From: Amoebophrya sp. A120
Lineage: Eukaryota; Protista; Dinoflagellata
Assembly: GCA_905178155.1 (NCBI GenBank)
Contig: CAJINV010000004.1
Location: forward strand, 7,694,771 to 7,758,770
Reading direction: 5' to 3'
DNA: 64,000 nucleotides
Shown: positions 1 through 64,000 of the stretch, in pieces
How the letters are laid out: each line of letters starts with the position of its first letter
Position numbering within the stretch: the stretch's first letter is position 1
The notes under the pieces: generated by a model
Seen by the model: the letters and a program-made list of their open reading frames with translations, nothing else
Databases searched by the model: none
What the model was told of the DNA's origin: nothing
Made by a program: the position numbers and the translations under genes

Positions 1-219
1 AAAGTGCGGACTGTAGTTCTGTATGGCGTGGAAAAGCCTTGCAGCTACAGCATGACAGGAGGCAGGAGGAAGTGGGAAACAGCATGGCAAATTGCCTACA
101 AACGAGGCCACGACTGCGTCGCTTGGCCTTCTAGCAATGCAAGTCGATTTGTGTACTCGAATACAGCATCACAAATTTCGTTTTTGATATGGGACGAGGG
201 GGAATTTTTCCTTTTGATA
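1..219. mobile_element. Introner-like TIR element, family A, right end only (cut by window start)
   Basis: Ends in ATATGGGACGAGGGGGAATTTTTCCTTTTGATA, the family A right TIR. Confidence 0.7.
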
Positions 220-3200
220 TCCGTGCCGCTTTCGCCACGCGATGGTCCTCGGGCATTCTGTAAGCGTGGCGGTGGTCATATCCCGACCCGGGTGTGGCTT
301 CACGGCTCTCGGCGGCACTGGACCCCGGGCCGTGCTGACAGATGCCCCAGTCTTATCGTAAGGAAAAATCCCCCCTCCCCATATTCGAAAATTTGTGTTG
401 CTGATTTGAGGCCACAAATCGCATATGTCTTGCACGAAGACAAGTGCAGCAGCTTCCCCCCTATTATGGACGCGATTTCTCATGCTGTGAAGCCTAAAGG
501 GGAGCCGTTTGCCATGCTGAACAACTAGACCCATACGCCCCTACCTAGCCTGGGGATCTGGCCGCAATGCCTCTGTGCAATACAAAGCTGATTTGTGTAC
601 GCAAATCCAGCATCACAAATTCCCTGTTCGATACGGGGTGGGGGGATTTTTCCTTTCGATAAGTCTTTCCGACTCCAGGCTGCAGCGTTGGCCGACCCGA
701 ACTGGTCCTGGTGCGAAGAACTATCAAATGCAGTTGTGTCTGGGAGGTCTGGAAACTTGTAATGCTGGTTTGGGAATAGTGAATGCTCTGTGATGCACGG
801 CCAAGCATGAGAAATTATGTCTGCGCTGCTTTAGTGTTGCGCTTTCCGCACGACAAACTGCGTTTTTGCATGACAAGCAAAAGGCTCTCTTCTTGGGCAC
901 GCATCACAAACTTTTCAGTCATGCCAGACAAGCATGACAAACCTTGCATCCTTCCAGAGGACCCAGACATATTTGCAATGCATAAGAGCTGCCCGCACTC
1001 GAAATTTTCCGGAGGAGTTCGGTGTGCGCGCCGAAGTCCTCGACGACCCCGGCCCACGGAGGGGACAGCATCGGGTGGTCGCCAGGTGGATGCGGGCCGG
1101 TCGGCGGCGAGTATTACAGTGAAAAGTGCCCCCCACCCCCAAAGTTGCAAAAATTTGTGATGCGAAGTTTCCAAATGAAAACTTTTTGTCATGCATGAAA
1201 GGAGTACGAATCCTTCTGATGCAGAGTCTAGTCGTGTTTCGCATCGCTTGCATGACAAGCGCCGCTCTTGCTGGGATCTTTTGCAATACAAATTTTTGCT
1301 ATTCACGGTCGGAAATCTGTGATGCTGATACATGCAAGAGGGCGAATGTTTCATTTGGAAAGGTTTGCAATAAGTACAAATGCTTTCAAGTTCGGGGGTG
1401 GGGGCATTTTTCATTGTAATAGCGAGGTAGTGCTGTTCATTCGATGTTGTGAAGAGGAGGGCCCGGACAATAGCGCGAGGAAAAATCCCCCCTCCCCATA
1501 TTTTTGACAGGGTACGTTTTCGAAAATTTGCGTTGCTGATTTGTGGCTGTTTTGCAGAGTGCTGGTCCTCTGTGGCCACAAATCTGTCTTGCAGGAAGGC
1601 TTTGCAGAAGGCGTCCGCCGCATTATGCAAGCGGAGTCGGTATTAATACCGACTAATGGGAAAATAAATACAGCACGAACGTTTATTTTCATGCTAAGCG
1701 CCTAGGCCAAAAACCTCTCTACTATTAACTCAGGCGTACTATATGGGCCTGCAGAAGATGTCGTCCTCTCCAGCAACACAAATCTGATTTGTGTAGTACG
1801 CAAACTGAGCATCAGAAACTTCGTTTTGGTATGGGACAGATCTTTCCTTTTGATACCGTCTTCGGCCGAAACCGACCATTCGTCCTCCGTCGAGCTGGAG
1901 TCGTCATCGCCGTCACCGGAGTCATATCCCAGAGAAAAAAGCTGGCAGGTCATATTTGTAATGCCAAAATAAATACACAAAAAAATCTGTATTGCATAAT
2001 ATCCGAAAGAACAGCATACTATGGCTGTCCGCCCATGACGAGTCTTTCTGTGTGTAGTTTATTTTTGCATTACAAACATGTCCTGCCAGCTTTTTTATTC
2101 TCTGGGATAAGTCATCTTCCAGGTCCGTTTTGGCACCCGGATCCACGGTGTAAAACTTGTTCCGTGCGTATCAACTGTAAAAATGTCTGGGTCTGGAAGA
2201 ATTCACGTTTGTCATGCTTGTCTGGCATGACTCTTAAATCTGTTATGCACGTTACTACCCAAGAGCTCCGTTTTATTTCTGTGATGCAGAAGCGCAGTTT
2301 GTCATGCAGAATAGGCAACACCTAGGAGCTCAGAAACTTGTCATGCTGAGCCAGCATCTGTAGCCTCATCATGAGACGCCACCCAGCATCACAAGTTCCC
2401 AGACCCAGACATTTTTACTTTTGATAGTGCGTCTTGCAGCACCATGCGCTGGAGGTTCAGGTCCGCCGCCGATGAACCGGCAGCCCCGGAGGTACTATGG
2501 TCATCTCCCGCAAGAACTACTACACCCTCGCGCGAAGTATCCTGTGCAAAAGCATCGCACTCGTAGTAATTGCAGTCATGCATCACAAATTTTTTTCCTA
2601 AGGTAAAACAGCATGATAAATTCCATTTCTCATGCTGACGGAATTTGTAATGCGATTTCTGCCACTACGATGCTTTTGCAATGCATATGAAGAATCCACC
2701 AGCGATTTCCGGCGCGGCACAACCACTGCCAGCGGGGACATCTGCGGCGTTTCGGGCAACATCTGCGGGTGGTCCAGGTCCTCGTGGTGGTCATGACTGT
2801 GACGGCGAGGTAGAAGACGATGCAGATCTTCTTGCTCCACCAACCGACAACTCGATTGATCTCCTTCCCCTGACGTCGAGCAGCCGCACTATCCTGAGGA
2901 ACAAAAACGGGGCCCACACGACCCCAGAGTTGTCAAGATGGGGATTTATTTGCAACACAAACCTAGAAGTTTTGGGACTCACGCGTCAACACAAGCTGCA
3001 GCTACCGTAGTGTAGTGCAGCTTAGCAGGGTTAAACACATATCACAAATCCATCTGCTTATGTATGATCCTGGTGACAGCGTAAATACAAATGCCACAAC
3101 ACGACTAGAAACGCCTCTCATGGAGATGCGCATTGCAAATGTTCCTGTCATTGCAAATCCGCGTGACAACTCTGGGGCCGTGGCGACGTTTTTCCAAATG

Positions 3201-5250
3201 TTACGCGCGGAAGACGATTGGCCATCAGCATCGATGGACAAGAAGAACTAGTGGAAGCACCACCACAACTTTTTTGTAAGCTGAAACTATAGTCTGCCCC
3301 ACGTCGACCACCTCCAAAACCCGCTGCGCGAAGATGAGGACTTCTTGAGGCAGCTCCGCTACTGCCCGTGGTCGACGCACCTACATGGGGCGACGACAAA
3401 ACAGGCGCTGGTGGTGGTGTAGCAGCTTCATCCCGGTCGAAAAACGAGCCGCTTTGTTCCCCGTGTAGTTCCCTTTCTTGTTCGCGCCGCATGAAGGTGC
3501 TGCTGTTCAGGAACCCTTCTCGCGGCAGACGCTGGAAATTTCTGCCAGACGTTGTTCTGCCAGCAGGAGCGGGACCGGCACCACTGGTACTACTACTAGA
3601 CGGGAGCTGCTGCGTGCGGTCATGATCATCGGGGGTCTTTATTTTCACCACGGGTGTTAATATCATTTGTTCCATATGGGCGGCGTCTTCACTTCGGGAG
3701 GAGACAACAGGAAGGCACATCAGCTCCTCTTGTTGGTCTTCTAGATCCATCTGGAATAAGTCGTCTTGTGGCTCTTGTGCCTCCTCCTCCTGCGGCGGCG
3801 CGAAAAAATTCTGACCTACAGGTCGTGGTGCTACGAGTTCTAGGTCCGAAGAACCTCTTCGCACAAGAGCCGCCAGGGCGAGGCCTGCCGGTAGTTGCTG
3901 GGGGTTTTGTCTTGCTTGTCGTGGAGACGTCGCCATTTCGTCAGTTCGCAGTGTGGTCGCTCGGCAGTTCGCCAGTTCTGCGGGTCCCGTCGTCATCGTT
4001 GCACCTGTATCAAATGCAAACCGATGTCTGGGTCCTGCTCTCGATGACTGCGTATGCGTGTCCTTGTCATGAAGATTTTGTCCCTCGAATTATAGTAAAC
4101 CAGGTAACGCAAAAGTGGTAAAAGTACAGGTTCTTGGCCGGAGGCTTTTTTGTGGTAAGTACTTAATCTTAAGTATAGTAAAAACAAGAAACAGATCGTA
4201 ATAATTGCTGTTCATACAAGAGGACAGATTTTGGTGCAGCTTGTTACAACCACCGCCCAGCTGCGCGGCAGCCACCATCGCAAGTTAATATAATTTGCAC
4301 TGTAGTTCAATATCCAGAGCAGGACCCAGATCAACATCGTCGATATTTGCAACAAGCATAACCTGCACCAGCCTTCAGTCCGCCGTGGAGATGGAAGTCC
4401 TCGCAGTCATCGTGACGACCTTGTGCGGCGGCCACGTGGAGTAGAAAGTGGTCCGGCAAAACTTCCTGCGACGGGCTGACTCGTGACCCCAGACTGCCGG
4501 CGGGGGCGTGGGGTTCTTCCAGACCGCCGACCTCCAGTGACCGATCCTCGTCGTCCGATACAGTACTTTCCTCGTCGCGCATGGCTGCAACAGACCCCCC
4601 TGCGAGAAAACAAAAGCTGTCCATTGTAGAGGTCGTTGTCTCCCCAGAAATATACCGCGATGTTACAGCAGGAGTTTTTCTCCTTGCCACAGCAGATCTG
4701 CGCTGGATGAAGTGCTGCTGGTGATCATTCTTCGTGTGCACCTCGTTTCCAACTAGTAGTCCTGCAGCTGTTCCTGCTGCTGCGCCCACGAACTGCTGCT
4801 GGTGCTGTCCCACCGCCGGCGGTGGTCCTGGAGAAAAATTACCACTATTCTGATGCGCGCCGTCGTGCAGAAGAGGTTGAAATAATCCGGGCCGGCTCCC
4901 TGTTGCCTGCTGCGGTCCCCGTGTGGCCGCAAAGAGGAGCAACAACAATGCTTGCGGGACGACCTTCATGCTCTTTTTGTTGTCGTGCGTCTTCGATTTT
5001 TGGTCCTCCATGTCGTCGTGCGTGGTCCAAGGCGGTCGTGGAGGCGAGGATGTAAATAGCTTCCGAATAGTCCTACGGGTAGAAGTGCACGCCTTGCTGC
5101 ACCTGATACAAGTAGTACACGACTTGGTTGCAGCTTGGAGGTGAGCCAGAAGAGCTGGTAGAATGATCGTACTGGTACTTCTTACCCCAAAGTAGTAGTA
5201 TAGATACTCCTCGCTGCGCGGCGGAGGGTCGTGATGCAGGTCATGACAAA
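1..5250 (-). CDS. Hypothetical low-complexity (S/G/D-rich) protein, multi-exon; 3' end runs off the window, 5' end uncertain
   Basis: Exons at about 4361-5250, 3204-4007, 2688-2889, 2427-2537, 2110-2168, 1856-1924, 1422-1470, 985-1111, 662-721 and 220-353. They join into one open frame (KAGAG|ATMTTG..NRLPR|GCSTS..VDSS|REGVV..QDA|RNKFY..EDD|SGDGD..TTS|PPTGP..AGSS|SHQDQ..RKD|WGICQ) when each TIR element plus 5 nt is removed. Confidence 0.65.
354..661. mobile_element. Introner-like TIR element, family A
   Basis: TIR TATCGTAAGGAAAAATCCCCCCTCCCC / GGGGTGGGGGGATTTTTCCTTTCGATA; DR AGTCT; highly similar to 45750-46071. Confidence 0.92.
722..984. mobile_element. Introner-like TIR element, family B
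   Basis: TATCAAATGCA..GTCTGGG / CCCAGACATATTTGCAATGCATA; DR AGAAC/AGAGC. Confidence 0.88.
1112..1421. mobile_element. Introner-like TIR element, family C
   Basis: TATTACAGTGAAAAGTGCCCCCACCCC / GGGGTGGGGGCATTTTTCATTGTAATA; DR GCGAG; sibling at 25493-25796. Confidence 0.92.
1471..1855. mobile_element. Degenerate introner-like element, family A
   Basis: TAGCGCGAGGAAAAATCCCCCCTCCCC..CCTTTTGATA. The DR is no longer recognisable, but removing the element plus 5 nt keeps the frame. Confidence 0.75.
1925..2109. mobile_element. Introner-like TIR element, family D (long TIR)
   Basis: TATCCCAGAGAAAAAAGCTGGCAGG / CCTGCCAGCTTTTTTATTCTCTGGGATA; DR AGTCA. Confidence 0.92.
2169..2426. mobile_element. Introner-like TIR element, family B
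   Basis: TATCAACTGTAAAAATGTCTGGGTCTGG / CCAGACCCAGACATTTTTACTTTTGATA; DR GTGCG; near copy at 10498-10749. Confidence 0.93.
2538..2687. mobile_element. Introner-like TIR element, family E
   Basis: TATCCTGTGCAAAAGCATCG / CGATGCTTTTGCAATGCATA; DR CGAAG/TGAAG. Confidence 0.87.
2890..3203. mobile_element. Introner-like TIR element, family F
   Basis: TATCCTGAG..AAAACG..ACCCCAGAG with a degenerate right TIR; DR CGCAC/CGCGC. Confidence 0.8.
4008..4360. mobile_element. Degenerate introner-like element, family B
   Basis: TATCAAATGCAAA..TCTGGGTCCTGCT / AGCAGGACCCAGA..TTTGCAACAAGCATA; DR ACCTG; interior decayed. Confidence 0.8.
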
Positions 5251-8200
5251 GATGAAATACTGATAAGAAGTAGGTACAATTTTCAGTATTATTGTGATAA
5301 TGCTATGACCGCCTTCGTCTTTGGCGAAGACAGAAAATCTATTTTAGGTCGTTGAGGGTTATTATTATCTTTTCAAAAAAATCTTTAAATGAGTACCATG
5401 TGGTACGTATTTATTAGTAAGCTCTGGTAGTAGAGGGGAAAAAAAAAATCACAAAGAAGGATTACCACCGGAAAATGAGATCCGAGAGGGATCTCACTCT
5501 CACGAGGCAAATTTTTCCAAGAATATGAATCTTTTCATCACGGCGGGCTTTGTAAAATTTTCTTTCGGTCGTGTAAGAATTGAGAGTACCTCGACAAGTA
5601 TGGGGGGGGCGGATTTTTCTACTACACCGAACTTTTTAGTCCCCGCGGCGATACTTCTGTACGCACTGAATGACAAAAGCACGCGGGTATTAAAAACACG
5701 GTGAGGCGGGCGGAAATATGTTGATCAAAAAAGGCCTAATATCCGCATCGCGATAAGTACACTAGAGTACAGTGCGGTGGCAGGCTTGTAGGTTTACGAA
5801 ACGGCACAAAAATAGAAAAGATCTTCACGACTACATTATGTTATGCGTGAGAGGTGCTCGATCGATGTTCTTGTGTGGGTAAAAATATTATCCGATGATA
5901 TTTTTCAAAAAGTGTACACGGGAAGGAAGCGATAGTCTGGTCGGATATGTTTATACTACGCAGTATCGTCCTGGCTGCAGTCTACTTCCAGTGCTCGAAC
6001 AAGTGGCGCCACCCTTGGAAAGAAAAAAAAAATCGTAGTGCTGCACTTGTGCTTGTTTGTCCGATGTTCTTGCTAAAAATGGAAAGCGCTTGCTGCGATC
6101 CTTATGCCCTGGCGTCGGCCTTCTTTTCAATGGGGAAAAATTTCTAAAAAAAAACGAGTGAAAACCGCCAGCGTGGGCCGTTCTTTCGATATGATCGTAC
6201 TTGTGCTACTTGATAAATCTTTTATTTTTCCGTATGCGAAGGTAAATAAGTAAGTAGAATCGGGGTAGCGCAGTCGACCACCTGCTCCCTGCAAAGCTCG
6301 GTCGCTGGAGGTATTTTTCTATGAGAGTACTTTATCGTGCACTCATAAGTTCTGCCCTTTACACAGGTCGCCCGTCGAGTAGCAATTCGATTGCTTGTTC
6401 TGTGGAGGCTCTTTGGTCACTTCGATGCAGCTCCAGACCCAATGCGCGAGCGCGGTGTGGTGAATAATTCTTCCTGTCTGCCAAAATAAACAACCACGCT
6501 AAATAAAAATCAGGATTCCTATAGTGGATTATCGGGAGCGCGCGGCGATAACGTGGCGTAGTTCTACTTGCGATATAGTTTTATTTTTTTCTTTACACGC
6601 CGTGCCTCTTATTGTTCGACTTTCGTGTAGTTCTTGTTGTGCGACGTCGATTATGAGGTTTATATGCAGAGTTTATTTCATCTACTGCAGAAAGCCACTC
6701 GTATTTATTTCGAAAGAACTTTTATTACGGTTCAGTATCCGAGCTCCCGCTGCAGCGGGGAAAGCTTTTGATAAAAAAAGCCCAGTTCTTTTTCGGACAG
6801 TTGTCAGGGCTCTTGTTCTGCTCCTGTATGCTAAAATTTCTACTATACCTCCTAGTAAAAGTAGTCGCGCAGATGAGTTGTGTGGTACTCATCTACTTGA
6901 CCCCGAGCGAAGTGAGCAAATAGTTACCGCACTTAATGGTCTACTTCTGCGCTGAAGTATGGAAAAGTGTGGCCTACTGTGGAGAATAAAAGTCGTAAAA
7001 AAGTGGTTGTATTGGAAAATCAAAAAACAACACCACCAGACTGTCACACACCAAGTCGTGCGAACAGGAAATTACATTGTTGTAGTTGTAATGCTGTGCT
7101 TCATAATTTCTTCTCTATTCCTTCCGTTTCTCTATAGTTTCAGCGTGTGCTAGCTTCTATCTGCTCGTGTGGCCCTGTAAAACTAAAACCCCGGAGGTGG
7201 GGAGGCTCATACGTTAAACAGGGAAAAATAGAAAGTTTGTAGTGGCGTAGTATTTGTGACGTCGTACAAATTCTTTGCTGATATTCTGTAATATCGAAAG
7301 AGCAGGTCTACGTCAGTGATGCGAACCGCGGTTTATTTCTCGTGCGGGGAGCAAATACTGAACAGCTTTCCGCAACACACGACCTAGCAGAGCCTCAATT
7401 TTTGTAAACTGTCTGATTCTTCGCGCGCCTTCCCGAAGTTTTAGTAAAACAAACCGCGTCAAGTGATGCGAGAGTAAGCTTGAAATTGAAAATTCAAAAA
7501 CTAGAACTTCCTTCACCTTTATTTATTATGTGGCGAAGCTGCAACAAGGTCACGAGGACACAAGCAAGACAGTTTTAAAAATGTTTCATCTCTACTTCTG
7601 TGTGCGCCGTCGAAAGTAGAACCTACGAATTTTTATAGCGCAATACTCACTATTGAAGTGACTCTTGTGCTGGTGTTCTCCGAGGGTCTATTTGAGGCAG
7701 CTTGCGGGACAAGAGGAGAAAGATAAAGAATATGAAAACACATGGAAAATAAAATTATGTGACACGAAGTAGGCCCGATAATTTCTTTTTATGGATAAAT
7801 CATATCACTTAAAGTTGAACTCAAGACTACTTCTTCGATCCAGTCAAAAAACCGAGTAGTAGAAGAGTCCATCGGCGAGGCCTGCGCATTCTATCAACAG
7901 TTAGCTGTTTCTACTTATTTTACGACGTCCATTCAATCGCAAATCAAACCGGAAAAAGCAACACAGACTTTTGCTCTCCGCAGCTTCTGTACGATTGGTG
8001 GGCTCCTTTCAGGGTCGTTTTATTATCTGAGTAATTGAATTCCGCGCCCGGTCGGTGGTCCCCCGAGATTATTCGCTTCTTTTCGCTAAAAATTATATAA
8101 TCATAAAAATCTAAATCGCTACAAATCTATCGATATTGATCATCAACGATGGCACAGTCTTGCCATCAGCGAAGTAGATAGCATTAGTGGTTGTGTCATC

Positions 8201-10497
8201 AGGACAACTCGTCCAGAGGTAGTACTTGTGATTGTGTCATCGGGACAACTCCAGAGGTCTCGTTTCCTCGATTCGTGACTTCTCAGATTTCCTATCACAA
8301 TTTTCTATTGCTGTGTGTGTGTGCGGGGGCAGCTTTGTGACAGCGAAATCTTCCTCCTAGTCGAAATAGTTCTTCTTGTACGGGCGCGGGCCTCTAAAAA
8401 ATACTATCGAGATGAACTATGTACTAGAATACTCCTGAAGCTGATGTAAGGAAACAATTTCATCGAGTGACGTTCTTGACCTAGTCTTGCTGAAGATTCA
8501 GGTTAAATTAGAAACTGTGTCCTCTTTTTATGTATCAAAGTATAGCTATAGTTGAAAGCCTTTTACACGCGGAAATAACAATATCAATAATTCTTGGAAC
8601 AATTATACCTCCAAAAAAAAAGCATATAGTGATAAAAATCCGAATACTATACCGCTACAAATAAAATCTACTAGTGATGTTCCATCTCCTCCTCAGATTT
8701 TATTCCTGGGATTTTTGTTCCAAAATTTTTTTTAATTCAGTTGTCTCAACATCATGATCTTCTCTAACCGCCGGAGATGAGGAGACAGAATAAGTGCGTC
8801 CGGGGTGCCCCCCAACCCGGACACCCGCCGGCGTGGCCAGAATACCGTGTATAGTTCAGTGTGCTCGAAGTTGCAGATTCGCGCGTTGCTGTCGTTGTGA
8901 CATCGCAGTTTGACCACGCCGCGTTGTTTATATGCCTATAAGTGTTCTTGATCAGCGATTACATCATGAGTAAAAAGTAAGCCCCCGCCATCTTTTACAT
9001 TTACTTCTCTGATGGTGGGCACAGGTCATTAATTTTATCTTCAACTTCAACTTTCTAATTCTAGTATCTCTAATTCTCCAATCGCTCCGGCTTTTCTATC
9101 ATTTTTATGTTTATCATTTGAAATGATTCCTAGAGTATAAATAATCTTTAGACCAATTTGAATACACCCGGCGGGTGCAGCTACACGCCGTTTTGTTTTA
9201 TCCACTACTCCCTTATGATGTTTCATCTTCACTAGCTACGGTATAATTGCTATGTATGATCCGACAACTTCGATGCGGCCGAACATAAGCGTATTAACTT
9301 CTCTACCTCACAAAGCAATACATCCTTCTTGCTCGATGGCGAGGATCAGCAGCAGGCTGCGTATAGTTCTAGATCTCCTTCTTGTTTTCTCGTCGCGTTC
9401 TATCTTCTTTCTCTATCCATACATGCTATAGTACTACCTAGGCTTAGTATCGACACAACAATCGATTGTGATTGTGTGCTGCTGGATCCGGGAAAAAATA
9501 AGAATAACTTCTGATAAGCGAGATCCATTTCTGCCGCCCTCATCATGGGCTGTTGAAGATTCAGAGGCGACGTCACTTCTGCGCCACAAAAATCTATACA
9601 CAATAATTCCGGAAAAAGTATGAAACGGATCCACTCACTTCGCAGCAGCCGCGGCAACAAAAGTTCTTGTTGCATCAACAAGTCCTGGAATAAATAGCGT
9701 AATATTGGATCATGCTCAGGTCTACTGTGGGATCATGATTCTGCATTCCCAATTGCTTCGTTTTCAAACGGACAAAAAGGTCAGCTGATCTTTGATCTCA
9801 CCACAAGGTCGTTGCAAAAGGAACTTTTTGCACAGCTTTTGTGAGACACCAGGTCAACATAGTGAATGCTTATCATTTGTCGAGGAAGCAAGACAAAAAC
9901 CTTGGATGAACTCTCTTCGCGGCCAATTAGAAGGAAAACACGACAAAAGCTCAAGAACTGAACACTCCCACGACATCCAACCCCGGCGAAAGACTCCGTT
10001 CGTCCAGCCCTGTCGTTGAAAGATTAAAAACGGGCATCGTCCCGTAGTTCTTGCTACAGACCAATAATTCGAAAAGCAAAAAGTTGCGGTAAAAACAGCA
10101 GGTTTTTGGACGCAGCCGCGTGCAGCTTTGTCGGGCTTTTCTCAGCAGAGTTGATGAGCTTCGTCATCTTACTTTGCACACATATAGTTTCAATTGGCTG
10201 TAAACTCACGCGTGGTAAGTAAACTTTTTTATTTGATACTGTACGGAGTCTCTGTATCTACATGCGATTTTGACTGTGATTGATGAACTAGCGTATAAAA
10301 ATAGCAGGTCGGCTTTACGGTGGCGTTGTTTTTTCAAAGTAAGTTTTACAATGGGCTCATGCATTAATCTTCTAGTCTAGTGCTCTGATTCAGAACCTGT
10401 GATGCAGTGTGGACATTCAAGAACTCAAAGCGGTTGGCAACTTTCTACAAACCTTAATGGGCGGCACAGGAGCATTCTATTGGCGCATTCTATTGGC

Positions 10498-10749
10498 TAT
10501 CAACTGTAAAAGTGTCTGGGTCTGGAAGAATTCATGTTTGTCATGCTTGTCTGGCATGGCTCTTAAATCTGTCATGCACGTTACCCAAGAGAACCGTTTT
10601 TCTGTGTTGCAGAGCCGCAGTTTGTCATGCAGAATAGGCAACACCGATGAGCTTAGAAACTTGTCATGCTGAGCCAGCATTCGTAGCCTCATCATGACAC
10701 GCCACCTAGCATCACAAGTTTCCAGACCCAGACATTTTTACTTTTGATA
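10498..10749. mobile_element. Introner-like TIR element, family B, in 3' UTR or intergenic DNA
   Basis: Family B TIRs; DR TTGGC; about 100 bp past the stop codon of the KDEL gene. Confidence 0.92.
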
Positions 10750-10849
10750 TTGGCAGTAGAGGTACAACATCGAGGCGAGAGTATAGAGAGCAAGATATCA
10801 TTTTCCAACTACCCGCTGCACTAGCTTGTTTCCCTCGTCCTAAGTAAAC

Positions 10850-13800
10850 TTACAACTCGTCCTTCCCGGGCTTGGCGAGCTTCATGCCCGGCATGACCGG
10901 GACGTCGGCAAAAAACTCGGCCCACTCTTGCTCCGTGCGGCTGGCCGTGAACTTCTTCACATCCGCGCCGGTCGAGCGGGCCAGCTTGGTGAGGTACGCG
11001 TCCACGGAGAGCTTCTTTGCGCCGGACGCCGGGGCCACTTCTGATTTGTATTTATTTTCGAGAGGACTTTATTTTGGACTCAGAACATAGTAGATGAAAA
11101 AGAAAATTATGTGGTTGAAGCAAAAAACTGGTGCTGTTGTACAACTCAAAATCAATAATGCTGTACAGTCAGTTGCCCCAGAGTGTAGTTGCATGGCGTA
11201 GAGGTACCAGGTAGAACAAATAAGGTGTACTTTTTACTTGGGAAGGAAAAAAAAATGCAAAAAGAATGAAGCCCGTAAACTTAGCATTTTCCAAAAATTC
11301 TATCCGTAAATAATACTTTCCGGAGTCTTCTTCTTTTCCTTTTTCGCCGTGCGCTGCTTTTTTGCCTTCTTGGCGCCCCTATGGATTGCAAAAGTGTCTG
11401 GGTCTGGAAGACTGCCAGGTTTGTCATGCAGGTTTTCCATAACCCATGAGGTCTGGTATGTAGGACATAGCATGACAGATTCTGCGCAACCTTTCCAATG
11501 CCTATCCTGCGTGAGAAACTGCCTCTCGATTAGGTCAAAAGTGAACAACTTTCGGCAATCATGCAACACAGTTTTTTGCCTGATTCAGATTTAGCATGAC
11601 AAGTTGCATTCTTCCAGACCCAGACATTTTTACATTTGATAGCCCCCCGTGGCCTCCACGCTGCAGTAGTTGAAGCGGTTACAGTATGCAAGAAAAAAGA
11701 CTGTGTAGGTGTATACTTTCTTGAGAAGACATAGCATCACAAGTTTTCTCTACTGCATGACACAGAAAATAACCTGTCATGCGTAGCTAGTATCAGTGAC
11801 AAAACGCACGAAAAGAGCCTCTGACGCATGCCCAGCATGACAGGTATAAGTGTCTTGTATCGTCTGCAACAGAAAGTTACACTTATACGGTTTTTTCGTT
11901 GGATATAGAGCAGAGTTTCGCGTCGAGCTTGCCCTGCAGGAAAATCTTGTAGGCGTCCTCCTCCATCTCGTCGCGGAGGTATCCTGTGCAAAAAGTATCG
12001 GCTCCCACCCCAGAGTCAACGACTGGAGATCACGCATGACAAGTTCCTCTCGGTACTATTGTAGTGCAGTTTAGCAAGCACAGCCGCATTAAAAATCCAT
12101 CTGCTTACCCTGTTTACAGCATTACAAACATCAAAAAACAACTACGAATGGCCCTCATGGGGATGCGCATTACAAATCTTCCTGCACATGCAAATCTGCA
12201 TGACAAATTGCTGGGGTGGAGACGACGTTTTTCCTCCGGATAGGATGATTTTCGTGCACACCTCCGACAGCCGCTTTTTCCAGTTGTCCCCGCCCATCTG
12301 GATGGTTGCCTGTCCGCCCGCGAGCTCTTTCTCCTCCGCCGCGAGAGCCGGCCCGGAAAGGACGTTTTTGCCTTGGAATTCGTTCATTTTATCTATTGCA
12401 ATGTAAAATCAAAAATGATGTTAAAAAGCTCCACGTCGCGCTTGCCCGCAATCACAGCACTAGTTCTACTTGCGCCACCTACTTCGAAATTCAATTTCTT
12501 TTTTTGTAAAATGCAAAAACTCCAACGGGAAACAATATATGAAGGTGTTCTATACCGTTCAAAATATGGATGCGTCAGGATCGAAATTGACAAAGTCGAA
12601 AAATTTGTAATGCATAAAATGTAGGGCACGCGTGGCCTGTGTTGGGAAGCAGGCAAATGAGTCCGATTGCAAGCCTGTTTAGGCGTGTGCAATGTGCTGC
12701 CAGAGTAGCATGACAGGCGCAGTCTCTGTTGCCCAAACAGCATGACAGACTGCATTTGGGTGCTCCCGAAATTTGTCATGCGCCGCTTGCAAACTGAGAC
12801 TCCAACTGGTATCGATTTTATGCATGACAAATTATTTCAACTTTGTCGATTTCAAACCTGACGCTTCCATACAAAAGCTTGACTCCGTACCCCTCGTACA
12901 CGTCGGGGCTGCAGGCTTTTTCCATCATGTTATCAACTGTAAAAGTGTCTGGGTCTCCTGGAAGATTCTGACACTTGTCATGCGCGTTTTGCATGAGCCA
13001 CGATGTCTGTGATGCATACCCTAGCAATACAGATTTTTTGAGGGCTTCGGCTTCTTGATGCCCATTCCGCATGACAAATGCCTTCTCAGCGTAGCAAGAA
13101 ATGCATTGTTCCCTTTGCTATTCATGCACTACAGATTTTTTTGGAATCCAAATGCAGCATCACAAGTTGCATTCCTCCAGACCCAGACATTTTTGCACTT
13201 GGTACATGTCCTCGACTTCCCACTCCCGCAGCTTCCCCTCGCGTGACTTCGTTCCCCGGTTGAAAAACGTGGCATTTGTATCATTTGTAAAAACGTCCTC
13301 ACTCCCCATAGTTGTAAAATGCAATTCTGCATGCTGAAGATGTTTCTCATGCGGAGCCCCATGAGCGAGGCGCTTGCTAGTTGTGTTTCGGAATTTGTCA
13401 TGCTCCAATCAGCACCATCACGACGCGCTGGGTCTGTGTTTATGCTGGCGAGCTAGCTCGAAACACGACTACACTACGAGGATCGAAACTTGTCATGCGC
13501 AACAGCCAAGCCTTGTGGATTTGTCTAGTTGATTTCCCATCTTGACTACTTATGGGGTCGTGGGGACGTAGTTTTTACACAGGATAATTTGTGTGGAACA
13601 TCACGGACTTGCACGAGTTGCACATGTACATGGCCGGCATGTTGTAGCCGTGCTGGTCCTCCTCCGTGATTTGCGGAGCCTCGATCTGTTTGTTGGCATC
13701 AAGGGGGTTATTTTACAAACATGCTTTTTACCCCTTCTGAACAACGAGATGTTGACGCAAGAATCGTACAAAAGACCCGGCGCATGTGGTGCCACTGACA

Positions 13801-14097
13801 GAAAGCCTAATTATACGGAATCAACAAGAAACACGTTTAACATTTTCCCTTACGCAGAGGCAGAAGCCGCAACTACATCTCGAATTATATCATATAGCTA
13901 TGTCCTATCCTGTAGTACAACAAGTATACCTTGATGCTCTGCAGTGGTCGCCCTTGCTCATCCGTTGGTGGGGGTGCATCTGGAATCCCACCGCCCATCA
14001 TCGGTGCTGAACCACCATCCATTCCAAACTGTGCGGTAGCAAGCTGCGCGGCAACAACGCCGGCGAAAGCAACGCGAGCGAGCGTAGAAGTCGGCAT
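10850..14097 (-). CDS. MZB1/pERp1-like (saposin/canopy-related) ER-luminal protein with signal peptide and C-terminal KDEL
   Basis: Spliced product: MPTSTLARVAFAGVVAAQLATAQ..IEAPQITEEDQHGYNMPAMYMCNSCKSVMFH..EDMMEKACSPDVYEGYGVK..KNVLSGPALA..MGGDNWKKRLSEVC..LC..PGKDEL. This parallels the MZB1 motifs (APQL.DEE..MP..CDAC, YGV..L.GP.L, GG.W..RL..C). GT-AG introns at 13686-13929, 12393-12555 and 11041-11316, plus six introners. Confidence 0.82.
11380..11641. mobile_element. Introner-like TIR element, family B
   Basis: TATGGATTGCAAAAGTGTCTGGGTCTGG..CCAGACCCAGACATTTTTACATTTGATA; DR GCCCC. Confidence 0.92.
11685..11887. mobile_element. Degenerate introner-like element
   Basis: TAT..ATA ends and several GCATGAC/GCATCAC motifs. 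The DR is lost; removing the element plus 5 nt keeps the frame. Confidence 0.55.
11980..12242. mobile_element. Introner-like TIR element, family F
   Basis: TATCCTG..CACCCCAG / CTGGGGTG..CCGGATA; DR GGAGG/GGATG; junction KII|RDEM. Confidence 0.85.
12565..12871. mobile_element. Introner-like TIR element, family G
   Basis: TATGGATGCGTCAGGATCGAAATTGACAAAGT / ACTTTGTCGATTTCAAACCTGACGCTTCCATA; DR CAAAA; sibling at 49356-49663. Confidence 0.92.
12931..13204. mobile_element. Introner-like TIR element, family B
   Basis: Family B TIRs; DR CATGT; junction VEDM|MEKAC. Confidence 0.9.
13279..13586. mobile_element. Introner-like TIR element, family F
   Basis: TATCATTTGTAAAAACGTCC / GGGGACGTAGTTTTTACACAGGATA; DR ATTTG. 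Confidence 0.9.
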
Positions 14098-15360
14098 TTT
14101 TTTTTAAATCTTTTCTGGCTTCTTTTTAGGCTGCTTGTTCTCAGCGAGAAGAAGAGACCACGCTAAAGATGTGCCTATTGCGTGCAAACCGTTCGGGGTG
14201 GAAGTGCTCACTTTGCGCTTCTACGAGACTTGGTGTTGGATAGTTTTCGTCATGGACTTTTTACGGAAAGAACAAAAATCAAGCACTTTTGAAGATCATT
14301 CGGAACTGGAATTCAAGAAAACGCAACAAGAAAAACTGAAAATACTAACCGCTTATGTTGATCTTAATACGCAGAAAATATGTATGGTTTATTCCAAATC
14401 GCACCGCTAGAAAAGAGCTGATCGTGATCGGTGAAAAGATGAATTCCAATGAAAACACCATGCAGAGGAGGAACTCGAGTGACAGGGAAGAAGTTTGGAG
14501 TCTTTTACTGGGGTAGTAAGTAATCTTCACTTAGGGGTGTTGTCGTGGTCCTGGATTTTTTTCGCCGGAAACATAATTCGTCAGCTTTTTACTCTTTTTA
14601 AGTACCTTGTTAGCAGCAAGACAGTCTTTGATAGGCTATTCTATTCCGCTAATAAGTACAACGAGAAAGCTCTAGATTGGAAATTCCGTCGATTGGCAGT
14701 ACTGTTGTGAAAAAGACATGAACATGCGACCACCTTTGTTGTACACCTTTATTTCTCTCTCACCCCGCAACACCTTTGGGCGTATTCAGAGCTGCGCAGG
14801 ACTACAGCAATGACATAGGACTTCTTGAAATTTTTTGCTAATACACAACACACTTTTACTGCATCTATAAGCAAGATTTCCTTTACTCGACGTAGTATTT
14901 TTATCCTGACTACACGAGCCTGCAGCGGGGGGTGGCGACTGACATTTTTAATGTACATAGCATTGCATCGCTTTCTTCCTTCATTCATTCTTCGAAGTTT
15001 GATGTTACAATCCGCTGCTGTTGTAGGTCCTCCAATCTTCTGACAAAGCCTATACTTCTACTGTACTCTACACAGCTTTGCATCAAGAACTTCTCGCCAA
15101 ATCACCTGGACTACACTTCGACTCAGGCTGTGATGTTCGTTCTTGCGCAAGGAGGACCTTTGCAACTACAGCTTTCATTATGCACCTCCAGGAACATCAT
15201 CAACGACAAAGACGGAAAGCAAAAGAAAATAGACCGTGGCAGCTGCCTGTGCATTTCATCCCGCTCCCGCAAAATGTTGGTCCGAGATCGCCGAGAACAG
15301 CTTGCGTGTGGAAGATCTGAACATGGGGACGGCGGCGCATGATGAATGCTGCAGCCGATT

Positions 15361-15681
15361 TATCGGAAGGAAATGTCCCCCCTCCCCATATTGAAAACGC
15401 ATTCCTCTGAAGATTTGTGATGCAGATTTGAGGCCACAAATCCTGCCTGTCTTGCAAGAAGGCAAAGCCAGAGAGTCCGCCGCATTATGCCGGCGGTTTG
15501 TGATGCTGTTGGGCTTACAGAGCCGACCTCTGTCATGCTAGTCCCCTACGTCGAAACCTCTCGACCCAGGCTTGGCATATACCTGCAGTTCTCTCCAGCA
15601 AGACAGACTTGATTTGTGTACGCAAATCCAGCATCAGAAACTTCGTTTCGATATGGGGAGGGGAGATTTTTCCTTTTGATA
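15361..15681. mobile_element. Introner-like TIR element, family A, in Acl4 3' UTR
   Basis: Family A TIRs; DR CGATT. Confidence 0.9.
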
Positions 15682-15704
15682 CGATTCTAGTACAACCCGT
15701 TCTA

Positions 15705-18700
15705 TCACCGCCGCCCTCCTCGGTTGGATCCCCTGGATATCGCAAGGAAAAATCCCCCCTCCCCATATTGAAGAGGTAGGTTTTCGAAAATTTGTGTTGC
15801 TGATTTGAGGTCACAAATCACGTCTGTGTTGCAAGAAGACAAGGGCAGCAGCTTCCGTCCCATTATGGAGGCGGTTTGTCATGCTGTTGAGCCAACATCA
15901 CGGACGCTTCTCATGCTAAGCGCCTAAGTCAAAGCATCTCTGCTCAGGCTTGATATGGGTCTGCAGTCCTCTCTAGCAAGACAGATGTGATTTGTGTACT
16001 CAAATACAGCAACACAAATTCCGCTTTCGATATGGGGAGGGGGGATTTTTCCTCACAATACTGGACCCGCTGGACCCCGTGCTCCCCCGGGAGGTCGATC
16101 GGTGGCGCGCGCTGGTGGTAGCGGCACCAATTGAAGATGAACCTCCTGCCCCTGCGGTCGTGTTCGTTCCCACTGGATGCTGCTCCTGCTGCAGTTTCGC
16201 GATGCGGCGCTGCAGGCTGGTGAAGTTTTCCCGCCAATCTATCCTGAGGAAAAACGGGGCCCACACACCAGAGTCAAGATGTTGGGAAATCTGCTAGACA
16301 AATTAGCCAGCTTTGGTTGTTTCGCATGACAAGTTTGATGTCCTCGTAGTGTAATCCTGTTTAGGTAATGTTGAGAAGCATCACAGATCTAGCACATCAT
16401 GCTGATTTTAGCATCACAAATCCCAAAAACACGACTGGAAAATGCTTCTCATGGGGCTCCGCATAAGGAACTTGTTTGGCATGCAGATTTGCATGACAAC
16501 TCTGGGGTGGGGACGTTTTTACACAGGATACAATCCTCCAAGCAATCCGGCATCTTCTGCAAAATCTCCGTGGCGCGCTCGTAGCACTCCTCGGCGGTGG
16601 CCAAGTCTCCGTTGGTGCAATGCAGCGTCGCAAGGAGGTACCTGAGGAGGGGTGTCGGATGAACGGTGAAAAATGTGTTTTTATAGCAAGAATAGCTAGA
16701 GGTTTATTTTACAATTTTGATTCATTGTACATGAGAATTATGGCAGAAGTCTTGAGGCATTAACAGATTCGTGACCAGCACCTCCACCGGGAGGGATCTG
16801 GAAAAAAAAATTATTCCGATATGATGTTCATGAAGAGGCGATGACTATGAACATCAAAAGTGTCAATTTTTTATACCAGCACTGCACGTCCTCTTCGTTC
16901 AGCTGGATCAAGTGCGACAGCAGTCCCTCCGCCTCGGTGAACATGCGCAGGTCGATCATGGTCGTGACCAGCTTAATTTGCAACTCCGGCGGTGCGTCGT
17001 CCAAATCATTATCGTCAGCGCTGTCCTCCTCCTCGTCGCTGTCGAGATTTTCCATGTCCGAATCAAACTCCGTCTCCATCAGCATTTTTTGTTCCGCGTC
17101 AGTGATGGCAGTTGTATTTGTATTTCCCATTTCACCTTCCAGTAACGATGCCGGTGACCCGGCGGGGCTACTCTCCGCGAACGTCGTGTCTACCATGTCG
17201 ACGTCCATGTTGTCTACTCCCGCATTGCTAGTACAAGAACCCGATGTAGTTGACGACTCCTGCGCCACATAACAACCAGATGCTTGTTCAGCTGCGGCGA
17301 CAGCGACGGCACCAGCTCCGGTAGCTTGATGGCCGATCATTACTGTTGTGGACGTCGAAGATGTGGTGGTTGACAGCGTCTTGTTTCCATTCACCAGTGA
17401 TGTCGTGGTGGAACTACAACTGCTCGAAGATGTAATATTAATCGTGTCCGTGATAGCTGCACTTGCAAGAAGAGTCTTGCTGTTCTTCCTCGAACTCGCC
17501 CGGCTGCTGTTGCGCTTGTTGTTGTTCTGAGAGGAACAAATTTTGTTTTTCGCATGATCAACATCAGCAGCAACGTCTTCCATTTTCTCGTTTTCTCTGT
17601 CCTCCTCGTCTCCACCTTCCACGTCGAACAGCTGACACGCTTTCTCGTTGATCTTCAGCACGGTCTCGTACGCGGTGGTCGCGTACTCAATCGCCTTCTC
17701 AATGTTCTGCACGGTCTTGTGAAAACACGCCAACGCAACCTGCACCTCCGGGTGGGTCTCGTCGTACTCGTACGCTTTTTATCAAATGCAAATATGTGGT
17801 CTGGGTCGGGAAGACTGGGGGTTTCTCATGCACATTTTGCATGGCCCGTGAGGTCTGTGATGCAAGTCCTAGCATCACAGATTTTTGAAGGCTTCTTGAT
17901 GCTTATTTCGCATGAGAAATGCCAATCTCTCCGCGTGCCAAGACCTGAACTCCTCTTGCTGATCATGCCACACAGAGGTTAGAACAATCCGCAGACAGCA
18001 TTACAAGTTCCATCCTTCCAGACCCAGACATATTTGCAATGCATACTTTTTCGAGGAAGAATTTGCACTGCTCCTCGGCCTCCGGTTCGTCACAAAGGTC
18101 GGTCATATAGATCTCGCTCATGGCGACCAGAATCGTCCCCGCGGACACCGGTTTTTCCTCCGCGTGGAGGACATTTTCCAGCTCATCGAGCTCCTTGTCA
18201 CGACCGGCCGGGTAGGGGTGGTCAGAACCTGTTGTACTTCTACCCGTGGTCGTCGTGTTCGATGTTCCTTCGGTCGCGCTAGTATTATTCGACGTTGCCG
18301 CGTTATTATTTGCTGTTGCACCATGAAAGTCGTTCTTCCTCGACGACGATCGCATGTTGGTCTTCCCACTCTTCTTACAAGACGACTGCTTTTTTTTGCA
18401 GCTGCTGCTCCTACTGCTTGCGCGATTTGCAGCAGATGCGTTGCCGAAAATTCCGCCGGCAAGATGTTGACCACCTGCGTCTTCCTCCACGTTGACGTAC
18501 CCGACGACCTTCAGCGCCTCTTCGTACAACCGCAAGGCGTCGTGCCCGTCCGACATCTGCGCCAGATACAAGTTATTCTGTGCGAAAGTATCGTGCTCCG
18601 TATTGCAATCATGCATTACAAATTTTTTTCGTAAGGTAAATCCGCATTACAGATTTCATTTCTCATGCTGCGGAAATTTGTAATGCATTTATACAAGTAT

Positions 18701-19342
18701 CGGATACTTTTGCAATTCATACAAGTACTTCTTCGCGGACAGGTTGTCTCCGTTATCAAATGTAAAAATGTCTGGGTCTGGAATGTTGCCGGGTTTATCA
18801 TGTATGTTTTGCATGACCCAGGATGTCTGTAATGCATGACTTAGCATCGCAGATTTTTGGAGGGCTTCCTGATGCCTAATCCGCATGACAAATGCCCTCC
18901 CCCCTTAGCACAAACTAGGCTGCTCTTGCTGATCATGCAATGCAGATTTTTCTAGAGTCCAGAGTTAGCATCACAAGCTCCAACCTTCCAGACCCAGACA
19001 TTTGTACATTTGATAGCCGTAGCCCGGGTGCAACTGGATACTCCGGCAGAAGAGCTCCCGCGCCGCGTCCGGGTCCTCCGCCCCGAACTGACAGAGAAAC
19101 TCTCCGTAGGCGTCCAGGCCGCGGTGGTCATTCGGGTGGTCCTCCACGCACTTCCGCAGAAACCGGTCGGCGAGCTCGGTGTCCGGCTGCCCGGCGTCGA
19201 GCAGCTGCTTCACCTTGATCAGCATGTCGGTCACCTTTTTCTTTTCCGCGAGCGTGGGCGCCGCATTCGAATTAGTACCATTCTTCGCGTTGGACGTGGA
19301 AAAGTTCGCGAAGAACGGGTGCTGAAACTGGAAACCCGGCAT
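15705..19342 (-). CDS. ACL4: Acl4-like TPR assembly chaperone of ribosomal protein uL4
   Basis: Spliced product contains KKYLYLAQMSDGHDALRLYEEALKV, ILVAMSEIYMTDLCDEPEAEEQCKFFLEKA (the Acl4 signature EI.MTDLC.EP.AEEQC) and VQCWYLLATLH. One GT-AG intron at 16642-16876 and five introners. Confidence 0.88.
15738..16060. mobile_element. Introner-like TIR element, family A
   Basis: Family A TIRs; DR CTGGA. Confidence 0.92.
16240..16530. mobile_element. Introner-like TIR element, family F
   Basis: TATCCTGAGGAAAAACG / CGTTTTTACACAGGATA; DR CAATC; junction LEDW|RENF. Confidence 0.92.
17780..18045. mobile_element. Introner-like TIR element, family B
   Basis: Family B TIRs; DR CTTTT; junction LEK|AYEYD. 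Confidence 0.92.
18574..18721. mobile_element. Introner-like TIR element, family E
   Basis: TATTCTGTGCGAAAGTATC / GATACTTTTGCAATTCATA; DR CAAGT; junction KYL|YLAQ. Confidence 0.9.
18754..19015. mobile_element. Introner-like TIR element, family B
   Basis: Family B TIRs; DR TCCGT/GCCGT. Confidence 0.9.
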
Positions 19343-20293
19343 GGTTGGGAATTTTCAAGTTGTTGAGGGTTTTTTTCTGCTTTTTCTTCTACAACTCGAT
19401 GTCTAAAACTACCCCTAAAGTGCTCTGATCAGCGACCCGCACGTGAATATCTTTTGTAGCCTTTCGATTTGTTCTTTCGCCCAATGCAAAATGTTGTCGT
19501 GGGAGTGTCTGCGAGTTGTATTTTCTTCTATGTCCTTGTTGTGGATCCGCGAGAAACTTCTATGAGCTGCAATTAGGCAGTACAGAAGGAAGTGCTTGAT
19601 AAAAAGCCGTATTCTTGGTGTAGCAAGCTACAGCCGTAGCTGCTAAAATTTTGCAAATTTTTCCGGCACCATCTTGGAGACGATGCGGGGCGACTTTGGA
19701 AAAGTCACGCCTGTTGAGTTGTTTGGGTAGGTGGAATGAATGTGAAATGAATGTAAAGTAGGTAGAGTTCTACTATGTGGTGCTCTAATGTTAAGTACTA
19801 CCACCACTTGATCCATTAATGATCCAAGATTTTGATCAGCCCTACACCTTTGTGGCTTCTACTTCAGAGATCCTGATGTCCTTTGATGTACTGAGGAGAT
19901 TTAAGAAGATCCAAAAGCGTTATAAGGCAACGCGGATCTTAGTATGAATTAGGTGATCTACAACTTCGTAGACAGGCATTATTTCTGTTGGCGGACCGGA
20001 AGATGCTAGTGAGTAGCAGTAGCTGTACCACAAAAGGCATGCGTTGTGATGAAAGCTGTGTCAATGATCCAGTGTAAAAACGGTGACGGTGGCCTGAGTA
20101 GATTGCAGCAAGTTGCAAAAATTCTTAAATGCAGGAATTTTTGGTCTTGGACATAGTAGGACAACTTATTTGTCATGATCTTTGTCTGGATTATTCCCGC
20201 ATCTCGGGTTTTCGCAGGTGGCACAACTTTTTTCAGGTTTTTCTTTTTTCATTTCATAACCTGTTGCTCTGATCAGAAATAACTATGGCCCCC

Positions 20294-23200
20294 TTATTCG
20301 TGAACCACCAACGGGGTAGCAAGCGGATTTTCATGATGAGATGCACTGCTATTTCCGCTGGTTCCATCCGGCTTTGTCCCAGAACCTTCGACCTCCCGTG
20401 ACAAGCACTTGTAACACCCGGGCTCGTCGAAAATGTAGCTCGCGAGGAAGAGAAAAATGAAAAAGATCTGGCTCAACTGCCCCACGCCAATGTAGGTGAT
20501 GATTGTGTCCGCTCCGAAGCGTGCAGCGGATCTTTCTGTCGATAAAGCCGCACCATCGCTACTGCTCGTGGCCTGCTGCTCCGTTGAAGTGCTCATCTGG
20601 GAGGTAGTTCTTGCGTAGTAATTTCTAGCGTCGAAACCGAAACCAAGCACGAACTCCAGCAACATGCCCGCCCGAATCACAAACGCCAGTGCCATGCCGA
20701 ACACGATCAGGAGCCGGGCGTAGAGCGTAGAACGGATTTTTCTTCGTTGGGACAGTAATTCCAAGAGCTTCTGCGCCAAATTGTCGACGGGCTGGCGGTG
20801 CTGGTCCCGTTCCAAATTGTCCATGCCGCTGCGGGCACTAGTTCTGATCGGGCGATCCTCATTCCGCTTCCAATTCACACCACTGCCACCTGCGACCAAA
20901 ACCGCCTGGGCCTGCACGATCGTGAACAGCAAGCAGTGCGCCAACGACTGCGTAAAGAAGAACGCCGCGAACAGGAGGTGGACGAAGGAGCGAAGCTCAA
21001 TGCCGTCATCGGGAGAGGACCCGTCGTGCACAGCTCGAAGAGGCTCGGGAGGTGGTGTGCTCGCCGGCGCGGCTGCTGGAACTACTGTCTTGCCACTTGG
21101 TATTAATCTTGCCGCCGTGGCGAGAGCGATCTCGGTTTCGAAAATCGTCTCCGTTACGAAGAAGAAATTTTGCTGTAGGTGTACTAAGCCCTGGCCCGCG
21201 AGTCCGATACCCGACATCCTACAAAAAAGAAGCGCAGCGATACCAGAGGGAAAAGCGCCGTAGATCCGCCTCGGGTATTTTTCATATATTCGTGGCACAG
21301 CAGGGCCCTTTCTTGCCGCTCCCCGCGGCCAACTTTCTGATGGCGCTTTTCTATCCCGGGTCTTAGGCGCTTCGTTTAAGTGCTTCGCTTAAGTGCTTCG
21401 CTTAGGTGCTTCGCTTAAGTGCTTCGCTTAGGTGCTTCGCTGAAGTGCTTCGCTTAAGTGCTTCGCCGAATTGCTTCGCTGAAGTGCTTCGCTGAAGTGC
21501 TTCGCTGAAGTGCTTCGCTTAAGTGCTTCGCTTACGTGCTTCGCTTAAGTGCTTCGCTTAAGTGCTTCGCCTAAGTGCTTTGCTTAAGTGCTTCGCTTAA
21601 ATAGTGCGGCGCTTAAGTCGTTCGGCGCTTAAGTCGTTCGGCGCTTAAGTCGTGCGCCGCTTGACTCGTCCGTCGGCGCTTAAGTCGTGCGTCCCTTAAC
21701 TAGTGCGTCCCTTAAGTAGTGCGTCCCTTAACTAGTGCGTCCCTAAACTAGTGCGTCCCTTAACTAGTGCGTCCCTTAACTAGTGCGCTCCTTAGCTAGT
21801 GCGCTTTTAACTAGTGCGTCACTTAACTAGTGCGCCCCTTAATTAGTGCGTCCCTTAACTAGTGCGTCCCTTAACTAGTACGTCCCTTAACTAGTGCGCC
21901 CCTTTTTAACTAGTGCGTCCCTTAACTAGTGCGTCCTGTAACAAACTAGTGCGTCCCTTAACTAGTGCGCCCCTTTTTAACTAGTGCGTCCCTTGACTAG
22001 TGCGTCCCTTACCCAGTGCGCCGCCTGCACAAAATTTTTCTCCTCTTGTGGCCTCAGCATAGAGAGAGCTTCTACTTGCCGTGATGCAAACTGAGCAGGC
22101 CAAATTTGTTTTTCTGCTGGTCGCATGGGTGTCCTTTTCTGTAGAATACCTGAGCCGAGGAAAAAGCGCGCAAGTATCTTGTAGTCCCGGACGAACAGGA
22201 AGAATTTGCATCGGAGTCGGGCCAGCCGCTGAAAAAAAGTTGCTGACGACGTCGCTGCACCACGTAGTTCCCCTGGGGGGTCCCCGTCGGCCGCGGCGAT
22301 CTGCGCCACGTCCTCCCAGTTTCGTCGCAGCGTGCTCGTTATGCATATGCAAAAGTAACGTACTAGTATAAATTGCATTACAAATTTTTCCAAAAGAAAA
22401 AATGGAATTTGTGATGCTGACTCGCCTAAAAAGGGAGATTGGTAATGCATGACTGCGATTACTACGAGTACGATACTTTTGCAGAGGATACTCGCTTCCG
22501 AACAACACAGGAACACTATCCCGCAGAATTTGCATCGGAGTCGGGCCTATGCATGGCAAATGCGTCCGGGTCTGGAAGAGTGCAAACTTGTGATGCGCAT
22601 TTCACAACACATAAAAATTTCTCATGCATAGGCAGCAAAAGTTACCAATTTTCTGTCACCAAATGGGAGGTTTGTCATGCAGTTTCGGCATTGCGGAACC
22701 TTCTCGACGAAATCTGTGATGCTAGAGCTTCCATGCCAGACCTTGTTCTGACTGCGTCATGCAAAAACAGCATGACAACTCGTCCAGACGCAGACATATT
22801 TGCACTTGATAGGGCCAGCCGCTGGAAAAAAGTTGCTGACAACGCTCTTCTTGCACGTAGTTCCCCTGGGCGGTGGTCCTCGTCGATTTCAACCTGGTTC
22901 GTCGCTGTGTAATTTGTTTTCTCATCCTCTCCGACGTAGTTCTCTTGTGAGAATGTATGTTCATCTGCATGGTGTTCATCTTCGGCATTTATTTCTATTC
23001 CACCTCCCGCCGCGGCAATTATCTCACGAAAAAACTGTTTCACTGTGATGATTTTGCAAGATCTGCATCACAAGTTTGTTACGCATGACACAGAAAATTT
23101 GTCATGCGCGCTTCCCAAAGGAAAACACGCTTGCAAATCCACTGTCTTGCAGGTGTAGCAAGACAAATGGTTCTGTGTTCCATTTTCGCCATCACAAGTC

Positions 23201-23693
23201 CACAGTGAAACAGTTTTTTCTTGCGATAGCAATCTGCGCCACGTCCTCCCAGTTTCGTCGCAGCGTACTCGTTTCCGAACAACACAGGAATAGTATCCCG
23301 CAGAAAGACACCAGGCCAAACGACACATCCGCGCGGAGGCGCTGCCCGCGGGTCTCGTTGCAGGTCAGGGACACCGGCAAGATGACATTTCGGTGCCGCT
23401 CGTAGCTATCGTACGAAAAAAGTGTTTCACTGTAAGGATTTTGCAAGTTTTGCATCACAAGTTTGTTTTACATGACCGCGGAAATTTGCCATGCGGCGTT
23501 CCTACGGGGAAACACAGCTAGGAATCCATTGTCTTGCATTTGTAGCATGACACGCAATTCTGCGATCCATTTTCTGCATCACAAGTTTACAGTGAAACAG
23601 TTTTTTCTTGCGGTAGTAGCTGCCGACGTACTCGTTGGACAGAATGCAGAAAAAATTCACGGTCAGCACCACGGCAAGGACCAGGCGGTGATC
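20294..23693 (-). CDS. Multi-pass membrane protein, DRAM/Frag1/Sfk1 (TMEM150)-like, with an internal duplication; 5' exon not located
   Basis: LVLAVVLTVNFFCIL..HRNVILPVSLTC..FGLVSFCGILFLCC..VHLLFAAFFF..QIFFIFLFLASYIFD. Four introners and a GT-AG intron at 21362-22012 join it in frame to ORF 20294-21298. Confidence 0.6.
21362..22012. repeat. Compound minisatellite (13-mer GCTTCGCTTAAGT grading into 16-mer TTAACTAGTGCGTCCC) forming a GT-AG intron
   Basis: Tandem arrays are directly visible. Minus-strand donor TGG|GTAAGG at 22012 and acceptor CTAAG|ACC at 21362, both phase 0. Confidence 0.9.
22340..22490. mobile_element. Introner-like TIR element, family E
   Basis: TATGCATATGCAAAAGTA / TACTTTTGCAGAGGATA; DR CTCGT/CTCGC; empty paralogous site near 23270. 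Confidence 0.92.
22548..22811. mobile_element. Introner-like TIR element, family B
   Basis: Family B TIRs; DR GGGCC; empty paralogous site near 22220. Confidence 0.93.
23020..23228. mobile_element. Introner-like TIR element, family H
   Basis: TATCTCACGAAAAAACTGTTTCACTGT / ACAGTGAAACAGTTTTTTCTTGCGATA; DR GCAAT; empty paralogous site near 22298. Confidence 0.93.
23407..23615. mobile_element. Introner-like TIR element, family H
   Basis: Family H TIRs; DR GTAGC. Confidence 0.92.
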
Positions 23694-24228
23694 TGAAGAA
23701 ATTGGTGTGAAGAACGAAGACATCTTTATTCTTCATATGTTTTTATGTAGTATGCGGCTTTGCTAGAACAACTTGACTCTCGGGTAGTACTGCAGGCGTG
23801 GAAAAAAGATGAACCAAGTTCGTTGTACTCCTTACTGTAAAATAAAGCCGCAAATTTTTATACATAGGACGAACCCCATCGAGTCGGAGGAAGAAGCGGA
23901 TCAAGCAAAAAACGAACCTATCGAAAAACAAATGATGAAAAAACAACCGCAAAGTGTGATGAAGTAGAACACCTTCCGCAGACGTCGAGGTACTATGTTA
24001 TTTCTGCCGGACCCTCAAATAAACCCGTTCGAAGATTCATGTCGTCGCGTAGCCGCTCCCGCCCGAATTTTTGGAATTATTCCGGTTCTTCCAGGGCTGC
24101 TTTTTCCAATTTCAGGTATGACGGAAAAAGAAAACCGCTCTGCACAGGTGGCGAAATGAGCATTTTGCATAATGCATAGCATAATCATTTTCATCGAGTT
24201 TTTATTGGTGCATCACGAGAAGAAACTT

Positions 24229-26359
24229 TTAATGAAGAACCTCTCTACCACATTGCAAAAAGCCAACAAGAGACACCTGCAGCGGTGGAACTAACATCAC
24301 ACACATCAGAGCGATAGGCTTCATCTCCTGTGCATAACCATTCCCCTTTCCATTGTTTTTCACGACATCTGCGTAACTTGGTATCACGTCGCTGGACTGC
24401 AGACCAAGGCCGCCGGATGAATTTCGGTTGTTTTTTCCACCGCCGGTGTTACTTCCGGTCGATCCAGAAGATTGCGGCTGCTGCTGTTTATTTCCCTTAC
24501 CGCCGCCCTTGTTATTACCCCCGTTAGCGTTACCACCACCACCGCCGCTGCCCTGCTTTTGCTTCTTGTTCCCCGCTGTATTGTTAGCGGCTGCCCCTAG
24601 CGCCAGCTGCTGCTGCCGCCACGCGCCCGGGAAGTAATTCCCTTCGAACTCCTATCCAGTGCAAATATGTCTGGGTCAATGGAAAGTTGATGTGATGCTC
24701 ATGTCACCGAACGCAGTACTACGCAATGTAACTCTATTACGGGGCCGCGCAACATGTTGACAAGATTCTGAGCATGATTATGTCTAGCTGTTATTTCACT
24801 GCATGACAAAAAATCGCCTTTTCGCATGACAAATCGAAGTGGCCGCGCAGCTCTAGTGCAACAAGCATGATACTCTTTTCTGCCCCATGTCGGCCAAGCA
24901 TGAGGACAAACTTGCGTTCATATTATCCAGAGCAGGACCTCCAGACCACATGTTTGCAATGAATAACTCCTGCCACAGTTTGGCAAACTCGCCCATGAAG
25001 GCCTCGACCATCCGCCGGTCGTTGCTGATCACGAGATTTTCCCGGTTGCGCTTAGCCACTATGCATTGCAAACATCCCTGGATGTGGTCTGGAACACTGC
25101 AACTTGTCATGCTAAGTCTGGATCCGATGCAAAAAAATCTGTGTTGCGTGATTATTATACCAAAAATTATCGCACACTTTTGACCCAGTCGCGGAGGATT
25201 TTCTCATGCAGGGTAGGCATGACAGTAGAGGTCTCACAAGAATCAGGTCCTGTATTCCAGCGCTCATAGGTCATCATGGACGAAAATAACCAGCATGACA
25301 AGTTTCGCAATCTTCCAGGAGAGGACCCAGACATGTTTGCGATCCGTAGCCGCGGCCCGCGTCCAATTGTAGGAACCGTTGATCACGTACAGGCCATCGA
25401 TGACGCAAAACTTGTGGTGCATGTGACTAAATTGGTCGTTGTCGTGGACGATCGGTAGCTGCTCGCTCAGCGCGTGGATGTCCGCGCCGAGCTATTACAG
25501 TGAAAAATGCCTGCGCCCCGGAATTTGCAGAAGTTTGTCATGCAAAATTTCCAAATGAAAGCCTTTTGTCTTGCATAAAAGGATTGTGAGCGTTTCTGAT
25601 GCAGAATCAGGGTGCGCAACGTGCCTTGTGCATAACAGATCCGGCTGCTGTTGGGCTACTTCGCAACACAAATTTGACCTATTCAGCATGGAAAATTTGT
25701 GATGCTGAGATATGCAAGACGAGGAATGTTTCTGTTGGAAAGGTTTACAATACAAATGCTGCCAAGCTGGGGGTGGGGGCATTTTTCACTGTAATACGAG
25801 CGCGTCCGCCTGGTCAAGATCCGCGATGATCCGCACGTGGACGTTTCTGTGGAACAGGTCCAACAGAATTTCCGCAATTTCGTTATGAGAGTGCACAAAC
25901 CCCCCTCCCCCTCACGTGGAGCCTGTGCATGACAAGCTCACGACGCACCTAATGTGGTACAGTTTGTGCCTCCGTTGTCGTTTGTCATGCAAACAGTGCC
26001 ACAAGGCAGCAATTGGATTTGGAATTTTGCATGACAAGTGAGGGAGATCAGGGGAGGGGTTGTGCACTCTCATATTCATCATCCGTCAGTGTGAAAATGC
26101 AGATGTCGATCCAGAACTTCGTACTTCGCAAAACTTCCAAAAACCGCCGCCTATTGGCCCCACCGCCGCGGGATCCGCCACCACTTTTGCCGCCGCCCCC
26201 GCCCATGAGCGGGGAAACGTGCTCGGGGAAGAAGAGACAGTCCAAAATGTCCCCCTGGGCCTTCTGGGACACGGTCCTTTGGTAGTTGTTGGCAGCCTCC
26301 CAACGGTCCACGCGCTGCTGCGTGCTGCTCTTGAGAAGCTTGGAACAACACTTCCCCAT
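24229..26359 (-). CDS. PLD6/MitoPLD/Zucchini-like single-HKD phospholipase D/nuclease with N-terminal MGKCC acylation motif
   Basis: Spliced product: IDICIFTLTDDEIAEILLDLFHRNVHVRIIAD..SHMHHKFCVIDGLYVINGSYNWTRAAAKRNRENLVISNDRRMVEAFMGEFAKLWQEF (HxKxxxxD..GSxNWT..N.EN). Four introners. The 3' end is approximate. Confidence 0.88.
24653..24965. mobile_element. Introner-like TIR element, family B (diverged)
   Basis: TATCCAGTGCAAATATGTCTGG / CCAGACCACATGTTTGCAATGAATA; DR ACTCC. Confidence 0.87.
25060..25348. mobile_element. Introner-like TIR element, family B
   Basis: TATGCATTGCAAACAT / ATGTTTGCGATCCGTA; DR GCCAC/GCCGC; interrupts NWTRAA|AKRN. Confidence 0.88.
25493..25796. mobile_element. Introner-like TIR element, family C
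   Basis: TATTACAGTGAAAAATGCC / GGCATTTTTCACTGTAATA; DR CGAGC. Confidence 0.93.
25884..26074. mobile_element. Introner-like TIR element, family I
   Basis: TATGAGAGTGCACAA..CCCTCCCC / GGGGAGGGGTTGTGCACTCTCATA; DR TTCGT/TTCAT. Confidence 0.92.
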
Positions 26360-27039
26360 GGTCGATCGACCGGTAGTGTGATGACAGAATTGGAAATATT
26401 ACTTAAATTAACATCGCTGCGAAAAAAGATAAATAAAAGTCGTGTACTGAGACCTAGTAGTGCGTAGTCAGAGACAGAGTAGAACCTACCTTGTGCTGCT
26501 ATTGATGCTGTTGACCAGAATCACACGACAGCGTCGCTCCCAGTCGAAATTCCGCTTAGCGCTCACCCGCTCTCGGGAAAATATGAATATCTCGCAAACT
26601 GCCCATTAAAAATAAACCCGAAGCGACATCGTCCTGGGCGGTCGGTTTGTGTCTTGACGCTTTTGGTTGTTCATCGGCAGAGTTTTGCAAATTGCATTGT
26701 GGTAGAAGTGGTCCTGTTAGAAGAACATGATGGGCTCTAGAGGTGAGGTGGTCCGTGCTGGATCGCACGGTTTGCTTAGCATGCAGCTCTATCGAAACCT
26801 TGTTGAAAAAATATTGGTGTAGTTCGGTCAGGCGATTCTCCGTTTGCAGCTTTACGCTGTGTAGTACAGTACATGTAAGTAAAGTAAAGTAAAGTCGTGC
26901 GTCGTTTTCTTCTTTCTTATTCTAATATACACTACGGCCCAAGTCGCGTCCCGTGCGCTGCTTCCTCTTCCTAATCCAGTGGACCTTTTAGCAGATCGGG
27001 CTCCCCCTCCGTGGTCCACGAAGAGCAAGGTATGAAACT

Positions 27040-27318
27040 TATCATATGCAAAAACATCCCCACCCCAGAGTTGTCATGCAAATCTGCACTCCAAAAAGGT
27101 TTGTCATGCGGAGCGCCATGAGAGGCATTGTCTAGTCGTGTTTTGGAATTTGTGATGCTACAATCAGCATGATATACTAGATCTGTGATGCTGCTGAACT
27201 ACCTAAACAGGATTACACTACGAGGACGAACTTGTCATGCCAAACGACCAAAGCTGGCTGATTTGTCTAGCAGATTTGCCATCTTGACTCTGGTGTGGGT
27301 ACGTTTTTACTCAGGATA
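27040..27318. mobile_element. Introner-like TIR element, family F; host context unresolved
   Basis: TATCATATGCAAAAACATCCCCACC / ACGTTTTTACTCAGGATA; DR AAACT. Confidence 0.88.
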
Positions 27319-29670
27319 AAACTGGTAAAAAAGCTAGCGGCTCGCACGCGCTTCTCCGGGTGCAGAAATTCAAATTTTCCACGCAAAGCAGGAGATGACT
27401 CTTTAAAAATGTATCAATTGTAAGCTTTGTTTCAAGAACTACAGCTGCAGCGTGCAAAGAAAACTTGACTCAGATCTGGAAAAGTTCTGACCGCATTTGA
27501 AGTCGGGCCGTATGATCTACCTCTCCTTTCGTACCCTCCGTTTCTAGCGCGTTCAGAGCTTCCCAGTTTTCCTGCCGCTCCTTCTGTTGATCGGCGCTGA
27601 GATTGCTATCATTCAGAAAAGTAGTTGCGATCGATCATCTTCCCGCGCAGAAGTTGCATATAATTAGCAGGGTTTTTTTCTCACTTTTTCAACGCAACTT
27701 CTTGCCGAGTCTTCATGCACACGGTATTTTTAATTGTTTTGACTCACACAACCACCGTTGGGCTGTCCTACCGCACTGTGATCCTTTCCCTTTCATAGGT
27801 TCGCACGCCGGAGTATTGCGCTTCTATTCCCAACTCCGCAAAGTCGTCCGGGGCCGCTTGCGTCTTTGCTTTCGGCGTTGGCCGGCGGGCGCTGAATGGA
27901 AGGTTTTGTGATGATAGATTACCAAAGAAGTCGAGCTCCAAGGCTTTGAATCATTCGTTCCTTTTGTCATGTGAGTAATTACATCAAAAACCACCTGACC
28001 ACTGTACCGATCAGCGGCCCGGCCCTTTCTGCTATCTTTCGAAACGGAATCGAACCCGGCTTCTTCGTCGGTCCACGTGCAGAGGATCACGCGAAAAAAT
28101 TGCTACTAGCACAGAGTTGAATTACACAGCCTGTAGAAGCTCACCTTGCTGAACAAGAACGTTTTTGTTTCTCCACAACTAATTATATGTGAACAGCTCG
28201 TGGCAGGAAAGATCCTTACTCTGGCACTACGCTGTGCTAGCATCTTTTCCGTCGGATACCGCCGTCGTCATCGGAACCCGGGGCGGTCGTAAGTGCAGTT
28301 GTCTCCTGCTGGTCCCGCGACGATCGCTCTTTGCCTCCACTACTCGATGCGCGTTGCGCCGCCTGCAGCTCGTTGACTTCCGCCTGGAGAGCGGTGAGAC
28401 GATAGCCCAGCATGCGCTCGAAACACCGAAAGGGGTGGCAGTAGAACATACTGTTTCTACTACGGCGGAAGCCGCGGATTGAGCGCCGCGGCTACGCGTT
28501 TTATTCCCTGGCTCTGCAGTGCGGTGAGGAAAGGGAGCTCGGCCGGGAGTGCTTGTTGTTCAGGTGGGGGGTGCTTACTTCTTCGTCCCCTCTCCGTATC
28601 GCCGGGAAGATTCCTCGCTCCGAACGGTGCCCTGCTCTCTCTGCGAACAGGCAACAAAGGACGGCGCATGCACAGGGCACCCCGTGCTGCGGCAGCCGGA
28701 CGCATTGGAAGGCATACCACGATGCACCGAGGGGCGTCGCGATCGTCTCCTGCGCCGGCGCGACGGCGTGCTTCTTGGAGCGCGCTGCCCGCCGGTCGGA
28801 TCTTCGGTTCGGGCGGGGCCGGCGCGCACTGGCATGACGGCGCGCCCGTACCGAATTCAAAAGGCCGGCCGCGAGCGTGCGGCCGGTCCCTGTACCGAAA
28901 AGCAGGCCGAAAGCTTCGGAACCCCCCCCCCCCGCTGGGCGCAGCTTCGCAGCCCCCCAAGCGGGGCGCGGCGGAGATAGCACCGCGGCCGAGCCCTGCT
29001 CGCTTCGCCCAAGACGCGCAGGCTTCGGACTTGCGCAGTCGGCGAGCGGCAGGCCGGCGCCCGGTCGTGCGGGGGCCCCGGGGTGCGGGCGGGGGGGGGG
29101 GAACCGCGTGCGGGGCGCTTACCAGAAACCGCGCGGCCGGACCAGAAGGAAGCAGCCCGGCAAGCGGGGACCGCTGGGTGCGTCGGGGTACCGCGATCAG
29201 CGGAGAGGAGGGATTGGGGGAGGAGGGGGGAGGCACTTTGGGAAGTGGCCCCTAGGGGCGCTATGTTTGTGCTCTTGCATCCCCTTTTACCTATTTCGAG
29301 TAGATGAGCTCCACTTAGGTAGCTATGTAGCACTCGGGTGGGCCTTAAGTGGTTTAAGGAACAAGCTGAGACTCAAACTGAGAAAGAAAAACCTTGCGAA
29401 TGGGCAGAAAATACCCCTACCAAAGTTGGAAAAAAATATCTGGGCGGTGCAGAAACTTGAAAAGTTGGCCAATATGCCACAAAATGGACAGTGTTTATCT
29501 TGGTTTTCCTGTGTATTTTATCTTATGGATCAGATGACGAAAAGTGTGGACGAATGTGCCTCATTTTTAAAAATTTTAAAAATTGAAAAAAAAATTCAGA
29601 TGTTGCGCAGACATGTGAAATACTTGCGAAATAGGCTAAAAAATACACATAGTCCCAATGTTTTTGCGTG

Positions 29671-29806
29671 TTAACAATTGTGGTGTTGGTGGGGTGCACA
29701 CCACCAGCGCCACAAATTGGCACGCCTGCGCCTGTAAAATGTAACAATTGTGGTGTTGGTGGGGTGCACACCACCAGCGCCACAAATTGGCACGCCTGCG
29801 CCTGTA
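29671..29806. repeat. Tandem pair of about 71-bp units, each a strong hairpin
   Basis: TAACAATTGTGGTGTTGGTGGGGTGCACACCACCAGCGCCACAAATTGGCACGCCTGCGCCTGTA occurs twice; the arms TTGTGGTGTTGGTGG / CCACCAGCGCCACAA are near-complementary. Confidence 0.9.
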
Positions 29807-30924
29807 TATCGTAGATTTTACAGCCTTAGCGCTTCAGGGTCGTACTTAGCTGGTTAAGGTCGTGAATATCGCTAGAGTCGTGGGCCAGGAGTGGGGGGAG
29901 AGAATCGAGAGGGATTCGCGTACTCTGCTCGTGTTTCGAGGATATCCGCATGCTATGGCGGACGTGGACTGACAATGCGCATCTTCCTTTGCTGTTTTAG
30001 GTTGGTTCTACTATATCTGGTTCCTCGACGGAGGTCGCCGAGTGGTTCTGCCGCATTGGGAAGCGTGTTCTCAGTGCGTTGCTCAGATAGTTCGATGCTA
30101 TTTAACACGTGTCTTTCTTGAATCACTCGAGTCAATTACTAAAATCAGTGCATAAAATTGAGGAATTTATCACTGTTTGTTTCAGTGATGCTTCGGGCTA
30201 CTGCTACTGCTGTAGCGGTAGTGGTTTCGGGGCTGCTTTTTTTTCACTTTTTTCGCAAAAAAATCGCGCCCGCGCGCGATTTTTCCGCGGAAAAGGAGCC
30301 GCCGATCCGCGCAAGAAGGGCCGCCGTCGCCCCCGGGCGGGCCGCCGGTTCTCGGGGCGCCCCGAGGTGGCTCCTGGGTTGCTCCAGGATCGTCGAGGCT
30401 GGGCATTCGAGGCCGGAACCCCTTACAGGGCCTCCGAGCGGCTCGCGCGGTTCCCCAAGAGCCTTGCGGGGGGGGGCGGGCGCCAATCTTTCCCCAAAGG
30501 GGCCTCCCGGCGTAGTCCCGGGCGGCTCCCGCGGCTCCCGGGCTGTTCGGGGGCCGATTTGTGACGCAAAAGGGCGGCCCCGGCGGCTTCAGAAAGATCC
30601 GGCACGAAGCATGCTAATTCGCGCGGGATCCGAAGGCGCCCGGCAGCCAAAAAGCAGGCCGGCCCCCAATGGCCTTCTGAATGAGAAATCAGCCGCAGAC
30701 GCGGCTCAGCCCGGCCGCCAATCCCGCGGGGCCCCTGTACCGATGAAGGCGGTGCTGGTGTCGCTTTGTGCGCCCCCTGCAAACGCGCAGCCACATTGGT
30801 ACAGGGGCCCCGCGGGATTGGCGGCGCCGCCGTTCTTTCGCACCGGCCCGCAAGGCCGCCGCAAAGGGGGCGCGGCTGCTTCGAGTCAATACTTTGCCGC
30901 GCGGCAAGCCGCGCCCGCCAGTTT

Positions 30925-31525
30925 CGCGACGTAATGGGCTACCGTATACCAATACCCTGCCGCGCGGCAAGCGCGGCACGCCGCGCCCGCCATTTGTTTC
31001 CGCGACGTATTGGGTTACCGTAAGCCAATACGTCGTCGGCCGGCGCGCGGCATTTCGCGCCCGCCATTTCCGCGACGTATTGGTTTACCGTAAGCCAATA
31101 CGTCGTCAGGCGGCAAGCGCGCCAAACCGCGCCCGCCAGCTCCGCGACCTATTGGGTTACCGTAAGCCAATACGTCGCCGGGCGGCAAGTGCGCCAAGCC
31201 GCGTCCACCAGCTCCGCGACCTATTGGGTTACCGTAAGCCAATACGTCGTCGGCCGGCGCGCGGCATTCCGCGTCCGCCATTTCCGGGACGTATTGGGTT
31301 ACCGTAAGCCATACGTCGTCGAGCGGCAAGCGCGCCAAACCGCGCCCGCCAGCTCCGCGACCTATTGGGTTACCGTAAGCCAATACGTCGCCGGGCGGCA
31401 AGTGCGCCAAGCCGCGCCCACCAGCTCCGCGACCTATTGGGTTACCGTAAGCCAATAGGTTGCCGCGCGCCAAGCCGCGCCCGCCAGTTCCGCGAAGGAT
31501 TGGCTTTCCGTAAGCCAATACGCTG
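30925..31525. repeat. Tandem array of about 71-bp units with palindromic core GCGACGTATTGGGTTACCGTAAGCCAATACGTCG
   Basis: Cores at about 30931, 31008, 31078, 31150, 31222, 31292, 31363, 31435 and 31498, with a 3-unit higher-order pattern. Confidence 0.9.
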
Positions 31526-31737
31526 TCGAGCAAGGCGAGCAACCTCTGCCGGCTCCGGGGCGCATTGGCCTAGCGGCGGCCGCTTCTTTGCCGCCCGGCG
31601 AGTGCGGCCGGCAGCTTCCGCCAGCTCCGCCACGTGCGGGTAGTGCGAGGGCCGCCGCGCGATCCATGGCGTATTTGGCTGGCGGTGGTCAACATGCAGC
31701 CGAGCTGACACAGCCTCAGTTTCCCCTTTGCCGCCGG

Positions 31738-31967
31738 TGCCGCCAAGCTGCCGCCAACGCTGCCGCCACCACGTTTGGCGGCACCTTAACACGACCTGAG
31801 TCCGCGCTTTGGCCATTGCCGCCATCCAAAAAAGATAAAAAGAATGATATTTAAATATTAGTCTTTTTATCTTTTTTGGATGGCGGCAGTGGCGAAGACG
31901 CAGCGTCAGGTCGTGGTAAGGTGCCGCCAAACGTGGTGGCGGCAGCGTTGGCGGCAGCTTGGCGGCA
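31738..31967. repeat. About 230-bp near-perfect palindrome with no loop
   Basis: TGCCGCCAAGCTGCCGCCAACGC..ATATTT|AAATAT..GCGTTGGCGGCAGCTTGGCGGCA, centred at 31852/31853. Confidence 0.93.
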
Positions 31968-34900
31968 GTCGTTCTGGCGCCATGGCGACGGCGGAAAACT
32001 GCTCTCCGCCACCAGCCGTGGCGAAGTTGGCAAGCAAGGCCGCCAGCCGGCGGCCCGCGCGACAAATTTTGCTCTGGCCTGCGCCCGAGGCAGACGGCGC
32101 CTTCGCGCCAAAAAGCTGGCGCCCTTGCGAAGCTGGCGAAAAAAACACAAAAAAAAATCGCGGAAAAAAGCCAAAAAAAAACCTGAACCGCTACAGCCAC
32201 AAAAAACCGAACCGCATCACTGGAGCAAACAGTCAAAATTAGAAAAAATGGAAAGATCAGAAATGTGGTAAATGACCTTAAAACTGCAGAATTTCATAAA
32301 TATTACAGATCAAATGTGAAGGAGTGAACTATATATTTTAATTTCACGGAAGAAATGCACTTAATATCCGCAATATTTTTGATATTTTTTAAAATTTTCA
32401 ATTTTTTGAAAAAGTGAAAAATTGCGCCTCTGATGTAAATAGTGCAGCTGGCGTCTTATAATGCTTGTAACTGGGAACATAAGGACAGTTCTGTGCCCTA
32501 TGATCCTGTGTAAACACTGAATCCACAAAAACTTATATATTTTTTCAATTCTTGAAAATTGGAAAATTTTGAAAATTCTACAAATGTGGTGCACAAACTA
32601 GAATGCCTAAAGCAAATCACAATGCGCGGAGTTTTGCTCTATGGATGTAGCGTGTATTTTCATGAACAAAAATCATCCTACCCTATAGTGGTAATTTATT
32701 TATTATTTTTGAAAATTTAAATTTTTCAAAAGAGTGTGGAAGGTCCTCTTTCAGGATCCTTCATGGGATGCCAGCTAGTTGGGCCTCTTTTTTGTCACTG
32801 TGTGCCTCCTTTCAAGCGCATGGACCTCATGGAGTGCGCCTGGGATGTGTCATCTATACTTTTGGAAACCCAACAAAGCTTGCACTTGGCAGCCTGGCTA
32901 GCAAATCAGGCGCCGGGCGTCAACTGCCGGCTCCCGGCAGGTGACGCCTTCGAATCCGCCGCGGGGGGCTCCTTCGAATCCGCCGCGGGTCGTGCGCGCG
33001 CGGAGGGCGCCCCGAAGCGGCGGAGAGAGGCTCGGGGGCCGCCGGTCGCGGAAATAGGCACCGTGGGGGCCTTCGGAGGAAGCTTCCGGCCCCGGTGCAA
33101 CAAAGCGCCGCGGGGCGCGCTACCCGAGGCCCCGGGCCCCCTTTCCGCCGGCGGGGGGAATAGATTCGCCCGCGCTGCTTCCGGCCCAATTCGCAAGAAT
33201 TCCGCAAGCCGGCGGCGCGTTCCTCAAATTAGCACGCCGGGCCACCTGGCCTGTGGTTTTGCGCCCCGTCTCCGCCGAAGAAAAGAAATCAGGGCCACCG
33301 AAGACCTGGTGGTCCCCAACCTACTTGGAAAAAGTTGGCCAAGGTTTAGCGGCCGGATTTGGAATGGCTGCTTTGTTCGCCCGGCCCCAATGCCCGACAG
33401 AACCGCCGCATTGGGGCTCCCGTGGCACGGTCTTGCCCCCTTCCCCCCCCCCCGACGAAAGCGCCAATGTCTGCGGAGCACCACTGCGGTGAATTCTGGC
33501 CAAATTCGCAAAAAGTTTCAGGGTATTTCATCCGGAACAACCCCCAAAAAATCCGAAACGGGATGCCGTTCGCTGCTGCTCTTTCTAGAGTTTTGCGCCG
33601 TCATTCCACCTTTCGCAAGATTTTGGGCATACTCTCGGCGCATTTTAAAACCTTACAAAAGCTCCCCTTTGGTGCGCCATTGTCACCCGGCCCAAAAAAA
33701 TCTTACCAAAGATACCACTTGGGGCTGATTTTCCTATATTCTTGTAACCAAAGCGTGCGCCGGCGCTTGGGGTACGAGAAAGAAAATGCGAATGCAGCAC
33801 TGGGAATTCTTGTGAAGGTGGAAGGGGTGATGTTGTGGAGGCAGAGATGAATAATTGGGAAGGAATTATTTGGGGGAAATGCAAGGAATATGCGGCGGAG
33901 TTTCACCGCACGGTGGTCAAAGAGGGAAATGTGAAAGTAGTACCAGTGTCAAGGAAGACTCCACATTTCATACAGCTGTGACTGATTGATCACCACCTCA
34001 AGGTGAAGACCACGCGCCTCATCCTGATTCATTCCGCCGGACTAAGCAGTTTTTTCCGCGTCATCAACACGCACCGCCGATGAATTCGCGACCGCACGGG
34101 CGGGGGGGGGGTTGGAGGTGGGTGTGGTGTGGCTCCGCGACCTGCGGTCGTAAATTTTTACATCCACCGACATGATCGTTAAAGAACTCAACCGATATGA
34201 AAAAGAAAGCAGTGAACAGCACCGACCTAAAAATGCGGAATAGAAGAAGAGATAGAACACCGAGTGAAGGAAGATACTATGATGAACACAAATTCAAAAT
34301 TGCGAATGTGAAGTCCTCGTTGAGAAGATCCAAAAATGAAGGAGATCAGATCGATGCAAAAGAAGAAGATCATACTTTTCCACGCAGGAGCGCGGAGTCG
34401 GTCGCAGTCCTGGCACTTTCTTTTGATCCATGATCCTTCGTATGTAGTGAGGTCACGAACGTTCTAATCTAGCGGTTTTTTTGACAGGCAGTGCGCAAAA
34501 CGACCGGCAGTTATCAAGCGGGCGGAAGTGTTTTTGGGCATAAAAAATTTTCAATTATCAAGCAGCCGGGGCTTTGCCGTCAAACAAGCCCGAGCGGATT
34601 CTATCGATTCCCGCTTGATAAAACGACGCAGGGGAGCCGGCAAAAGGGGCGCCCTTCTGAGGCGCCCACCGCCTTAGTTTCTGGCGGTTTTGGCCGCCCA
34701 AAAAGGGGCGCTCAAAAAGCAGCAGTCCGAAAAAAACAGCGAAGCCGCATAGTATGGGCCCCATTTTGGCCCACATCCGAGCCGCCCAAAAGACGCCACC
34801 AAAATCCGCCATATCAGAGGCGGACTTAAGGCCAGAAGATGAGGCATCTTAACAAAAAAAACCAAAAGAAACAAAGTCAGCCAAAAGCAAAAAGCGAATC

Positions 34901-35566
34901 CGCATGCTATTGGCCCGATTTGGGGGCCCATGGGGCCGACCCGGGGGTGGGGCCTGGCGGGGCCATAGCATGCGGGGAAGGTTTTTCGATTCGAAACCAA
35001 ATGGAGGCCAGTTCTGGATCGACATTTTTAGCGACCGCCGTGCCGTCGTGCATAACATTACTCACGATGGCACGGTGGGCAGAGAAGTCGCTTCTGTTTT
35101 TAGCGTGAAGACAAAAAAACCGCCATGACCTCACTACCCCCGCTGAGGCGGCTATTATTGTACTTATCCATGCATTTTTTCACCAAGAATATTCCAGGCT
35201 AAAATTACAAGTAGACTATCACCTTACAACTACTTACCCTTTTTAGCGCTTTCTAAAACAACTACTAAACACAATCTACCATCTATAAGCTTTTTGTTTT
35301 CATTCTAGCTCTAACATCGAACGACTCAAGCGGAATCCACGAATGATCCACGGAGAACGAACATACAAACAGCTTTTTCATTCTCAAAAATAAGAACATG
35401 CCCGCGGTAAATTTAGCTTTCAGTAATCGGCTCTGTCTGTGTTGAGAAGCTAACACTTGGCCCACTAGCACTATTGGTTCATCTGGAAGCCATTTTGGTC
35501 TTCGTTCAACATCAGGAAGCTCACGACTAACACGACGATTTATTATGAAACAAAAATTCTATCAGG

Positions 35567-38500
35567 ATGTTGCGCGGCTTTCTCCTCGCTGCAAAAGCGA
35601 AGCATGCGGCTAATACCGGCACTCCGTCGGGCCCCCGCACCATCGCTTTGTTTCCGGAGATTGTGCCAGGTCGATTTGGGGATAAAGGCTTCTTTGCCCT
35701 GAAGAGCATCCGGGATGTCACCGCGGTCTATGACCCCGACTCGAAGTCGAATGCGTGGACGGAGATGGTGTGGCCAGAGGACGGGCCCGGGGCGGCGGGC
35801 TCCACTTCTGCGGCAGCGGCGGGAAGATCCGCCTCTGCGGCAGCGGCTGCTTCGGCTGCCGAAGGCGACTTCCACCAGGAACTGCTCCCAACTGCCACAG
35901 ACCCCCCCGTGGACGAAGTAGAGAACCAGAAGTGGCGGTTTGGCGTGCGGGCCTTTGAGGCTTTTCATGGCTGGTTTCAGCAGGAGTATCCAGGAAAAAT
36001 GCGGATCGACCCGGACGTCCAATTCAACGGCAAACCTAAAACACCGAGGACACCAATCCAAGTATTCATCGACGCGGCAATAGAACACGTGGTGTCGCGG
36101 TTCAGGCAAAAAGAAGTGGTGCAGGTTGGAAATGTGAATACTGGAGGTGGAGTATCAAGTGCAAAAGTGTCTGGGTCTGGAAGAGTGGGACTTGTGATGC
36201 TGTCTGCGGATTCTAAAAATATCTGTGTTGCATGCGCAGGAAGAGGAGTCAGTTCTACTTGGCACGCGGAGAGGGCATTTGTAATGCGTAATAAGCATCA
36301 GGAAGCTCTCAAAAAATCTGTGATGCTAGCACGAGCATCACAGACTTGATGGGTCATGCAAAATGTGCATGACAAGCCCCGACTCTTGTTCCAGACCCCG
36401 ACATATTTGCAGTTCATAAGGAGCAGGAAAGTACCGGTACGTCATCGTGTTTCGCCCCGCGGCGGAGTCGCGAGCACCGTTTCGGGCTCAGAAGGCGAAT
36501 TCCGCGGCCCTCCCCGAGCCTAGACAGATGGAAACCACTCGAGGGAATACCTCCGGAACAACGACGGCCCCCGGACAGCAGCACCCCCGGGAGGCGCTTG
36601 TTCCGGGCCGAAGCTCCACCATCGCTTTGTTTCCGGAATTCGTACCAGGCCAATATGGGAGAACAGCAACAGACCTCATTCATCTGAAGAGCATCAGGGA
36701 CGTCACCGCGGTCTATGACCCCGCCTCGAACGCGTGGACGGAGTGGGTGTGGCCAGAGGCCGGGGATTCCGGAGCGGCGGGCTCTGCTTTTGCGGCAGCG
36801 GCGGTCTCCGCCTCTGCGGCAGCGGCTGCTTCGGCTGCCGAAGGCGACTTCCCGGAACTGCTCCCAAATGGCACGGTCCCCCCGAGCAAAGATGTTGGAG
36901 AAGACGAGAACCAGATGTGGCGGTTTGGCGTGCAGGCTTTTGAGGCTTTTCATGCCTGGCTTCAGCAGGCGTATCAAGGGGAAGGGCGCGGCATGCGGAT
37001 CGTCGACTGCCGCCGATTCGAGGTCTTTGACTTCGAAATCCGAAGCGGAAAAAAACCTATAACGCCGAGGACGCGAGTCGAACTGTTCGCAGACGCGGCA
37101 AAAGAAGGTGTGGGCTCGCTTTTCAGGCGAAAGGCAGTGGTGAAGGTGGAAAATATCGGTAAAGAGATGATGCAAAATAAATCCGGAGTAGCTCCTGCTC
37201 TCGGACATCAATACCAGTACGTCATCGTGTTCCGGGATGCGGAATCGCGAAAATTGCTTCGGAAGCCGCGCGAGGTAAAGATGCAGGTGACGTTGAAGGT
37301 CTTGGTTGATGCGGAGCGCGGGGAAAGGACCCCAGCAGGAGATAGAGCACCTCTTTCGCACGAATTAGTCCTCCCGCTCGGTTCGTTACCCCTGGAGGTG
37401 AGCAAATCTCAGGGCGACGCACTAGTTATGGGGTATAGATTATCAAGTGCAATAAATATCCCTGGATGTCTGGAAGAGTCATGCTGTTTTTGCATGACGC
37501 AGAAGGGCTGGCATGGAAGCTCTAGCGTCACAGGTTTCGAGAAGCTTCCGTAATGCCTAATCCGCACGACAGGCCCCCCATTTTGGTGACAGAAAGTGGG
37601 CAGCTTTTGCTCCCTATGCGTGAGAGATTTTGAAATGCGCGTCACAAGTTTCTCTTCTTCCAGACCCAGACATATTTGCAATCCATATACATTGGCTGAT
37701 CTCCAACAGCGGGCGGTGCGGTATTTGAGCGGCTCCGACGGCCGCATTGCTTTCCGAAAAGCTCCGGATATCAAGCTTCCGGTCTTCGACGCGGGTGGCG
37801 ATGCCTTCGAAATCAAGCCGATTTTTGGAGCTGCTGCGAAAGGAAGGGTAATTGGAGGTGACGACAAAGACGGCGTTCACACTGCTGAGCGTGATGTTGA
37901 TGCCGCGTGCATGCAAGACAATGAAACCTTGGGCGCGTTTCTAAAGCGCCACGGCGAAAAAGCCACGCTCTTCTCCGAGAACGACGAAGGGGACGACCAA
38001 GAGCCGCTAACCCTTCGTAGCGAGATTACGTGGTACGAAAACCGGAAAACAACAAGCGAGGAGGGTCGAGAGAAGGCGTTGCTCTTGCGCATGATGTTCT
38101 CCTCGTCCGAGGGTCGTCCTTCTGGAGATGCCGAGGCCATTCTAGAATCGGTTGCCGGGAAACCTGAGTACGCAAAACTGTTGAGCAGCGGGGAGTTTTT
38201 CAAAAAAATCCGACCGATTGTTCAACCAGGGAGTGCGGTGTTGAAGTTTGCAAACGAGGCTTTGTTTCACCGGAAGCCGGAGGATTGGGATAGGATGATT
38301 CTGGAAGCTGTGCAGGAGAACGCGGGGGAATTTGCCCACGTTCCAGTGTCCGTCTGGGAGGATCCCACGAACTTCTTCCGCGAATTTGTTTATGTGAAAG
38401 ACGAGAGGAGCAGCCAGTACCCCACCCCCCTGGACAAACGCAACTGGTTCGGACACATCGTGAAACACTTCCCCGAAGCGCTGGCACACACAAATGAGAA

Positions 38501-41196
38501 AACGTTGCATCATGAAATGTTCGCGGAACAGCTCCTGGAAATGAACTTCGACCTCGCAATATGAATTTTGCAAACATGTCTGGGTCTGGAAGAATGGAAG
38601 TTTGTCATTGCTTGTCTGACATGATTCTCAAGTCTGCCATGTGCATTACCCAAAAGCTCCATTTTTCTGTCATGCAGAAGCTCACTTTGTCATGCAGAAA
38701 CACCAAGACTGTAGCACCCCCAAAACTTGTCATGCTTGCCAGTCAATTGAGGCGTCCTCGTCTTTCTCAACCAGCATCACAAGTTTCCAGACCCAGACAT
38801 TTTTGCATTTGATATGCAATGCGGTACCTGCCCCTGCGGAACGACATGAGGATCGCGAAAGTCGCGCTCAAATTCATCGTCGGGTCAGGGATATTCGAAT
38901 TCCGCGTCGCAAGAAGATCAATCGAGTGGCAGAGAAAGGCGCTGGATGCTTTGCTAGCACGCGTGGTGCAGGGTCGTGATCAGACACAGGAGGAGCACCA
39001 CAGTGCCACACATCAAGAAGAGGAAAAAAGAGGTCGTCCGCGAAGGACGAGATCTTCAACTCCGCGAAAGAGATCTGCATCACCTCCGCGACGGAGATAT
39101 CAGCTGCAAAAATGTCTGGGTGGTCCGGAAGAATGCAACTTGTCATGCCAAATCTGAAGCATGCAAAAATCTGTGTTGCATGATGACCAAAAGTCGTCCA
39201 GTTTTGACCAAGTCGGGAGGCAGTTTCTCATGCAGGATAGGCATGAGAGAGATCCTCGCGCAGAATCTGTCATGCTAGGTCCTGCATTCCAGACCTCATG
39301 GGTCATGGAAAAGCTGCATGACAGGTCGCGCACTCTTCCAGACCCAGACACTTTTGCATTTGATAGGAGATCATCTACTGCAAAAAGAAGACGATCGGCG
39401 ACCCAAGCGTCTTATTTAAGTGACGGAGAAGAGGGTGAAAAAAGAAGCAGATCTACCTCAACCAGAAGACAAGAAAGGAGATCAACAAGTAGAACTCCGG
39501 ATCGTCGCTCTGTGTCTACTTGTCGTGCTCGAATGGAGCAGATGGCGCTGGTGGGGCGACGAGATGGTGGAGAAGTCCAAGCTCCCGTAGTAGCGGAGGT
39601 AAATCCTGGGAAAAGCACCGCAGCTCCTGCTGCTGAGGAGGACGATGCTGATGCAAAAGACGTTCGACGAGAACGCGCGGCCCGGTTTATCCAACACGGG
39701 CTTGCGTTTTGCGCGGACTTCAAATGCAGAGAACAAGAAGCGCTCAAGCGCGTGCTGGGAAAAATTTTCACTGGAGCAAGGGCACGCCATGGAGTTGATG
39801 TCCGTGATCACGAGGACGCGATTGCGGTGGCGGCGCTCCGTCCCGACAAGTTTTTGCAGTCGCTGTCGTTGGCCGTGGGAGGAGGACGAGAGAAAGAAAA
39901 TTTCCCTCGGGACTTTGTCCTCGCAGTGTGCGCGCGAAACGGCACGGCGCTCCAGTTCGCGTCGGAGGCGCACAAAAACGACCCGGAGATAGCGGCCACC
40001 GCAGCTTCTACTCCTGCTACAACGTCGGTTGCTGGACAAGTACGCCAAGGACCAATTTCCTTTTTCGAATGGCTTGAGTCGAGGCAAGAGCTTGATGTCG
40101 GTCGAGAGCCGATTCCCTATTCCTGCAGGGTCGAGGAGGTAGCCCGACGCGGTTCCGAATATCTGGCGCCGAAACCTGCGAAAGACCAGATGCAGCAGTG
40201 GGAACACAAGTGGCTCTTTCTGCAGCTCGTGCAAATCGTGGAGAAACATACGCGCGTTGCTAGTGAAAGAGGACCATCAATGAGCCGCTTGGTACCCGAT
40301 CACGCGGTAGGCAACAGAGAATTTAAGGATGAAAATAACTTTATCGTGTGGCCGGAAAACTACGCGGACCACTACATCGGGGAACATGACGTGCCCCCGA
40401 CGGAGCTATCAAATGCAAATATGTCTGGGTCTGGAGGAAAGCAGGTATTATTTGTCGTGCACATTTTGCATGACCCATGATGTCTGTGATGCATGCCCCA
40501 GCGACGTCAGCGTCACAGGTCTACTGAGTGCTTCTTGATGTCTGTGATGCATAACAAGTGCCCTCTCCGCGTCGCAAGAAAGCGAACAACTCTTGGTAAT
40601 ACTCAAGCAATACAGATAGATACATTTTTAACGATTTTTTTTTGTTGATTCCAAACGCAGCTGCACAAGTTGCACTCCGGCAGAAATCTTCCAGGGATAT
40701 TTGCAATGCATAGGAGCGGTTTGTGCACTACATCCGGTATCGCGTGGAACAGTTACTGGCCAAAGGAATTGTGAACGATTTCGCCACCCTGCCGACCACA
40801 GACTTTCACGATTATGGGAGTGCACAACGCTGTCCTTCCCCTCATTTGTCATACAAAATCCGCAATTTTTCCAGTTGTTACCTTGTGTCACTATTATGCA
40901 GTACAAATTGTGGAAGCCGATTCAGTAGCAGTGCTACTACACTCAGCGCATGATAAATGTTGAACTTGTCAACATCTTGGACATAGCACCCACCTGTGGA
41001 TTGGCGTTTGTAGTTCTGTTCATCGAGGACTGCATAGAAATGAGGGGGAGGACCACGGGGGCTTGTGCACTCGCATACCGATCCACCGGTGGTATTTCCC
41101 CCGACCCCGATCCCCGAGACATCGTGGAGGCTGCTGCGACAGTATGGGAAATTCGAAATATGGCCGGAAGGCTACTGGGCTACTGGGCGCTACTGA
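35567..41196 (+). CDS. Large hypothetical protein with a duplicated N-terminal module and a DUF4116-like repeat
   Basis: ORFs at 35567, 36447, 37596, 38819, 39161 and 40723 join in frame after removing six introners (GGG|AGKYRY, GYR|LAD, LA|MRYL, RR|SST, TE|RFVH, HD|PPVV..GRY*). RDFVLAVCARNGTALQFASEAHKNDPEI is DUF4116-like. TIALFPE..LKSIRDVTAVYDP..NAWTE occurs twice. Confidence 0.75.
36153..36418. mobile_element. Introner-like TIR element, family B
   Basis: Family B TIRs; DR TGGAG/AGGAG. Confidence 0.9.
37441..37687. mobile_element. Introner-like TIR element, family B
   Basis: TATCAAGTGCAA / TTGCAATCCATA; DR TAGAT/TACAT; same subfamily as 22548-22811. Confidence 0.88.
38560..38814. mobile_element. 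Introner-like TIR element, family B
   Basis: Family B TIRs; DR CGCAA/TGCAA. Confidence 0.9.
39098..39365. mobile_element. Introner-like TIR element, family B
   Basis: Family B TIRs; DR GGAGA. Confidence 0.92.
40407..40712. mobile_element. Introner-like TIR element, family B
   Basis: TATCAAATGCAAATAT / ATATTTGCAATGCATA; DR GGAGC. Confidence 0.9.
40813..41077. mobile_element. Introner-like TIR element, family I
   Basis: TATGGGAGTGCACAA / TTGTGCACTCGCATA; DR ACGAT/CCGAT. Confidence 0.9.
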
Positions 41197-43598
41197 TCGA
41201 AGCGCGGGCGGAACTACTGGATGAAAAACAAAATGAAAGACCGAGAAGCAGCTCGAATGAGAACGAAAGCGACTTCTACACGAGGACGCGCATAAATCCT
41301 GTACTAGGTCAATTGAATTTCTAGTCCACTGTTCCCCCTCGCCGATATATTTTCTACTAAACTTGTATTGTATAATGTATTTTTTACGCGAAGACCACAG
41401 AGCAGTAATATTTTTTTATTGTTCTCCCTTGTGCTGCTGCACGACCAGGATTGCGAAGCCGATCGAGAAGTGGTATGATCTTTAGAGAACTAAATTTGCA
41501 GAATTAGCAATTTTACTAAAAAACTACATCAAGAGCTCTTTTTTTATTTTTCCCACGTAGGAAGATCAAGATGAGTCCCCTGTGGGATTATATAAGTACG
41601 TAAGAGGCAGCAGGAGGAGGACCACCGCGAACAACAACGAGAGTCGCATGCAGTTTCTGTATCGAACTACAACGAAGATGAAAACCTGGGCTTACGACCG
41701 AAATCGTGATGCACGAAGATCAAGAACCACCTGAAGCATAATTGTAAGAAGTACCACTGTAGTGAACGAGTGCCGATTACTTTGAAGTAGTAAGAGCAAC
41801 TTTATGCATCAAAGTTATATTTTTAGATGACTCGACGTCTCAGGAACATCAAAGGTCTATAGGTTTAGTGTGGGGGAGATTTCAATCATCATTTTTATAT
41901 AGAGCCTGACGCTCGCGGACAAATTTATTGCATATCGCTTTCGCCTGTGTATCCAACCGACGCGAAGAAATTTCTCAGTAACGGCGGGTCACCGATTTAC
42001 CGACCAATCTAGTACTAGTACCAACGAATCATGTCTAGCACTACTAGGGGTCGAAGTAGAGAGGGCACAACTTCTTTCTTGCAGCCCGAAAACGTCATCT
42101 GGATTAGTAGCTTGCAGCCCTACACGAGTGAAGTAGTTCTTTGGAGCCTGGTGCTCTTTTGCATCTCCGATCCATGATTTTCTTCACCTTTTATCTTTGT
42201 AGTACCCAAAAATGCAGGTTATTTTTTCGCTTCGAAGGATCATATCTAACTGTTAATTTCTACTTCGGACATAAAAATACAGGCACAGTGCCAGTAGCTG
42301 TTTGAAGTAGAAGTAGGTGCGACCATTGTACTAGCCTTTATTGGGGCGAACAGTGCAGAAAAGATCGTGACTGCATCAGTTTCGTTTTTCAAGGAAAGTC
42401 CATAGTGGCGGGGCAGATGCATTTATTGTTTATCCTTTGTTTTTTATATTTATTCGGAAAAAAAAAGATGAATGTGCCAGCCTCTATAATTGTTTACCCT
42501 TTCGCCGGGGACCGCTCAACCTCAAGAAAAAGAAAACAGCCTTGCTGTTGCTCACGCTTATTTGAGGCCGCTTATGAAGGTTTGTGAACCGGAGGATCAT
42601 GACTATCGTGATCTTCCGTTCCAACTGCACGAGGCCGATTTTGAAAATGCTACTAAGATTATCGCAGACCATTATTTTGTGTGTATGATCTATATTTAAG
42701 GACCTGCAACACCGTGTAAGGACGAAACATGAGGCATCAGGGGCCTGCTAAGGGCGTCACTCAGGAGTACCGCGTAAAAGCTACAAAGAAATGCCAGTGG
42801 AGTACAAACTAGTAAACGCTTGCGCGCAGTTGCTGCGGAAGAATGCTCCGGGAGAATCATGAAGATTCCGAGTTGTAAATCTTAGCTGGAAAATAAACCA
42901 AACGAGCAAGATCGCAGCCAGGCATTTTTTCGAGGCATGAGATGAAGGGAAGGCGCTGTCTTAAGGTCCTCGTATACTTTTTCTGATGTATGATGATGTA
43001 TATTTATCGCGCAGGTAGTACATGCGGACCCAGAGTCAGAACAGGGACCCTGGCATGTTCTCCAACAACGTGTTCCCTTGCTTCCTCAAGGTCACGCGAA
43101 ATAAGAACACGCGACTTCGCCACGAAAACAAAATCATTGTGATCTTGTTTTCGTTTTTTTCTCGACAAATGACCCGACGCCACGTCGGCTCTACTGTGCA
43201 GCAAGTGTGAAGATTTCAGAAAAATGCAAAACCTGGGCCTCACCCCAGACTCCTAGTTGACTCTTTATTTTTGAGCTTCCTCTGAAAGAGTTTGTCACCT
43301 GGAGTGATTTGAGTCCTGTGTCCAAAACGAAAAGAACAAGCTCGGTTGAGTTTCTACTCGGTTCAGAGATAAATTGAGAAACCTGAAATGCCCGTATAGA
43401 AGCAGAAGGGCCACCTTTTTTTAATTTTATAGGATCATCCACAAGATGCGATTTCAAGTAGATGTGTCAAAACTAAATATCGCAAAATCGACTGAGCAGT
43501 GCTCCCCCGTTTGGCCGCGCAACCTCTTTAGCTTTAGACTTCCCGCAGATATTGAAGAAGCGCTAACGTTATCCTGACGTCCGAGCGTCCGACGTTCA

Positions 43599-43978
43599 AA
43601 ACATGTGCGGCTGTGAGCCTGGTGTCTCATGTCTCATGTCTTGGAGCCGTGTCATGACATGAGGACACGAACATGGACATGACACGGCCGTTTTCATGTC
43701 CATGTCTTCATGTCCCGACATCCCAAACCAGGACATGAGACATGAGACATGGCCAATGTTCATGCTCATGTCCCATGTCCGNNNNNNNNNNNNNNNNNNN
43801 NNNNNNNNNNNNNNNNNNNNNNNNNNNNNNNNNNNNNNNNNNNNNNNNNNNNNNNNNNNNNNNNNNNNNNNNNNNNNNNNNATGAAAACGGCCGTGTCAT
43901 GTCCATGTTCGTGTCCTCATGTCATGACACGGCTCCAAGACATGAGACATGAGACACCAGGCTCACAGCCGCACATAC
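43599..43978. mobile_element. MITE or Mutator-like DNA element with about 95-bp perfect inverted ends spanning an assembly gap
   Basis: 43603-43697 is the reverse complement of 43882-43976. Flanking direct repeat CCGACGTTCA at 43589-43598 and 43979-43988. CATG-rich interior with an N run. Confidence 0.8.
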
Positions 43979-44248
43979 CCGACGTTCACCTTTTGCAGCC
44001 TTTACGCAAAACAGCAATTAGTGGTTCGGGCTCGGATTTGCACGAGCGCTGAGCATTTACTGTGGCAAAGCAAATAAACGGTCCGTTGCGTATAGATTTT
44101 TCTACGTCGATCCTCGGTAGTACAACAACTAGGGAACATTTACCCCAATAGCTGCGGGTAAAATATTTTTATCCAGCTATAATTTAGAAAAGTACAAGGA
44201 CCTCCCAATTGTAGTTTGAGCGACGGTTTTTCAATATCACAATAACAT

Positions 44249-45048
44249 ATGATGGCGTTTTTATTTCGAGTTCGACGAGCGTTGTTCGCGCTTTTCTTTC
44301 TGCGGTCGTATCCTGAGTAAAAACGTCCCCACCCCATAGTCAAGATGGGGACCACTTTGCAGCACAAATCCACAAGTTTTGGGAGTCGCGCGTGATAAGT
44401 TTGGGCTCGTAGTGTGATCCAGTTTAGCTAGTGCAGAGGCATCACAAATCGACTGCCTCATCCTGATTTCAGCATCACAAACTCCCAGATAGTAGCAGAA
44501 AATGGCCCACATCATGGACCTGCGAATGAGAAATGATATTTTTTGTCTTGCAGATGACTTGCATGACAACTACGGGTAGTTGGGGACGTTTTTGCTCCGG
44601 ATAGGTCGCTGTCGGACAACATTTTGGCGAACGCGGATTTTTCAGGACCGTCGGCGGCCCCGAGCGCAGTGGGAAATCAAGAACAGCGGGAGCGAGCAGC
44701 AGGGACCCATCGGCACAAGAGCGATGTCCTCGCGGGAAATAAGAATGAAGATAGGGACGGCGCAACACTATGTCTTGCAAAAGTACTTCTATCGCACTAG
44801 TGTACGAATCGCGTTGCACCTTTTTCCCGGCATCCATGACTAGAAATGGACCTTGTAATGCGGATTTTTTACCATACGGAAGCAAAAGCATGACTGCAAT
44901 TTATTCTACTACGAGTGCGATACTTTTTCTCCTTGGATACTATGCACTGGAGATGAACCGTAACTCCGCGCTGAGTGAAAATTCATCTCTGCATGAAATG
45001 AACGAAACGATAGGTAGAGAAGAGCTTTTGGTACTACAAGGCTGCTGA
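44249..45048 (+). CDS. Small hypothetical protein with signal-peptide-like N-terminus
   Basis: MMAFLFRVRRALFALFFLRS|LSDNILAN..DGAT|LEMNRN..QGC* after removing two introners. The 3' end could be spliced further. Confidence 0.5.
44309..44603. mobile_element. Introner-like TIR element, family F
   Basis: TATCCTGAGTAAAAACGTCCCCA / TGGGGACGTTTTTGCTCCGGATA; DR GGTCG. Confidence 0.92.
44769..44942. mobile_element. Introner-like element, family E (diverged)
   Basis: TATCGCACT.GT / ACGAGTGCGATA inverted arms; DR AACAC/TGCAC. Confidence 0.75.
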
Positions 45049-45649
45049 TCGCAGCTCTGGGTGCGTAGTACACAAAGGAAATGTCTTGTGTTCCTGGAAA
45101 ACTGTGTAAAAGTGAAAATTACTTTCCTCGGCTTTTTTTGTGATCTTTTTTTCTGTGTTGTACGTTCGTTGTTAAGACTTCACTCTCAACGGCGCACTGA
45201 GTGGGACGAGTGTAGTAGTTCTGTGGTGTCCACCAAAGTTGCAGCTACTGTGCCAAAAAATCTGCTCTCTGTCGTGTGCAAACCAAGCAAAATAGACTTG
45301 ATTTAATACGTGTCTTCAAAGTGCTTTCATAGTACACAGCTTGAACGTGGTGTTGGTTTGTTGGCATTGTTGGCAGGAGCAGAAACTGCGCCATTTAGGC
45401 GAATCACAGCGTAAGCAGACGTGACCAATGAATTTTAGCACACGACTTCTGAAAGAACAACCCCATTATCTGAACTGATACATAACTGTTGTAAAAATAA
45501 CGGCGGTGTCAACACAAAATATGAGTCTCTTGTCTGCGCTGTACTTCTTCTCAAAAGCAGGAGAAGGATTTTGTTCTGAAGGAGACTCGGTACAACTATA
45601 GCACGAAAACAACAACTTAGAGCGGACAATAAAACACTCATTTCCACCG

Positions 45650-48600
45650 ATGGACTCGCCAAATTTCGCGTCGCCGCCCACCCGGGCGCGCAGCTGCCTG
45701 GGCGAAGACCATCCGCAACACAGCCAGAGCACGAAGTCGGACACCCTTTTATCGTAAGGAAAAATCCCCCCTCCCCATATCGAAATGGAATGTTTCCGAA
45801 AATTTGTGTTGCTGATTTGAGGTCACAAATCACATTTGTCTTGCAAAAAGACAAGGGTAGAAGCTTCCGCCCCATTATGGAAGCGATTTGCCATGCTGTT
45901 GGCCCTAAAAGTGGCCCGCTTGCCATGCTGAACAACTAGACCCATACGCCCCTACCTAGCCTGCGGATCTGGCCGCAGTGCCTCTCTGCAATACAGACCT
46001 GATTTGTGTACACACTTCCAGCATCAGAAATTCCGTTTTGATATGGGGAGGGGGGATTTTTCCTTTCGATACCTTTCGAACCGGGAGGACCGCCTCTCCA
46101 CCTTTGGCCGCTCGCCCCCGCACTATCCTGAGTAAAAACGTCCCCACCCCATAGTTGTCATGCAGATCTGCATGCTCAGAATGTGTGTCATGCGGCTCTC
46201 CATGAGAGGCATTACCTAGTGGCGTTTGGGAATCTGTCATGCGCTAATCAGGATGACAGACTGGATCTGTGATGCGTTTGAATTAGCCAGGCACGACTAC
46301 ACTGCGTAGCCAAACTTTTTATGCGTGAGTCCCAAAGATGCTCGATTTGTCTTGCCAAAGTCCCAACTTGACTATGGGGTGGGGACGTTTTTACACAGGA
46401 TACGCACTCAGGTTGCACCAGCCTGATGCTGGCCGCCTGCAGTCGGTGTCACCGGGAGTTTTTATTGGAAAAATTGGACCGGGACGGGGACAATAACCAC
46501 ACGTGTGTCAGTATTGATAAACTTGTTTTAGTTTTACAGATGATTACCGCGTTTTCGTGATGCAGATTTGCACATGTTGTACCATTTGCATACCATGATA
46601 TTTTTCGCATGACAAATCACTTCTCGAACAAGCCTACAACCCCTATCACTCTACCCAGATTGCCGCGAGCGCCAGGAGACGCTGAGCGAGATTCTGTCCA
46701 CGGAAATCATTATCTCCGACCCGTATCCCGTCAGCGACGACGAAAAAGGGGACGTCGATGGTCTTCAGCATCACAACTTCGCGTCCTCAGCGCACCAACC
46801 ACATCCAATCGACGCGTCGCCGGAAACCGCACGCGGTGCGGGGGTCCAATTGCTCCTGCACCGGCCGAACAACACCGTGATGTGCAACAAGCGAGGACAA
46901 CATCCGACGACGACCCTGGCCCGCCGGCAGCACCGATACTACGCCGGGTCCGAGGATAGTCTGGCGCTGGACATGCGCAAGAAGTCGGCGGAACTTCTGT
47001 TGCAAAAGCGCGAAGACCTCGCCATGTTCGAGGACGACGTCATGCAGGCCAGCGAGAGCTTATGCAATGCAAAAGTATCTTCGCGCTCGTTGTACTAATT
47101 GCAGATATGAATGACAAATCTTCTTCCTAACGCCAAAACCGCATTACAAATTTCTCTTGTCATGCTGAGCTAATTTCTAATGCGGTTTAAACTAGTATAA
47201 ACGAGTGCGAAGATACTTTTGCTATGCATAGAGCTCGCCTCCCAACCACATGCCGTCCTGCGACGGGATGGTCGTGGTGTGTGGCGGCGCAGATCATCAT
47301 GCGGGGGCAACGAGTGCGACGGGGGAAGAAGCTGCGCAGGATCATACGGAAAGAAACGTGATTTCCACCACAGCTGCAAGTGGACCTGAAGATGATCCGC
47401 TCGCACCGAAACGACCAGGAGTCGAACACGCAATAAAAACATCCAGCTCGTTATCTGCAACCGCGTCATTACCAACCGACCAGGATCAACATTTCGGCGT
47501 CGTGTCCTCCTTGAGCGAACTGGAGACCGATGGCCTGGACCTGATGGCAAGCCAGAAACTAGACGGTTTGCGATTCGTCCACGACGAGCGGACAGCGGGA
47601 GTTGTGCGGGAAGATGAGGATACAGGAACGGGGAAAGAAGATGAAACTGATCCGGTTGATGTTCACCACCAAAAGAAGACAGGAGGAGTAGAAGCTTCAG
47701 ATGTAGTAGTTGGAGCAGAGCGACATGCCGTAGAAAGCGGAGATATTGACCACCTCCAAGCAGCGCCTAAAGTAGGTGACGATGAAGAGGAGCCGGACGA
47801 GGAGGTGCTGCACGTCGTGCCCCACCGTGATTACACCGTCGGCGTAGACAACGCACACTTCTGGCGCGAGGTCGGACCGATTTACACCGGCACAGCGGTC
47901 AGATTTCCCAGAGCAAATTTCGAAAGTACAGAAATAACAGGCGCAAGAACAGCAAGAACGTCAAGAGGTAATAATGATGATGATGATCATCTTGTCCACG
48001 CGACGTCGGCGGCAGTCGCTGGTCAGGAGCGGGACAGCAAGGACTGTTGTTCCACTACAATCACCGACTGCTCCACCACCGCGCACAACGTCTCCAGCAC
48101 CACCGAAGTACTAGAGCACGACGCCAGTACCAACAGCGGGGCATCAAAGGTCTTACTACAGAGTTGCAGCATGGCAGATTTGGACCACGCCTACGGGCGG
48201 CTCGGGTTCCGTCGGCAGGAGCAATTTTGGCACGAGCAGCGGTCGTCGCGTGAGGAGCCTACAGTCAGGATGTTTGGGACGAGCGGGGTGGACGAGTTGT
48301 ACACAGAGGAGGTTGTTGGTACGTCGCATCAAGAGGAGGACCACGTTGAGAATTATGATGTTGAACACGAAGACAAAAATGAAGCAGCCGGAGGTGGATC
48401 AGCAGTTCCTCTAGAGGATTACTCCTCCTCTTCGACCAGCGCCGAAAGCCGTGAAGAAAGCAGAGAAATAAAAGACAAACCCGTGCACAAGCACACACCC
48501 GAAATTCTTGAAGAAGAGACCATCGACCTGTTTTTGAGCAGCGTGCTGCAGCTTCCGGGCGGTGGTGCAGTGGGCGCTACGGACGTAGATGCAAATCTCG

Positions 48601-51600
48601 GCGATAAGAACAAGAGTTCTGGTGACAGCAGGGGACGAAACGAGAATGCAGTCAGCGACCTTAATATTCAACCGGGCAGAGAGCAGCTCTCGGACCACTT
48701 CGACGACATTGTCAGCGTGTTCTGCAAAAGCAAAAGCACACCGAGTTCTTGTGTGGCCGCCGGAACAAGTAGCGCAGGAGCAGTAGTACCGATGAGGAAA
48801 TTGACCGGTGGTCTGCCAGCAGCGTCCAGCTTCTCTCTCCTCGGCTCTTCCACGGAGAGTGGCAGTGCGGGAGGAGGAGGAGGAACAGCAAAGCGTTCTT
48901 CTTCGCCACACCCCAACCCGCTCCTGTCTCTCTCTCCCCCGATCTCCGCGACGACAAACGCGCAACAGGCTTTGAAATCGCCGCAAACGCGCCACTCGCT
49001 CCACTTCAGCCTCGATATCGCGTCCAAACATACGCACAACAGGGTCAACTATCAAATGCAAAAATGTCTGGGGCTGGAACAAGATTGCAACTTGTCATGG
49101 TAAATCCGAATCATGCAAAAATCTGTGTTGCATGAGTGCCAAATAAAGCTGCCCACTTTCCTCGACCAAGTTGGGAGGGAGTTTCTCATGCAGGAGAGGC
49201 ATGACAGAGACCTCACAGACTCTTTCATGCTAGGTCCCGCATTCCAGACCTCATGGGTCATGGAAAACCTGCATTACAAGTTCCAACCTTCCAGACCCAG
49301 ACATATTTGCAATGCATATCAACCAAAGTTTGATCGGGACGCTACTCGGGTTCGATATGGATGTGTCAGGTTTGAAATCGTCAAAGTTGAAATAGTTTGT
49401 CATGCATAAAACGGATACCGGTTAGACCTACAGTTTGTAGTCGGTGCATGACAAATTTTCCCGGTCCTGGAAGCGAGTCTGTCATGCGGTTTAGGGCAAA
49501 AGAGCTGCCTTCTGTCATGCTACTTAGCAGTCCAACTTTTGACCCTTACCAGGACTATAATCTGCCTCCCGTGGGTCCTCTGCAATAGAGTCACTTTTTG
49601 TATCGCATTTTATGCATTACAAAGTATTTCAACTTTGACGATTTCAAACCTGACGCCTCCATAATCGAGAACCAGATGCGCGCGGGGGCGGCGGACATGA
49701 AGAAAGTGGAATACGTGCAGAGCGGCGGTGGTGGTGGGGGAAATGGAAATGATAGCAGAGTGATGAACAACAGTACAACTTTAATCACCGACACCAGTCT
49801 TCTTCCAGTAGGACCACTAGTGCAAAATAACAAATCCAACTTTCTCCTGGAAGAAGAAGACGACCCGAGTGTCGAGCACGAGCGCGCGCCCTGCCGGTTC
49901 TGCGGTCGCAAATTCCGGGTGGATCGGTTGGAGGTGCACGAGAGCATGTGTCTGACGAAAAACGCAATGGCACGGCCCACGTGGGACAGCCGCCGGCAGC
50001 GGTTGAAGGAGATCCCGGCCCTGTTCTTGCACAGTATCGACCACGACCGGAGTGCCATGTACGAGCATCTCGGAGGTGGACACAGTTCCTACCTCGGAAC
50101 CGGAGATCATAGTTCTACCTCTCATGGGGGATCATCATCATCATCCTCCTCATCTTCTTCAGCCGCGTATCATGGTAATAGAGGAGCTGCCGCAAGTCGA
50201 ACCGCTGGTGCGCATGGTGGTGGCAATGAACGAGGAACGACTGGGCCTTCCTCGTCGTCGTCGTCGTCGTCCACGGCTGGCGCTAAGGGAACTGGACGTG
50301 GGGGAGGAGGCGCTGGAGGTGCATCTAGTACAACAACAGTGAAACTTATCGTAGGAAAAAACTGTTTCACTGTGATGATTTTGCAAGATCTGCATCACAA
50401 GTTTGTTACACATCACAAAGAAAACTTGGCATGCGTGCTTCCTAAGGGAAAACACAGCTAAGAATCCAATGTCTTGCATGTGTAGCAAGACAAACACATT
50501 TGCGTTCCGTTCTATGCATCACAAGTTCACAGTGAAACAGTTTTTTCTTGCGATAAAACTCGCGGCCTCTCTCCGGTCGAAGTTGACCCGGTCGGGCAAG
50601 AGCGCTGCGAGAGCCTATGGATTGCAAATATGTCTGGGTCTGGAAGATTAAATTAAAACTTGTCATGCTAGATCTGAATGATGCAAAAATCTGTGTTGCG
50701 TGAGTACCAAAAGCTGTCCGCTTTGGACCAAGTTGAGAGGGAGTTTCTCATGCAGGAAAGGCATGCGAGAGACCTCAGAGAATCTGTCATGCTGGGTCTC
50801 GCATTCCAGACCTCATGGGTCATGGAAAACCTGCATGACAAGCCTTGCATCCTTCCAGACCCAGACACTTTTGCATTTGATAAGGCCGGCGGCAGAACAT
50901 CAACGGCGGTGGGGTCATCTTCTAGTTCGAAGCCGGCAGCTGCCGTGCTCCGAGTGAATGCCGGGGCCGTTGCGGCCTATCCACCTGTGGGAGCTACCAG
51001 CACCACACCAGGGAGGACGACGCAGGCCGGAGGGCAGCAGGGGGTTCCTGCGACGACCAGCAGTGCTTCAAGCAGCTCAACGTCATCTTCAAAGCAAGGA
51101 AACAATTCCTTCAACCCAGCCGCCCGATCCGGTGTCCCTCCTGCGACGGATGTGTCCTCTGGTGCCACGGAACAAACTACAAGCAGAAATAATAAAAACC
51201 CAGTGACCACGACTCTTTCCCCACCGTTGCAGGTGAACAAAAATCTGGACCACACTACAAACGCTTCGGGTCCAACGCTGAAGCAAGGTGCCCTCGGAAA
51301 TGCGAAAGGCAAGAGCCACATGCCACCCGAGCAACCATCGAAGGACGAAGATCTGGTGCGCAAAGAGTGTCCGCACTGCCACCGGTTCTTCCGGCCAGAA
51401 GCACTCGAAGTGCATCGGCGCGTGTGCATTTCGGTCTTCGGAACGAAGCAGAAGATGAAACCGAGTTCTTGTGGGGCGCAAGCTAGTACAGGGGGGAGAA
51501 AGGAAAGCAGAAAGCAACGTAGTACACATTTGTGATGATAAGTGTTTCGATTGAGCATCAAATTTCGTTTTAGTCCGATGTAAACCGAGTCCAAGTTTGT

Positions 51601-53608
51601 TGCTATGATCGTGCAGGAGCGCTATAGCAAAAGATTCAGCCTACAAAACATACAGGCCCCGTTCGTGCGCGGTCGCAGACGAAGGTCACCTACCCGCGTA
51701 GCCCGAAGACGGAAGTGGTGCGTCAGCAACGCCAAACTGCGAAGTTCACCAATAGAAAACCTGCAACTCCGAACAAAAACGGTACCACGACCTCCCTGGC
51801 ACCGTCCGTGGATGCTTCCCAAGACTTTGATACGGACACGGATACGGTCACGAAGCTCCACGACCAGACCGCGGAGCTGAACAAAAAAGTGGAGGCGCTG
51901 CTGAACACTTTCAGTACTAGATAACACGCTTGTCGTCTTTTGGCTCGTGTTTTTCATGCGTGAAGTGTATCGCGGGCAAGTAAGTTTTGTCATGCATGCA
52001 GCATTCATACGCTGAAAATGTAGTTTGTAACAACGACCAAATCAAAAAACAGACCAAGACCCAGCCTCCTCCACGAATTCTCGCTTGTCGAATCATCGCA
52101 CCCTCCGCGACGAATCTCTTACGCTCCTGTCGCCGAACCTGCGGCAGTCGACCAATTCGGACACGATGCTGTTAAAATCCTCCAGCGACTCGGACCGGTC
52201 CTGGGCTAACCGCTATAATACCACGGCGCACCGCAATACGCTCACGATGTCCATACACTTCGAGCACAAAGCAGTGAGGGAAGCGGCCAGTTCGTTCCTA
52301 GCCGCCTCGCCGGAGAAGCAGCGGAACAACGTCGATCAATCAGTAGGAGCAGCGGGTCCTGTCGATCAGTCATTAGCCTCCTCGTCCGGAAGTGGAGGTT
52401 CTCAACACTTTTCGCCGGACAAAATGTTGGAACTGAGTTCGTCCTCGCGGGGGTTGGGCTTCACTTCCCCGGACTCGCACCTCCTGAAGATGCGGTCGAC
52501 GCCGGAGCGGGAGGTCGATTTTGCGACCGATATGGCCAGGAACAACTACGCAGGCTTTTCTGCAAGCACTTCTGCAGAAGTGCCGATGGAGTTGGACCCA
52601 ACATCTCCTAGCAACGCAGAATTTTCCACCGGCAACCACACCGATGGCGGTTTCGGCCACCATGGCTACCGCGGAGGTGCTGAGAGCGCTGGCGCAGCTA
52701 GTACTACTTCGTACTTGCACAGCAGGAGCAATGTTGCTGTTGAGCATATTGAACCTTCGTCCTCCTCCGACGTCTACGGTGGCACGGCGTGGAAGATGAA
52801 TCAGGACCGCACTAGCAGTGCCTCAGCCGCAAGAACCACAGAGCGCTCGGTTGCACCGGAAACTGGTGCAGTGACTCACGATCATCGCTATGGAGCTATG
52901 ACAGAGCCGTCCCGAAACCTGCTCGACGCCCCGGTCGTGAGTGATGTGTACGGCGGTCAACATGGAGTACTGCCGAACGCGCGGCGAACTCCTCCAGATC
53001 ATGCCACTGTTCCCCCGGCGTACTACCAGCACGACTTTCTGAACACGGGGCGGTTCGGTGCCGGGGACGAGCCAGCTCGGGTGCAGTCCCGCAGTCCAGG
53101 CGACGTCGCAACGCGGAATGAGGACGAAGACTGCACCATCGGTGAACAATTATCCGCAGGCAGTGCATTCTCGGGCCGGAAGCAAAGGGAGGAAGAAGCG
53201 GGACGAATCAACTGTATAGTATCATCTTCCGCAAGAACGGCCGGGGGGATTCCCGCTGCTGCTGCTCCCATGATGCTACAAGAACTTCCCGCCTCCTCCT
53301 ACAACCCGTCGAAATACGCAACTCCGACGAGAACACCCACGAAAACAAATTTCTCAAGAAATAATGCAGGGCCAGGAACTCCTGCCGGTGTTGATGAATG
53401 CCAGATGTCACCGTCCGTGACCGACAGTGGCAGCAACCCGCGGACGCCGACGAAGCGGCACGAATTCATCCTCGATAGTTTGGAAACGCAGAGCAACAGT
53501 CTGTGCAAACAAATCCGGGACTGCACGCAGAAGCTGTTGCTCCGCAGGCAGCGACACCACGAGACCATGGAGGCACTTGGGAAACGAGAACAGGGTGGCC
53601 GGGAGTGA
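45650..53608 (+). CDS. Large low-complexity protein with two ZC2HC1-type (zf-C2HC) fingers and an N-terminal CxxC..CxxC motif
   Basis: CSRC..CVNC; PCRFCGRKFRVDRLEVHESMC..TWDSRRQR; ECPHCHRFFRPEALEVHRRVC. Seven introners plus intron 46511-46658 give one frame to about 51518. The link to ORFs 51715 and 52085-53608 is less certain. Confidence 0.65.
45750..46071. mobile_element. Introner-like TIR element, family A
   Basis: Family A TIRs; DR CCTTT. Confidence 0.93.
46124..46402. mobile_element. Introner-like TIR element, family F
   Basis: TATCCTGAGTAAAAACGTCCCCACCCCATAGT / ACTATGGGGTGGGGACGTTTTTACACAGGATA; DR CGCAC. Confidence 0.94.
47061..47230. mobile_element. Introner-like TIR element, family E
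   Basis: TATGCAATGCAAAAGTATCTTCGC / GCGAAGATACTTTTGCTATGCATA; DR GAGCT. Confidence 0.93.
49050..49318. mobile_element. Introner-like TIR element, family B
   Basis: Family B TIRs; DR TCAAC. Confidence 0.92.
49356..49663. mobile_element. Introner-like TIR element, family G
   Basis: TATGGATGTGTCAGGTTTGAAATCGTCAAAGTTGAAATA / TATTTCAACTTTGACGATTTCAAACCTGACGCCTCCATA; DR TTCGA/ATCGA. Confidence 0.93.
50347..50555. mobile_element. Introner-like TIR element, family H
   Basis: Family H TIRs; DR AAACT. Confidence 0.93.
50616..50882. mobile_element. Introner-like TIR element, family B
   Basis: Family B TIRs; DR GAGCC/AGGCC. Confidence 0.9.
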
Positions 53609-54460
53609 TGACGGCTGTAGACGACGTGGGATGTGTTTTTTTCGATGAAAATAGAAAGTGTGTCGTGAGCAGCAGCTTTTGGTTAAATTGGAATTGTCAT
53701 GTGTACTTGAAAATTTGTAGTAGCGAACAGTCTTGCAACACTCTTGTGAAAATGTTGTGATCCGAAAATTTGGTCGTTGAAAAAGTTCACTCGTGTGGCT
53801 TTGGCATGAGATAATTCTTGCGACACCATATCAATGTAGTGGAGTTAGTGCTACAGTAGTGGAAGATATTTTAGTGATAGTCGAGACAAAACTGTTTTTT
53901 TTGTACTGCTGGAGCGAGTACTTGAATTGAATTCTCGCGAACTGTTTTTGGCCGCTGGCCGCTGATTTTGAAATCTTTTGAACAGGGAGCACGGATAGCT
54001 CGGGTTTTGCTTTTTCGGCTCGTTGACTTGAAGTTGTACTGGAAATGAACAATGTCTACTGTGGTATGATGCTTGTTGATTCCAAACAAGCTGCATTTTT
54101 TACTTCTGCTTCGATAGCTGTGGGGAAGCTGCGCTTGTCTAAGCTTGAAATTAACGAATTCAGTATAGCGTTTATTCAGATGCAAAAAGCTGCCGCGCGT
54201 AGCTAGCAGCACGCGCTTTTGGAATACAAGTGCAGCAGGGGAGCCACTGCTCTCCTCGCCGTTGTGTTCGACAGGGAAACTCTGTCGATTTTTACCCCGC
54301 GTTGCAAATTTTTCACCAGCAACATTCCATTTTTTCGGACATCCTCTACCGCACTCGTGCGATCGAGATAATGCTGTGCTGCTACTACTATTGGATCCTG
54401 CAGCCACTAGCACCACAAGAAAGATCATGAGAAAATTCAACACCACCACGACGACAAAAA

Positions 54461-55237
54461 ATGCGGTTGGTCGGCCTGATGGCATGCACCGCGAAGCAGC
54501 ACGTGATCGGCAAAGACGGCCGTCTGCCCTGGCGGATTCCGGCGGAATTTGCGCATTTTCAAAACACGGTGGTCAATTCTGCAGTGGGACAGAAAGAACA
54601 GCCGTCTTCACTTTCCACACCTAGTAGTGCAAGGCAGATACTTGTTCCCCCCTGCGTGGTGATGGGCCGCAAAACCTGGGAGGAATTTCGAACGCTGGAA
54701 TTTCGGAAAAAAGTCCGCACCATTGTCGTCGTCTCTGCGACGCTCGATGTTGATTTTCCCGCGGCTGGAGGTGCTGGAGATGAAACAGACGGGAAGGTCG
54801 TGGTGTTGCGAAATCTGGACCAGCTGGTGGAGTGGAAGAAAGAGCATAGTGTGTTGCAGCATGACAAAAACTTCGTCGGTCCTGAAATAAGTCCTCCTCG
54901 TCCCACTACAGCGTTCATGATCGGCGGTGCTTTCCTTGCCCACGCCTGCGCGGATTTAGGTTTGTTGGACGGGTTTCTGCTGACCAAAATCCGGATGGAA
55001 TACGAGGGGGACGTGAGATTGGACGTGGAAAGGGTGACGAGGAAGTTTCTGAGGCGGAAAAGAAGTAGCGGACCGGAGATGGAAGGCGTAGGAGATCTTC
55101 AGGTAGATGACCCGGAGTGTACAGCAGCCGCTGCGTGGTTGGGTGAAACAAATCATGCCTCCTGTGGAACTTCTCCTCTTACTGTACCACAAATCGTGCT
55201 TGACCATCCTGAATTCTTCGTCGAAAAGTATGAATGA
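54461..55237 (+). CDS. Monofunctional dihydrofolate reductase, intronless
   Basis: VIGKDGRLPWRIPAEFAHF, VVMGRKTWE, FMIGGA, LTKI..YEGDV are DHFR motifs. The ORF stops with no thymidylate synthase domain. Confidence 0.88.
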   Translation: MRLVGLMACTAKQHVIGKDGRLPWRIPAEFAHFQNTVVNSAVGQKEQPSSLSTPSSARQILVPPCVVMGRKTWEEFRTLEFRKKVRTIVVVSATLDVDFPAAGGAGDETDGKVVVLRNLDQLVEWKKEHSVLQHDKNFVGPEISPPRPTTAFMIGGAFLAHACADLGLLDGFLLTKIRMEYEGDVRLDVERVTRKFLRRKRSSGPEMEGVGDLQVDDPECTAAAAWLGETNHASCGTSPLTVPQIVLDHPEFFVEKYE

Positions 55238-55923
55238 GGTTTAATTTTCATCCGTATTTTCGAATCGACGCCGGAGGGCCAGAAGTGCTTTCGATTTATT
55301 TCGCTTCGCATAGTTCTTCGCTTGGAGGATTCGTGACTACAGACGGTTGGAAGTAGAGCCGTTCTCGAGGTAAGTACTAGTTAGTAGTTTGCAACATTCA
55401 TTATCGTACAAAAGCGGAAATGAGCAGGTTGTCGCCGGGTGCTTCTGCTCCTCTTGCGACATGTCATAGTGAACAGGAGCAGACCCACGCACGAAAAAAC
55501 TGGCCGATCATTCATTTCGCATCTGCATGCGACCACAGTCCACAGGCAAGTACATGTTCTCAAATGATTCGCCCTAGAAGGAGATCATGACTGCACATCC
55601 GCCATGTACCGGAACTACTTACGACGTCTTCATGGCCAAAACACTTTAATTTGATAATGGAAAGAACAGACACAGCAACGAAAGAGACTACAAAAATCAT
55701 CAAAAAGAACACACTTCTGCTGACATAGTAGGTAGTAGAGAGTAAAGTTTTGTGTTTGATGCCGTTGTAGGCTACTTCGCTGGAAAGGTGAAATAATTAC
55801 TTAGACCTATTTCTTACGCCATCCTAACGTCATTTTATTCTGAAAAGCGAGACACAAGCCGCAACTGTGGTCCTTTGTGTAGTTTCCTAAACCGCTGCAG
55901 CGGCCCACCAAAGAAATCGGAAG

Positions 55924-56939
55924 ATGGCGGAGGCAAACACCCCGGAGCAGTGGTACAAGAACCTCCCGGTTCTGACGAGGTATGGATTGACCATCATCTT
56001 CGCGACCACCGTTCTGGTGCAAACGGAAATACTCAACCCGCAGCTGATCATCCTGCACTGGCCCCTGATCTGGGGCAAGCTGCAGCTCTGGCGCATGCTC
56101 ACCTGCGTCTTCTTTTTCGGAGGGTAATATGATGATGAGTTTTTTTAGATAAGTATAGTTTCTTTGCATGGCATGCTTGATTCCCCGAATTTATGAGGAA
56201 GTAGTAAGTCAACAAAAGAAAGAATGCAACGTTTGATAAAAACATTTTACAGGTTCAGCTTCAATCTAGTTTTCCAGCTCTACTTTTTCACGTCCTTTTC
56301 CGGAAAACTCGAGCGCAACGAGGTTTTTTCCTCCGCACCCGGGGAGTACTTGCTCTTCCTGCTGTTTCAGATCCTCACCCTCGCGCTCCTCTCCCTCCTG
56401 CTCGCCTGGCCGACCGGCTTGCCGACGCTGGGGCCCAGCTTGGTGTTCGGGATCATCTACTACTGGAGCAGAAGAGAACCCTACGCGCAGCTGTCCTTCT
56501 TTTCCTTCACAATCCAAGGGTACCAGTTTCCCTTCGCGCTGCTGTTCTTCCAGATGCTCATGGGGGGCAGCATATGGGGCGACCTGCTCGGTCTCGGGAG
56601 TGGACACCTGTACTACTTCCTGAAGGAAGTCGTGCCGCAGGAATACGGGTAGGGAAAGTTTTGGAAGTAGAAGAGTAGCATGTGTCTGTCGTTTTTTTGC
56701 ATATACATTTTTTTTTTATGGGAAAACGAAAATGTAGTGTGACGCACTAGGCTATTAAAAATTGCTCCTATGGCATCTTCAAAAAGAAACCGTTGATCCA
56801 CCCCAGGTATTCAATAGTCCAAGCGCCGGGCTTCATGCAGAAGCTGGCAATCAACCATCTGGGCGCCATCCCTCCAAGAGGCTACCAAGCACCTTCCGCG
56901 CCACGCTTCGGTGGTGCGGGTCAGCGACTCGGCGGGTGA
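55924..56939 (+). CDS. Derlin (Der1-like ERAD rhomboid pseudoprotease)
   Basis: WYKNLPVLTR, QLWRMLT, YYWSR, GHLYYFL and a C-terminal SHP box FGGAGQRLGG. GT-AG introns at 56124-56252 and 56649-56806. Confidence 0.93.
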
Positions 56940-57723
56940 ACCGGAAAGACTGACACGACGAGGAACAGTGGCGTTCGGCGGTCGGTGCAGACTGGTTTGC
57001 GTGACTCCGTGCGAACGTGGTGCAGTTTGCACGAACATTTCCCCTGTCGTTTCGCAGATGATCCGCTGAGGAAAAGGCTGAGGCTGCTTGACCCGTCGTT
57101 GTAACGCGACAGAAGTATGTTCATGAGATGATGATGTGTGCCCCACCCCATCTGAGTTGTTCCCCCACCCCGAAAAGCAATAAACAGAGTTTTTGAAATG
57201 TGTCACTAACTCTCGGGGTCCCTCCCCAATTGTAATCTATCAGAATGAACAAGCGGCAAAATAAATGAAAACAACGAGAATACGGAATTCTCGTCGTATC
57301 AGGCCATGGCTTGTCGGTTGAATTGAAGCTAGAGCACGCGGTGAATTTGTTTCCGACTGTTCTCGACGTGGAATTGTATCTGCACACGTGCTCGACAAGC
57401 CTTTTTTTTGTCGCTGGACTTTCAATAGATCAGACTGTGAAGTAAACCTGAAGTAGATCCAGAAGCTCTTGCGAAGTTCGATCATCAAGTAGTACACTTT
57501 TGGGTTGAATTGCTATTTGCGATTTCCAATCTTTCCGAACGTGTGTGAAAAAGATCCGTTTGGTTTTTGCTCAAGTAGCGATTGATTACTTGTTCTGATT
57601 GCTTCGGCCTGTCCGCCATAACTCTCCATGGTCTTCGTCTAGGTCTGCTCGGCGCTTTGAATGAGTACAACGTCGTCCTAAAGTTTTTCCGCTGAACATA
57701 AAGATCTAGCAATTTGTATCAAA

Positions 57724-57849
57724 ATGGAGTACGAAGTGTACCTTGCGTGCAACGTGCTGGGCCTCGTCGCCATCGTGCTCACGTTCTTTTACCACTACGT
57801 GGCGGCCAAACCGCCCAGCGAACTCGCAGACGCGAAGCGGCGCCGGTGA
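57724..57849 (+). CDS. OST4: Oligosaccharyltransferase subunit OST4 (41 aa; below the ORF-track cutoff)
   Basis: MEYEVYLACNVLGLVAIVLTFFYHYVAAKPPSELADAKRRR*, matching the OST4 pattern N.LG....L...YHYV. Confidence 0.85.
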   Translation: MEYEVYLACNVLGLVAIVLTFFYHYVAAKPPSELADAKRRR

Positions 57850-58447
57850 GGGACGGGAGTCGTGCGGCTGGGTTTTCGGCGCCGAGGTTTGTTCACCAAA
57901 CAAAGAAATGGGATCGAAGCACGTCGGTACATGGAGTGTTGATTTTCAGTTTTCGTGTATTGAGCATGATCATGGGCTACTTCATCTCTTTCGAAAATAC
58001 GAGCAAAGTCGGAACTTGAGCGTCCATACAAAAAAATGCACCAGTCGCAATGCGCTATAGGTTTTCCTCCGACCGGCCGGCGATGCTTCTGCGGCTCTGT
58101 TTCTGCAGCGATGCGACTGCTACGAAAACGCGCGGATTCTCTTCTGCGGATCAGTGGGCGAGTTGGTCTACGAACTTGCATAAATGCTGAAGTCTCGCCC
58201 TTGAGAATACGGAGTAAATGAAGACGAGAGGTGAACCCGTTGTCGATGCTCGTCTTAACGAGACCCAGCATCAGTCGTGATTCAGCGACGCCCGATCGGA
58301 ACAAAAAATGAAACAGTGACATCTAGTAATACACGCTCATCAAGTAGCGAAATTTCCAGCAGCAGCGCGTCCGCTTTTGCTTAGGGCGTCAGAGCGCCAA
58401 GCTCAACGGCTGAAAAATCTTCCTGTTCCAAAAAGAACCTGTGACAA

Positions 58448-58545
58448 TATCAAATGTAAAAATGTGTGGGTCTGGAAGAATGCAACTTGTGATGCTGCAT
58501 TTGGATTCCAAAAAAATCTGTATTGCATGAGTACACAAGGAAAAA
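58448..58545. mobile_element. Truncated family B element (one arm only), intergenic
   Basis: TATCAAATGTAAAAATGTGTGGGTCTGGAAG.. matches the reverse complement of about 13105-13204. No partner TIR was found. Confidence 0.75.
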
Positions 58546-58926
58546 AAGCCACGATCAGTGCACGGAATTTGAAAAATTGCGTCACTTTCAAACAGCATAG
58601 TGACAAGATCGCAAAAGACGCACGCTATGATCGCAATAAGGATCAACAACAAGATCGAAAATGTGAAGCTCTGGTATGTGAACAAAACCGCTTGATGGAT
58701 TTTTTGCCACACCAAATTTGACAGAGACGAAATTTCGAACACTAAAAGTTTTGATCTATCTCGATACTTAGACAAGGCGGCAAAGTCATAGCGTAATTAG
58801 CTACAAGTATAAGTGACGGTAGAAAAAGGAATAGGTAGCAAAAATCGCTAACACACCACGACAAGGCCATCATCATACAACGCATCACGATATCAAGAAA
58901 GCCCACGGCTCACCCACAAACCGACC

Positions 58927-59592
58927 ATGGCCCTGGTTCCGCCGCAGACGCAGCGGCCGAACGTGACGCTGTACACGTCGATGGGCGAAATTTCGATTGA
59001 GCTCTACTGGGACCACGCCCCAAAAACGTGCAGGAATTTTTACGAGCTCGCCAAGAAGGGCTACTACTCCGGGACGGTGTTTCACCGCATCATTCGAGAC
59101 TTCATGGTCCAGGGCGGCGACCCGACGGGGACCGGGCGCGGCGGGGAAAGCATTTACGGAGGAAAATTCGCGGACGAAATAAATCAGCAGCTGAAGCACA
59201 CTGGTAGGTTGTTTATGGAGAGTTTTGTTCGCGTTGGAGTTGTAGGAATTCTTGAAACAAGTCGTGTTTGATGTCATGCTAGCCGGGTTGTAAAAATAAA
59301 TCGCAAATTCTCATCTTGTTTAGCAGAAGGTCCTCTCATACGTTTTTCCAATCCGACAATCATTCAATTACCAGGCGCGGGCATCCTTTCCATGGCCAAC
59401 GCGGGTCCGGACACGAACGGCAGTCAGTTCTTCATCACCCTTGCCCCCACCCAACACCTCGACGGCAAGCACGCCATTTTCGGGAGGATAGAAAAAGGCA
59501 TGAAAGTAGTGCAGCGCATGGGCATGGTTCCAACCGACGGACGGGATCGACCGATCGACGAAGTGAGAATACTGCGGTGTCACTGCACATAA
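58927..59592 (+). CDS. PPIL1: PPIL1-like cyclophilin peptidyl-prolyl isomerase
   Basis: [46 protein letters not shown]|[36 protein letters not shown] intron at 59204-59374. Confidence 0.92.
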
Positions 59593-60605
59593 GCTCGTTT
59601 GAGTGCGGTGTTACTACTCGCGAAGACGCGACGTTGTCGTCGCACACGACCTTGCCAAGCAACGTCTAAAGATGCGGTGAACAAGTACTTAGTACTTGTG
59701 CTTCGTAGCCACGCAGATAGGACTGGAAGTCCGGTTGGACATTTGAAATGACGCAAACGACATTTAGCGATATAATTCGTGACAAGCGCTTAGCTTTCAA
59801 CGGCGGTGAAGGAGTTTCCTCCTTGTGCAAGCGATGGTGTAGCTAACGACGCTGTTCGCGGTTGCCGTCCGGACGAAACAATCAGGCTCTTCTATTGAAA
59901 AGGAAGATCATCTCCCTTGGGATCAAATTGTCAGGTCGTTCCAAATGATCAGCAAAGAAAAAAGGGTCAAGCGGACTTGGATTTCGGCATGAAGAATGTG
60001 TCGTTCAAGAGTGTGTGTAGAAAAGAAAGGCGAAGATCTTGGTTTGAGATGTTTATAGTGATCGTCGGATGTACTTGACACTTCTGAGGCGAAATTAGTA
60101 CCAGATCAAGTAGAACGACGAAAGACGAAATTAATAAAATCTTTTATAGTAGATCATTGCATCAACAAAAGATCAGTTCCTTAGCCGGACTAAAGCACTG
60201 CGAATCCGACGTGAAGATCCAGGGATCCAGCGAGCGAGATAGCAAAATGCGCGATCTAGATCTTGAATGACCGATCAACCGGAGGATGAAATGGATCGAT
60301 CCATAGTAGAAGTGACGTCGCTGGTAAAAACGGCACTGCCATGATACTTAATTCCAATTCCTATCTTCCCCACCGAATTTCATTCTCACAGCGATCTTAG
60401 TGTGGTGGCCTAAGTGCATTTGCGGCTTCTTCATTATGTTGGCGGCCAAACTGCACGGTGGGTCCTCCAAAGATCAGTATGACTATATGCAAAAATTTAG
60501 GAAAAAAGTAATCATTTGTTATACTACACCAAGGATCAAATTTTTCTAGAAGCTTTTTAGACATAAGATAATTGCCTACACCTTCATCCCCAAGAAAAAC
60601 ATCCC

Positions 60606-63600
60606 ATGGCGCCCGGCGGCGGTGGCGGCGGGCGCGCCCGCCTGAACCGGAGCTTGATCGACGTGGACAGTCGGATTGGTCTAGACGGGCTTTCCGATTC
60701 GATCGCGCGCGATTTCAGTGCGTGCTCCGTGTCCGTGTTGTCGAAGGAGCAGATCCAGGACATTGCGTGCGTGCAAATCACCCACGCTAACATATTCGAC
60801 GAGTTTGGGACCATTCTCCGCAATGGCCTGCACGACGAGCGCATGGGCGGGTGGTCCGACCGCGCGGACACGCCCTGTCCGACGTGTAAGTTATCGATGG
60901 ACCAGGGGTGCGTTGGGCACTACGGCCGGATCAAACTCACCGAGCCGGTGTTTAACCCGTTTATGATGACCACGTTGGTGAAGCTGATGAAGAATTGCTG
61001 TCGAAACTGCAATAAAATCCGCATGCACGACGCGGAGAAAGAGAATTTGCTGAGAAAATTCCAGTACTGCCGCCTCGGGTTTCTCCCGCCCGATCGGGTC
61101 TTCGACAAGAAGGACGGCAGTAATTTAGAGCGCGAATTGGACGCGGGAAACGGGTTCGACGACGACAACAGCGCGGACACGGTGGTCAGGTACGAAGACC
61201 ACACGTACCTGGCGAGGTCGGAAACGAAGGCGGAACCCAGTGGTATACTAGAACGTTTTAATGATGGTTTTTTGCATGAGATGGAAATGTTAGATAGTAG
61301 TAGAGTCGGCTTGTTTAATATTCCAGCTGATCTTCGTAGCGACCATACTATTGCTGTATCATTGTAGAGTGTAGTCGTGCACGGATGTTGTTGCTGCGAC
61401 AGATTCTTAACTTTCAGTTTGACCGAAAACCACTTTCGCAAGTTACCGAAATATTTTTAAACTGAAAATATTCACAGCGTCCTCCTCCTCCTCTTCTTCC
61501 TCCCCAAAGACGAGCTCCGCTTCGCAAAACGACTCTTCCGTCGCCCACAAGCTGCGGGAGGAAACTTGGGAGGCGAAGAGCAGCGACGACCACCGGCAAT
61601 TTGCGAAGGATTTGATATCACAGTGCACAACTCCCCCTCCCCCTCATTTGTCATGCAATATACCCAATCCAACCTTTGAGTCTTGGCACTGTTTGCATGA
61701 CAAGTTCTGGTACCCCAAATAGCACTACAATCCAGTAGAAATTTGTCATGCAAAACCGGCACTCTTGCTGATGCTTGTATTGCCGCTTATGCAATATAAA
61801 TGAGGCGGAGGGGGAGTTGTGCACCGTCATATTTGAAAGAGTCCGTGCAGAAAGCGGACGAGAAAAAGCGCAACAAGGCTTTGCGGCAGTTGGCAAAGTA
61901 CTCGCACGACAACAGCCCGGACCGCGAGCTGCCGAAGCAGGGCACCGCGGAGTTTAACGCGGCGTTGCTCGAGACTTATCGCGGTTTGTTCGACTACTTT
62001 GAAAAGAACCAGCCCATGGGGAAGTGCGCCAACTGCGGTTCGTTATCGGATAAGTGGCGGAAGGACGGGTGGAGCCGGGTGTTTGTCACGTACAAGGACC
62101 CGAACACGGGCGAACAGGTGCAGAACCTCGCGATCCCGCGCATGGTGCAGAAGATGCTGGAGAAAATCTGGAACGGCGAGGATCAGGAGCTGTTGGAGTA
62201 CCTCTTCCCCGGCAGCCGGCACTTCGGCGCGGGCAAGGGCTGGGAACTGTTCTTCATGGAGGAATTACTGGTAACCCCGAATCAGTTCCGCGCGCCCCGG
62301 AAGACGACCAGCGAAATTTGGCAGCTGGACCACGAAAGTAAGTGTCTGCAGGCGATCCTGTTCGCCTGCGACGAGTTGAAGAAGGTCGCCGCGGAAAAAA
62401 CGAAGAACAAGGAAGGGACAGCGAACCAGGCGGGAGGCGGCGGTAGCGGTGGTGGTGATGCGGGTCAACGACAGGCACTACTGGACAACGCGGACGCCAG
62501 CACAGACCCGAAGAAACTTCAACTACAGGCGAACCTCGAGGACTTTGCGATGCAAAATGACAAAGCAGGAACTTTGAATGAGGGGACAACTGGAGAATTA
62601 CAGCAGCAGACCACAACAAAATCCGCATACCAACAGAAAATCGACGACACGGCGCTGGCGAAGGCGTACGTGACGCTGCAGGAGAAGGTAAACGTGTACA
62701 TGGATGGGTCGAAGGGCGTGTCCAAAGCGGAACTGGAATCCAAGGGCATCCGGCAGAAAATCGAGAAGAAGCAGGGTATGTTCCGCATGAAGATGATGGG
62801 AAAAAGAGTCAACTACGCCGGTCGCTCCGTCATCTCCCCCGAACCCAACGTCGAAACCAACGAGTATCAAATGCAAAAATGTCTGGGTCTGGAAGAGTGC
62901 CAGGCTTTTCATGCATATTTTGCGTGACACATTATGCCTGTAATGCATGGCCTAGCATGACGGATTTCTGGTGCGTATTCCGCATGAGAAATACCCTCTC
63001 CGCGTAGCACAAACTGGACTCCTTTTGCTGGTCATGCAATACAGACTTATCCTAGAATACAGACGCATCCTAGGGTTGCGTCTCGCTATCAGGGTTTCGC
63101 CAACTCCGCGGGGGCGTTGCGGGTATCTCCCTAAAACACCAAAACCGGCACAAATTGGGCCGGCAGTCCGGGTAATTGCTCACCAGCCGGTTTGTATGGC
63201 GGAATAAGGTGCTCGACGAACGAAGAAGTAAGCATGTAATTAGCACCTCCGGTTGGTAGAGCGATCGGCCACCGAGGCACGTCAGGGGGCGTCGCTACTT
63301 CAATTCAATTCAATCCAAAGACAGCATTACAAGTTGCAATCTCCCAGACCCAGACATTTTTGCAATCCATAACGAGATCGGCGTGCCGATTTTTATGTGC
63401 AAGGTGCTCGGCGTGCCCGAGCGGGTGTGGCAGGGGAACCTGCAGTACTGTCAGCAGCTCGTGCGCAACGGCAACGACATCTACCCGGGGGCGTCGCAGC
63501 TGTTCGTTCCCACGGCGGACGGTCAGCGGTACAACGTGATCGACCTGGACAAGCTGAATTTCGACGGGCGCAACACCCACGCGGAAAACCTGTCGGGGTC

Positions 63601-64000
63601 CGCGACGAATCTGGATTCCGAGCGACCCTACATCGTGTACCGAAACCTGATCGACGGCGACCCAGTCCTGATGAACCGGCAGCCCACGTTGCACAAACCG
63701 GGAATCATGTGTCAAGTGGTGAAGGTGTTGAAGAAGGAGAACACGCTGCGGTTCCACTACGCAAATTGTAACACCTACAACGCAGATTTCGACGGGGACG
63801 AGATGAACATGCACGCGCCGCAGGTAAATGGATCCTAATTTCATCTGATTGGGTTATAGGAGTTTGTCATGCGTCGAAAGCGAGTACCAGTACTAGAACG
63901 CGCATATTCATCATTTTTGTTTCTCGATTGTTGTTGCATCAGCACGTGTAAAGAACATTGTGTCAAATTATAACCCTTGGTGTTCCTATCTCGACCAAAA
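60606..64000 (+). CDS. RPA1: RNA polymerase I largest subunit (5' part; continues beyond the window)
   Basis: CPTC..C.GHYG, GIRQKIEKKQGMFRMKMMGKRVNYAGRSVISP, NRQPTLHKPGIM, LRFHYANCNTYNADFDGDEMN. GT-AG intron at 61243-61477, a donor at 63824, and two introners. Confidence 0.95.
61616..61831. mobile_element. Introner-like TIR element, family I
   Basis: TATCACAGTGCACAACTCCCCCTCC / GGAGGGGGAGTTGTGCACCGTCATA; DR TTTGA. Confidence 0.93.
62865..63371. mobile_element. Introner-like family B element with a nested insert of about 256 bp
   Basis: Family B TIRs; DR ACGAG; splits the conserved RPA1 sequence VETNE|IGVP. Confidence 0.93.

Follow-up and report, generated by a model that had tools for sequence, protein, structure and literature searches.

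TA-ended inverted-repeat elements removed from transcripts in Amoebophrya sp. A120 and the register of their removal

The 64,000-nucleotide stretch of Amoebophrya sp. A120 DNA analyzed here (the window) raises the question of how genes crowded with transposon-like insertions still yield intact proteins, and at which bases the insertions leave the RNA. The element system itself is already known, as non-canonical introners have been published for this strain (PMC7789003). In A120 and A25 they were described with inverted repeats, direct repeats of 3–5 nt, many families, RNA-supported removal and a motif of TAT, 7 nt and an A-run (PMC7789003), while Farhat 2021 called the border position unknown, with no clear splice signature (PMC7789003). 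What is added here is a fixed cut register for these elements.

Inverted-repeat elements of the window

The original prediction of about 50 inverted-repeat elements, starting TA(T), ending (A)TA and flanked by 5-bp direct repeats, was borne out. The window holds 48 complete TA...TA elements of 148–507 bp (12,853 bp in total), besides two single ends, a right one at 219 and an orphan left one at 58448. TA is present at both ends in 48/48; on the + strand, 47/48 start with TAT and 44/48 end with ATA. The flanking 5-bp repeat is exact in 31/48, carries one mismatch in 14 and two mismatches in one, and is missing in two, and exact flanking repeats of 3, 4, 6 or 7 bp were found in 0/48 elements. 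In a second assembly, exact 5-bp repeats were found in 268/366 cases. Duplication mismatches avoid positions 3–5 (35/56 at positions 1–2, p=6e-4). A strict scan of the window gave 29 hits versus 0 in each of 20 Markov shuffles.

Clustering at 62% identity resulted in eight multi-copy clusters and five singletons, or about 10 families once shared termini are counted, in line with the at least nine expected. Column counts reveal the terminal pattern of TAT, seven looser bases and an A-run; a looser version (TAY-N7, two A within three bases) is present at 38/48 left and 40/48 right ends, and the two ends show symmetry at each of 30 tested positions. Both insertion orientations occur, and three empty paralogous sites near elements each contain one target copy. 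Most elements had been said to carry in-frame stops, and 39/42 have stops in all three frames. Terminal inverted repeats, a target-site duplication made on insertion, the lack of coding capacity and the many copies all match miniature inverted-repeat transposable elements (MITEs). The proposed search for long elements sharing these termini and encoding a transposase returned no such cognate autonomous element among 144 loci and the window. The elements are small transposon copies without coding capacity, bounded by TA...TA inverted repeats and flanked by a target duplication of 5 bp.

Removal from RNA and the host genes

The features of the first part of the window, with family numbers F1 to F10, are as follows.

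1..219, minus: F3 right end, cut by window start
354..661, minus: F3 element, exact 5-bp duplication, gene 1 (P0121)
722..984, minus: F1 element, duplication mismatch at position 2
1112..1421, minus: F6 element, exact duplication
1471..1855, minus: F3 element, no duplication; joins deposited protein at register 4 only
1925..2109, minus: F9 element, exact duplication
2169..2426, minus: F1 element, exact duplication; skipped by RNA-like contigs, loose end 2427
2538..2687, minus: F4 element, mismatch at position 5; removal from RNA-like contigs' overall span
2890..3203, minus: F2 element, mismatch at position 2; register at least 2
4008..4360, minus: F10 element; two donors, one acceptor
10498..10749, minus: F1 element, 3' UTR of MZB1-like gene; removed in 4/4 runs
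11041..11316, minus: canonical GTAT...AG intron
11380..11641, minus: F1 element; removed in RNA-like contigs
11685..11905, minus: F5 element, mismatch at position 3; register 3–5 from RNA
11980..12242, minus: F2 element, mismatch at position 2; register 2–5 from RNA
12372..12555, minus: canonical GTAT...AG intron, after micro-exon
12565..12871, minus: F7 element; removed in RNA-like contigs
12931..13204, minus: F1 element, 5' end TAC; removed
13279..13586, minus: F2 element; removed
13686..13929, minus: canonical GTAT...AG intron
15361..15681, minus: F3 element, TPR gene; removed
15738..16060, minus: F3 element, TPR gene; removed
16240..16530, minus: F2 element, TPR gene; removed
17780..18045, minus: F1 element; removed despite no predicted terminal stem
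18574..18721, minus: F4 element (KYL|YLAQ); removed
18754..19015, minus: F1 element, synonymous mismatch at position 5; register 0–4 from RNA

Mapping of RNA, proposed with the original prediction, agreed with it: RNA-like contigs lack the element plus 5 nt at 16/16 elements in 2300–19400 (12 from listed joints, two from contig pieces and two from the contigs' overall span), and the RPA1 elements are likewise missing from an RNA-like contig. The element-free form makes up the main contigs in 4/4 runs; these runs (X1–X4) share one sample label and their assignment to RNA is the tool's guess, though the contigs join across GT-AG introns. The remaining features are listed below, a dot marking elements without an assigned strand.

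22340..22490, minus: F4 element; empty paralogous site nearby, one target copy
22548..22811, minus: F1 element; empty paralogous site nearby
23020..23228, minus: F5 element; empty paralogous site nearby
23407..23615, minus: F5 element
24653..24965, minus: F1-ended element, PLD-like gene
25060..25348, minus: F1 element, PLD-like gene (NWTRA|AKRN), mismatch at position 2
25493..25796, minus: F6 element, PLD-like gene
25884..26074, minus: F8 element, PLD-like gene, mismatch at position 2
27040..27318, dot: F2 element
36153..36418, plus: F1 element, 1336-aa frame
37441..37687, plus: F1 element, mismatch at position 3
38560..38814, plus: F1 element
39098..39365, plus: F1 element
40407..40712, plus: F1 element
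40813..41077, plus: F8-ended element
44309..44603, dot: F2 element
44769..44939, dot: F4 element, no duplication
45750..46071, dot: F3 element
46124..46402, dot: F2 element
47061..47230, plus: F4 element, 1224-aa C2HC zinc-finger frame; unbroken in DNA-like contig
49050..49318, plus: F1 element
49356..49663, plus: F7 element
50347..50555, plus: F5 element
50616..50882, plus: F1 element, mismatches at positions 1 and 2
58448..58540, dot: orphan F1 left end, no right end found
61616..61831, plus: F8 element, RPA1; RNA-like contig resumes at 61831
62865..63371, plus: F1-ended 507-bp element, RPA1 (ETNE|IGVP); RNA-like contig skips 512 nt

Removal of each element with 5 nt leaves open frames of 866 aa (9 elements), 611 aa (3), 350 aa (4), 1336 aa (6), 1224 aa (5) and 560 aa (2). 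As anticipated for the loss of one repeat together with the element, +5 gives the longest frame, compared with +3 and +4, in 32/42 stranded elements (p=1.6e-8). Six of the ten exceptions come from the MZB1-like gene, whose frame is broken by canonical introns and whose RNA supports +5. The description of the hosts as essential genes is overstated: it applies clearly to RPA1 alone, one insertion is in a 3' UTR (MZB1-like gene), and several host genes have no Pfam match. Among the proposed names, RPA1 stands and the PLD-like identity is backed by PF13091; the MZB1-like identity is weak (E 0.013), and "Acl4" is supported as a TPR gene only. The 1224-aa frame encodes a C2HC zinc-finger protein.

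It is hardly conceivable that the loci are pseudogenes, or that removal occurs at nearby GT-AG sites. By chance, 3/42 elements do offer a GT/GC-AG pair in some register, but the joints skip element plus 5 nt exactly, which contradicts this reading for 16 elements. RPA1 is colinear with its yeast and human counterparts, yeast residue 494 ending the upstream exon and 495 starting the downstream one, and the deposited host proteins are intact.

The prediction had spoken of splicing or excision, of which removal from RNA stands and excision from DNA is disfavoured. Elimination in some life stage, similarly to the internal eliminated sequences of ciliates, would suit TA-bounded, transposon-like sequences in an alveolate host. 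However, the listed contigs of the DNA-like run X5 pass from unique flanks into element ends at a unique-copy depth of ~23–27, and 47061–47230 is spanned unbroken; this evidence is a single run, among the joints listed, and contigs drop rare variants. Spores derive from the feeding-stage nucleus, so DNA excision would be inherited, and it appears very improbable. The evidence supports the elements as Amoebophrya-type introns that derive from transposons, lack GT-AG borders and leave the RNA together with exactly the length of one duplication.

The cut register

The register k is the number of duplicated bases kept upstream. Mismatched duplications bound it to at least 3 at 11685, at least 2 at 11980 and 2890, and at most 4 at 18754 (a synonymous site). 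For the duplication-free element 1471–1855, the transcript-based deposited protein is matched at k=4 only, of 0–5, a value predicted before that protein was retrieved, and two RNA-like contigs stop at 1857, the predicted donor. Element 4008..4360 is joined from its outer donor in RNA-like contigs and, in the deposited protein, from an A|TAT donor lying 15 nt further inside; this alternative junction uses a TA-NNNN| acceptor. Both k=4 anchors taken from P0121 come from annotation rather than reads, and the 1471 donor happens to be GT. In an SNF2 junction of the second assembly, a residue conserved in A25 is kept only at k of at least 3. A common register, with donor N|TA(T) and acceptor TA-NNNN|, is thus direct for a few elements and inferred for the rest.

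With one register, each intron begins with one duplicated base and closes with four, and the mRNA reads as it did before the insertion. The element TA then falls at intron +2/+3, as in the GTA donors of this genome (canonical donors in the window: GTA 9/9, GTAT 5/9), and U+2 and A+3 are found in 43/43 at register 4. Termini at the inferred register are GT in 13/43, AG in 3/43 and both in 0/43. All 16 first/last base pairs occur among the elements, so a spliceosome acting on them would have to do without the usual G-G pairing of the termini, which counts against it. The claim that splice sites are not borrowed from the target holds for GT-AG, but the target does contribute, with the cut lying inside the duplication (one base to the donor, four to the acceptor). 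Both A positions of the 3' ATA vary, and the first exon base is a purine in 21/43. Ends without TA lie at the transcript 3' end in 5/5 confidently stranded cases and 10/13 by best guess, an asymmetry of few elements, three from one locus, seen without RNA.

A jump of RNA polymerase II, or of reverse transcriptase in library making, between the 5-bp repeats across the hairpin seems unlikely. A hairpin with a direct repeat is a classic template-switching setting, and the 3' part of the repeat is depleted of mismatches. Yet neither the annotated junction at 1471–1855 nor the alternative one at 4008 has a repeat or microhomology, the joined form dominates every run, and RPA1 would yield no product if that form were an artefact.

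Candidate machineries and significance

A terminal stem is predicted in 25–28/43 elements and an inner stem (positions 9–13) in 33–37/43; positions 4–8 pair poorly, and 37/43 fold better than shuffles at z<-2. No G-U wobble bias was seen (30 G-U vs 34 A-C; 118 vs 114), nor any sense-strand advantage (sense more stable in 22/43), and no strand-specific motif, such as a possible branch site, survives multiple testing. The idea that structure alone guides removal is not supported as stated, in view of the cut inside the duplication, the dispensable duplication at 1471–1855, the terminal-stem count and the missing wobble bias.

The explanation towards which we lean is an altered, U1-less U2/U6 spliceosome guided by the element ends. 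The element TA would provide U+2 and A+3 of the usual GUA donor, neither G+1 nor the terminal AG would still be read, and a factor recognizing the element ends would replace U1 and measure the acceptor 4 nt beyond the element. The end signals could comprise TA-T-N7-AAAA, a sub-terminal GCATSACAA motif that the ends share, and an inner stem bringing them together, while a DDE transposase, suggested by the duplication, would mobilize the elements. As inverted repeats, the ends present identical signals in both orientations, which would make insertions nearly harmless and able to spread. U1 was not detected in A25/A120 (PMC7789003), and it is present in a GT-AG Amoebophrya. The match of the TA ends to GUA may be a coincidence, as a transposase would also need TA. 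In Table S4, 9/9 top A120 site pairs are NT-NN and 9/9 top A25 pairs TT-NN, the A25 repeats starting TTA (PMC7789003); these pairs may reflect aligner preference.

A lesser, though real, possibility is a second, non-spliceosomal splicing by an endonuclease and a ligase, or a dedicated RNP, which would recognize the stem and cut 1 nt before and 4 nt after it. Cuts fixed relative to the inverted repeat, symmetric ends with free termini, the strongly predicted inner stem and the Euglena precedent (code N3CDG...CH'G N5-6|R, base pairing, circles) speak for it. The folding results are less favorable, given the absent wobble bias and sense-strand advantage and the poor pairing at positions 4–8; moreover, 17780, 4008, 11380, 11685 and 11980 are removed with little or no predicted terminal stem, TA is lost at 3' ends but not confidently at 5' ends, and the register puts TA exactly at +2/+3. 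That A120 splices nuclear mRNA with a second machine as well, one that does not depend on the spliceosome, has converged on the euglenid system and accepts any target sequence, is rather doubtful.

Compared with the published A120/A25 introners (PMC7789003), the elements are of the same kind, sharing inverted repeats, motif and non-GT-AG removal, and are distinguished here by a strict 5-bp target duplication and the fixed register. They also come from the same strain, the RPA1 and gene 1 exons being 100% identical to proteins named Amoebophrya sp. A120. Euglenid non-conventional introns (PMC12501133, PMC11282704) are likewise non-GT-AG, with a terminal stem, direct repeats, fixed spacers from the stem, coexistence with GT-AG introns and a proposed MITE origin; circles have been reported for them (PMC12501133, PMC11282704). 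Their spacers are 3 and 5–6 nt with CDG/CH'G, and a purine starts the exon, whereas here they are 1 and 4 nt with TA: the ends read N-TA(T) and TA-N4 and do not follow the euglenid code. The MITE introners of Micromonas, Aureococcus, Symbiodinium and Chrysochromulina (PMC9860276) are also non-autonomous DNA transposons cut within the duplication, with the mRNA restored, but they retain GY/AG-type sites co-opted from the target (PMC9860276), unlike the elements here. The non-canonical introns of Fritillaria borealis are also MITE-derived, with terminal inverted repeats and a duplication, and are removed by an altered U2 spliceosome (PMC11282704); their termini are mainly AG-AC and AG-AT (PMC11282704), whereas both termini are free here.

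Non-canonical introns make up two thirds of the A120 total. Under the rule N|TA(T) ... TA-NNNN|, the "variable borders" become a single code open to testing, which suggests that A25 follows it as well and points to the bases worth mutating and the places to seek lariats or circles. If the spliceosome is responsible, it can do without G+1, AG and U1, a point relevant to 3' splice site choice and to how transposons become tolerated introns. If it is not, Amoebophrya would have a second splicing machine and a class of transposons that erases itself from RNA in either orientation.

A known introner system in A120

The TA...TA inverted-repeat elements of the window are real and spliced, and the system is already known, because exactly the same one has been published for the same strain by Farhat et al. 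2021 (PMC7789003). The available text of that paper counts 29,850 repeated introns in A120 and groups them into 1954 families, with repeats of the form TAT + 7 nt + A-run and direct repeats of 3–5 nt; U1 was undetected, no transposase was reported and the border position was left unknown. The available part of PMC12130899 adds A120 elements that have TIRs and contain LTR-like frames; related literature (PMC9860276 and PMC11453091, likewise in available parts) was considered, and PMC13326754 does not mention Amoebophrya.

A strict scan for TA...TA inverted repeats, which also required a flanking 5-bp repeat, returned 29 matches in the window and not one in any of 20 order-3 Markov shuffles. Extension by end profile gave 48 complete elements of 148–507 bp, together with an element truncated where the window begins and a single left end that lacks its partner. 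All share TA-T-N7-A-run ends; clustering at 62% identity yields 8 multi-copy clusters and 5 singletons, and a GCATSAC-type motif is found 150 times within the elements (12.9 kb) versus 26 times in the 51 kb outside. An Rfam search of the window found no family. The flanking 5-bp repeat is exact at 31 of the 48 elements, carries one mismatch at 14 and two at 1, and is absent at 2, namely the elements starting at 1471 and 44769; exact flanking repeats of 3, 4, 6 or 7 bp occur at none of the 48. For three elements in the duplicated segment at 22.2–23.3 kb, an empty paralogous site (identity 29/35, 34/35 and 33/35) carries a single target copy, and the repeat is therefore a target-site duplication. 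Duplications of 5 bp are typical of DDE integrase-like transposases.

Metagenome contigs were scanned with the end of family F1 (18 of 64 parts), giving 148 loci, of which 144 were examined; those listed all come from one other assembly. Relatives of 46 of the 48 window elements occur there at 65–91% identity, and an SNF2 exon of this assembly matches strain A25 at 56% and has no A120 match. Among its 366 paired ends, 268 show an exact 5-bp repeat and 346 at most two mismatches; 141 of the latter passed a strand filter. Comparing the two ends across 184 elements shows symmetry at 30 positions, and both orientations are present among these elements, as in the window. Mismatches between duplication copies concentrate at positions 1–2 (12/16 in the window, element 1471 excluded, and 23/40 in the second assembly). 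When the search was run without the TA requirement, the ends were still T in 612/618 and A in 615/618. In 5/5 confident and 10/13 best-guess strand calls, the non-TA end is the one at the transcript 3′ end; three of the exceptions fall in one kinase-like gene (weak PF10436).

The original prediction had proposed a search for long elements with the same TIRs and a transposase frame; none was found in the 144 loci, nor any other autonomous element. Pairs above 450 bp either measure 457–1031 bp and lack a long internal frame or stretch across two elements. A 4.2-kb pair in locus L069 was rejected as a long element, as what lies inside it is a host exon, whose one match, to PH, is weak. Three long F1 elements (L034:3862–4492, L006:9473–10727 and L058:6001–6972) hold extra non-coding inserts, two of them mutually related; the elements thus capture or nest other sequence. 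Raw RNA reads of run X9 match element parts at window 50652–50707 and 62865 at 95–99% and continue into other flanks: element copies elsewhere are transcribed, and either stay in the RNA or belong to pre-mRNA. The X9 reads (127) and those of a second raw RNA run, X10 (3), fall on element parts only and have no bearing on host genes.

Further features of the window are the following:
1466–1860, mutually complementary flanks (two G-U pairs) of the duplication-free element 1471–1855, lengthening its predicted stem by 5 bp
21390–22000, tandem micro-repeat arrays (units of 11–20 bp), adjoining an internally duplicated frame with four elements
28400–33700, GC-rich island that lacks TA elements and separates the minus-strand genes from the plus-strand genes; it contains a ~71-bp tandem palindromic array (30930–31520) and a 230-bp palindrome (31738–31967), matches nothing in Pfam or Rfam, and is a candidate for a strand-switch region or one with a chromosome function
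34440–35140, different intergenic repeat of ~700 bp with a short inverted repeat at its borders, sharing 79% identity across 553 bp with the second assembly (L058, L059)
43603–43976, scaffold gap of 100 N flanked by 95-bp inverted arms, in a stretch of short CATG-rich repeats; probably a repeat that the assembly left unresolved
54431–59590 (+), DHFR-like, Der1 and cyclophilin genes with canonical introns only or none in the pieces seen, and no complete element

Removal from RNA and the host genes

Four contig sets under one sample label (X1–X4) were guessed to be RNA and do join across GT-AG introns. All 16 elements in 2300–19400 are missing from them: 12 among the joints listed, 18754 and 4008 from contig pieces, and 2890 and 2538 from contig span. 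Every measurable skip equals the element length plus 5, including 10498 in a 3′ UTR, and the RPA1 element 62865–63371 is likewise skipped in an RNA-like contig. In 44100–64000, where a DNA-like run (X5) dominates the matches listed, RNA joints are readable for 2 of 11 elements only. In this run, which behaves like genomic DNA, the elements are retained at unique-copy depth among the pieces listed. The RNA-like contigs, which answer the RNA check suggested in the original prediction, thus bear out loss of the element plus 5 nt. Excision at the DNA level is therefore disfavoured, since it is at odds with elements retained in the DNA-like run and absent from RNA-like contigs. The same evidence disfavours the reading of the host loci as pseudogenes, which had been named as a refuting case, as RNA-like contigs join the exons with element + 5 nt removed while the DNA-like run keeps the elements. 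At 12556–12560 (−), a ~5-nt micro-exon between element 12565–12871 and a canonical intron is kept in 4/4 runs, which suggests that removal needs no exon definition.

Open frames of 866, 611, 350, 1336, 1224 and 560 aa, spanning 9, 3, 4, 6, 5 and 2 elements, respectively, appear once element + 5 nt is taken out, and +5 outperforms +3 and +4 in 32 of 42 stranded elements (host strand missing for 6 of 48, or 5 once 10498 is placed). RPA1 follows its yeast counterpart colinearly across the joint, between residues 494 and 495; its exon is 100% identical to the deposited RPA1 protein P0001 (named Amoebophrya sp. A120), which contains ETNEIGVP, and the A25 orthologue reaches 44%. The remaining hosts are PLD-like, TPR, C2HC zinc finger and MZB1-like (weak) proteins and others without a family match. 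A search for a deposited protein of the 46.6–51.5 kb gene gave no match.

The cut register

Differences between the two copies of a duplication let the RNA-like contigs show which copy is kept, and hence limit k, the number of duplicated bases left in the upstream exon. RNA-like contigs place k at 3–5 for element 11685 and 2–5 for 11980; k is at least 2 at 2890 and 0–4, at a synonymous position, at 18754. At 1857, placed by length four bases into the flank of 1471–1855, two contigs stop, each from a different run; at this duplication-free element P0121, the deposited, transcript-based protein of the minus-strand gene with elements 354–4360, fits k = 4 only. At 4008 P0121 uses an inner donor cut between A and TAT, with the acceptor again 4 nt beyond TA. 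As the limits at mismatched duplications and the 1471 and 4008 junctions agree, the intron reads N-TA(T) ... TA-NNNN, on the basis of six window elements and one from the second assembly, two of them via annotation.

At that register, the donors of 43 elements are GT (13), CT (12), TT (10) and AT (8), the acceptors comprise 15 dinucleotides, and GT-AG termini occur in 0/43; all 16 first/last base pairs are present among the 141 stranded elements. Canonical donors of the window start with GTA in 9/9. The top pairs in Table S4 of Farhat et al., all NT-NN in A120 and all TT-NN in A25, fit the register, though aligner preference may contribute to this agreement (PMC7789003, available text). No statement of the rule was found in the available text of the literature searched; Figures 3 and S19–S23 of that paper may show it.

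Candidate removal mechanisms

Folding predicts a strong inner stem, with positions 9–13 paired in 33–37 of 43 elements and z < −2 in 37/43; the terminal pair is predicted in 25–28/43 only, and elements lacking a predicted terminal stem are still removed from RNA-like contigs. No sense-strand folding advantage emerged (22/43), nor any wobble bias among the 141 stranded elements of the second assembly (G-U 118 vs A-C 114). Strand-specific k-mer tests were null, and an asymmetry at position 3 (9 at 5′ ends versus 4 at 3′ ends) was not significant. A terminal-A branch point is weakened by 3′ ends ATG, ATT and ATC in restored frames.

U+2 and A+3 contact the spliceosome core. We lean modestly towards an altered spliceosome that takes its cues from the ends of the elements, because TA is needed on the donor side, coincides with canonical donor positions +2/+3, and U1 is lost only in non-canonical Amoebophrya strains according to the available text of two sources (PMC7789003; bioRxiv 2024.09.05.611473). 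In such a scheme, the ends would guide the machinery and the donor TA would take the place of the canonical +2/+3. A non-spliceosomal ruler is a less probable but serious contender: the termini are free, no branch motif was found, and non-conventional introns of Euglena, with fixed spacers measured from a stem, offer a precedent (PMC12501133; PMC11282704, in their available parts). Template switching, which is weakened by junctions without homology, is very improbable. For a system already published, the fixed register adds something useful, as it makes the removal mechanism testable.

Follow-up and report, generated by a model that had tools for sequence, protein, structure and literature searches.

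In Amoebophrya sp. A120, about 65% of RNA-supported introns are non-canonical (PMC7789003). The introners described there by Farhat 2021 (PMC7789003) are repeat families of RNA-supported introns without GT-AG ends, flanked by direct repeats of 3-5 nt and carrying an inverted repeat that starts with TAT and passes through seven variable nucleotides into an A run. That article leaves the border position and the mechanism open, and in its supplement text 'lariat' has no matches and the matches to 'orientation' are about genes. The subject of PMC12130899, as far as its available text goes, is the origin of the A120 introners and not their splicing register, and the available text of PMC13149111 makes no mention of Amoebophrya introner orientation, register or lariats. 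We found no literature on these three subjects in a search of openly readable article text.

In Polarella and Aureococcus (10.1101/2020.10.14.339549; PMC9860276), transposons with terminal inverted repeats (TIRs) and target-site duplications also serve as introns, and several introner classes are intronic either way, often with a bias to one, the Aureococcus result of Huff et al. 2016 being known to us via the Roy preprint (10.1101/2020.10.14.339549). Their donors start with G (GT, GC or GA) and their acceptors are AG, supplied by the element or the duplication, whereas neither is preferred in A120. The MITE-derived introns of Fritillaria borealis have non-GT/AG splice sites at the TIR ends (10.1101/2025.08.15.670264; PMC11282704) and reportedly require the U2 spliceosome (10.1101/2025.08.15.670264). 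They prefer the dinucleotides AG-AC and AG-AT, while in A120 the ends are set by whichever sequence was duplicated. In SOS splicing (PMC12779559), TIR transposons leave mRNA, UTRs included, through non-GU-AG junctions, but the process is described as imprecise, spliceosome-independent and dependent on AKAP17A, CAAP1 and RTCB, in contrast to A120, where removal is exact in contigs and one read is lariat-like. The nonconventional introns of euglenids, likely of MITE origin, have splice sites from which the TIR stem is offset and repeats resembling target-site duplications; the available text of PMC11282704 gives them full-length circles, no lariats and Y/R junctions, whereas in A120 the junctions lack a consensus and the only back-joint falls short of full length. 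Compared with the published A120 introners, what we add is removal in both orientations, a fixed cut register and a lariat-like read. The elements themselves are already known; we did not find the register or the possible branch in print.

Elements of the window and their host genes

The window is a stretch of 64,000 nt of A120 DNA, with 100% matches to deposited A120 proteins, and its repeats are the published introner elements (Farhat 2021, PMC7789003): they form repeated families, are removed from RNA and have non-GT-AG ends. They are miniature, DNA-transposon-like elements, with the short length (148-507 nt), TIRs and fixed-length target duplication of MITEs. The ends are inverted, TAT...ATA, and logos from the window and from a second assembly give the terminal inverted repeat as TAT, about 7 variable nucleotides and then at least 3 A. 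Each element is flanked by a target-site duplication of 5 nt, perfect in 31 of the 45 window elements and in 191/244 elements of the second assembly; in the window, mean duplication identity reaches 0.93 for k=5 and only 0.22-0.28 for other values of k. We rejected the terminal TA as target duplication because the flanking repeat occurs at k=5 alone in both data sets; the TA is the element's own. Mismatches at duplication positions 1-5 number 20, 13, 5, 11 and 7 (p=0.016) and form no part of the evidence used below. The second assembly yielded no empty orthologous sites, as flank homology stops at the element sequence. From that assembly, elements were dropped for fewer than 3/5 duplication matches (20/278), for want of a strand call (101/258) or for want of a family (24/157), and the window elements 27040 and 44309, whose host strand is not established, were excluded.

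Table 1. Elements of the window discussed in the text, with host strand and the evidence at each (aa, amino acids; nt, nucleotides)
Position	Element	Host strand	Evidence
354..661	family A, perfect 5-nt duplication	-	crossed by deposited model P0002
1471..1855	family A, aged	-	flanks no longer duplicated; intron 1856 to 1467
10498..10749	family B, 3' UTR	-	257-nt joint, 4/4 runs
11685..11905	imperfect duplication	-	nt 3 from upstream copy; cut no earlier than nt 3
11980-12242	family D	-	joint 268 nt
13279..13586	family D	-	joint 313 nt
15361-15681	family A, genomic orientation as 354	-	joint 326 nt, 4/4 runs
15738-16060	family A, genomic orientation as 354	-	joint 328 nt, 4/4 runs
16240-16530	family D	-	joint 296 nt
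18754..19015	family B, imperfect duplication	-	nt 5 from downstream copy; cut no later than nt 4
23020..23228	family H	-	crossed by deposited model P0001
36153..36418	family B	+	inside 1336-aa ORF 35549-41193
40407..40712	family B, reversed vs 36153	+	same 1336-aa ORF 35549-41193
45750..46071	family A, 5' part of zinc-finger gene	+	ORF logic only
50347..50555	family H, in zf-C2HC gene	+	1224-aa ORF
62865..63371	family B, RNA polymerase largest subunit	+	X1 contig joins 62858 to 63371

A sequence-only reading of the window had argued from three pairs of copies that removal does not depend on the orientation of an element relative to its host transcript. All six copies are TIR elements with the ends given in Table 1, and local alignment of their interiors, each end trimmed by 35 nt, bears out the three pairings (same-strand/reverse scores, with a shuffled null maximum of 34). 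The family A pair 354/45750 has the same orientation in hosts on opposite strands (346/72), the strand at 45750 being assigned by ORF logic only, and the family H pair 23020/50347, with a minus and a plus host, also has the same orientation (170/29), while the family B copies 36153 and 40407 lie in opposite orientations within one gene (34/147), whose plus-strand ORF opens upon removal of six elements. In the host of 50347, a zf-C2HC_2 match lies upstream of the element (E 1e-8) and a sub-cutoff match downstream. The plus strand at 45750 is the weakest host-strand assignment of the six. The plus frame has an ATG at 45650 and stays open through two elements, and a GTAT..AG intron connects a CxxC..CxxC motif on the 45750 side to the 1224-aa ORF, which suggests a plus-strand gene; a 153-aa minus-strand frame is also open there. 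Among the deposited proteins of up to 2000 aa searched, no model for this host was found, and Pfam gave no match for P0001, P0002 and 6 other pieces of the 16 searched.

Removal from RNA and the position of the cut

The RNA evidence throughout consists of contigs from one sample, and contigs hide rare variants. In families A, B and D they show removal of sister copies, and all 14 of the measured joints, which are those listed and belong to copies other than the six above, equal the element length plus 5 nt. Among the RNA contigs listed, none lies at 45750. At 50347, an X3 contig departs from the genome at 50341, the duplication boundary, and continues for 72 nt. In family D, the element at 13279 is reversed with respect to those at 16240 and 11980 (same-strand/reverse scores 32/202 and 26/98), and all three are exactly removed. 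The family B element at 62865, which interrupts Rpb1 domain 2 (Pfam profile positions 1-18 before the element and 24-151 after it), lies relative to its transcript opposite to those at 12931, 17780 and 18754, and also to that at 49050. CT..AC introns within the contigs of these family D and B copies set the strand of the minus hosts. Removal is equally exact at 10498..10749, about 100 nt beyond a stop codon near 10850. The sequence-only reading had proposed counting sense and antisense insertions and locating the junction in each orientation; the count is 67:66 in the second assembly, on computed host strands, and the junction is the one just given, so that together with the family B and D copies removed both ways the claim of orientation-independent removal holds. 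Insertion in both orientations is by itself ordinary among TIR introners.

Retention of the element would bring a frameshift or stop at 45/47 sites, the RNA polymerase largest subunit among them, and removal yields ORFs of 1336, 1224 and 611 aa. A frame control with other removal lengths was uninformative because long frames cross the sites by chance, and the raw-read run X10 covered 4 of 30 bins, at repeat ends only, leaving the genes uncovered. Template switching by reverse transcriptase across a hairpin with flanking direct repeats is a known artefact, and the elements present a favourable geometry for it. As the origin of the joints it is highly improbable, given the frames that retention would break and removal opens, and given that direct repeats are missing from the P0002 junction at 1471-1855.

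The cut tracks transcript direction, not element orientation. Imperfect duplications in plus and minus hosts, read along the transcript, place it behind the third or fourth nt of the duplication, because the spliced RNA retains the upstream-copy letter at nt 1 (49356), nt 2 (11980, 50616) and nt 3 (11685, where the joint runs from 11679 to 11906 with an ambiguity of 2), and the downstream-copy letter at nt 5 (18754, from X3 contig coordinates and a 31-nt side). At 1471-1855, register 4 alone reproduces the deposited model P0002. One deposited model and one contig support a 5' cut at 1 nt outside the 5' repeat, with which the intron starts N-UAU, and a 3' cut at 4 nt past the 3' repeat.

Excision from DNA, by a transposase or by programmed elimination at the element ends and with transcripts coming from empty sites, would ignore orientation, and TIRs with a target duplication are hallmarks of DNA transposons. 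However, in the DNA-like run X6 (even depth of ~25), contigs pass from the flanks into the element ends, one covers 47061-47230 intact with zero differences, and no empty site is among the best 15 of 937 joints. In the RNA contigs, which letters of the duplication are kept depends on the direction of the transcript, on either strand, and GT-AG introns are spliced in these contigs too. DNA excision is therefore very unlikely and largely refuted already, and the recognition of DNA ends that the sequence-only reading had offered finds no support, since DNA-like contigs retain the elements.

Splice-site composition, stem and candidate branch

At register 4, +2 is T and +3 is A in all 202 introns, as imposed by the finder, and 194/202 have T at +4; without the TA rule, the finder returns TA at both ends in 222/233. 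In this register the N-TAT donors of the elements resemble host donors (GTAT) over positions +2 to +4, the canonical donors checked in the window being GTAT in 6/9 and GTA in 9/9. There is no preference for G at +1 (66/202, background 0.32, p=0.76) or for an AG acceptor at register 4 (17/202, p=0.59), GT-AG pairs number 5/202 at register 4 and at most 5/202 at any register, and duplication mismatches show no drift toward G+1 or AG. At the 5'-side element end, TATC is commoner than TATG (48:24, post hoc), which is the opposite of a G+5 preference. The Y/R junction consensus of the euglenid type is absent, with duplication nt 4 and 5 near background composition. The contacts between G+1 and G-1 and between A-2 and the branch are central to the second step of spliceosomal splicing, and the absent preference for G+1 and AG counts against a spliceosomal reading. 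In Table S4 of Farhat 2021 (PMC7789003), T is second in 9/9 predominant non-canonical sites of A120, a pattern that could be a product of aligner donor scoring within the duplication.

The termini are complementary over a long stretch, with Watson-Crick pairs at 2318/2828 apposed positions, and a terminal stem is predicted for 1471-1855 (fold z=-4.6), although stem positions 4-8 are frequently unpaired. G-U and A-C appositions stand at 20:27 in the window and 90:99 overall (p=0.56), and this absence of a G-U excess leaves selection on the RNA stem without support.

One X4 contig of depth 2 contains a back-joint from 1856 to 1472 with one foreign letter. Read on the transcript, the intron's 5' terminus is joined at the terminal A of the element (1471), the A is read as T, and the last 4 nt of the intron are missing. 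Misincorporation at the branch A is a signature of lariat cDNA (PMC2367711), and the contig resembles a read from a lariat whose branch is the final A of the element. The putative branch, at -5, would sit at the very limit of the range seen in humans, -50 to -5 (PMC2367711), and the sequence upstream of the terminal A is no match to yUnAy. The back-joint comes from one contig in one run, at an atypical copy that begins GT, with G at +1, and ends CTA. It may instead be a trimmed circle, a cross-mapped copy or a template switch, the last being a fair explanation for this lone back-joint only.

Readings of the mechanism

We consider lariat-type, likely spliceosomal, splicing without a requirement for G+1 or AG the best account of these elements, with a probability of roughly 55%. 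The element is removed with exactly 5 flanking nucleotides, which would come about in a fixed polar register by lariat-forming splicing of the spliceosome type. The branch nucleotide would be the terminal A of the element, which the TIR stem may position beside the 5' splice site, with U+2 pairing with that A, and the 3' site may be picked by its distance from the branch instead of by AG. The catalyst is probably the cell's own modified major spliceosome; A120 has 83/89 spliceosomal proteins, with U2, U4, U5 and U6 found and U1 undetected (Farhat 2021, PMC7789003). Orientation would be irrelevant because an inverted TIR element keeps its donor-like start and terminal A. The sequence-only reading had taken symmetric removal, spliceosomal introns being polar, as a sign that the TIR stem or DNA ends are recognised. 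Its orientation-blind part stands, and its step away from polar chemistry is not supported, since the cut is polar and one contig resembles a lariat read. The 5' and 3' ends of a TIR element are almost the same in whichever orientation it lies, so polar terminal signals survive inversion, and with spliceosomal introners published in both orientations the inference against the spliceosome was too strong.

Recognition of the TIR hairpin independently of the spliceosome, with cuts flanking the stem and exon ligation as in SOS splicing or in euglenids, is the main alternative, possible but somewhat unlikely. Were a stem in the RNA cut with a polar stagger, both orientations would share one register, and the long terminal complementarity, the fold at 1471-1855 and the randomness of +1 and of the 3' dinucleotide are as expected for it, as is the undetected U1 snRNA (PMC7789003). 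Precedents are an ITR-pairing trigger acting with RTCB in SOS splicing (PMC12779559) and circular products from introns with offset stems in euglenids (PMC11282704). On the other hand, the heterogeneous junctions of SOS splicing were not found here, 14/14 joints being exact in contigs that drop rare variants. The back-joint also stops short of the last 4 nt and has its mismatch at an A, in which it differs from a full-length circle, the register reproduces positions +2 to +4 of the host donor, and the stems show no G-U excess and are often unpaired at positions 4-8.

Lariat chemistry by a separate dedicated machine, such as another or a specialised set of snRNPs or an RNA or protein catalyst other than the major spliceosome, would reconcile the lariat-like read, the missing preference for G+1 and AG and the coexisting GT-AG introns. 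We regard it as improbable: no such machine is known in A120, where minor snRNAs are reported absent (PMC7789003), and the elements are short, their interior alignments giving no conserved core across families.

Returning to lariat-type splicing by the cell's own spliceosome, we tentatively propose, as a possibility a little short of even, that the A120 spliceosome dropped G+1 and the AG acceptor across tens of thousands of transposon introns. The TIR stem would set the last A beside the N-UAU donor, branching would occur there, and the 3' site would lie 4 nt downstream, so that an insertion that made a 5-nt duplication would be removed without a scar whatever its orientation and the sequence at its site. 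The fixed register and the predicted branch nucleotide make the splicing mechanism testable on existing raw RNA-seq. If hairpin cutting and ligation were responsible instead, A120 would have precise, genome-scale splicing of the SOS type outside animals. If the spliceosomal proposal is true, G+1 and the terminal AG, the two most conserved contacts of the spliceosome, are dispensable in a living cell, where a stem in the RNA and a fixed distance stand in for them, and this would explain how transposons could fill coding sequence at low cost, whatever the site or direction.

Elements and their hosts

At least 47 short elements with inverted ends lie in the window. A scan for terminal inverted repeats (TIRs) gave 39 of them and a relaxed scan 5 more; 4008-4360 was recognized by eye, and two aged copies complete the set. 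They are 148-507 nt long, start with TAT and end with ATA, and are flanked by a 5-nt duplication that is perfect in 31/45 (mean identity 0.93 at this length vs 0.22-0.28 at other lengths). Queries with two exons matched, at 100% identity, deposited proteins that carry the name Amoebophrya sp. A120, and PMC7789003 describes the same end motif and repeats for A120 introner elements; the window elements are these known introners. Removing each element with one duplication copy opens reading frames of 1336, 1224, 611, 598, 560 and 350 aa, and retention would give a frameshift or stop at 45/47 sites.

Orientation was called by local alignment of element interiors (same-strand/reverse score; shuffled maximum 34). 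As the sequence-only reading had it, family A copies 354-661 and 45750-46071 share one genomic orientation (346/72), as do family H copies 23020-23228 and 50347-50555 (170/29), and family B copies 36153-36418 and 40407-40712 are opposed (34/147). The hosts of 354 and 23020 are on the minus strand, since deposited protein models (P0002 and P0001, respectively) run across the elements, and the host of 50347 is on the plus strand, with zf-C2HC_2 matches on both sides of the element, one above and one below cutoff. The plus strand proposed for the host of 45750 agrees with ORF logic only, a 153-aa minus frame being open as well, and a protein search (up to 2000 aa) found no deposited model for it.

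Features of the window
Feature	Coordinates	Strand	Remark
1336-aa ORF	35549-41193	plus	spans six elements once removed
1224-aa ORF	46613-51532	plus	spans five elements once removed
Aged element copy	1471-1855
Aged element copy	2890-3203
Long B copy	62865-63371		exceeds sister B copies by about 240 nt
Solo B-family end	58448-58535		no partner; upstream of cyclophilin-like gene
P0001 gene	22140-23340	minus	internal duplication; its two copies bear different elements at different sites
Repeats	21323-22050, 30900-31970, 43603-43976		tandem arrays (13, 16, ~72 nt), 230-nt near-palindrome, 95-nt perfect inverted repeat around N gap
5184-nt RNA contig	10032-19712	minus	across three genes; overlap, read-through or assembly merging
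RNA contig	3204-8707		~3.5 kb upstream of coding start; overlap, read-through or assembly merging

Removal from RNA in both orientations

Removal from RNA is exact and tolerates either orientation, and the cut follows transcript direction. The RNA contigs X1-X4, all from a single sample, skip GT-AG introns and therefore behave as cDNA. At window positions 1-20000, the joints listed (15/26) comprise 11 element joints, three CT..AC introns and one composite, and a separate table adds joints at 4008 and 18754. In 44001-64000, the coordinates of RNA records are consistent with elements 61616, 49050 and 49356 having been removed; an X1 contig joins 62858 to 63371, removing 62865-63371, and an X3 contig resumes at 50885 after 50616. 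All 14 directly measurable joints (14/14) remove the element length plus 5 nt. Since one exactly removed element sits in a 3' UTR, reading-frame selection cannot be the sole source of the exactness.

The claim that removal is independent of orientation is borne out by sister copies, none of the six copies named above being among the RNA joints listed. In family D, 13279 is opposite to 16240 and 11980, all in minus hosts and all removed; in family B, 62865 (in an RNA polymerase gene) is opposite, relative to the transcript, to 12931, 17780, 18754 and 49050, and both orientations are removed. For family A, the RNA joints listed (15361, 15738) cover a single orientation. The alternative that DNA ends are recognized is without support, as elements are retained in every DNA-like piece of run X6 among those listed (922 further joint rows exist). 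Raw RNA reads of run X10 touched 4/30 bins, at repeat ends only; 127 reads (50652-50707, 62865 onward) match B-family ends only, and thus point to similar ends transcribed by a related organism.

A GT-AG donor follows element 12565-12871 at a distance of 4-9 nt, leaving a micro-exon between element and canonical intron; all four RNA runs contain it, as a joint 12372-12872 with three letters between. At 4008-4360 the RNA contigs remove exactly 358 nt and P0002 keeps a few residues from the element interior, so deposited gene models can be wrong at element introns.

A motif scan elsewhere fetched 153 loci, and the 80 among those listed come from one other assembly. In these there are 278 unique elements, which likewise have a 5-nt duplication and whose best matches among the window copies reach 69-91% identity. 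The element families are the same, and the loci fetched have no flanks in common with the window. A codon-model strand caller, right in 38/38 calls among the 47 window elements as judged against ORF and RNA assignments, assigned 157/258 elements there. Orientations relative to the inferred transcript, scored against family references, number 67:66, and the largest family is split 40:35. In elements whose ends are unlike, the TATC-type one lies 5' more frequently (48:24, p=0.006, post hoc), with 37:14 (p=0.002) at linked position 15 and odds ratios near 3 within families; because 18 positions were scanned, this is no more than a hint of polarity of element ends relative to the transcript.

Cut register and a candidate branch

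Imperfect duplications tell which flanking copy survives in RNA. In transcript direction, and alike on plus and minus hosts, the upstream copy supplies nt 1 (49356), nt 2 (11980, 50616) and nt 3 (11685), and the downstream copy nt 5 (18754), so that a single register must cut after nt 3 or 4. At the aged family A copy 1471-1855, whose flanks have no common duplication, register 4 alone reproduces P0002, a gene model rather than a read and one that the RNA contigs contradict at 4008. These flanks (1466-1470 and 1856-1860) are complementary with G-U pairs and lengthen the stem by 5 bp, possibly through palindrome-guided conversion.

Register 4 places the first intron nucleotide 1 nt before the 5' repeat and the last one 4 nt beyond the 3' repeat, so that introns begin N-TAT, with T at +4 in 194/202. 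The transcript 5' ends of 12931, 23407, 25060 and 2890 are TAC (three) or TAA (one); as 12931 is removed exactly, T at +4 is not essential. Among canonical donors checked, 6/9 begin GTAT, and in Table S4 of PMC7789003 all 9 predominant A120 non-canonical sites have T second, to which aligner scoring may contribute.

In a single X4 contig (depth 2), 1856 is joined back to 1472 with one A inserted at the joint. Register 4 makes 1856 the first intron nt of the minus transcript, and the terminal A of the element is at 1471; read in this way, the contig has the intron 5' end joined at the terminal A, that A copied as T. Branch points have been mapped by misincorporation at the branch A (PMC2367711). 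A full-length circle would still contain 1467-1471, which the joint lacks. The copy 1471-1855 starts GT by chance, and a template switch or a trimmed circle could also give this joint.

Most likely, we infer, the elements are removed by lariat-type splicing. The stem would hold the terminal A next to the N-UAU donor, the 3' site would be measured from the branch, and the catalyst would probably be the major spliceosome, for which PMC7789003 reports proteins and U2, U4, U5 and U6 present in A120, with U1 undetected. The main competing explanation is that the stem triggers cleavage followed by ligation, as in SOS splicing or euglenid introns, and the TIR stem may be what is recognized. Against splicing by lariat stand the absence of any bias towards G at +1 or towards a terminal AG under register 4, a very short branch distance and no yUnAy; the stems show no G-U excess indicative of selection, which also counts against the mechanism. 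Orientation tolerance, earlier taken to argue against a spliceosome, does not: several Polarella classes make spliceosomal introns in either orientation, as do Aureococcus elements cited in the same source (10.1101/2020.10.14.339549), and Fritillaria TIR introns reportedly need the U2 spliceosome (10.1101/2025.08.15.670264).

A related Amoebophrya genome has U1 and mainly GT-AG introns, according to PMC12005148. In the openly accessible article text searched, no paper listed dealt with the orientation, cut register or lariats of A120 introners. The elements are known; what appears new is the register and a testable branch prediction rather than orientation itself, which would matter little because inverting a TIR element leaves the donor and terminal-A signals in place.
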